From Anaerolineales bacterium (lineage in GTDB: Bacteria; Chloroflexota; Anaerolineae; Epilineales; JAANWY01), in NCBI GenBank assembly GCA_018263655.1, contig JAANWY010000334.1, forward strand, positions 1-32,674: DNA of 32,674 nt. The letters are read 5' to 3'. Under the pieces are notes generated by a model. The model did no database searches, was not told the origin of the DNA, and saw only the letters and a program-made list of their open reading frames with translations. A program made the translations under genes and the position numbers. Below are positions 1 to 32,674 of this stretch, piece after piece (the stretch's first letter is position 1; the number at the start of each line of letters is the position of its first letter).

Positions 1-12
1 GAAGTGGAGATC

Positions 13-102
13 GTATCGAAGGGTGCGGCTCAAGCAACGCCTCGAGGCAAACCCGCACCCTTCGATACAGCTTTCGCTTCGCTACAGCTTACTCAGGATG
101 CT
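13..102. repeat. REP-like palindrome, same family as the core of MITE-A
   Basis: Perfect inverted repeat gtatcgaagggtgcgg (13-28) / ccgcacccttcgatac (53-68), followed by tactcaggatgct. The same motifs occur inside 197-444. Confidence 0.7.
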
Positions 103-196
103 GGTCAACGAATTAAGCATAATCGGCACCATTATTTACTTGCAGTTCCCTAAAGTGGTCAACATGCCCCTCGGGACACCATGAAGTAAAAAATAG

Positions 197-444
197 GTAA
201 CCGTTCAGGAGGTATTAGGACTAGCATCCCGAGTAGCGCGAAACAACGTTGAGCGCGTATCGAGGGGTGCGGGTTTGCGACGATTCTTCGCGCAAGCCGC
301 ACCCCCTTCGATGAACTCGGGACGTCGCTTCGATACGACCTCGGCTTCGCCTCGGTCTACTCAGGCGGCGTCCTGAGCGGCGTCCTGAGCCTGTCGAAGG
401 GCCTGTCGAAGGGATGCTCCATGGGTTACCCCCTGAACGCTTAC
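197..444. mobile_element. MITE-A copy 1, IS66-type non-autonomous element
   Basis: Terminal inverted repeats GTAACCGTTCAGG / CCTGAACGCTTAC (1 mismatch). Exact 8-bp flanking duplication AAAAATAG at 189-196 and 445-452. Second copy at 25646-25930. GTAA ends with an 8-bp TSD are IS66 hallmarks. Confidence 0.9.
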
Positions 445-547
445 AAAAATAGTTCTGGCTCGGTCTGTAAGCGAAGCGGCGACCGGCCAGAGCGGCATTC
501 ATAGATCCCCCAAGAATCACCGGACGACAAGGAAAGGAGCAAGAGAG

Positions 548-1855
548 ATGGGAAGCAAACTGTTTGGGAAAAACGGCATTACGGTATTCAGGGCGGTTAT
601 CATCTCCGTAGTATTGGCCGTCGTGGTTATGGGATGTGCACCGTCCTCGCCGGCGCCATCACCTACGGAGGCGACGGGAGCCGGCCAAGAGGCCACAGAG
701 GCTCCTGAAGCAGCCGAGGAGGGTGTCACTCTAACCATCGAGCATTTTAGCATCATCGAAGGGACAACCTGGTCGGGCGCCCACGATCGCGCGGGAAAGC
801 GGCTCGCTGAGAAATACCCAAACGTAGAATACGTCTACCGCGAGGAAGTAGGTCCGGACCTCACCGTTCCCTACGCCGAAGAGTTGATCTCTAACGGGGC
901 CGACATTGTCGTCGGTAACGCAGAGTTCATGGGGCTGCCCCTGGAGGATATCGCTGATAAGTATCCGGACGTTTATTTCGCCTCGGTCATCGCCAGTGAT
1001 CTGAGCACGCAGCGGAACTTCATCAGGTTCTTCCCCAGGCAATATCAGGCGCTGTACCTGGAAGGCCTCATCGCTGGGGCGTTGACCGAGACCGGTAACA
1101 TCGGCATCGTCTCGGCATTCCCATCGGGCCAGGTCGCCCGGCGGCAGAACGGCTTTTACCTCGGGGTGCAGGATGCGGCCGAGATGCTTGGAAAAGACAT
1201 CACGGTGTATGTGAAGTACGCCGGCGACTGGTACCTGCCCTCGGAAGAGCGCGATATCGCGAAAACCTTGATCTCTCAGTACGACGTGGACGTCTTGACC
1301 CAGCAGACCGATTCCGGCTCCCCGCTGGACGTGGCCCAAGAAGAGGGCATCTGGTTCGTGGGGAAGGACATGGACATCGTAGGGTTCTACGGCTGGGCCG
1401 GCACGGATACGGTAGCCGTGTCCTTCGATACGCGTTGGGAAGTCCTCTACGATCAGATGACCCGGGATTGGATGGCCGGCAAGGACGATCCGGCAACGGT
1501 GCTGTACTTGGGCATGGACAGCAGTATGACGCTGGCTGACGGGACAGAGGTTGCCACTGTCGACATCATGAACGACGGCAAGGTGGGGGTTGACGCCATC
1601 AGTCCAGCGGCACGACCATCGGTGCCGGATGAGATCGTAGAACTCGTCGAGCAGAGGCGAGAGCAGATGATGAACGGCGAGTGGGATCCGTTCGCCGAGC
1701 GCGAGTTCGTGAGCAACGGAACCGGCTTTGCGCTGGAGAATTTGCCGATTCCGGATGCTGGGGCAGTGGTCAAGCCGGCCGGCGAAATGCCGTCGAGCGA
1801 GTGGCTGCTTTCACAGTTCAACTTCGACCTGGAAGGCATGCAGATATTGGAGTAA
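548..1855 (+). CDS. BMP family ABC transporter substrate-binding lipoprotein (nucleoside/nucleobase, PnrA/Med-like)
   Basis: Signal peptide with lipobox VVMG-C and a P/A/E-rich linker. BMP motifs WSGAHDRA, YLEGLIAGALTETGNIG, DVLTQQTDS. RBS AAGGAG. Lies upstream of a Nup-type ABC ATPase and permeases. Confidence 0.88.
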   Translation: MGSKLFGKNGITVFRAVIISVVLAVVVMGCAPSSPAPSPTEATGAGQEATEAPEAAEEGVTLTIEHFSIIEGTTWSGAHDRAGKRLAEKYPNVEYVYREEVGPDLTVPYAEELISNGADIVVGNAEFMGLPLEDIADKYPDVYFASVIASDLSTQRNFIRFFPRQYQALYLEGLIAGALTETGNIGIVSAFPSGQVARRQNGFYLGVQDAAEMLGKDITVYVKYAGDWYLPSEERDIAKTLISQYDVDVLTQQTDSGSPLDVAQEEGIWFVGKDMDIVGFYGWAGTDTVAVSFDTRWEVLYDQMTRDWMAGKDDPATVLYLGMDSSMTLADGTEVATVDIMNDGKVGVDAISPAARPSVPDEIVELVEQRREQMMNGEWDPFAEREFVSNGTGFALENLPIPDAGAVVKPAGEMPSSEWLLSQFNFDLEGMQILE

Positions 1856-1952
1856 GATATGGAGAATGGAAGATGGAAAATGGAGGGACGGAGAATGGAC
1901 TTCCCCTTTCCATCTTCCATTCCCCCCTTTCCATCTTCCCCCCTTCCATCTG
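1856..1952. repeat. Inverted array of heptamer tandem repeats (ATGGARA / TTCCATC), hairpin-forming
   Basis: atggaga atggaag atggaaa atggagg ... ttccatc ttccatt ... directly after the BMP stop codon. Confidence 0.75.
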
Positions 1953-2101
1953 CTTCTAGAAACCAGCCAAGTTTCTGGTCCCAACCTTCTTAAATATCCA
2001 ATGTCAAATATCCAGTTCCCCATATTTTGGTGGTCGAAATACCGACTTTAGCTCTGAGGATAGAACAGTTTTAACGGAGAGAATCCCAGGAGGAGAGATA
2101 G

Positions 2102-3676
2102 ATGCAAGCAGGGCTCCTGGACGGGGTACAATATGGAGACACGGTCTTAGAGGCGCGGGGAATCACCAAGCGATTCCCGGGCGTCGTCGCGAATGACCAC
2201 ATCGATTTCGAGATAAGGGCCGGCGAGATTCACGCCATCCTCGGGGAGAATGGCGCCGGGAAGACTACCCTGATGAATATCCTGTTCGGACTGTTGCAGC
2301 CCGACGAGGGCGAGCTCTATATCGGCGGTAAGAGAGTCGAGTTCAGGTCACCGCTGGATGCCATCGATCTGGGGATCGGGATGGTTCATCAAAACCGCAA
2401 ACTGGTGTCTGCTCACACGGTGATCGAAAACATCATCCTCGGGCGCCCGCGGGCTGGGACAGTCCTGAACCTGAAGCGGGCGGAGGAGGAAGTCAACGAA
2501 CTCTGCGAGAGATACGGGTTCAAGATAGACCTCCGGGCGAAAGTCTGGCAGCTTTCAGAGGGAGAAAAGCAAATCGCCGAGATCCTGAAGGCCCTCTATC
2601 GCGGCGCCAAGGTCCTCATCCTGGACGAGCCGACTTCCGCGCTGGCGCCTCCTCAAACGAAGAACCTCTTGGCATCCATCCAAGCCATGGCTAGCGACGA
2701 ACTCGCCATCGTCCCTTTCATCACCCACAAGTTACCCATCGTGCTGGAGATCAGCGACCGGGTGACGGTTTTGAGACGCGGGAAAGTCACCGCTCGCTTA
2801 GAGACGCAGGACGCAACGGAGGAGAGCCTGGCCAGGCAAATGGTGGGGCGCGAAGTCATCTTCAGGGTCGAGAGCACGAAGGTTGAGACGGGGAAACGAA
2901 TACTCCAAGTAGAAAACCTTTCCACTCGCAGCGACAAAGGGTTTCTGGCGTTGAAGGGTGTTTCGTTTTCCATTCGTGAAGGCGAAATCTTCGGCATAGC
3001 CGGCATCTCCGGCAATGGGCAACACGAGCTAGCCGAAGTGCTCGCCGGCCTCCGCAAGGCGGAGGAGGGGCAAGTGATTCTTGAAGGCCAAGACATCACT
3101 CATTCCTCCAGCTTAGAAAGATGGCGGATGGGTGTAGGCTACATCCCCTCCGAGCGCGTAGATGTGGGTTCGATCGGCGATTTCTCCCTCGTGGAAAATG
3201 TCGCGATGAACTTCTACTTCGATGACGATTTCTCCGGGCCGGGAATCGTGAATTACGGCGATATACGGCAGCTCACAGAAGAACTCATCTCCGAGTACGA
3301 TGTGGCCGCCCCGAGTCCAGACACGAAGGCTAAGAACCTCTCTGGCGGAAACCTCCAAAAAATCATCCTGGCGCGCGTGCTGGCACGCAAACCGCGGCTC
3401 GTGATCGCCAATCTGCCGACTCAGGGACTTGACGTCGGGGCGACGGAGTTTGTGCGGAACAAGCTCGTGGAGGCGAAGGAGGCAAAAGCCGGCGTTCTCC
3501 TCATCTCCGAGGATCTCGATGAGGTTTTGTCGTTGAGTGACCGGGTGGCACCGATTTATGAAGGCAAGTTCATGGGCATCATCCCGGGGGACGTGGCCAA
3601 GCTGGAGCAGGTGGGCGCGATGATGGCCGGCTTGCGACTGGAGGGAAATATAATAGAGGAGACAGGGGACACATGA
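2102..3676 (+). CDS. ABC transporter ATP-binding protein, double ABC domain (NupA/YufO-like)
   Basis: Walker A GENGAGKT, Walker B LILDEPT; second domain GISGNGQ, LSGGNLQK, PTQGLDVGA. RBS AGGAGG. Confidence 0.95.
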   Translation: MQAGLLDGVQYGDTVLEARGITKRFPGVVANDHIDFEIRAGEIHAILGENGAGKTTLMNILFGLLQPDEGELYIGGKRVEFRSPLDAIDLGIGMVHQNRKLVSAHTVIENIILGRPRAGTVLNLKRAEEEVNELCERYGFKIDLRAKVWQLSEGEKQIAEILKALYRGAKVLILDEPTSALAPPQTKNLLASIQAMASDELAIVPFITHKLPIVLEISDRVTVLRRGKVTARLETQDATEESLARQMVGREVIFRVESTKVETGKRILQVENLSTRSDKGFLALKGVSFSIREGEIFGIAGISGNGQHELAEVLAGLRKAEEGQVILEGQDITHSSSLERWRMGVGYIPSERVDVGSIGDFSLVENVAMNFYFDDDFSGPGIVNYGDIRQLTEELISEYDVAAPSPDTKAKNLSGGNLQKIILARVLARKPRLVIANLPTQGLDVGATEFVRNKLVEAKEAKAGVLLISEDLDEVLSLSDRVAPIYEGKFMGIIPGDVAKLEQVGAMMAGLRLEGNIIEETGDT

Positions 3677-4788
3677 GGATCGGTGGCTGTCAATTGAAAC
3701 TCGAGCAGCGGGTGACGCTAGCCGGCTGGGAGGCAGCGCTCATGTCGATCCTCGCCATCGTCTTCGCCCTCTTCCTCTTCGGCTTCGTCTTCATCCTGGA
3801 CGACGTCGACCCGCTGTCGGCTTATCAGGAGATCTTTTCCTTCGCGTTTGCAAATCCTTATGGCCTGCCGCTGACGATCAACAGGTTCATATTCCTGTTG
3901 CTGTGTACATTCGCATTCATCATCCCGTTTAAGGCTGGGCTCTGGAACATCGGAATGGCGGGGCAGCTTTACGCCGGCGCGTTGGCCGCATTCGGTGCCC
4001 TGTTTGCCTTTGGTGGAAAAGAGCTTCCGTCCCCGGATCTTTCTCCTGGAATCGTCATCCCACTTATGTTGATGGCAGCGGCCCTGGGCGGTGCAGGGGT
4101 TGGAGCCATTGCCGGGTTTCTGAAGGGGAAGTACAACATCAACGAGATTGTGGTGACCATGATGCTGAATTTCATCGCTTTCTGGCTGGTTGCCTACATG
4201 ATCAAAGAGGGAGGTCCCTTCATGAATCCTGGCGGGAGAGGTGAGAGCTTTGAGCTCCCCTCTTCTGTATACGCGCCCTTGGTCATGGACGTCCCCTTCA
4301 CCATTTTCCTCGTCCTCGGGATAGCCGTGTTGCTGTACTTCCTGTTCGCCAAATCCAAAATCGGATATCAGATCAAGGCCCACGGTCATAACCCGGCTGC
4401 GGCCCGATATGCCGGCATCAGTACATTCAAGATACCGCTCTGGGTCTTTGTCGTGGGAGGGGGGCTGGCCGGCCTGGCTGGATATCACTATTTCGCCGCG
4501 GTTCCCGGTGTCTACAAGATCGCGCGGAACTACGGGTTTTTCGGCGATCTAGCCTTCTATGGTATCATATGTGGGCTGATCTCTCTCGGAAACCCCCTAG
4601 CCGCGATTCCCGTAACGCTGCTCTTCGGGGGATTGTCTATCGGTGGCCGATTCGTCCAGGGCAAACTCAATATGGGTTTCGGTTTGGATTATGCTCTGCT
4701 CGGCGTTTTGATGATTACGCTCGTCGCTTTCCAGTTCTTTTACCGCTATAAGCTTGTCCTGAGCCCGTCGAAGGGATCGTATTGGTAG
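3673..4788 (+). CDS. ABC transporter permease (NupB/YufP-like)
   Basis: Multi-TM protein with GLWNIGMAGQ, INEIVVTMMLN, GHNPAAARYAGI. ATGA overlap with the ATPase. Confidence 0.92.
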   Translation: MRIGGCQLKLEQRVTLAGWEAALMSILAIVFALFLFGFVFILDDVDPLSAYQEIFSFAFANPYGLPLTINRFIFLLLCTFAFIIPFKAGLWNIGMAGQLYAGALAAFGALFAFGGKELPSPDLSPGIVIPLMLMAAALGGAGVGAIAGFLKGKYNINEIVVTMMLNFIAFWLVAYMIKEGGPFMNPGGRGESFELPSSVYAPLVMDVPFTIFLVLGIAVLLYFLFAKSKIGYQIKAHGHNPAAARYAGISTFKIPLWVFVVGGGLAGLAGYHYFAAVPGVYKIARNYGFFGDLAFYGIICGLISLGNPLAAIPVTLLFGGLSIGGRFVQGKLNMGFGLDYALLGVLMITLVAFQFFYRYKLVLSPSKGSYW

Positions 4789-4909
4789 GGTATGATCATC
4801 GTTTCGGCCACTAGCTCGGCTTGGATTGCCAAATCCAAGCCATAACCGCTGGATTTGGCAATCCAGCGGGAGCAGGCGGAAGCCAATGGCCGAAACGATG
4901 ATCAAGGCT
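4788..4909. mobile_element. MITE-B copy 1 (122 bp palindromic element)
   Basis: Inverted repeats tgatcatcgtttcggcca / tggccgaaacgatgatca. Exact 8-bp flanking duplication TATTGGTA (4780-4787, 4910-4917). Near-identical inverted copy at 15633-15755. Confidence 0.85.
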
Positions 4910-4951
4910 TATTGGTAAAGATAACAGGGAGAACGGAGGAGAAGCGATTAG

Positions 4952-5827
4952 ATGTGGGAGTTTATCGCTAGAAGCCTAGAGGCCTCGACGATTTTCACCG
5001 TTGCCGCTCTCGGCGAGCTCATCGACCAGCGCTCGGGCATTCTGAACGTTGGGATTGAGGGGGTGATGCTTTTTGGCGCCACCTTCGGTTTCATCGCCGC
5101 CCAATCTACGGATAGTTACTTGCTCGGCTTTTTGGTGGGGATTGCTATCGGCAGCCTGCTGGGCCTGCTCCACGGCTTCTTTTCCGTCACGCTGGGCGCC
5201 GATCAGGTGGTGGTCGGGATGGGCATCTGGATCTTCGGCTTCGGCCTCACGACCTACATCGGCAACCCGTACACCGGACCATTGGGGATGGAGAGGGTCC
5301 CGCCTATTTTCGGGCTTTCCCCCTTCTTTTACCTCGGAATCGTGCTGGCAGCCGTTTCGTGGTTCACGCTCTCCAAAACGAACCTGGGCCTGAGGATAAG
5401 ATCGGTGGGGGAGAACCCATCGGTCGCGGAAGTTTCGGGTATAAATGTCACGAGGACCCGCTATCTGTGTGTCACAATCGGTGGGATGTTGGGGGGGCTC
5501 GCGGGTGCAATTTACTCCCTGTTCTACAACCCGGTCTGGAACTACAATTTTCTCATGGGCTGGGGTTTCATCGCGCTGGCCCTCGTCTTTTTCTCCATGT
5601 GGAATCCTTGGGTCCTGCTGGGTGGCTCTTTGCTTTTCGGAACCTTGTGGCAACTATCGCTCAACCCACAACTCGTACTCCCCGGCCTCCTGTCCAGGTA
5701 CATCTGGCGGACGATTCCCTTTGCCGTAACCATCGGGGTACTGCTGATCATCTCGACAGCGTGGTTTCGGCGCCGATGGGGGGCAGCAAAACCTGAAGCG
5801 CTCGGAGAACCCTACGTAAAAGAGTAA
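4952..5827 (+). CDS. ABC transporter permease (NupC/YufQ-like)
   Basis: AALGELIDQRSGILNVGIEG, GENPSVAEVSGINV, GWGFIALALV, C-terminal PEALGEPY. Confidence 0.93.
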   Translation: MWEFIARSLEASTIFTVAALGELIDQRSGILNVGIEGVMLFGATFGFIAAQSTDSYLLGFLVGIAIGSLLGLLHGFFSVTLGADQVVVGMGIWIFGFGLTTYIGNPYTGPLGMERVPPIFGLSPFFYLGIVLAAVSWFTLSKTNLGLRIRSVGENPSVAEVSGINVTRTRYLCVTIGGMLGGLAGAIYSLFYNPVWNYNFLMGWGFIALALVFFSMWNPWVLLGGSLLFGTLWQLSLNPQLVLPGLLSRYIWRTIPFAVTIGVLLIISTAWFRRRWGAAKPEALGEPYVKE

Positions 5828-5849
5828 GTAGCCGCCAGCCCAAATGCGG

Positions 5850-5878
5850 TTGACACCACCCAAGCTGACGTATACAAT
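5850..5878 (+). promoter_or_regulatory. Sigma70-type promoter upstream of the CoA ligase/catabolic genes
   Basis: TTGACA (5850-5855), 17 bp spacer, TACAAT (5873-5878). Confidence 0.7.
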
Positions 5879-5976
5879 TTTGGCCCAGAGGGTGTGGGAA
5901 ATCGGGAAGGTGACACCAAGACCGTGAATCGGGAGCGTGCTGAATTTGAAGTGACGCCAAGCGGCGAGTAGGATTT

Positions 5977-7491
5977 ATGAATCTCCACGATCTTTTCGCA
6001 ATTGCTCGACACCGGACCCCCGATAAGCTCGCTCTGCAGTTTCGAACGGGGGACAAGCCGGCAGAAACGTTTAGCTACGCCGAACTTTTCGGCGCCGCTG
6101 ACCGCCTCGCCGCCGGCCTCCATGATTGGGGCCTCCAGAAGGGCGATCACGTCGCCTTCTACCTGGACAATTGCCCCGAGTTCGTCATCGCCTACCTGGC
6201 CGTGATTCGGCTGGGGGCCGTGATGGTGCCCATCAACCGGCGCTATCGCCGGCGCGAAATCGGCCACATCCTGACCGACGGCACGCCGCGCCTGCTCATC
6301 ACGGAAGCGGCGCAGCTCCCCATCCTGGACGACGTCGACGCCGAAGCTAAAGCCAGTCTGGAGGACATTCTCGTCGTCGAAGACTTGAGCGAGTGGCAAA
6401 CCGACGCTGCCGAGTTCGCGCCCCCCGTCGTCGAGGGTGACGATACGGCGTTGATCATGTACACGTCCGGCACGACCGGACGCAGCAAAGGCGCCATGAT
6501 CAGCCACAACAACGTTCTGGCGACGATGACGGGCTTGCTTTCAGCCTGGGCCTGGGAGCACGACGACGTGCTGTTGCTCGTATTGCCCCTGTTTCACACC
6601 CACGGACTCGTGGTGGGATTGCACTGCGCGCTGGCCGCCGGCGCCACCACGCTCCTACGTCGCAAATTCGACTCAACGGAAACCGTGAACGAGCTGCTGA
6701 GCGGTGAGTCGACGCTGTTCTTCGCCGTGCCGACGATCTACGTCCGCGTCGTGGATGAGTTGCGCCAACGGTCTGAGCCCATCGACATGAGCCACATGCG
6801 ACTGTTCTGTTCCGGGAGTGCGCCGCTGGCTCCAGAGACGCTCAAGGCCTTTCGCGATCTGACCGGCCACACGATTCTGGAGCGCTACGGCATGACGGAG
6901 ACTGGCATGAATCTGAGTAACCACTACGCCGGCCCGCGCGTGCCCGGCAGTGTCGGCGCCCCGCTGCCCGGCGTTGCCATGCGCATCGTGAACGAGCAGG
7001 GCGAGGATGTCACGCCTGGCGAGGAAGGTGAAATCTGGCTACGCGGCAGTAACGTGTTCAGTAGTTACTGGCAGGCACCGGAGAAAACCTTAGAAAGTTT
7101 TACGCGCGATGCGTTAGGCCGGCGCTGGTTTCACACCGGCGATATGGCGCGACAGGATCCGGAATCTGGCTACGTCACGCTGCTGGGCCGGCAGCACGAT
7201 CTCATCATCAGCGGCGGTTTCAACATCTATCCCCGCGAAATCGAGGAGACGCTGACGACGTTCGCCGGCGTGCGCGAGGCTGCCGTGATCGGTGCACCAC
7301 ATCCCGAATGGGGCGAGGTTCCGGTGGCCTGCCTCGTCGTGGAACACGAGATTGATGAAGACGAAATCATCGCTTTTTGCAAGAGAGAGCTTGCCGGCTT
7401 CAAGGCGCCGCGCGAGTTCCGCTACTTCGACGAACTGCCGCGCAATGCTATGGGCAAGCTCCAGAAGCATTTGATTGAGTTAGAGGACTGA
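5977..7491 (+). CDS. Acyl-CoA synthetase, malonyl-CoA synthetase (MatB/ACSF3)-like
   Basis: AMP-binding YTSGTTGRSKG, LPLFHTHGL, the MatB-typical ILERYGMTE, FHTGD, LPRNAMGKLQK. Confidence 0.85.
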   Translation: MNLHDLFAIARHRTPDKLALQFRTGDKPAETFSYAELFGAADRLAAGLHDWGLQKGDHVAFYLDNCPEFVIAYLAVIRLGAVMVPINRRYRRREIGHILTDGTPRLLITEAAQLPILDDVDAEAKASLEDILVVEDLSEWQTDAAEFAPPVVEGDDTALIMYTSGTTGRSKGAMISHNNVLATMTGLLSAWAWEHDDVLLLVLPLFHTHGLVVGLHCALAAGATTLLRRKFDSTETVNELLSGESTLFFAVPTIYVRVVDELRQRSEPIDMSHMRLFCSGSAPLAPETLKAFRDLTGHTILERYGMTETGMNLSNHYAGPRVPGSVGAPLPGVAMRIVNEQGEDVTPGEEGEIWLRGSNVFSSYWQAPEKTLESFTRDALGRRWFHTGDMARQDPESGYVTLLGRQHDLIISGGFNIYPREIEETLTTFAGVREAAVIGAPHPEWGEVPVACLVVEHEIDEDEIIAFCKRELAGFKAPREFRYFDELPRNAMGKLQKHLIELED

Positions 7492-7509
7492 TGAGCTACC
7501 AAGAAGAGA

Positions 7510-7620
7510 GCCATCGAATGAATTCGACGTCTGGTAATGAAAAACCCGTTAAAACGGGTTGCCATAACTCGACGCGTTTTAACGCGTTCTCCGTATCAGC
7601 TGCGAATTCATTCGCGGTGC
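7510..7620. repeat. REP-like nested palindrome
   Basis: cgaatgaattcg (7515-7526) / cgaattcattcg (7603-7614) enclosing the hairpins aacccgttaaaacgggtt and acgcgttttaacgcgt. Confidence 0.7.
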
Positions 7621-7663
7621 CACGACGAACTGCCCCAGTTCCCTCCAACAACCTCCATCCATT

Positions 7664-7711
7664 ATGACAATCATCAAGTCCGACGTCCGCCCCGGTGTCT
7701 ACTACGATTCT
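7664..7711 (+). pseudogene. Remnant 5' end of a second fdrA allele
   Basis: MTIIKSDVRPGVYYDS aligns ungapped from Met with the FdrA N-terminus MSATKVEIRSGAYYDS (9026), 8/16 identical. Similarity then stops. Confidence 0.65.
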
Positions 7712-7808
7712 CAAAACGGGTTGGGGGCTCGGTCGGAGACCGGCCCCAGCGGCAGATTGCTACCCTCTGCGCGAGCCAGATCCCACGCTCGATCAGCCAC
7801 GATAGCTT

Positions 7809-7837
7809 TTGACAGGCCGGCCTTCACAGCCTATACT
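7809..7837 (+). promoter_or_regulatory. Sigma70-type promoter, probably giving a leaderless rpn mRNA
   Basis: TTGACA (7809-7814), 17 bp spacer, TATACT (7832-7837). ATG at 7845 follows 7 nt later with no RBS. Confidence 0.72.
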
Positions 7838-7844
7838 TGTTGGC

Positions 7845-8927
7845 ATGGGAGACATCGGCTCACCCCATGACCACTTCTTTCGCATGGCCTTTGGCCGGCC
7901 CGAAGTGGCCAGGGACTTTCTACACCACTACCTGTCACAACCCGTGCGGGACCTGGTGGACCTGTCCACGCTGACCCCGCACAAAGACTCATTTGTCGAC
8001 GAGGAGCTGCGCGACCACTTTTCGGACCTCCTGTACGAGGTCCGCTTGCACAGCGAGAAGCCGGCCTACGTCTACCTGCTCTTCGAGCACAAGAGCTACT
8101 CGGAGCCGCTGATCGCGTTTCAACTGCTACGCTACATGGTGCGCATTTGGGAAGTCGTTCCACGTGGCGCGAAGAACAAGCTGCGGTCCATCATTCCGCT
8201 GGTGCTGTATCACGGCGAGCGGGTGTGGAAGGTAAAGCTGAACTTCGGATCGTTGTTCGAGGGGCCTGAGGAGCTCAAGCGTTACTTTCCGGATTTCGAG
8301 TACCATCTCATTGATCTGTCGGACTACAGTGACGAAGAGATCATCGGTGAAGTGTTGCTACAGGCGTCGCTCCTGCTGCTCAAGCACATCTTTGACCCGG
8401 CGCTGGCGGAGCGACTGCCGGACATTTTTGGGCTGCTGCGCGAGTTGGCACAGCAGCAAACGGGGTTGGAGTATCTGTACGCAGTGTTGCGTTATGTGTC
8501 ACAAGCTGGCAAGACAGTCACAGAAGAAGACCTACGACAGGCCGTAGAGACGGCGTTTTCTAAAGAAGGAGGTGCACTGGTGGCAACCATTGCTGAACGC
8601 TGGACCGAGCAAGGATTTGAGAAGGGGATCGAGCAGGGAATAAAGCAAGGCATCGAGCTTGGTAAGCAAGAAGGGATTCAGCTTGGCAAACAAGCAGGAA
8701 GACACGAGGGGTTGTTGGCCGGCATCGAGATGGCTCTGGAATTGAGATTCGGCGAAGCGGGGTTGCAACTGCTTTCCGAGGTGCAGAAGACCGAGGACTT
8801 GGAGGCCCTACGGGCGCTCTATGCCGGCATCATCACGGCAACCACGTTAGACGAGTTGCGTGAGCGGCTTCAGTCACGGACAACGGAGCAAAAATCGCAG
8901 CCCGAAGAAGAATCTGACGAGACCTGA
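7845..8927 (+). CDS. Rpn family recombination-promoting nuclease / YhgA-like putative transposase (PD-(D/E)XK)
   Basis: PHDHFF, FSDLLYEV, YLLFEHKS, QLLRYMVRIW, IIPLVLYHGE, and C-terminal (E/Q)GxxxG repeats. Start moved from TTG 7809 to ATG 7845. Confidence 0.92.
   Translation: MGDIGSPHDHFFRMAFGRPEVARDFLHHYLSQPVRDLVDLSTLTPHKDSFVDEELRDHFSDLLYEVRLHSEKPAYVYLLFEHKSYSEPLIAFQLLRYMVRIWEVVPRGAKNKLRSIIPLVLYHGERVWKVKLNFGSLFEGPEELKRYFPDFEYHLIDLSDYSDEEIIGEVLLQASLLLLKHIFDPALAERLPDIFGLLRELAQQQTGLEYLYAVLRYVSQAGKTVTEEDLRQAVETAFSKEGGALVATIAERWTEQGFEKGIEQGIKQGIELGKQEGIQLGKQAGRHEGLLAGIEMALELRFGEAGLQLLSEVQKTEDLEALRALYAGIITATTLDELRERLQSRTTEQKSQPEEESDET
8580..8927 (+). CDS. Putative intragenic RpnS antitoxin (in-frame internal start)
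   Basis: AGGAGG (8567-8572), 7 nt, then in-frame GTG at 8580 giving (M)ATIAERW..., the position where Rpn small proteins start. Confidence 0.6.
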   Translation: MATIAERWTEQGFEKGIEQGIKQGIELGKQEGIQLGKQAGRHEGLLAGIEMALELRFGEAGLQLLSEVQKTEDLEALRALYAGIITATTLDELRERLQSRTTEQKSQPEEESDET

Positions 8928-9025
8928 GCTGCCTGAGCGCCCCATCAGGCCATTGAACCACTGAATGCGCTGAGAGCTCCGAATGAGGCCCAATTTCAGT
9001 GTCCTCAGTGATTTAGGAGTGTGTC

Positions 9026-10735
9026 ATGTCAGCCACCAAAGTCGAAATCCGATCCGGCGCCTACTACGATTCCGTCGTCCTGATGCAATTGCAGGCGTCT
9101 CTGCTTGGCCTGTCTGGCGTAGTCGATGCCGGCGTCGTCATGGGCACGGCGGCCAACAAGGATTTGCTGGAGCAGAGCGGCTTGCTGCCGGCCGACGCCG
9201 AAGTGGCCAAGGCCGATGATCTGGTGATCGTGGTCAAAGCCGAGGATGATGCCGGCGCCACCTCCGCGCTGGACCAGGTAGATGAGCTGCTCACCCGCCG
9301 GCGCTCCGCCACCGAGCAAGAATACCTGCCGCAGAGCGTGGAGGCCGCCGCCCAGATGTTGCCCGACGCGCGTTGGGCGCTCGTGTCGGCGCCGGGGCGC
9401 TACGCCGCCGGCGTGGCGCGCGACGCCCTGCGAGCCGGCAAGAACGTCTTCCTCTACAGCGACAACGTCTCCCTCGATGACGAAATTGCGCTGAAGAAAT
9501 CGGCGGCCGAAAAAGGTCTGTTGGTCATTGGGCCGGACTGCGGCACGGCCATCGTCAACGGTGTCGGCCTGGGCTTTGCCAACCGCGTGCGGCGCGGACC
9601 AATTGGGCTGGTGGCAGCGTCGGGAACCGGCTTGCAAGCTGTCACGACGCGCATCCACCGATTGGGCAGCGGCATCACCCACGCCCTGGGCACCGGCGGG
9701 CGCGATCTGGCTGAGTCCGTAGGCGCGGTCACGGCTCGACAGGGACTCGATCTCCTCAGCCGAGACGCCGAGACGCAAGTGATTGTGCTGATTTCGAAGC
9801 CGCCGGCGCCCAAAGTCGCCCATAATCTGCTGCGTGTCGCGCGAGCCGTGGGGAAGCCGGTCGTGGTGGATTTCGTGGGCTACGCGCCGCCGGCCTCGCA
9901 GCAGGGCAACATCCACTTTGCCACGACGTTTGACCAGGCCGCCAAATTGGCTGCCGAACTGACTAGCTCAGCGTCCGATGAGGGGCCGGCCGCCGACCTC
10001 GACGCCGATCGCTTTGCGGCGGGGCAGCGCTATCTGCGCGGGCTCTTCTCCGGCGGCACGCTGGCCTACGAAGCGTTGCTGGTGCTCCAGGAATACGTGC
10101 CGGCCGTCTACTCCAACGTCCCGCTGGACAAGGACTATCGCCTGGAAGACCCACTGGTCAGCCAGGCGCACACTGTCGTCGATCTGGGCGAGGACGCGTT
10201 CACCGTGGGCCGGCTTCACCCGATGATGGACAACGAGCTCCGCATCCGCCGGCTCCGCCAGGAAGCTGCTGATCCCGAGGTGGCCGTGATCTTGCTGGAC
10301 ATCGTTCTCGGCTACGGCGCCCATCCCGATCCCGCCGGCGAGCTGGGGCCGGCCATCGCCGAAGTGCGGGCGCAGGCGGAGGGTGCCGGCCGGCGCCTGG
10401 AAGTCGTCGCCGTCGTTGTCGGCACGGACGAGGACCCGCAGGACTTCGAATCGCAGGTTGAGCAACTCGAAGCTGCCGGCGCCCACGTCGAGACGAGCAA
10501 TGAAGCGGCTGCGCGCTATGCCGGCCGGCTGGTCCGCGCCCGCAACACGCCCTCCGGCCTACCCCCAGTCGATCTCGCCGTCTTGCATGATCCACTGACC
10601 GCCATCAACGTCGGACTGGAAACCTTCACTGAGAGCTTGCGGGCTCAGGGTGCCCAAGTCGTGCAAGTCGATTGGAAGCCGCCGGCGGGCGGAAACGAGC
10701 AGTTGATGGCGATCTTGGAGCGAATGAAAAGCTAG
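9026..10735 (+). CDS. fdrA: FdrA/YahF family acyl-CoA-synthetase-like protein (AllF-like oxamate carbamoyltransferase component)
   Basis: YYDSVVLM, VVMGTAANK, FLYSDNV, IGPDCGTA, ASGTGLQ, GTGGRDL, GLFSGGTL, GRLHPMMD, and a YahF-type tail VDWKPPAGG. RBS AGGAG. Confidence 0.9.
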   Translation: MSATKVEIRSGAYYDSVVLMQLQASLLGLSGVVDAGVVMGTAANKDLLEQSGLLPADAEVAKADDLVIVVKAEDDAGATSALDQVDELLTRRRSATEQEYLPQSVEAAAQMLPDARWALVSAPGRYAAGVARDALRAGKNVFLYSDNVSLDDEIALKKSAAEKGLLVIGPDCGTAIVNGVGLGFANRVRRGPIGLVAASGTGLQAVTTRIHRLGSGITHALGTGGRDLAESVGAVTARQGLDLLSRDAETQVIVLISKPPAPKVAHNLLRVARAVGKPVVVDFVGYAPPASQQGNIHFATTFDQAAKLAAELTSSASDEGPAADLDADRFAAGQRYLRGLFSGGTLAYEALLVLQEYVPAVYSNVPLDKDYRLEDPLVSQAHTVVDLGEDAFTVGRLHPMMDNELRIRRLRQEAADPEVAVILLDIVLGYGAHPDPAGELGPAIAEVRAQAEGAGRRLEVVAVVVGTDEDPQDFESQVEQLEAAGAHVETSNEAAARYAGRLVRARNTPSGLPPVDLAVLHDPLTAINVGLETFTESLRAQGAQVVQVDWKPPAGGNEQLMAILERMKS

Positions 10736-10762
10736 ATTGAGAGTTGCCGAGCAGGGATAGCG

Positions 10763-11017
10763 ATGGAGAAACAGCTCGAAACGCCTAGCGGTACAGCAAT
10801 TGAGGCGCTGCAATTGGAGCCCATTGATTGGCAACAGCTTGAACTACTGGCGCGGCTTACGCCGGCCCAACGTGTCCTGGCCACGATCCGGGCTGCGGAG
10901 TTCGTCCGCGCCGGCCTGCGAGGCACGTTCCGCCGTCGATTCCCGGAGCTATCCGATGAAGAGATCAATATGAAAGTGCTGGCACATCTGACACCGCTGC
11001 GCGGATACAACGCATGA
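10763..11017 (+). CDS. Small protein, MenA1-like antitoxin candidate
   Basis: 84 aa with LTPAQRV...LRGTFRRRFPELSDEEI. ATGA-coupled to a nucleotidyltransferase gene. Confidence 0.6.
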   Translation: MEKQLETPSGTAIEALQLEPIDWQQLELLARLTPAQRVLATIRAAEFVRAGLRGTFRRRFPELSDEEINMKVLAHLTPLRGYNA

Positions 11018-11464
11018 GCAGCCTGGGATTCTACTTCGATGTAGTGCGAGCGTTGGAGAAAATCGGCGCGCCGTACATATTGATTGGCGCTTTCGCCGCA
11101 TCAGCCTTTGGCGTGACTCGGGCAACGTTCGACGTGGATATCATGGTTGATTTGCAGGAATCCCACTTTGATGCTCTGGCAAGACGTTTCCCACCGCCTC
11201 GCTATTACGCAGATCCTCAACAGATGCGCAATTCTACTCGTGTGGGGATCATGTTCAATATCATCGATACCAGTCAAGGGGTCAAGGCCGATCTTGTTCC
11301 GTTATCTGGCAAGCCGGCCTATCGTGAAGCGTTTACGCGACGTATCCGTCGAACCTTCCAGGATGAGAGCGGAGACGAATTCGAAGGTGTTGGAGATCTG
11401 GCAAGCGTTGCTTGAGCAGGCGAGGACAGAGATCGCAGGCCGAGATCAGTCAGCAAGCAGTTGA
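11014..11464 (+). pseudogene. Nucleotidyltransferase (MenT1/DUF6036-like toxin), internally deleted and frameshifted
   Basis: N-terminal IGAFAASAFGVTRATFDVD NTase motif. The frame ends at 11415 after 133 aa, while a plausible native C-terminus (VLEIWQALLEQAR) lies in another frame ending at 11464. Confidence 0.62.
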
Positions 11465-11484
11465 TTGATGAGGAGACACAATCT

Positions 11485-12726
11485 ATGGACATAGAAGAAG
11501 CAAACACTGATGCCGCGCAACGCATGATCGAAGCCCGCCCGGTGCTGGTTGGACTGCGGAAGGCGCGGGATGTGATTCCCGGCATGCGTGACAATCTGCT
11601 ATTGCACGCCGGCCCACCCATCACGTGGGACCGCGCTTCGGGACCGCTGCGGGGCGCCATCATCGGCGCGTTGATCTTCGAGGGCCTTGCTGATGACGAA
11701 GACGCCGCTGAGGCAATGGTCGTGAACGGCGAGATCGATCTGGAGCCGTGCCACCACCACCAGACTGTCGGGCCGATGGCCGGCGTGATCTCGCCCTCCA
11801 TGTCAGTCTACATCGTCGAGAATGAGACCCACGGCAACAAATCGTACTCGAACATCAACGAGGGCTACGGCAAGGTGCTGCGCTACGGCGCCTACAGCGA
11901 GGACGTGCAAGAGCGCCTGCGTTGGATGGAAGACGTGATGGCGCCCGTCCTGGCCGATGCCATCGCTGCCAGCGAGGGAATTGACATTCGCACGTTGCTC
12001 TCGGAAGCTTTGCACATGGGTGACGAAGGCCACAACCGGAACAAGGCCGGCTCGTTACTTTTCTTGAAGGCACTCTCGCCGCATGTGGCGAAGGTCGCCG
12101 GCAGCGTCGAGACCGCTTCGGAGGTTCTCGGATTCATCGGCGACAACGCGCTGAGCGTGCTGAACCCGGTTATGGCAGCCTGCAAGGCCATGGCGGATGC
12201 CGGCCACGACGTCGAAGGCAGCACCATCGTCACCGTCATGGCGCGCAACGGCACCGACTTCGGGATTCGCATCAGCGGGCTGGGGGAGCGGTGGTTCACG
12301 GCGCCGGCCGACGTGCCAGACGGCCTCTATTTTCCGAGCTTCGAGGCGGACGATGCCAACGCCGATATTGGCGACAGCACGATTACGGAGACAGCCGGCA
12401 TCGGCGGATTCGCCATGGCAGCAGCCCCGGCCATTGTCACCTTCGTCAGCGGCACGCCCAAGGACGCCGTGAACACGACGATGGAGATGTACGAGATCAA
12501 CTACGCGGAGCACAAGCACTTCACCATCCCGCAACTCGACTTCCGGGGCACGCCCACCGGCATCGACGTACGCAAAGTGGTCGAGAAGGGCATCACGCCC
12601 TGCGTCAACACCGGCATCGCGCACAAGGAGCCGGGCATCGGACAGATTGGGGCCGGCCTGGTGCGCCCACCGATGGCGATTTTTGAAGAGGCGCTGGTCG
12701 CCTTCGCTGAAGAGTATGGATACTAA
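11485..12726 (+). CDS. ylbE: DUF1116 protein (YlbE/YahG, AllG-like)
   Basis: LLHAGPPI, GPMAGVISPSM, NEGYGKVLRYGAY, MGDEGHNRN, MARNG, DIGDSTITET, NTGIAHK, GQIGAG. RBS GAGGAG before ATG 11485. Confidence 0.9.
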   Translation: MDIEEANTDAAQRMIEARPVLVGLRKARDVIPGMRDNLLLHAGPPITWDRASGPLRGAIIGALIFEGLADDEDAAEAMVVNGEIDLEPCHHHQTVGPMAGVISPSMSVYIVENETHGNKSYSNINEGYGKVLRYGAYSEDVQERLRWMEDVMAPVLADAIAASEGIDIRTLLSEALHMGDEGHNRNKAGSLLFLKALSPHVAKVAGSVETASEVLGFIGDNALSVLNPVMAACKAMADAGHDVEGSTIVTVMARNGTDFGIRISGLGERWFTAPADVPDGLYFPSFEADDANADIGDSTITETAGIGGFAMAAAPAIVTFVSGTPKDAVNTTMEMYEINYAEHKHFTIPQLDFRGTPTGIDVRKVVEKGITPCVNTGIAHKEPGIGQIGAGLVRPPMAIFEEALVAFAEEYGY

Positions 12727-12805
12727 ATTGGAGACTGGAGATTAGAGATCAGAGATTGGAGACTGTAATATCCGCAATCTCTAATCTCCAGTCTCTAGTC
12801 TCTAT
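12727..12805. repeat. Inverted heptamer tandem repeat array (TGGAGAC/TAGAGAT vs ATCTCTA/GTCTCTA)
   Basis: ttggagac tggagat tagagat cagagat tggagac ... aatctct aatctcc agtctct agtctct between ylbE and the cyclase gene. Confidence 0.75.
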
Positions 12806-12818
12806 CTTGGAGGATTAT

Positions 12819-14492
12819 ATGGACAGAGAAGCATTCATCAAAACCCTAGCCGATGCCGAACTCTACGACCTGACCCAGGGGTGCAGCATCTTCACCCCTC
12901 CCTTTCCCGGTGAAAAGGCACTGGACATTCACTTCTTCAAGCGGGTGACGGGGGCCCAGGGCGGCGGTCGGGGGGCCAATGGGCAACTGATCAGCTGGAG
13001 CAACACCGCCGGCACGCATTTGGTAGGCGAGCGGGCGTTTCATTCTGCCGGCCGGGCCATCGCCGACGTCCCGCTGGAAGACCTGTGCGGTCCCGGCGTC
13101 GTCGTCGACATCTCGGACGCCGTCTCAGACTACAGTCTCTACACGCCCGAGATGATCACCAGCCGCGCCGACGTCCGCGAGGGCGATATTCTGATCATCA
13201 ACACGGGCTATCACCGCTATTCCTGGGATCAGCCCGATATCCACAACGAAAGCGCTCAGGGCGGTGTGGAGTCCAAAGAATTCGGCTTCCTGGTCCGACA
13301 TCCGGGGCCACATCCGGATTTCTTTCAGTGGGCGCTGGACATGAACCTCAAGGTGATCGGCGTCGACTGTGGCTCGGCGGAGCATCCTATGAACACCCCC
13401 ATACGCTACATGCACGAGCGGGAGTTCCAGAAGGCTGAAGCGAAGCTGGAGGCAGAGTACGGGAAATCCTGGGACGAAATGTTCCCGCCCGAAGAATACT
13501 ACGCGATGACGCACATCAAGATGCCCAAGTCGCATCTCTTGCTGGCCGAATCCATCGTGGGCGACATCGACAAATTGAACAATCAGCGCGCCTGGCTCAT
13601 GATTCAGCCTATTCCGTTCATGGAAGTCGGGACAGCCTGGTCACGCGTCGTCGCTTATCAGCCGCCGGCCAACATGGACGAAGACGCTTTCTTCGACATC
13701 ATGGGCTCAGCCGAAACGCTGGACCTCACACTGCCCTTCAGCGTTCAGACGCCGCAGTGGGCCAACTACGAGCCGCTCACCGTGACCTACACCAAGCGCG
13801 TTGGCGGCCAGGCCTTCGGGATGGGCAGAAACGGCGCGACCTGCAAAGCCAGTTTCCACCTGGCGACCCACATGGACGGCGAGAAACACTTCTGGCCCAA
13901 CGGTCGCACGATTGGCGAGGTCCCGCTGGAGCATTGGGTCGGACCGGGCGTGATTGCCGACATCTCAGACATGGTGAGCGATTCCAGCGTCTACACACCG
14001 GAGATGATCGAAAGCGTCGTCGATGTTCGCAAAGGCGATATCCTCCTCATCAAGACCGGCTGGCACAAATACGGCTGGAACAGCCCCGACTCCGACGAAT
14101 TCCGCTACATGATCAAACACCCCGGTCCGTCGCCGGACTTCTCCCAGTGGTGCGTCGATAAGGAGATCAAGTGGCTGGGCATCGACGCTGTGAGTCAGGA
14201 TCATCCGATGAACACCATTCAGCGGATCTGGCATCCCAAAACGTTCGAGGAAGCCAACCTCAAGCTCCAGGAGCAGTTCGGCAAAGATTGGGACGAGATG
14301 TATCCGCTGGATCAGTACTATCAAGACACGCATCTGAATCTCTTCCCGAAGGGCATCGTGCACGCCGAGAACTTGGGGAAGGATATTGCCGGCGCGCCCA
14401 GCGGACGGTACTACCTCGGCTGCTTCTTGCAGAAGGGGATGGAGTGCGCGTCGATGTGGGGGCGCTTCGTGGCTTTCCGTGAAGGAGGTTGA
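12819..14492 (+). CDS. Tandem double cyclase-family (kynurenine formamidase/isatin hydrolase-like) metal amidohydrolase
   Basis: Two homologous halves (DLT...GTH...GPGV(V/I)xDISD...YTPEMI...HPGP...HPMNT). Second half has HLATHMDGEKH. RBS GGAGG before ATG 12819. Confidence 0.85.
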   Translation: MDREAFIKTLADAELYDLTQGCSIFTPPFPGEKALDIHFFKRVTGAQGGGRGANGQLISWSNTAGTHLVGERAFHSAGRAIADVPLEDLCGPGVVVDISDAVSDYSLYTPEMITSRADVREGDILIINTGYHRYSWDQPDIHNESAQGGVESKEFGFLVRHPGPHPDFFQWALDMNLKVIGVDCGSAEHPMNTPIRYMHEREFQKAEAKLEAEYGKSWDEMFPPEEYYAMTHIKMPKSHLLLAESIVGDIDKLNNQRAWLMIQPIPFMEVGTAWSRVVAYQPPANMDEDAFFDIMGSAETLDLTLPFSVQTPQWANYEPLTVTYTKRVGGQAFGMGRNGATCKASFHLATHMDGEKHFWPNGRTIGEVPLEHWVGPGVIADISDMVSDSSVYTPEMIESVVDVRKGDILLIKTGWHKYGWNSPDSDEFRYMIKHPGPSPDFSQWCVDKEIKWLGIDAVSQDHPMNTIQRIWHPKTFEEANLKLQEQFGKDWDEMYPLDQYYQDTHLNLFPKGIVHAENLGKDIAGAPSGRYYLGCFLQKGMECASMWGRFVAFREGG

Positions 14493-14494
14493 CG

Positions 14495-14935
14495 ATGCAG
14501 GGAATTATCGCGAGACACGGGCCAGAAGGATTCACACAAAGAGAGGAAATCCGTGAGATTATGGAGCCTCTTTTGAGGTCGGAAGAGCTGGGCGGCATCA
14601 TCCGATTCTCGGGCTTGACCGTCGAGGATGGGCGAAAGTTGCTGGAGTTGCTCCCGCCGGCCAACAGAGAATGCTATCATAACGCTGCACCTTCTTTCTC
14701 CGAGTTCGTCCTCGAGGTCGGCGAAAGATTCCCGGATGCGCTCTTTTTCGGCCATCAGGTAATTCCCGAACGGGAAGACGAGTGTATCTCGATTGAGGGA
14801 GTTCTGTTACCGATGACGTCTCCTTCCTCGGACAGGGTGTTGGGTGTCATGAAGCAGTTCGCTCAAAGCGAACCTGACGAACTCGATCCGTGGGAGCACG
14901 AAGATAAGTCGTACTGGCGACTGTGGTGGGATTGA
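14495..14935 (+). CDS. Hypothetical acidic protein ending WRLWWD
   Basis: ORF with GGAGG RBS, tightly packed between the cyclase and DinB genes. No family recognised with confidence. Confidence 0.6.
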   Translation: MQGIIARHGPEGFTQREEIREIMEPLLRSEELGGIIRFSGLTVEDGRKLLELLPPANRECYHNAAPSFSEFVLEVGERFPDALFFGHQVIPEREDECISIEGVLLPMTSPSSDRVLGVMKQFAQSEPDELDPWEHEDKSYWRLWWD

Positions 14936-14936
14936 C

Positions 14937-15455
14937 GTGAAACAGATGAATCCGGAAGTAGAACAGTACTTGTCCATGATCGAAGACTTGCGTGAGCAGG
15001 CCGGTGAACTGATCGCTGATTTGCCGGTCGAAGCCCTCAACTGGCGCCCCATCGAGGGCGCCGACGACCACGCGACGAACTCGCTGGCTGCCCTGGCGGC
15101 CCATGTCGCCGGCGCGGAACGCTTCTGGATCGCCGAAGTGATCGGGCGCCGGCCCCCAACCCGAGACCGCGACGCCGAATTCGCCACTCAGGCCGCCGAC
15201 GCCGCTGAGGTGCAGCGCCGGCTGGAAGAGGTAGGCTCCGAGACGCGTGAGGTCTTGTCGAACCTTTCCGAATCGGAGTTGGGAAGTACGCGCGAGGCGA
15301 GGGGGCGCGAGGTTCCCGTCCGGTGGGCGATTCTGCACGTGATCGACCACACGGCGTTGCACCTGGGCCACATGCAACTGACGTACCAGTTATGGATGTC
15401 GGGGCGTGCCGGCCCCTCACCGCGTTGGTTTCAACGGCTGTCTTCGGGTCCGTAG
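14937..15455 (+). CDS. DinB/DUF664 family protein
   Basis: NSLAALAAHVAGAERFW and WAILHVIDHTALHLGH give the DinB His triad. Start may be ATG 14946. Confidence 0.85.
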   Translation: MKQMNPEVEQYLSMIEDLREQAGELIADLPVEALNWRPIEGADDHATNSLAALAAHVAGAERFWIAEVIGRRPPTRDRDAEFATQAADAAEVQRRLEEVGSETREVLSNLSESELGSTREARGREVPVRWAILHVIDHTALHLGHMQLTYQLWMSGRAGPSPRWFQRLSSGP

Positions 15456-15630
15456 CTTGACATTGTTGAATTCGGTTCAGAAACAGTCTTTTGATCGCCG
15501 AAGAGCCTGTGCTGAGCGTAGCCGAAGTATCTCCTGGCCGAGGCGAATCGGGCTCGGTCAGGCCTGCCTGTGCATCGCACGCAGACAGGAGACCTTCGCC
15601 CAACACGTCAGGTAATTTAACATTGTCGAG
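15456..15630. mobile_element. MITE-C copy 1
   Basis: Ends cttgacattgt / acattgtcgag with core tctcctggccgagg...ctcggtcagg...agaccttcgcccaac. Homologous to 23162, 25458 and 32256. Flanking GTAG is restored on the right once MITE-B is removed. Confidence 0.8.
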
Positions 15631-15632
15631 GT

Positions 15633-15755
15633 GGCTTTGGTCATCGTTTCGGCCGTTGGCTTCCGCCTGCTCCCGCTGGATCGCCAAATCCAGCGGTTAT
15701 GGCTTGGATTTGGCAATCCAAGCCGAGCTAAGTGGCCGAAACGATGATCATACTT
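15633..15755. mobile_element. MITE-B copy 2 (inverted relative to copy 1)
   Basis: Reverse complement of 4788-4909. Flanks GTCGAGGT (15625-15632) / GTCGAAGT (15756-15763), an 8-bp TSD with 1 mismatch. Confidence 0.82.
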
Positions 15756-15883
15756 GTCGAAGTAGATAGCAAATAGTAGGTCGGAAGGAGATGATGCTGT
15801 GTCACAGCGAAGAGTCGCTCGTGAAGACGGTCACGCTTGATGAGCCACGTTCCGGCTGAGTTACGACGGGAAGAGAGAGTGAT

Positions 15884-16774
15884 ATGAAACCACCGCCCTT
15901 CGAATACTTCGCTCCAACCACTATCGAAGAAGCGCTCGATCTGCTGGACGAGCACGGATGGGACGCCAAGCCGCTGGCCGGCGGCCAGAGCCTGATTCCG
16001 ACACTTAACTTCCGCTTAGCTCAGCCGGCCGTCCTCGTCGACCTGAACAACATTTCGGATCTGTTCTACGTTCGCCCCGGGATCAACGGCAGCGTCCGCA
16101 TCGGAGCGATGGCGCGTCATTCCCAGGTAGAGCGCGATGCGCTGATCGCCGAACGCGTGCCGCTGGTGCACGAGGCGATACCGCTGATCGCACACGCACA
16201 GATTCGCAATCGGGGCACGTTCGGTGGTAGTTTGGCACACAACGATCCAGCGGCGGAATTGCCGGCAGTCACACTGGCCCTGGACGGCCGGCTGCGGGTG
16301 CGGAGTCTGTCGCGGGAGCGCTGGGTGCCGGCTGGGGAGTTCTTTCTCGGCCTCTTCGCCACCGCGCTGGAGCCGGACGAGCTGCTGGTGGAAGTCGAGG
16401 TGCCGGCGCTCCCACCCCGCAGCGGCTGGGCGATCCGCGAGATGGCCCGCCGGCCGGGCGACTTCGCCCTCCTCGGCGTGACGGCCGTGATCACGTTGGA
16501 TGATGAGAATGAGTGTCAAGCGGCGCGCCTCGTCTTCTTCAGCACCGGCGGCGAGGATCCGACTGATGCACGTCAAGCCGCCGAAGTGCTCATCGGCGAG
16601 GCGCCGACGCCAGACGTCATTCGGGCCACAGCCGAGACGGCGGCCAGCGAAGACATCGATCCGACGGGCGACATTCACGCCTCGGCCGAGTACCGCCGGC
16701 ACCTGGCGAAGGTGTTGGCATGCCAGGCGTTGGAACAGGCACTGGAGCGAGTGACCACGGGCGCTCTGTACTAA
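15884..16774 (+). CDS. Xanthine dehydrogenase/CODH family FAD-binding medium subunit (CoxM-like)
   Basis: MKPPPFEY, LAGGQSLIP, QIRNRGTFGGSLAHNDPAAE, RRPGDFA, DIHASAEYRR. Confidence 0.93.
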   Translation: MKPPPFEYFAPTTIEEALDLLDEHGWDAKPLAGGQSLIPTLNFRLAQPAVLVDLNNISDLFYVRPGINGSVRIGAMARHSQVERDALIAERVPLVHEAIPLIAHAQIRNRGTFGGSLAHNDPAAELPAVTLALDGRLRVRSLSRERWVPAGEFFLGLFATALEPDELLVEVEVPALPPRSGWAIREMARRPGDFALLGVTAVITLDDENECQAARLVFFSTGGEDPTDARQAAEVLIGEAPTPDVIRATAETAASEDIDPTGDIHASAEYRRHLAKVLACQALEQALERVTTGALY

Positions 16775-17280
16775 GGTTCTTTGTCCAATCCTTCCAGTTG
16801 GGTAAAATTCTGACGGCGCCGTACGAGATGAAAATCGACCCACCCACTGGCCCGGCACGAGAACCTGATATTCTGTTCATCGCTAGCGAAAACCTTGACC
16901 GCATCACCGAAAATAAGCTGGAGGGGCCGGCTGACTTGATCGTCGAAATCATCTCCGATGACAGCGTAACGCGTGATCGGGCTACCAAGTTCTACGAGTA
17001 TCAGGGCGCCGGCGTACGCGAATACTGGATTATCGATCCCCGCCCCGGTAAGCACGAGGCTGATTTCTGGATCCTCGATGACGACGGTCAATACCGCCAG
17101 GTGCCTGTCGACGACGATGGCATCTATCGTTCTGAGGTCGTCTCTGGCTTCTGGCTCCGCGTGGATTGGTTATGGGCCGAAGGACTGCCGGACCCCCAAC
17201 TGACCTTTGCTGAGATCGCCGATTTTCCACCCGACGCGGTGGATACGTTGCGAGAAATCGCTGCCAGGTATCAGACATAG
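16771..17280 (+). pseudogene. Uma2 family endonuclease, apparently N-terminally truncated
   Basis: REPDILF, GPADLIVEIIS, KFYEYQGAGVREYWIIDP. The usual N-terminal E-x-x-x-G...H segment and a start/RBS are not visible; the Uma2-like sequence begins at the coxM-like stop. Confidence 0.7.
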
Positions 17281-17397
17281 AGGACTGACCCGCCCGTTGG
17301 AATCAGCTCTATCGGTTCGGGTGTGGCCAAAATCTGTGAGTAGTAACGGTTTCAACGCCAAAGGGAAAAAGTAACACACCATGATGATTGCGTCGAC

Positions 17398-17512
17398 GGC
17401 CCTCTCCCCCCTAGCCCCCCTCTCCCAACCCTGGGCGAGGGGGGAACGAAGCTCCCCTCCCCTAAATTTTGGGGAGGGGGTGTCTACTACGCAGACCTGG
17501 GGGGTGGGGGCC
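17398..17512. repeat. CCCCTCTCCC...GGGAGAGGGG-type REP-like palindromes
   Basis: cccctctcccaaccctgggcgagggggg and cccctcccctaaattttggggagggg hairpins. A related unit lies at 23952-23997. Confidence 0.7.
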
Positions 17513-17531
17513 AGCCCACAGGAGGCCCAAT

Positions 17532-18044
17532 TTGGAGAATCTGTTTACAGTTACCGTTACAGTCAACGGCCGGCAATACGAACGAGCCATTGAGCCCCGA
17601 TTGTTGCTGAGCGATTTCCTGCGCCACGAACTCGGGCTCACGGGTACGCACGTTGGCTGCGAACACGGCGTATGTGGCGCCTGCACCATCCTCTTCGACG
17701 GCCAGCCAGTCCGCTCCTGTATCATGCTCGCCGTGCAAGCCAACGGCCACGAGATCCAAACCGTCGAGAATCTGGCGCTGGACGCAAAGCCCGAAAACCT
17801 GCACCCCCTGCAAGTCGGATTCTGGGAGGCTCACGGTTTGCAGTGCGGCTTCTGCACCCCGGGCTTCTTGATGACTCTCCTACCGTTTCTGGAGGAACAT
17901 CCCGATCCCTCGGAGGAGGAAATTCGTGAAGCGATCTCGGGGAACCTCTGTCGGTGCACTGGATATCAGAACATCGTCGACGCGGTGAAGCTGGCGGCCG
18001 GCAAGATGCAAGAGACCCAAGCAGGACCGGGAGGTGCAGCATGA
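17532..18044 (+). CDS. [2Fe-2S] small subunit (CoxS-like)
   Basis: GCEHGVCGACT, QCGFCTPG, GNLCRCTGY. GGAGG RBS (17521-17525) before in-frame TTG 17532. Confidence 0.93.
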   Translation: MENLFTVTVTVNGRQYERAIEPRLLLSDFLRHELGLTGTHVGCEHGVCGACTILFDGQPVRSCIMLAVQANGHEIQTVENLALDAKPENLHPLQVGFWEAHGLQCGFCTPGFLMTLLPFLEEHPDPSEEEIREAISGNLCRCTGYQNIVDAVKLAAGKMQETQAGPGGAA

Positions 18045-20389
18045 CGACGCGCTACCTCGGCAAACCCATCAAGCGCAACGAGGATCCGCAACTACTGACC
18101 GGACAGGCCCAATTTGTGGATGATGTCGATCTGCCGGAGATGCTCCACGTGGCCTTCAAACGCAGCGACTACGCTCATGCCAGGATCGTGAGTGTGGACG
18201 TGGAAGCGGCGAAGGCCATGCCGGGCGTGATTGCGGTCTACGTAGCCGAGGATTTGGGCGATTACTGGCAGCCATCGCCGTTGCTGGTGCCTCCACCGCC
18301 GGCCCAGCACGTCGTCTTCAACGAACGCACAGCCGGCCAACTCGCCAAGGACAAAGTCCGCCTCGTCGGCGAGCCCATCGCCATGGTCATAGCGAGGAGC
18401 CGCTATCTCGCCGAAGACGCTGCTGAGACGATCTTCGTCCAATACGAGCCACTCGATCCGGTGATGGATTTGGAAGCTGCTCTTGCTGAAGATTCGGCGC
18501 TGGTGCACGAAGGTGTCGGCTCGAATGTGGCGGCGCACGTGATCCAGGAGAAAGGCAGCTACGAAACGGCGCGCGCCGAGGCCGATGTCGTCGTTTCGCG
18601 GCGTATGCTCTACGACCGAGGCGCCTCCGCGCCGATGGAGACGCGGGGCGTCGTGGCTCACTACGACGCGCTGTCCCAGGAGCTCGTCGTGTGGGATTCT
18701 ACGCAAGCCCCCATCCCCATTCGCAATGGTCTGGCGAGCATGTTGGGCCTCTCCGAGCGGCAGGTGCGTGTGATCGCGCCCTTCGTCGGCGGTGGCTTCG
18801 GGCCGAAGATCATGATGTTCTACCCCGAGGAAACACTGATCCCGTGGGCCGCTATACGGTTGGAGCGCCCGGTCAAGTGGATCGAGGATCGGCGGGAGCA
18901 CTTCTATGCCACGACGCAGGAGCGCTCCCAGCTCCACGATTCCGAAATCGCGCTTACTCGGGATGGAAAGATTCTCGGTATGAAAGATGTTTTTCTACAC
19001 GATACCGGCGCCTACATCCCCTACGGTCTAACTGTACCTCTCAATACCCAGTGTACACTCCTCGGCCCGTACGTCGTGCCGCACTACTACTCCGAATTCC
19101 GGGCGATATTCACCAACAAAACGATCGTCACGCCCTACCGCGGCGCCGGCCGGCAGCAGGGGGTGTTCGTCATGGAACGCTTGCTCGATCTGGCGGCGAA
19201 GGAGATGGAGATGGATCCACTGGAACTGCGCCGGCAGAACTTCATCCCGCCGGACCAGTTCCCCTGGAACAACGAAATCATCTATCAGGACTTCTCCGAG
19301 CTGACTTACGACAGCGGCGACTACGAGCCCATCCTGGACAAAGCGATGGACATGATCGGCTGGGAGGACTTTCGCGAGAACGAACAGCCACGCCTCCGCG
19401 CCGAGGGCAAGCACGTCGGCATTGGGCTGGTGATGTACGTCGAAGGCACCGGCATCGGGCCGTACGAGGGTGCGCGCGTCCACGTCGAATCGTCGGGCAA
19501 AGTGACGGTGGTGACGGGCGTCGGGACGCAGGGCCAGGGACACTACACCAGCTTCGCGCAGGTCGTCGCCGAGGCGCTGGGCGTCCCGCCTGAAGACATC
19601 GCTGTGACGACGGGCGATACGGGTCAATTCGATTGGGGGACGGGCACGTTCGCCAGTCGCGGGGCGGTGGTGGCCGGCTCCGCCATCCACGCGGCGGCAG
19701 AGATGGTGCGCGAGAAAGCCATCCAACATGCTGCCGAACATCTAGAGGCCCGCGAAGAAGACATCGAGCTGGCGGACGGGTTTGCACAGGTGCGGGGATC
19801 GCCCGACGCCCGCGTGAGTCTGGCGGAGTTGGCAGCCAATGCCAACCCCTTGCGCGGCGCTGTCCGTCCGGGAACTGAGCCCGGCCTGGAGGCGACGGCC
19901 TATTTCGGTCCCGAGATGGGGGCCACGGCTAACGGCGCCCACGCCATCATCCTGGAAGTCGATCCGGAGACGTTCGATGTCAAGGTTCACCGCTATGTGG
20001 TCGTTCACGACTGCGGCACACTCATCAACCCTCTGATTGTCGCCGGCCAGGTGCACGGCGGTGTGGCCCAAGGTCTGGGTAATGCCTTCTACGAGCAACT
20101 CGTCTACGACGATGCATCCGGGCAGTTGCTGAATGCCTCCTTCATGGACTACCTGCTTCCGACATCGGAGACGGTGCCGCGCGTGGAGGTAGGACACGAG
20201 GAGACGCCTTCGCCGCTCAATCCGCTGGGCGTCAAGGGGGCGGGCGAGGCCGGCGCCATCCCCGTCGGGCCTGCCTTCGCCCAGGCGATTGAGGATGCGC
20301 TGGCTGACACCGATATCGAGATTCTCGAAATCCCGCTTAGCCCGAACCGCCTGTTCGAAATTGTGCGGCGCGCAACGACGGAGACCTGA
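18041..20389 (+). CDS. Xanthine dehydrogenase family molybdopterin-binding large subunit (CoxL-like, not form I CODH)
   Basis: RNEDPQLLTG, VGGGFGPK, PYRGAGR, QGQGH, TFASR, GQVHGGVAQG, KGAGEAG. ATGA overlap with the small subunit; RBS GGAGG. Confidence 0.93.
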   Translation: MTTRYLGKPIKRNEDPQLLTGQAQFVDDVDLPEMLHVAFKRSDYAHARIVSVDVEAAKAMPGVIAVYVAEDLGDYWQPSPLLVPPPPAQHVVFNERTAGQLAKDKVRLVGEPIAMVIARSRYLAEDAAETIFVQYEPLDPVMDLEAALAEDSALVHEGVGSNVAAHVIQEKGSYETARAEADVVVSRRMLYDRGASAPMETRGVVAHYDALSQELVVWDSTQAPIPIRNGLASMLGLSERQVRVIAPFVGGGFGPKIMMFYPEETLIPWAAIRLERPVKWIEDRREHFYATTQERSQLHDSEIALTRDGKILGMKDVFLHDTGAYIPYGLTVPLNTQCTLLGPYVVPHYYSEFRAIFTNKTIVTPYRGAGRQQGVFVMERLLDLAAKEMEMDPLELRRQNFIPPDQFPWNNEIIYQDFSELTYDSGDYEPILDKAMDMIGWEDFRENEQPRLRAEGKHVGIGLVMYVEGTGIGPYEGARVHVESSGKVTVVTGVGTQGQGHYTSFAQVVAEALGVPPEDIAVTTGDTGQFDWGTGTFASRGAVVAGSAIHAAAEMVREKAIQHAAEHLEAREEDIELADGFAQVRGSPDARVSLAELAANANPLRGAVRPGTEPGLEATAYFGPEMGATANGAHAIILEVDPETFDVKVHRYVVVHDCGTLINPLIVAGQVHGGVAQGLGNAFYEQLVYDDASGQLLNASFMDYLLPTSETVPRVEVGHEETPSPLNPLGVKGAGEAGAIPVGPAFAQAIEDALADTDIEILEIPLSPNRLFEIVRRATTET

Positions 20390-20449
20390 CAGGGCATGTG
20401 TAGAGTCAGCAACCGACTTTCTCTTCTTCAGGATCGAGCTGCCGAGTAA

Positions 20450-21592
20450 ATGCGCTCCGTCAGCGTTGTTGGGGTTGGGCAACTGCCTGTCAGGAAGCAG
20501 GCGACGGCGAGTTTGCGTGAGTTGGGGGTGCGAGCCGCGCAGCTCGCACTGGAGGATGCCGGCGTCGATCGAGTGGCTGTGCTGTTTGCCGGCAACATGC
20601 TCTCCGACGAACTGCAGGGCCAGAAACACGTTGCGACCCTGATTGCCAGCGAAGCCGGCTTGCACGGCATCGAAGCGCTGCAGGTACGGGCGGCGACAGC
20701 AACAGGGGCGGCGGCGCTACGGATGGCGTACCTGGCCGTGGCGAGCGGCGACGTGGAACTGGCGCTGGCCGTCGGATTTGAGAAAATGAGTACGGCGCCC
20801 CCTACCAGCGCCCTGGCGAAAGCGATGGATGCCGAACTCGAAGTGCCGACGGGTGCGACGCTGATTTCGCAGAACGCTGACCTGATGCGAGCCTACCTGG
20901 AGCGCTACGATGTCGCCTACGAGAGCTTCGTGAACTTCGCCATCAACGCCCACCGCAACGCCACCATGAATCCCTACGCTCGCTTTCAGAGCGAAATCTC
21001 GGCGAAAGAGGTGTTGGAATCGCGCATCGTCAACGCCCCAATCCGCCTGTTCGACTGCTCCCCAATCTGCGATGGGGCAGCGGCCGTCGTTTTAGCTCCT
21101 ACCGATGCGGCCACTGCATTCACCGATTACCCCGTTCGGGTGCTCACCGGCACTGTCGCGACCGACTGGCTCCGCGTCGAGGACCGGCCCGAGCCGCTGG
21201 CGGTGGAGGCAGCGCGGCTCTCGGCGCAGAAAGCCTACGCGCAAACCGGCCTCACACCAGACGATGTTGACTTCTTTGAAGTGCACGATGCGTTCTCCAT
21301 CATGGCCTGTCTCCTGCTGGAGGCGGCCGGCTTCGCGGAGCAGGGACACGGCTGGCGATTGGCGGCCGAGGGCGAAATCTTCCGTGAGGGCCGGCTTCCC
21401 ATCGCCACGCTGGGTGGGCTAAAAGCCCGCGGCCATCCCATCGGTGCGACCGCCCTGTACCAGACCTGCGAGATTGTGCAGCAATTGACAGGCCAGGCCG
21501 GCACCAACCAACTGGCGCACGCCGAGATCGGGATGCTCCAGAGCGTCGGTGGGGCTGCGGCCACCGTCTTAACCCATCTCTTTGCCGCGTAA
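20450..21592 (+). CDS. Thiolase-fold protein (SCP2/archaeal type) lacking the nucleophilic Cys
   Basis: DCSPICDGAAA, EVHDAF, GGLKARGHPIGAT present. The usual xAACASG reads RAATATG. Confidence 0.85.
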   Translation: MRSVSVVGVGQLPVRKQATASLRELGVRAAQLALEDAGVDRVAVLFAGNMLSDELQGQKHVATLIASEAGLHGIEALQVRAATATGAAALRMAYLAVASGDVELALAVGFEKMSTAPPTSALAKAMDAELEVPTGATLISQNADLMRAYLERYDVAYESFVNFAINAHRNATMNPYARFQSEISAKEVLESRIVNAPIRLFDCSPICDGAAAVVLAPTDAATAFTDYPVRVLTGTVATDWLRVEDRPEPLAVEAARLSAQKAYAQTGLTPDDVDFFEVHDAFSIMACLLLEAAGFAEQGHGWRLAAEGEIFREGRLPIATLGGLKARGHPIGATALYQTCEIVQQLTGQAGTNQLAHAEIGMLQSVGGAAATVLTHLFAA

Positions 21593-21729
21593 GGGGATTC
21601 CAGAATTTACCCCCCCCCCCCCAAAAACCCAAGATTTCTGAGGATAATGGGCCATTTTTGGGAGGTTTATTTCCCCGGAAGTTCCATACCATTCTTCGAT
21701 GCAAGCCAGCAAATCCCCCGCCACTTGTT

Positions 21730-21758
21730 TTCCCACTCGATGATCCTTGTGATATAAT
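21730..21758 (+). promoter_or_regulatory. Extended -10 promoter upstream of the amidase
   Basis: TGaTATAAT (21750-21758) with TTCCCA 17 bp upstream of TATAAT. RBS AGGAGGGAG before ATG 21807. Confidence 0.6.
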
Positions 21759-21806
21759 CTCCTGGTATGCACCCGGATCGCCGAAATCGACAGGAGGGAG
21801 CCATCC

Positions 21807-23120
21807 ATGCTGATCGTTCCAGCCCCGCTGGCTAAACTCGCCGCTGCGCTGCACAGTGGCGAGTTGGAACTGACGAAACATATCGATGAGGTCTGTGATC
21901 GCGTTGAGAGCGTCGACCGGCGTGTGCAAGCGCTGCTGCCTGAGCCGGTGCGCCGCGTGCGCTTGCTGAACGAGGCGCGGCGCCTACAGGAACGCTTCCC
22001 CGATCCCACCGAGCGCCCCCCACTCTACGGTATTCTCGTCGGCGTGAAAGACATCATCCACATCGATGGGTTTCTCACGCGCGCCGGCTCGAACTTGCCG
22101 CCCACAGCGTTGGAAGGGCCTGAGGCGACTGTTGTCACGACGCTCCGGGAAGCCGGCGCGTTGATCCTTGACAAGACTGTCACGACGGAGTTCGCCTGGT
22201 TTGATCCTGGCCCGACCCGTAACCCCCACAACGTACAGCACACGCCAGGTGGGTCAAGCAGTGGTTCGGCAGCAGCAGTGGCGGCCGGGCTTTGCCCCCT
22301 GGCGCTTGGCACGCAGACCATTGGATCGGTGATCCGGCCGGCGGCCTTCTGCGGTATTGTCGGCTTCAAACCCAGCTTCGGGCGCATCCCGACGGATGGC
22401 GTGATCATGTTCTCAGAGTCAGCCGATCATGTTGGGCTGTTCACGCAGGATGTGGCCGGCATGCGGTTAGCGGCCGCCGTCGTCTGCGATGGCTGGAAAG
22501 TGCCAACACGAGATCGGAAGCTTGGGGGCCGGCCGGTGCTGGGTGCTCCGGAAGGTCCGTACCTCGAACAAGCCTCGGAGGAGGGGCTGGCTGCCTTTCG
22601 GGACCAGTTGCAGCGATTGGAAGCCGCCGGCTACACCGTGCGCCGTGTGCCGGCTTTCGACGACATCGAGACCATCAACCAGCAGCATCGGCGCATGATC
22701 GCCGCCGAAGTCGTGCAGGTACACGCCGATTGGTTCGCACGGTACGAGTCACTCTACCGACCACGCACGGCCGCCGTGATCCGCGAAGGGCAGCAGGTTA
22801 GTGCTGATGAGTTGGCGGAGGCCCGGGCTGGCCGTGAGGTGCTGCGATCTGATCTGGAGCAGCGGATGCAGAAGGCGGGTATTGTCATCTGGGTCAGCCC
22901 CGCTGCGCTTGGTCCCGCACCCCGCGGGATCGACGCGACTGGCGATCCCGCCATGAACCTGCCGTGGACCTATGCCGGCTTGCCGACGGTTACGGTACCG
23001 GCCGGCGGCGCTGAGAATGGTCTCCCCCTCGGTCTGCAGTGTACGACGTCTTTCATGACCGATGAGCGGCTCCTGGCCTGGGCGGAGTCAATCGCTGAAA
23101 CCCTCACTGATCGGAGGTAA
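21807..23120 (+). CDS. Amidase signature family amidase, malonamidase E2-like
   Basis: VKDII (catalytic Lys), TPGGSSSGSAAAV, LGTQTIGSVIRPAAFCG (Ser nucleophile). The GTQTxGSVIRPA form resembles MAE2 rather than GatA (GSDTGGSIRQP). Confidence 0.9.
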   Translation: MLIVPAPLAKLAAALHSGELELTKHIDEVCDRVESVDRRVQALLPEPVRRVRLLNEARRLQERFPDPTERPPLYGILVGVKDIIHIDGFLTRAGSNLPPTALEGPEATVVTTLREAGALILDKTVTTEFAWFDPGPTRNPHNVQHTPGGSSSGSAAAVAAGLCPLALGTQTIGSVIRPAAFCGIVGFKPSFGRIPTDGVIMFSESADHVGLFTQDVAGMRLAAAVVCDGWKVPTRDRKLGGRPVLGAPEGPYLEQASEEGLAAFRDQLQRLEAAGYTVRRVPAFDDIETINQQHRRMIAAEVVQVHADWFARYESLYRPRTAAVIREGQQVSADELAEARAGREVLRSDLEQRMQKAGIVIWVSPAALGPAPRGIDATGDPAMNLPWTYAGLPTVTVPAGGAENGLPLGLQCTTSFMTDERLLAWAESIAETLTDRR

Positions 23121-23161
23121 GGAAGTCAACAGAACTCCCCAGACATTTCAGTTAGAGTTAG

Positions 23162-23282
23162 CTTGACAATGACACATTACCGCCTATGATGGGCGAAGGT
23201 CTCCTGACCGGGCGAAAAGGGCTCGGTCAGGAGACCTGCGGCGATCAAACAGCGCTGTTTTGCGAAATGTGCCATTGTCAAG
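23162..23282. mobile_element. MITE-C copy 2
   Basis: TIR cttgacaatg / cattgtcaag. 4-bp flanking duplication TTAG (23158-23161, 23283-23286). Core ggtctcctgaccg...cggtcaggagacc. Confidence 0.85.
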
Positions 23283-23294
23283 TTAGGAATTGTG

Positions 23295-23344
23295 TGAACG
23301 AAATGTTTGAACGAAATGTTTGAACGAAATGTTTGAACGAAATG
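23295..23344. repeat. 13-bp tandem repeat TGAACGAAATGTT, ~3.8 copies
   Basis: Three exact units plus an 11-bp partial unit. Confidence 0.9.
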
Positions 23345-23366
23345 ATCGACGACATTCTGGCGGCGC

Positions 23367-23525
23367 TATAGAGGTTCAGATAATGTTTTTGACTCTGCTT
23401 ACCCGGATGTCATTGCGAGGAGGCACGACGAAGCAATCTCCTGGACTGCGGCAATCCAAGGGATTGCTTCGCACAAAACGCTCGCAATGACACGCTGAGT
23501 CAAGATCTTTTTCTGAAAGTCTATA
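23367..23525. mobile_element. MITE-E, TA-flanked element carrying a GTCATTGCGAG...CTCGCAATGAC palindrome
   Basis: Imperfect ~29-bp TIRs tatagaggttcagataatgtttttgactc / gagtcaagatctttttctgaaagtctata. Internal perfect IR tgtcattgcgag (23408) / ctcgcaatgaca (to 23492). Confidence 0.7.
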
Positions 23526-23545
23526 CCAGCACAAGGCTGACTGTC

Positions 23546-24478
23546 GTGCATCGTCTGACGTCTGGCGGCAGCCTTGCGGCTGTCACGATTGCTAGTCCCA
23601 GCGCGACGTGGCTCCAAGCGGAGCCGCGCCGTTTGTTTGTGCATTCGGCCTTCTCACGGGTTGTCAATTTGCGTAGTGCGGATGGTCAGTTTTTGACACT
23701 CTTGACAAGGGACAACGACGCTGGCCCGTTTGCGATGCGCTTGGCTGGCCGGCAGTTGCCATCGGTGCCGGTCGGCGTGCCGGCCAGTGCTGAGGGAGGC
23801 ACGATCACCCTGGGGGATTGGCAAATCGACTGGCACGGGGCAGCGGGTTGGAATCCGACGCTCGGGTCGCTGGAACAACCGTCGGATGTCTCGCTGTCGT
23901 CGCTGCTGAATTCTTTGCGTAAGGTTGATTCTATCTTTGCGGAGGCGGTGCTGCCCCTCTCCCCGAAGACTGGGAGAGGGGCAAGGGGGGAGAGGGCTCA
24001 CGCCTCTCTGTTCCACGACTACCTCGCAGTTCAGACCATGCATCTGCTGACGATGTTGTGTGCTGGCCTCCAGGGCAACGAACGCGCGCTGACCGAAGCC
24101 GTGCGTGGACTGTTAGGCTTTGGCCCTGGGTTGACGCCGGCCGGCGACGATTGCCTGTTGGGCGTGTTGGCGGCGCGGCGCATGTCGGGTGAGCCGGCGA
24201 GGATACTCAAAACACTCGTCGGTGACTTAGCTGGGCGCACAACGGCGCTCAGCGCTGCGTTTTTGCGGGAAGCGTGTAATGGGCGTTTTGCCGGCCAGTG
24301 GCATCACCTTCGCGATGCGTTGGCGGCTAAGCAGGCGGCACTGATCGAGGCATCACTCCGCCGAATCCTGGCATACGGCGCTTCCTCGGGTGCAGATGCG
24401 CTGGGCGGATGGGTTATTGGGATGTCGCTGAGGAATCCGTCTACGGAGGCTAGTGCTCCGCGTTACCTCGCCGGCTAA
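23546..24478 (+). CDS. ylbF: DUF2877 protein (YlbF/YahE, AllH-like)
   Basis: VHSAFSRVVNL, LLGFGPGLTPAGDD, TTALS, GASSGAD. Start uncertain. Confidence 0.85.
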   Translation: MHRLTSGGSLAAVTIASPSATWLQAEPRRLFVHSAFSRVVNLRSADGQFLTLLTRDNDAGPFAMRLAGRQLPSVPVGVPASAEGGTITLGDWQIDWHGAAGWNPTLGSLEQPSDVSLSSLLNSLRKVDSIFAEAVLPLSPKTGRGARGERAHASLFHDYLAVQTMHLLTMLCAGLQGNERALTEAVRGLLGFGPGLTPAGDDCLLGVLAARRMSGEPARILKTLVGDLAGRTTALSAAFLREACNGRFAGQWHHLRDALAAKQAALIEASLRRILAYGASSGADALGGWVIGMSLRNPSTEASAPRYLAG

Positions 24479-25097
24479 GGAGGTAGAGAATCACCAGGAC
24501 GACCAGTGCGCCAATCAACACAGGCCGCCGCTCCGGTGGAACGAAGTCTTCTGCTACGTCCTTCGCAACGGTTACAGCCACTTCGGTCTGACTCGGTGTG
24601 GCAAGTTCAGGCTTCACTTCCGGTTTCACTTCAGCTTCAGTGGCCTCGGGCGGCTGCCGGCGCGCCTGAATCTGTGCGTCAATGCTTTCCAGTCCCTGAC
24701 GCGTCAGAGACTTAGCTGTGCTGTCCAACAGGCGTTGTCCCACGCTCGCGACGCGGCCTCCGACCTGGACATTGCCGACGTAGTGCATGGTCGTGGAGCC
24801 ATCCTGCTCTTCCAGCGAGGCGTCACCCTCGCCATTGACGAATCCGGGAGCACCTTGACCACTGACCTCCATGTGGCAACTCTCCGGCGGATTCAGGTCT
24901 GACAGGCTGACGCTGCCTTTGAAGCGGCCCTGCACTGGCCCGATTCGGATGTTCAGTGTAGCTTTGTACTCGTTATCATCAACCTGTTCGAGTTCTTCGC
25001 AGCCCGGAAGGGCTTTACTGAGCACTTCCGGATCGAGCATCGCTTCCCACACTTCATCGCGTGGGGCAGCGAAAGTGTAGTTTCCTTCAAGTTTCAT
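24450..25097 (-). CDS. coxG: CoxG (SRPBCC) accessory protein with C-terminal membrane anchor
   Basis: VWEAMLDPEVLSKALPGC, IGPVQGRF, VGGRVASVGQRL, C-terminal hydrophobic helix followed by RR. Confidence 0.9.
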   Translation of the reverse strand: MKLEGNYTFAAPRDEVWEAMLDPEVLSKALPGCEELEQVDDNEYKATLNIRIGPVQGRFKGSVSLSDLNPPESCHMEVSGQGAPGFVNGEGDASLEEQDGSTTMHYVGNVQVGGRVASVGQRLLDSTAKSLTRQGLESIDAQIQARRQPPEATEAEVKPEVKPELATPSQTEVAVTVAKDVAEDFVPPERRPVLIGALVVLVILYLLSRRGNAEH

Positions 25098-25119
25098 TTA
25101 GTACCGCTCCTACGTGGTG

Positions 25120-25193
25120 TAAGTCAGTTTTGACTATCAGGATCGGTAATAGAGCGGACAGGATTACCGTGTTTGATAGTCAAAACTGATTTA
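25120..25193. repeat. 74-bp palindromic mini-element in the coxG leader
   Basis: taagtcagttttgactatca / tgatagtcaaaactgattta (19/20 match) with inner cggtaat / attaccg. Confidence 0.75.
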
Positions 25194-25288
25194 GGGAAAT
25201 TGACTCAACGTCATCTCGCAAAAGCTCGACGTCGTGGGATGGCCCTATATCGAGACGAGCTACGGGTCTACAGGCGGAAAGTGTGCAT

Positions 25289-25317
25289 ATTCTATCAGGG
25301 GCAAAGTGCCCCGTCAA
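25289..25317 (-). promoter_or_regulatory. Sigma70-type promoter for coxG
   Basis: Minus strand TTGACG, 17 bp spacer, TAGAAT, with an extended TG. Confidence 0.65.
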
Positions 25318-25361
25318 GCTTCACTGTGAGCATGTGACCAGCCTCCGCGGCGTATCGGGAA

Positions 25362-25390
25362 TTGACATGGTCTAGCAGGACCAGCATAAT
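25362..25390 (+). promoter_or_regulatory. Sigma70-type promoter facing surE
   Basis: TTGACA (25362-25367), 17 bp spacer, CATAAT (25385-25390). Confidence 0.65.
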
Positions 25391-25398
25391 GTATGCGT

Positions 25399-25613
25399 TC
25401 CCCCCGCCGACCCCTTTTTCCCGGGTTGCGCAACTGCGAGGGCGGTCGCCTGAGTAGCTTGACAATGTCACATTCGGCTCAGGAACAGTCCTTTGATCGC
25501 CGAAGGTCTCCTGACCGAGGCGAAACGGGCCCTTCGTCAGGCTCAGGACGCCGCTCGGTCAGGAGACCTTCGCCCAACGTGGGGCGGTAATGTGACATTG
25601 TCAAAGCAGTTAC
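25399..25613. mobile_element. Partial MITE-D (right half) interrupted by MITE-C
   Basis: ccgacccctttttcc...ctgcgagggc...gcctgagtag|MITE-C|gcagttac matches the right half of 30398-30537. Confidence 0.65.
25458..25605. mobile_element. MITE-C copy 3
   Basis: TIR cttgacaatgtcacatt / aatgtgacattgtcaaa. Flanks GTAG / GCAG. Confidence 0.85.
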
Positions 25614-25645
25614 GTATACGGATAACTGATCACTGTTGACGCTAG

Positions 25646-25930
25646 GTAACCGTTCAGGGGTATCACGACTAGCATCCCGAGTAGCGCGAAACGACGTCCT
25701 GAGCTTGACGAAGGGCGACGTTGAGCGCGTATCGAGGCAACGTCCTGAGCCCAGTCGAAGGGGGTGCGGGTTTGCGACGGTTCTTCGCACAAGCCGCACC
25801 CCCTTCGACTGGGCTCAGGACGTCGCTTCGATACGACCTCGGCTTTACCTCGGTCTACTCAGGCGGCGTCCTGAGCCTGTCGAAGGGCCTGTCGAAGGGA
25901 TGCTCCATAGGTTACCCCCTGAACGCTTAC
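25646..25930. mobile_element. MITE-A copy 2, IS66-type
   Basis: Same TIRs as 197-444. Exact 8-bp duplication GACGCTAG (25638-25645, 25931-25938). Confidence 0.9.
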
Positions 25931-25962
25931 GACGCTAGAAGCTGAGAGAAGCGAGCCATAAC

Positions 25963-26757
25963 ATGTCTGAACAACCACGCCCCTACATCCTCGTGACCAA
26001 CGACGACGGCGTCGAGGCGCCCGGGCTCCTAACACTGAAGCGCGCCCTAGACGAGGTCGGGGAAACCGTCGTGTTTGCCCCAGACCACAACTGGTCGGCG
26101 GCCGGCCACACCAAGACCATGCACAAGCCGCTGCGCGTCGCGTACGCCGAGCTGGACGACGGCTCGCCGGTCTATACCACCAACGGTGCCCCGTCAGACT
26201 GCATCGCGCTGGCGCTACTGGGTATCCTGGACCGCGAGCCCGACTTGGTGGCCTCGGGCATCAACAATGGCCCGAATCTCGGTCACGACATCACCTATTC
26301 GGGGACGGTGGCCGCCGCCATGGAGGCCGTGATCTTCGGCCTGCCAGCGCTGTCTGTGTCGCTGGACACGTACGAGGCGCCGGAGCCGGCCGCGCTCCAA
26401 GCCGCAGCGTCATTTGCGGCGAAGTTGGCGTCGGCGGTGCTGGAACGTGGGCTGCCGCCCGGGCATCTGCTCAACGTCAATGCCCCGAACCGGCCGGCGG
26501 ATGAGCTTGCGGGTGTCGAGATCACGCGGCTGGGCCGGCGAGTCTATCAGGACGTGCTCATTGAGCGCACGGACCCTCGGGGCCGGCCCTACTACTGGAT
26601 CGGCGGCGATGCACCAACCGGCTTTGACGAAGAAGGAACCGACATCGGCGCAGTGTCACAGGGCAAAATCTCCGTGACGCCAATCCATCTGGATATGACT
26701 GCCTCTGACCTGACGGCAGAGATTGAGCGTTGGGACCTAGCATTCGCTTGCACATGA
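25963..26757 (+). CDS. surE: 5'/3'-nucleotidase SurE
   Basis: ILVTNDDG, GAPSDC, SGINNGPNLG, YSGTVAAAME, DPRGRPYYWIGG, ISVTP. Confidence 0.96.
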   Translation: MSEQPRPYILVTNDDGVEAPGLLTLKRALDEVGETVVFAPDHNWSAAGHTKTMHKPLRVAYAELDDGSPVYTTNGAPSDCIALALLGILDREPDLVASGINNGPNLGHDITYSGTVAAAMEAVIFGLPALSVSLDTYEAPEPAALQAAASFAAKLASAVLERGLPPGHLLNVNAPNRPADELAGVEITRLGRRVYQDVLIERTDPRGRPYYWIGGDAPTGFDEEGTDIGAVSQGKISVTPIHLDMTASDLTAEIERWDLAFACT

Positions 26758-26774
26758 CGTACATTCTCCGGCGC

Positions 26775-26803
26775 TTGACGCTCTTCTTCGATACACCTAT
26801 AAT
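26775..26803 (+). promoter_or_regulatory. Near-consensus sigma70 promoter for the surface-protein/exosortase genes
   Basis: TTGACG (26775-26780), 17 bp spacer, TATAAT (26798-26803). Confidence 0.75.
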
Positions 26804-26955
26804 CCAGTTGAGGTTCCCACGTCCCCTTGCCCGGATGCGTATCTGACCAGACAGGTTGTGCGTTCTGAATATGTTGAAGCTGTTTGTGTCTAGCAGGCCG
26901 ACGTACCTCGTTTTCAGCCTTTCGAACGTCCCATTCAGTGCCCAGGAGTAACAGC

Positions 26956-28392
26956 ATGCGCCGACATTTTGTCTCGGTTTTTCTACTCACTCTCGCCCTC
27001 ACCATCAGCGGTAGTTTAGTTGCCAACGCCCAAGGCACCAAGGGGGGCGAAGACCCGCAGCAGGCTGGCGAACCCCCAGCCGTCACAATCGATAATGACT
27101 ACATCCGCGTCTCTGCCGATGACGACGGTCAGTTTGTCATCGGCACAACCGGCGGCGATCCTGGCCTCCCCACGGACGACAACAAACGTCTGCTCTACGG
27201 TTATCCGGACGAAATCTGGTCGTCGTTTGCGACAGTGCGCGTGATCGTCGACGGGCAGACTCGAGACATTCGTCTTCTAGACCAGGTGCCGGTCGAAGGT
27301 CCGATCCGACAGGGAAATGCCATCATCACGACGTGGCTCGTTGATGGGATCCGCGTAACCCAGAGACTTGAGCTGGCCTTCAACGTATACACAAACCGGG
27401 AAGACACCATCCGCATTCAGTACACGTTGACGAACACAGCCGGCACCTCTCACGCGGCCGGCGTCCGCTCGATGCTCGATATCGCAATCGGTCGCGTCGG
27501 GCCTGTGGTCGAGGGGGACGGGGCGCCGTACTTCGTCCCTGGTGCCGGCAACTTGACGCACGAGGCGGAGTTCACGGGAAACATCCCCGCCATTTGGAAG
27601 GCCTTTGAGTCGCTCACCTTCGACCCGGCCAGCACCAAGGGCCAGGGCATTCTCGTGGGCCCCGGAGCGACACCACCGGACCGCCTCGTACTGGCCCGGT
27701 GGGGGCGCTTCGAACAGGAGGATGGCATCCGCTTTCACCCGTGGGACTACACCGTCAATCCTGCGGCCGGCTTAACGCTTGACAGCGCAGTCGCGATGTA
27801 CTGGAATCCTCGAGACCTGGCGCCTGGTGCCTCGCGGACGGTCACCACGTTCTACGGGCTCGCCGGGCCGGGCGGTGGTCAGGCGTGGATTGACGCCCCT
27901 GTGACGCTACAATGTCCGGACCTTACCTTCTCAGCCACACACTGGGTCGCCAATACCGGCGACGAGCCGTTTACGGGTGGCAGTTCGACGATCACACTGC
28001 CGGGCGAACTGGAGATCGTTGATGGCCCCGCCACCCAATCGCTGGGCGCCATCGAGCCCGGCGCGGCTCGTTCAGCCACGTGGATACTGCGACCTCTCTC
28101 CGACGCCCAGGGGGACTTCAGCTACAGTGTGGCGAGCGAGTTCGAGACAGGTTCAGAGCCCTTGACAGCCGAGTCGAGTGTTCACGTGCCTGTGTGCACC
28201 ACGCCCACGCCACCCACACCGACGCCGACGCGGGTCGTAACGCCGGCAGGTCCCACCCCCACGCCTGTGCCGCCAGCAGAGGTGCCTGAGGCTAACACAT
28301 TGATCCTGCTGGCCAGTGGTCTCGGCGCCCTGGCCGGCTACGCACAATTGCGCCGCAGAGCGCGGGGGAGTGAGGACGGCGCTGCGAAGTAG
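26956..28392 (+). CDS. Secreted protein with Pro/Thr linker and PEP-CTERM-like sorting signal (VPEA variant)
   Basis: RBS AGGAG before ATG 26956. Signal peptide [16 protein letters not shown]...ANA. C-terminus [29 protein letters not shown] gives motif + TM + Arg cluster. Exosortase nearby. Confidence 0.85.
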
Positions 28393-30385
28393 GGGGGAAG
28401 AGAAGACGTCGATTCCCCGACCGGCGAAGGCCTCGGGTGCGTTAGCTTGGTCGCTCGCCCTCATACTCATCGGCGCGGTGACCTGGTCAGGATGGCACGT
28501 TGCACGGCAAGCCAGTGGGTTCATGAAGCCCCTGGCTGCACACGCCATCCAGGAATCCCTCTGGAAGACAACGGGCGACAACATCCCCATTCTGCGGCGA
28601 GCGGCGGATCAGGAATGGCCGGCTGTCGCGCACAACTCACAAGTCGGTGAATATTTGGTGGTCTGGCAGGACCAGCGCAATTTCGACACCACGCGCCTGG
28701 ATGTTTTCGCCCAGCGGCTAGCAGCTAATGGCACTTTCATCGGGGACGCGTTTCCTGTCGTTCAGCAGCCAATGAACCAGAGTTTCCCCCACGTTGCCTA
28801 CAATCCGATCCGCAACGAGTTCTTGGTCGTGTGGTCCGACCAGCGGGATGTTCGCACCGCCGGCTCTGATGTATACGCTCGCCGGGTTGGTGCTGATGGG
28901 GCACTCGTTGGGGCAGAAATCCCGATCGCGACCGCGTTCCGTCCACAGCTGTACCCTCGGGTCGCCTACAACCCTGATGCGGATGAGTATCTGATCGTCT
29001 GGCAAGATAGCCGGCAGAGCTTCGTGACGAGTTCAGACATCTACGGCCAGCGGATAGACGGCGATGGTTCACTGCTCGACGCCAACTTCGTCATCTCCGA
29101 CAACGCGGCGGCCCAGAACCAACCCGATGTCGCCTATAGCTCCGCCACCCAGCACTACTTGGTCGCGTGGGATGATGAGCGCAATTCGGACGGGACCGGC
29201 GTCGATATTTACGCTCAATTGGTGGCCGGCACAGGAATACTGAACGGTGGAGACTTCGCGCTGTCGACAGTTCCCCTCAACCAGGGAAACGTCAATATCG
29301 GCTATAACACGCATCAAGACGAGTTTCTCGTTGCCTGGGAGGACTTTCGCGATCTCAGCGTCACTAACATTGACATCTACGGCCAAGCGGTGAATGCCAA
29401 TGGTGCGCTTCGCGGGGACAACATCCCGCTGTCGACGGGGAACAATGCCGAAAGGGAGCCACATGTGGCTTTCGACTCCAGTTTGAACGGGTATCTGCTG
29501 GTTTGGCGGGACGATCGAAACGAAGCCGGAACTGGCGGGGACATCTTTGGTCGCGCGCTGGACGGTGCCGGCGCTCAGGTGGGGGGCGAGTTCGAAGTCG
29601 CCGTCGAAATCGGTACCCAAAGGAGAGCACAAGTAGCCTATGACGCTGTGGCAGGGGAGTTCCTGGTGACGTGGGAGGACGCACGCAACTTCTTCCTGGG
29701 CGGCCGCGATATCTACGGGCAGCGCATTGAACAGCGTGCGCAGCCAACGGCCACGCCAACGAACACCGCCACGCCGACGGGCACACCGACGGGCACGCCC
29801 ACGTCGACCACAACCCCGACGGTTGACCTGACGCCTACAACGACGCTCACGCCAACGCCGACGGGCCCGACCAACACACCGACAGCGACGCCAATACTAC
29901 CCACACCGACGAATACGCCGTGTGCCTACCCGCCCTGTACGGGTGGGGCGGGCACGGTGTATGTGCCGCTGATACGGCGCGATCACCTGCCGTGCGGCTA
30001 CGACAACCCAGACGCTGACGAGCCGGCCAACAATCAGTGGGAGAGTGCCACACCTTACGGCTACGGTCGTTGGGATGGCCGGACATTCTGGGATCCCAGT
30101 GCCCCGCCGGGCCAGGAGGGTGATGACGTCGACTGGTACGCGTGGGTCGTGGAATGGACGGGGCCCCACTGGATCTGGCCCGAAAACGCGAGCCACAATG
30201 TCGTGGTCTACTCTGAGGTCTTCCGCGCCACCGGTGATCCACGGCGGCCGCTGGAACTGCTAGCTTTCGGAAAGGGCGTACACGAGGTGGAACTAGAAGC
30301 CGGCACCACGTACTATGTGAAGGTCAAGAATGTAGGTGCGAATCCGCCATCCGTCGGTTGCTATGACCTCATCCTCGATCCGTAA
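28316..30385 (+). CDS. Surface protein: N-terminal TM, seven ~56-aa repeats (beta-propeller), PT linker, VYVPLI motif, PPC-like C-terminal domain
   Basis: Seven repeats of PxVAYN...E(Y/F)LVVWxDxR...DIYGQR, then PTATPTNT tract, [14 protein letters not shown]...DVDWY...YYVKV. Start uncertain (28316 or GTG 28370). Confidence 0.8.
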
Positions 30386-30397
30386 GGCTGTATTGAT

Positions 30398-30537
30398 GCG
30401 ACTACTCAGGCACTTCGCACCTACACAAGAAGAGACCGGAAAAAGGGGTCGGTGGAGGGCGGCCGCCCTCCACCGACCCCTTTTTCCGGATTTCCCACCT
30501 GCGAGGGCAGTAGCCGGGCGATAGCCTGGGTAGTTAC
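30398..30537. mobile_element. MITE-D, IS66-type
   Basis: Ends gcgactactcagg / cctgggtagttac (degenerate GTAACTACTCAGG). Exact 8-bp duplication GTATTGAT (30390-30397, 30538-30545). Perfect internal palindrome ccggaaaaaggggtcggtggagggcggccgccctccaccgacccctttttccgg. Confidence 0.85.
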
Positions 30538-30560
30538 GTATTGATTCGATTGATAACGCG

Positions 30561-31385
30561 ATGCTAAACCGAGACCGGGAACACATTTTTGGCATTACGG
30601 CCATGGTGGCGCTTCTGGGCCTTGTCTTCCTGCCGACGCTGCGCTGGCTGGTCGACTCTTGGCTGGGGGATCCGTACTACTCGCATGGGTTTCTTGTCCC
30701 AGTTGTGGCCGGCTATCTCATCTGGCGCCAACGCCATGTGAAAATCGAGCCGTGGGACGCCGGCCTGGCGGTCGTGACGCTGGGCGTGATCTTGCACATT
30801 GCGTCTCTGCCCACGCGAAATCATATCCTGTCGGCGGCTGGTCTACTCGTTGTGCTGGTCGGACTGACGCTCACCTTTGTCGGCCGGCGGGCGGCGAGAC
30901 GCTGGGCCTTCGCGTTTGCGTTCCTGGGCACCGCGATCCCCCTGCCGTTTGTGGAACGCTTCAGCCCGCCGCTGGAGGCCTTCGTTGCTCGCTACGCAGC
31001 CGTGTGCGTGCGTCCGTTAGGCGTTGTCGCTACGACGATCGGTTCTCAAGTGCAGCTCGCATCGTCAGCCTTCACTGTTGGCGCCCCGTGCAGCGGTCTG
31101 CGATCGATCGTTGCGTTGTTCACCCTGACGATCCTGTTTATCTACCTTGTGCGGGGGCCATGGTGGGGTAAGGTGACCCTCCTTGTCGCTGCACTGCCTA
31201 TCGCTGTTGCAGCCAATCTGATGCGCGTGTCATCGTTGTTTTTCGTCGCGGACAATCTGGGAGCGGACGCCGGCCTGCGCTACTATCACACGCTCTCCAG
31301 TCCAACCCTCTTCCTCTTCGCCCTCGGCATGCTGCTGCTTACCAGCCGAGGCGTAAAGTGTCACGCTATCCGATCGGACATTTAG
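30561..31385 (+). CDS. xrt: Exosortase/archaeosortase family protein
   Basis: YYSHGFLVP, catalytic Cys in PCSGLRS, Arg in ANLMRV, His in YYH. Multi-TM. Confidence 0.92.
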   Translation: MLNRDREHIFGITAMVALLGLVFLPTLRWLVDSWLGDPYYSHGFLVPVVAGYLIWRQRHVKIEPWDAGLAVVTLGVILHIASLPTRNHILSAAGLLVVLVGLTLTFVGRRAARRWAFAFAFLGTAIPLPFVERFSPPLEAFVARYAAVCVRPLGVVATTIGSQVQLASSAFTVGAPCSGLRSIVALFTLTILFIYLVRGPWWGKVTLLVAALPIAVAANLMRVSSLFFVADNLGADAGLRYYHTLSSPTLFLFALGMLLLTSRGVKCHAIRSDI

Positions 31386-31396
31386 GGAGCTGGTGT

Positions 31397-32197
31397 ATGG
31401 AGGATGGAGAACGGAAAATGGAAAATGGAAGGGAGCGGATAGCCGATGAAGCTCCGTCTTCCGCCTTCTCTTTTCCATCTTCCCTTCCCCGTTTCAGCCT
31501 GGTTGCCGGCTTGTTGCTTCTGGCATTCGGTGCCTCACTCCTCTTTCAGCCTGGGATGCTGGGAGCCGTGCCGGGAGAGGGTGAGCGCCCGGCGGCGGGT
31601 GCCGGCACGAGGGGGGACGTGTACTTCACCGACACCGAAGGCTGGTACCGCATCACCGACAACGAGCGCGCCGTTCTCAGCCCGTATGCGCTGCACCTCG
31701 ATGCCCTGCCGGACAGCTTGCCGATGGACCTCGGCCCGTGGCGTGGCAGAGAGCTACCCCTTGGCCCCGAAATCGACGAGTGGTTCGACGAACCAGAGGT
31801 TGCCCTCCAGCGCGAGTATCGGAATGCCGGCGACGACATCGTCTGGCTCAGCGTCTTCGGCAGTCGGGGTCCCAAGAGTTTCCGGCTGTTCGAACACACG
31901 CCGGCAACATGCTACCCTTTATCCGGCTGGGAGATGACGCGGGAGGATGTGGACACGATCCCGATTGGCAGCGGCGAGATCTACGCGCGACGTGGTTTCG
32001 CTGTGAACGGTGCACACGAACTGATCGTCCTGTACCTGTATCTCTGGGATAATCCAAACCGTGACTCGGCCGATGGTGTTGTGTCCATTCGGGCGAGTGC
32101 CCCCATTCTGACCAGCGAGGCGGAAACGCTCCGCTTACTGAAGCAGGAGTTTCTGCCCTATCTGTTCACGGACGTCGTGCCGTGGCGCCGGTTCTAG
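31397..32197 (+). CDS. Exosortase-associated EpsI-like protein
   Basis: One TM, then LPMDLGPWRG, QREY, EHTPATCYPLSGW. Directly after the exosortase; RBS AGGGAG before ATG 31397. Confidence 0.75.
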   Translation: MEDGERKMENGRERIADEAPSSAFSFPSSLPRFSLVAGLLLLAFGASLLFQPGMLGAVPGEGERPAAGAGTRGDVYFTDTEGWYRITDNERAVLSPYALHLDALPDSLPMDLGPWRGRELPLGPEIDEWFDEPEVALQREYRNAGDDIVWLSVFGSRGPKSFRLFEHTPATCYPLSGWEMTREDVDTIPIGSGEIYARRGFAVNGAHELIVLYLYLWDNPNRDSADGVVSIRASAPILTSEAETLRLLKQEFLPYLFTDVVPWRRF

Positions 32198-32204
32198 AAT
32201 TTTC

Positions 32205-32255
32205 GTGACTGCTCAGGCACTTCGTGCCTACACAAGAAGACAGCAGCCTGAGTAG
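32205..32255. mobile_element. Internally deleted MITE-D interrupted by MITE-C
   Basis: gtgactgctcaggcacttcgtgcctacacaagaaga...agcctgagtag matches both ends of 30398-30537. Confidence 0.7.
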
Positions 32256-32378
32256 TTTGACAATGTCACATTACCGTCCCACGTTGGGCGAAGGTCTCCT
32301 GACCGAGCCCGATTCGCCTCGGTCAGGAGACCTTCGGCGATCAAAGGACTGTTTCTGAGCCGAATGTGACATTGTCGG
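32256..32378. mobile_element. MITE-C copy 4 (opposite orientation to copy 3)
   Basis: tttgacaatgtcacatt ... aatgtgacattgtc. Near reverse complement of 25458-25605 without the extra insert. Right junction degenerate. Confidence 0.82.
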
Positions 32379-32412
32379 TGAGAATTAGGCCGTGTAGTGG
32401 GTATCGCTCGCT

Positions 32413-32674
32413 ATGGTGAATTGGCTAGACCTTGTCTTCGTTGTCGTACTGCTGTGGGCTGTGCGCTCGAGCTGGGAGGCGGGCCTCGTTCAAGAGACGT
32501 TCACCTTGTTGGGTTTGGCCGCCGGCATCATCGTCGCCGGCCAGCTCTACGCGCTCGTGGCGCGGGGGCTATTCGGTCAGGTGCCGAGAGAGGCAGCGAA
32601 CGCCGTCACATTCTTGGCGATCCTGGTGGCTGTCTGGTTCGCGGTTGGCTTCCTCGGCCGGCTGGTCCAGCAGA
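32413..32674 (+). CDS. cvpA: CvpA (colicin V production) family membrane protein, runs off the window end
   Basis: Manual translation MVNWLDLVFVVVLLWAVRSSWEAGLVQETFTLLGLAAGIIVAGQLY... fits the NxxD...G...E...G CvpA pattern. Not in the ORF track because it has no stop. Confidence 0.8.
   Translation, partial: MVNWLDLVFVVVLLWAVRSSWEAGLVQETFTLLGLAAGIIVAGQLYALVARGLFGQVPREAANAVTFLAILVAVWFAVGFLGRLVQQ

What the first reader, a model, noticed from the sequence alone, without database searches (positions are those of the whole stretch)
548..25097. Candidate undescribed oxidative pyrimidine (or related cyclic ureide) catabolic pathway that conserves carbamoyl-phosphate
Seen: one cluster combines a nucleoside-type ABC importer, a CoxMSL/G Mo hydroxylase, a double cyclase amidohydrolase, FdrA + DUF1116 + DUF2877, a malonamidase-E2-like amidase and a MatB-like CoA ligase. 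Known: Rhodococcus oxidises uracil to barbiturate with a Mo hydroxylase and then uses barbiturase and ureidomalonase; E. coli FdrA/YlbE/YlbF (AllFGH) transfer the carbamoyl group of oxalurate, giving oxamate; MAE2 hydrolyses malonamate; MatB makes malonyl-CoA. Inference: these parts fit uracil -> barbiturate (CoxMSL-like) -> ureidomalonate (cyclase in place of barbiturase) -> malonamate + carbamoyl-P (AllFGH-like, the one-carbon-longer analogue of oxalurate -> oxamate) -> malonate + NH3 (amidase) -> malonyl-CoA (MatB). No barbiturase, ureidomalonase or allantoinase is in the window. I do not know this combination as a described pathway.
Basis: partly seen in the sequence, partly recalled or inferred. 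Interest (0 to 1): 0.88.

Follow-up and report, generated by a model that had tools for sequence, protein, structure and literature searches.

The report
Conserved nucleobase-breakdown gene cluster in Anaerolineae
This stretch carries a gene cluster, shared by many uncultured Anaerolineae bacteria, that probably imports a nucleobase-like ring compound, oxidises and opens it, and saves part of it as energy-rich carbamoyl phosphate; no paper found describes this route, and its exact substrate is still unproven.

Summary
It missed a thiolase, a DinB protein and two mobile-element genes.

**Conserved core.** FdrA, AllG (DUF1116), the double cyclase, CoxMSL with CoxG, and a transporter recur together. 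AllG sits beside the double cyclase in 68 of 68 loci with enough flank. The double cyclase occurs in 69 of 401 sampled genomes of the class, and 65 of those 69 also have AllG.

**Not conserved as orthologues.** Near the double cyclase the window's MatB-like ligase was found in 0 of 80 loci, its MAE2-like amidase in 2 of 80 and its AllH in 1 of 80. Relatives carry a family III CoA-transferase and a nitrilase-type C-N hydrolase instead. So amide hydrolysis and CoA activation are conserved by function only.

**Substrate.**
- Towards malonamate, malonate and a pyrimidine: the best solved-structure matches (malonamidase E2, R. palustris MatB), a uracil-permease-like alternative transporter, and no oxalyl-CoA decarboxylase in 5 genomes.
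- Against: a related haloarchaeal cluster carries a xanthine-permease-type transporter, and most relatives have a second Mo hydroxylase plus a single cyclase. A purine or another ureide is not excluded.

The literature searches found no description of this cluster. Verdict: a real, probably new pathway variant with an unproven substrate.

The parts
548..1855 (+). BMP/PnrA-family substrate-binding protein of the ABC importer
   Evidence: Pfam PF02608, 76 bits. Best solved relatives are AtzT 6pi5 (92 bits) and 3s99. Orthologues at 55% identity or more in 15 of 28 well-flanked loci.
2102..3676 (+). ABC transporter ATPase with two ABC domains
   Evidence: Pfam PF00005, two stretches. Orthologues in 17 of 28 well-flanked loci.
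3673..5827 (+). Two ABC permease genes (3673-4788 and 4952-5827)
   Evidence: Pfam PF02653 for both.
5977..7491 (+). MatB-like AMP-forming acyl-CoA ligase. It occupies the slot that a family III CoA-transferase holds in related clusters.
   Evidence: NCBIfam malonyl-CoA synthase 505 bits, cut-off 558. PDB 4fuq MatB 378 bits against oxalate-CoA ligase 249 bits. No orthologue near the cluster in 0 of 80 genome loci, nor among 80 metagenome loci. In L064, L065, L068 and L071 the order is permease > CoA-transferase > FdrA.
7809..8927 (+). YhgA-like (PD-D/ExK) transposase, an insertion inside the cluster
   Evidence: Pfam PF04754, 212 bits. Absent from all 80 related loci.
9026..10735 (+). FdrA/AllF-like subunit with succinyl-CoA-synthetase-alpha-like domains
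   Evidence: NCBIfam FdrA 559 bits, cut-off 433. Pfam Ligase_CoA and CoA_binding. Orthologue in 40 of 47 loci with at least 4.5 kb upstream.
11461..12726 (+). AllG/DUF1116 subunit
   Evidence: Pfam PF06545, 318 bits. 49-52% identical to E. coli DUF1116 proteins. Next to the double cyclase in 68 of 68 loci.
12819..14492 (+). Double cyclase-family amidohydrolase (557 aa). The N-terminal half has lost the metal motif and the C-terminal half keeps it. Proposed ring-opening lactam hydrolase.
   Evidence: Two PF04199 stretches. TAGTHLV in the N-half against HLATHMD in the C-half. AlphaFold2 model with pLDDT 78 and pTM 0.84; best folds are Mn isatin hydrolase 4j0n (E 1e-11) and kynurenine formamidases. 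432 GTDB species genomes encode a relative.
14489..15455 (+). ORF of 148 aa with no family match (14489-14935) and a DinB/MST-like protein (14937-15455); roles unknown
   Evidence: Pfam: none for the first, PF12867 for the second. DinB orthologue in 13 of 54 loci; the 148-aa ORF in 2 of 80.
15884..16774 (+). CoxM-type FAD subunit of the molybdenum hydroxylase
   Evidence: Pfam PF00941 and PF03450. Orthologue in 43 of 54 loci.
16720..17280 (+). Uma2-family nuclease gene lodged between coxM and coxS
   Evidence: Pfam PF05685. 0 of 80 related loci. Several paralogues elsewhere in the genome.
17469..18044 (+). CoxS-type 2Fe-2S subunit
   Evidence: Pfam PF01799 and PF00111.
17954..20389 (+). CoxL-type molybdopterin subunit (likely start 18038). 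It is neither a CO dehydrogenase nor a canonical xanthine dehydrogenase.
   Evidence: Pfam MoCoBD_1/2. Motif PYRGAGR in place of the Cys-bearing form I loop (motif meaning recalled). Best PDB matches are 8uem, Qor 1t3q and Kdh 7dqx. Orthologue in 36 of 46 loci.
20450..21592 (+). SCP-x/archaeal-type thiolase-domain protein; role unknown
   Evidence: Pfam Thiolase_C_1 and Thiolase_N; NCBIfam PRK06064 390 bits, cut-off 420. Thiolase plus OB-fold partner also sits beside related clusters in G001 and on a Natrinema plasmid.
21807..23120 (+). Malonamidase-E2-like amidase-signature amidase. It stands in for the nitrilase-type C-N hydrolase of related clusters.
   Evidence: PDB 1ock MAE2 178 bits, E 2e-51; the next unrelated hit scores 140 bits. 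Shared GSVIRPAA stretch. Orthologues next to FdrA/AllG in L053 and L081 only.
23546..24478 (+). AllH/DUF2877 subunit
   Evidence: Pfam PF11392, 83 bits. One copy in each of 5 of 5 related genomes, usually elsewhere, beside a second CoxMSL set and a single cyclase.
24450..25097 (-). CoxG/SRPBCC protein
   Evidence: Pfam PF06240, 97.5 bits. Orthologue after CoxL in 32 of 44 loci.

Best explanation
The window holds one copy, rearranged by mobile elements, of a catabolic cluster conserved in Anaerolineae.

**Proposed route**
1. A BMP-type ABC importer takes up a nucleobase-like heterocycle.
2. The CoxMSL-type molybdenum hydroxylase, with CoxG, adds an oxo group using water.
3. The double cyclase, a fused pseudo-dimer with one intact metal site, opens the resulting cyclic imide to an N-acylurea.
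4. FdrA, AllG and AllH split that N-acylurea with phosphate into carbamoyl phosphate and an amide. A carbamate kinase encoded elsewhere can turn the carbamoyl phosphate into ATP.
5. An amide hydrolase frees the acid.
6. A CoA-activating enzyme makes its thioester.

In this window the last two enzymes are malonamidase-E2-like and MatB-like. The most likely concrete route is therefore uracil or thymine -> (5-methyl)barbiturate -> ureido(methyl)malonate -> (methyl)malonamate + carbamoyl-P -> (methyl)malonate -> (methyl)malonyl-CoA.

**Shown:** gene content, conservation of the core, and non-orthologous replacement of steps 5 and 6.

**Inferred:** every substrate and the order of steps.
For: **Gene content**
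- Families confirmed.

**Linkage of the core**
- AllG beside the double cyclase in 68 of 68 loci, FdrA in 40 of 47, type 1 CoxL in 36 of 46, CoxG in 32 of 44, and any transporter in 26 of 28.
- Double cyclase in 69 of 401 genomes of the class and 46 of 216 genera.
- By my reading, 65 of those 69 also have AllG. Three of the four exceptions hold only a partial cyclase match.
- Genomes without the double cyclase still pair FdrA/AllG with a single cyclase, a C-N hydrolase, an NCS2 permease and Mo hydroxylases (12 regions that I chose).

**Replacement of steps 5 and 6**
- The canonical order is CoA-transferase III > FdrA > C-N hydrolase > AllG > cyclase.
- G000 has no orthologue of either enzyme: best 37% and 31% identity, in a genome 78.6% complete.
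- Instead it carries the ligase in the CoA-transferase slot, and an amidase.

**Malonate signal**
- MAE2 is the best solved match for the amidase.
- MatB scores 378 bits against 249 for oxalate-CoA ligase.
- Carboxyltransferase genes lie near 4 of 28 well-flanked loci.
- Oxalyl-CoA decarboxylase is over cut-off in 0 of 5 genomes.

**Pyrimidine hints**
- The alternative NCS2 carrier scores 206 bits to uracil permease against 127 to xanthine permease.
- Cytosine deaminase and CodB flank the homologous cyclase/Mo-hydroxylase cluster in Halostagnicola.
- G000 has a separate ygeW/ygeX-like cluster with carbamate kinase that could serve purines (abstract of 10.1101/2025.05.19.654654).

**Cyclase fold**
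- The fold matches lactam-opening isatin hydrolase.

**AllFGH chemistry**
- Oxalurate + Pi -> oxamate + carbamoyl-P (PMC11326118, abstract and passages).
Against: - No enzyme was assayed, and no substrate-specific residue was tested.
- The ligase has no orthologue beside any related cluster: 0 of 80 genome loci. The best 80 metagenome relatives are at most 40% identical, and none lies next to FdrA, AllG or a cyclase.
- The amidase recurs in only 2 of 80 loci. Both it and the ligase lie next to mobile-element genes or rearranged DNA.
- In the haloarchaeal cluster the NCS2 carrier passes the xanthine-permease model (454 bits, cut-off 414). Cytosine genes appear in 1 of the 5 haloarchaeal records read.
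- The binding protein's closest solved relative retains guanine (PMC6834077 abstract).
- The canonical CoA-transferase also matches formyl-CoA:oxalate transferases at 281 bits.
- Proteobacterial plasmids join DUF1116 and Mo hydroxylases with genes annotated 'oxalurate catabolism protein HpxZ'.
- 4 of 5 genomes already have dihydropyrimidinase-type genes over cut-off.
- The second CoxMSL set, the single cyclase, NmrA-like, DinB, thiolase and the GNAT-like f19 protein are unexplained.
- No malonyl-CoA decarboxylase (PF05292) was found in 0 of 5 genomes, but the control genomes were silent too.
Confidence: 0.42

Rival explanations
1. The scheme is the same, but the substrate is a purine (xanthine or urate). 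The one or two Mo hydroxylases make urate, the cyclases open its rings hydrolytically, and the ureido or acylurea groups go to phosphate. The three-carbon C4-C5-C6 core ends as (amino)malonamate and then (amino)malonate.
For: - Most relatives have two Mo hydroxylase sets and two cyclases.
- The NCS2 carrier in the haloarchaeal cluster is xanthine-permease type, over cut-off.
- The binding protein is closest to the guanine-retaining AtzT.
- The MAE2-like and MatB-like enzymes would also fit a substituted malonate.
Against: - By the recalled motif, neither large subunit has the GGGFGGKE-type loop of xanthine dehydrogenases. The window's subunit reads GGGFGPKI and the second type GGGFGSKA.
- G000 seems to lack the second set.
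- G000 has a separate ygeW/ygeX-like cluster with carbamate kinase.
- The Chloroflexi NCS2 carrier is closer to uracil permease.
- No deaminase sits in the cluster.
Confidence: 0.24
2. The cluster handles a five-membered or other ureide (for example a hydantoin or parabanate type, or a creatinine-derived ring). This is oxidised and opened to oxalurate, the known AllFGH substrate, and then processed as oxamate -> oxalate -> oxalyl-CoA.
For: - The only proven substrate of AllFGH is oxalurate (PMC11326118).
- DUF1116 with a Mo hydroxylase, HpxZ and an amidase occurs on Caballeronia and Azospirillum plasmids.
- The CoA-transferase matches formyl-CoA/oxalate transferases at 281 bits.
- A ThDP enzyme lies next to the CoA-transferase in Halorussus.
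Against: - Oxalyl-CoA decarboxylase is over cut-off in 0 of 5 genomes; the best score is 169 bits against a cut-off of 739.
- The window's ligase and amidase are closer to the malonate enzymes.
- The best CoA-transferase models are succinate-glutarate and mesaconate types, at 416 and 338 bits.
Confidence: 0.14
3. Here FdrA and AllG are not a transcarbamylase. They are an ADP-forming acyl-CoA synthetase-like enzyme that works with the CoA-transferase or ligase to gain ATP from a CoA thioester. No carbamoyl phosphate is involved.
For: - FdrA carries CoA_binding and Ligase_CoA domains.
- A CoA-transferase is its upstream neighbour in 18 of 39 loci.
- AllH is usually not adjacent.
Against: - The E. 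coli homologues (AllG 49-52% identical) are the oxamic transcarbamylase (PMC11326118).
- AllH is present as a single copy in 5 of 5 genomes.
- Carbamate kinase is over cut-off in 4 of 5 genomes.
Confidence: 0.08
4. The accessory genes of this window (ligase, thiolase, amidase, AllH) landed next to the core by rearrangement and serve unrelated functions.
For: - Two mobile-element genes lie inside the cluster.
- CoxG is inverted relative to the canonical order.
- The ligase, thiolase and amidase occur in 0, 3 and 2 of 80 loci.
Against: - Each replaces a function found in the canonical cluster.
- G000 lacks orthologues of the replaced genes.
- AllH is needed for the trio.
- Amidase orthologues sit beside FdrA in L053 and L081.
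- A thiolase accompanies related clusters in G001, L030, L077, L113 and on a Natrinema plasmid.
Confidence: 0.08

Closest known systems
E. coli oxamate branch of anaerobic allantoin degradation: AllFGH (FdrA, YlbE, YlbF) oxamic transcarbamylase with AllK carbamate kinase (PMC11326118, PMC9843812)
   Same: The same three protein families are present. AllG is 49-52% identical to E. coli DUF1116 proteins. Carbamate kinase is present in the genome. The proposed chemistry is the same: N-acylurea + Pi -> amide + carbamoyl-P.
   Different: There are no allantoin genes. The trio is split, with AllH about 11 kb from AllG here and usually on another locus in relatives. Carbamate kinase is not in the cluster. 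The trio is embedded with a Mo hydroxylase, a cyclase hydrolase, an amide hydrolase and a CoA-activating enzyme. The substrate is probably not oxalurate.
Oxidative pyrimidine pathway of Rhodococcus (uracil/thymine dehydrogenase, barbiturase, ureidomalonase). Recalled; only mentions were seen in the listings.
   Same: The proposed first two intermediates (barbiturate, ureidomalonate) and malonate as the end product are the same.
   Different: No barbiturase/AtzD-family gene was found in 0 of 5 genomes, although the control genomes were silent too. A cyclase-family hydrolase would take its place. The ureido group would be conserved as carbamoyl-P rather than released as urea. Malonamate would be a new intermediate.
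Rhizobial malonamidase E2 and MatB malonyl-CoA synthetase
   Same: These are the best solved-structure matches of the window's amidase and ligase. The Ser-x-x-Arg stretch GSVIRPAA is shared with MAE2.
   Different: Both score below NCBIfam cut-offs. Identity to MatB is moderate. There are no matA or matC genes. Both enzymes are unique or rare among related clusters.
allFGHK beside biuret/triuret hydrolase and bmpA-nupABC in comammox Nitrospira and ammonia-oxidising archaea (PMC12625717, passages), and a similar E. coli plasmid set
   Same: The trio is joined to a BMP-type ABC importer or a cytosine-type permease and to small-ureide amidohydrolases.
   Different: Those sets have isochorismatase-type hydrolases and a carbamate kinase. 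They have no Mo hydroxylase, no cyclase and no CoA enzymes.
Haloarchaeal plasmid cluster, undescribed as far as my searches went
   Same: It has a single cyclase (50-52% identical to the Chloroflexi single cyclase, 41% to the C-half of the double cyclase). It also has an XDH-family MSL set (large subunit 34% identical to the window's CoxL), CoxG, a family III CoA-transferase (about 40%), NCS2 carriers, and in one record a thiolase with an OB-fold protein.
   Different: It has no FdrA, AllG or AllH. Instead it carries a hydantoinase-like amidohydrolase and a CocE/NonD hydrolase, with urease genes nearby in one record.
Isatin hydrolase and kynurenine formamidase (cyclase family PF04199)
   Same: The fold matches (Foldseek E 1e-11 to 4j0n), and the C-terminal half keeps the H-x-[GA]-T-H-x-D metal motif.
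   Different: The protein is a tandem fusion with a degenerate N-terminal half. Sequence identity to solved members is 15-20%. The full-length family forms a single 50% identity cluster.

Membership tests
AllFGH-type oxamic transcarbamylase | Three subunits: FdrA-like, DUF1116 (PF06545) and DUF2877 (PF11392) | tested here: met
   FdrA is over the NCBIfam cut-off, and both Pfam families are over theirs.
AllFGH-type oxamic transcarbamylase | Adjacent genes in one operon together with carbamate kinase (AllK) | tested here: not met
   AllH lies about 11 kb from AllG. Carbamate kinase is on another contig, C397. In 5 of 5 relatives AllH lies outside the FdrA-AllG-cyclase-CoxMSL gene run: close to it on the same contig in G002 and G004, elsewhere in G001, G003 and G005.
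AllFGH-type oxamic transcarbamylase | Phosphorolysis of oxalurate to oxamate and carbamoyl phosphate | not testable with these tools
   This needs an enzyme assay.
Rhodococcus-type oxidative pyrimidine pathway | Barbiturase of the AtzD/TrzD ring-opening amidase family | tested here: not met
   TIGR02714 matched 0 of 5 genomes, and no such gene is in the window. The control genomes were silent as well.
Rhodococcus-type oxidative pyrimidine pathway | Uracil/thymine dehydrogenase activity of the Mo hydroxylase | not testable with these tools
Form I aerobic CO dehydrogenase (CoxL) | Active-site loop with the Cu-binding cysteine (AYxCSFR; recalled) | tested here: not met
   The window has PYRGAGR. 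The NCBIfam CODH group 5 model scores 949.8 bits against a cut-off of 950.
Canonical xanthine dehydrogenase | Glu after the GGGFGGK loop (bovine Glu802; recalled) | tested here: not met
   The window's large subunit reads GGGFGPKI and the second type GGGFGSKA. XDH models score below their cut-offs.
Malonamidase E2 | Amidase-signature fold with the nucleophile Ser followed by Arg at +3, which binds the substrate carboxylate (residue roles recalled) | tested here: met
   GSVIRPAA aligns with MAE2 residues 154-161. MAE2 is the best PDB match at 178 bits. Activity was not tested.
MatB malonyl-CoA synthetase | Scores over the curated family cut-off and prefers malonate | tested here: inconclusive
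   505 bits against a cut-off of 558. The best PDB match is R. palustris MatB at 378 bits. Specificity residues were not examined.
Cyclase family (PF04199) metal hydrolases | H-x-G-T-H-x-D metal-binding motif and the isatin hydrolase/KynB fold | tested here: met
   The C-half motif is intact and the N-half is degenerate. Fold matches.

The most novel reading that the evidence does not exclude
Many Anaerolineae, and with other downstream enzymes some haloarchaea, degrade pyrimidines by a water-dependent, oxygen-independent oxidative route. A cyclase-family enzyme acts as a new kind of barbiturase. An AllFGH-type enzyme takes ureidomalonate as a new substrate, so the ureido group yields ATP through carbamoyl phosphate, and malonamate is a new intermediate.
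Probability: 0.35. Interest if true: 0.85.

Novelty: new variant of a known kind. Interest (0 to 1): 0.7.

Why it matters
**Wider role for the enzyme family.** AllFGH was assigned a function only in 2024, and only for oxalurate. Here its genes are tied to a Mo hydroxylase and an unusual fused cyclase hydrolase in about one in six sampled genomes of a large, mostly uncultured class common in sludge, sediments and soils. If the scheme holds, it adds:
- a fourth way to break down pyrimidines or a related nucleobase;
- a new enzyme type for opening barbiturate-like rings;
- a second substrate class for the carbamoyl-phosphate-forming trio.

**Energy without oxygen.** It would also explain how fermenting Chloroflexi gain ATP and nitrogen from nucleobases without oxygen.

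**Testability.** The non-orthologous replacements (ligase for CoA-transferase, amidase-signature enzyme for nitrilase-type hydrolase) give clear, testable predictions about the intermediates.

Tried and rejected
- **Form I CO dehydrogenase:** rejected, because the active-site loop is PYRGAGR.
- **Canonical xanthine dehydrogenase for either large subunit:** rejected on a recalled motif.
- **Remnant of the C-N hydrolase between fdrA and allG (10735-11461):** no tblastn trace even at E 10. That gap is not conserved with the closest relative L002, so the 133-aa ORF there is probably not a conserved gene.
- **Riboswitch that would name the ligand:** no Rfam match at gathering score in the window and five related loci. 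At E 0.5 only hairpin-like microRNA look-alikes appeared.
- **Recurrence of the ligase:** the best 80 metagenome relatives are at most 40% identical, and none sits by FdrA, AllG or a cyclase.
- **Second CoxMSL set, single cyclase, CoA-transferase, C-N hydrolase and NmrA orthologues in G000:** not found; the genome is 78.6% complete.
- **Malonyl-CoA decarboxylase and barbiturase family searches:** no hits, but the control genomes were silent too, so these are weak negatives.
- **f19 protein:** no Pfam, NCBIfam or PDB sequence match. The protein-atlas look-alikes are partly labelled GNAT acetyltransferases. This is a lead only.
- **Literature:** searches on FdrA/DUF1116/DUF2877/oxamic transcarbamylase, on barbiturase/ureidomalonase/oxidative pyrimidine, on barbituric acid + uracil + molybdenum, on malonamate/malonamidase/thymine dehydrogenase and on cyclase + XDH family + CoA-transferase + uracil found no description of this cluster. 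Subscription journals are not covered.
- **Supplements:** closed. The supplemental results of PMC12625717 on allFGHK contexts and Tables S2-S3 of PMC11326118 may bear on distribution.

Full report
**What is in the window.** The window is the whole contig C262 of a metagenome-assembled genome of 3.83 Mb, 78.6% complete. Homologue names and locus titles place it in Anaerolineales/Chloroflexota.

From 548 to 25097, Pfam and NCBIfam give the following genes:
- a BMP/PnrA-like binding protein, an ABC ATPase and two permeases;
- an AMP-forming ligase whose best model is malonyl-CoA synthase (505 bits, cut-off 558);
- a YhgA-like transposase;
- FdrA (559 bits, cut-off 433);
- a 133-aa ORF with no family match;
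- AllG/DUF1116;
- a protein with two cyclase domains;
- a 148-aa ORF with no family match;
- a DinB/MST-like protein;
- CoxM, a Uma2 nuclease, CoxS and CoxL;
- an SCP-x-type thiolase;
- an amidase-signature amidase;
- AllH/DUF2877;
- CoxG, on the minus strand.

It missed the thiolase, DinB and the two mobile-element genes. Downstream lie surE and a PEP-CTERM/exosortase locus.

**Is the grouping real?** The double cyclase has relatives in 432 GTDB species genomes, and the best 80 loci are 77-90% identical. A tblastn of all window proteins against these loci, ORF clustering and Pfam scans of the recurrent unknowns give this canonical order:

family III CoA-transferase > FdrA > nitrilase-superfamily C-N hydrolase > AllG > double cyclase > NmrA-like protein > CoxM > CoxS > CoxL > CoxG > BMP-ABC importer.

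In some loci an NCS2 permease replaces the ABC importer.

Counting only loci with enough flank:

| Gene | Loci with it |
|---|---|
| AllG | 68 of 68 |
| FdrA | 40 of 47 |
| C-N hydrolase | 27 of 47 |
| CoA-transferase | 18 of 39 |
| CoxM | 43 of 54 |
| CoxL of the window's type | 36 of 46 |
| CoxL of a second type | 14 of 46 |
| CoxG | 32 of 44 |
| NmrA-like | 25 of 54 |
| DinB | 13 of 54 |
| Any transporter | 26 of 28 |

- In an even sample of the class, the double cyclase is in 69 of 401 genomes, 48 of 273 good-quality genomes and 46 of 216 genera.
- AllG is in 148 of 401 genomes (this count includes one unpublished genome, G394).
- By my reading of the two lists, 65 of the 69 cyclase carriers also have AllG. 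Three of the other four hold only a partial cyclase match.
- I chose twelve AllG regions from genomes without the double cyclase. They still show FdrA/AllG beside a single cyclase, or AllG or the C-N hydrolase beside the NCS2 permease and the second hydroxylase type.
- The core is therefore a functional unit that is shuffled but kept together.

**What is special about this copy.**
- The window's ligase, amidase, thiolase and AllH are found near the double cyclase in only 0, 2, 3 and 1 of 80 loci.
- The best metagenome relatives of the ligase are at most 40% identical and unlinked to the system.
- The ligase nevertheless sits exactly where the CoA-transferase sits in L064, L065, L068 and L071 (permease > CoA-transferase > FdrA).
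- The window has an amidase but no C-N hydrolase.
- The rest of G000 has no orthologue of either canonical enzyme: best 37% and 31% identity.
- The two other loci with an orthologous amidase, L053 and L081, also lack the C-N hydrolase between FdrA and AllG.
- I read this as non-orthologous replacement. The pathway needs an amide hydrolase and a CoA-activating enzyme, whichever family supplies them.
- AllH is a single-copy gene in 5 of 5 related genomes. There it usually lies beside a second CoxMSL set (large subunit about 30% identical to the first) and a single-domain cyclase. In G001 a thiolase, a DUF35-like protein and the f19 protein lie in the same region.
- I did not find that second module in G000.

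**The individual proteins.**
- *CoxL.* It has PYRGAGR where form I CO dehydrogenases carry the copper-binding cysteine. After GGGFG it reads PKI, not the Gly-Lys-Glu of xanthine dehydrogenases (the meaning of both motifs is recalled). Its best solved relatives are a mycobacterial CO dehydrogenase, quinoline 2-oxidoreductase and 6-hydroxypseudooxynicotine dehydrogenase. An N-heterocycle hydroxylase is the sensible reading.
- *Double cyclase.* It is really 557 aa. Its N-terminal half reads TAGTHLV where the C-terminal half keeps HLATHMD, so only one metal site survives. An AlphaFold2 model (pLDDT 78, pTM 0.84) matches Mn-dependent isatin hydrolase, a lactam-opening enzyme, and kynurenine formamidases (Foldseek E about 1e-11). 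Full-length members form a single 50% identity cluster among 1.84 billion representatives. There are only two distant two-domain relatives; the rest are fragments or single-domain proteins.
- *Amidase.* Its best solved match is malonamidase E2 (178 bits, E 2e-51, against 140 bits for the next family). It shares the GSVIRPAA stretch, in which MAE2 has the nucleophile Ser155 and Arg158 (residue roles recalled).
- *Ligase.* It matches R. palustris MatB at 378 bits, S. coelicolor MatB at 256 and oxalate-CoA ligase at 249.
- *Binding protein.* It is closest to AtzT (92 bits), which retained guanine and binds 2-hydroxyatrazine (abstract of PMC6834077). 'Nucleobase or heterocycle importer' therefore fits better than 'nucleoside importer'.

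**Context elsewhere.**

Haloarchaeal plasmids carry a related set:
- a single cyclase, 50-52% identical to the Chloroflexi single cyclase;
- an XDH-family MSL set, with a large subunit 34% identical to the window's CoxL;
- CoxG;
- a family III CoA-transferase, about 40% identical;
- NCS2 carriers;
- a hydantoinase-like amidohydrolase and a CocE/NonD hydrolase.

In Natrinema zhouii the set also has a thiolase with an OB-fold protein, and urease genes lie nearby. In Halostagnicola larsenii a cytosine deaminase and CodB, both over NCBIfam cut-offs, flank the cyclase. However, the NCS2 carrier there passes the xanthine-permease model (454 bits, cut-off 414).

- Proteobacterial plasmids join DUF1116 to a Mo hydroxylase, an SRPBCC protein, an amidase and HpxZ.
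- E. coli plasmids join the trio to a cysteine hydrolase, a carbamate kinase and a cytosine-type permease. This is like the biuret-linked allFGHK sets of nitrifiers (PMC12625717, passages).
- The common thread is that DUF1116 systems sit downstream of ring-opened ureides.

**Genome-level checks on G000 to G004.**

| Gene sought | Genomes over cut-off | Note |
|---|---|---|
| Carbamate kinase | 4 of 5 | Includes G000 contig C397 |
| Oxalyl-CoA decarboxylase | 0 of 5 | Best 169 bits, cut-off 739 |
| Dihydropyrimidinase-type | 4 of 5 | |
| AtzD/barbiturase family | 0 of 5 | Control genomes silent |
| Malonyl-CoA decarboxylase | 0 of 5 | Control genomes silent |

- On C397 the carbamate kinase follows an OTCase-family gene and precedes a PLP enzyme.
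- That layout recalls the ygeW/ygeX part of the reductive urate pathway (abstract of 10.1101/2025.05.19.654654).

**How it most likely works.** The chemistry of AllFGH is oxalurate + Pi -> oxamate + carbamoyl-P (PMC11326118). It needs an N-acylurea. A Mo hydroxylase followed by a lactam hydrolase is a direct way to make one from a cyclic ureide. The downstream amide hydrolase and CoA enzyme then fit the amide product.

In this window both downstream enzymes point to malonamate and malonate, the oxalate route lacks its decarboxylase, and one alternative carrier is uracil-permease-like. I therefore rank the routes as follows:

| Reading | Odds |
|---|---|
| Uracil/thymine -> barbiturate -> ureidomalonate -> malonamate + carbamoyl-P -> malonate -> malonyl-CoA | about 0.4 |
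| Purine route ending in a substituted malonate | about 0.24 |
| Oxalurate-forming ureide | about 0.14 |
| FdrA/AllG as a CoA-thioester enzyme | about 0.08 |
| Accessory genes unrelated to the core | about 0.08 |

All substrates are inferred. The second hydroxylase and cyclase, the thiolase/DUF35/f19 group, NmrA-like and DinB remain unexplained.

**Comparison and novelty.**
- By subunit families the trio belongs with AllFGH. It does not share AllFGH's operon layout or, probably, its substrate.
- The proposed route works like the Rhodococcus oxidative pyrimidine pathway, but no barbiturase-family gene was found and urea release is replaced by phosphorolysis.
- Seven literature searches found no description. 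In particular, only 7 papers mention DUF1116 or DUF2877, and none is about this cluster.
- I rate it a new variant of a known kind, with interest 0.7.

Noticed in passing
window 7809-8927 and 16720-17280: A YhgA-like transposase lies between the ligase and fdrA. A Uma2-family nuclease gene lies between coxM and coxS and overlaps the coxM end by 55 bases. Neither is in any of the 80 related loci. Uma2 has several paralogues in the genome.
   Followed up: partly
window 25963-32197: surE is followed by a PEP-CTERM protein (26884-28392), a 689-aa ORF with no family match, an exosortase EpsH (30561-31385) and a DUF3485/EpsI-like gene. This is a separate exosortase locus.
   Followed up: no
window 1859-1927, 25737-25826, 30429-30495: Stem-loops score weakly as microRNA precursors in Rfam at E 0.001-0.5. 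They are probably terminator or attenuator hairpins. The first lies right after the binding-protein gene.
   Followed up: no
L087 (G001:C1:332200-352100), L089, L090, L091: A second module occurs in relatives: AllH beside a second CoxMSL set (large subunit about 30% identical to the window's) and a single-domain cyclase about 290 aa long. In L087 (G001) f19, a thiolase and a DUF35-like gene lie in the same region.
   Followed up: partly
G000:C397 (L107) 4244-7568: An OTCase-family carbamoyltransferase, a carbamate kinase and a PLP-dependent enzyme lie in a row. This resembles the ygeW/yqeA/ygeX part of the reductive urate cluster of E. coli.
   Followed up: partly
L095 (Halostagnicola larsenii plasmid NZ_CP007056.1) and L093, L094, L096-L098: Haloarchaeal plasmids carry a conserved cyclase + XDH-family + CoxG + CoA-transferase + NCS2 + hydantoinase-like + CocE-hydrolase cluster. 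My searches found no description of it.
   Followed up: partly
L108 (E. coli plasmid NZ_CP134087.1) 5645-12855: A cysteine hydrolase, DUF2877, FdrA, DUF1116, a carbamate kinase and a cytosine-type permease form one block on conjugative E. coli plasmids. The DUF1116 search hit 96 Escherichia plasmid records.
   Followed up: no
L040 and L059: Contigs with the Anaerolineae-type double cyclase (84% and 79% identical) are filed under a Zixibacteriota MAG and a Methanosarcinales MAG. These are probably binning errors.
   Followed up: no
L045, L078, L115, L119: A 611-aa carboxyltransferase (PF01039) sits near some clusters, followed in L045 by a small ORF. It may decarboxylate a (methyl)malonyl-CoA product.
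   Followed up: no
table: The double cyclase stays 69-88% identical across many families of the class, although its distribution is patchy (46 of 216 genera). This suggests strong constraint, lateral spread, or both.
   Followed up: no
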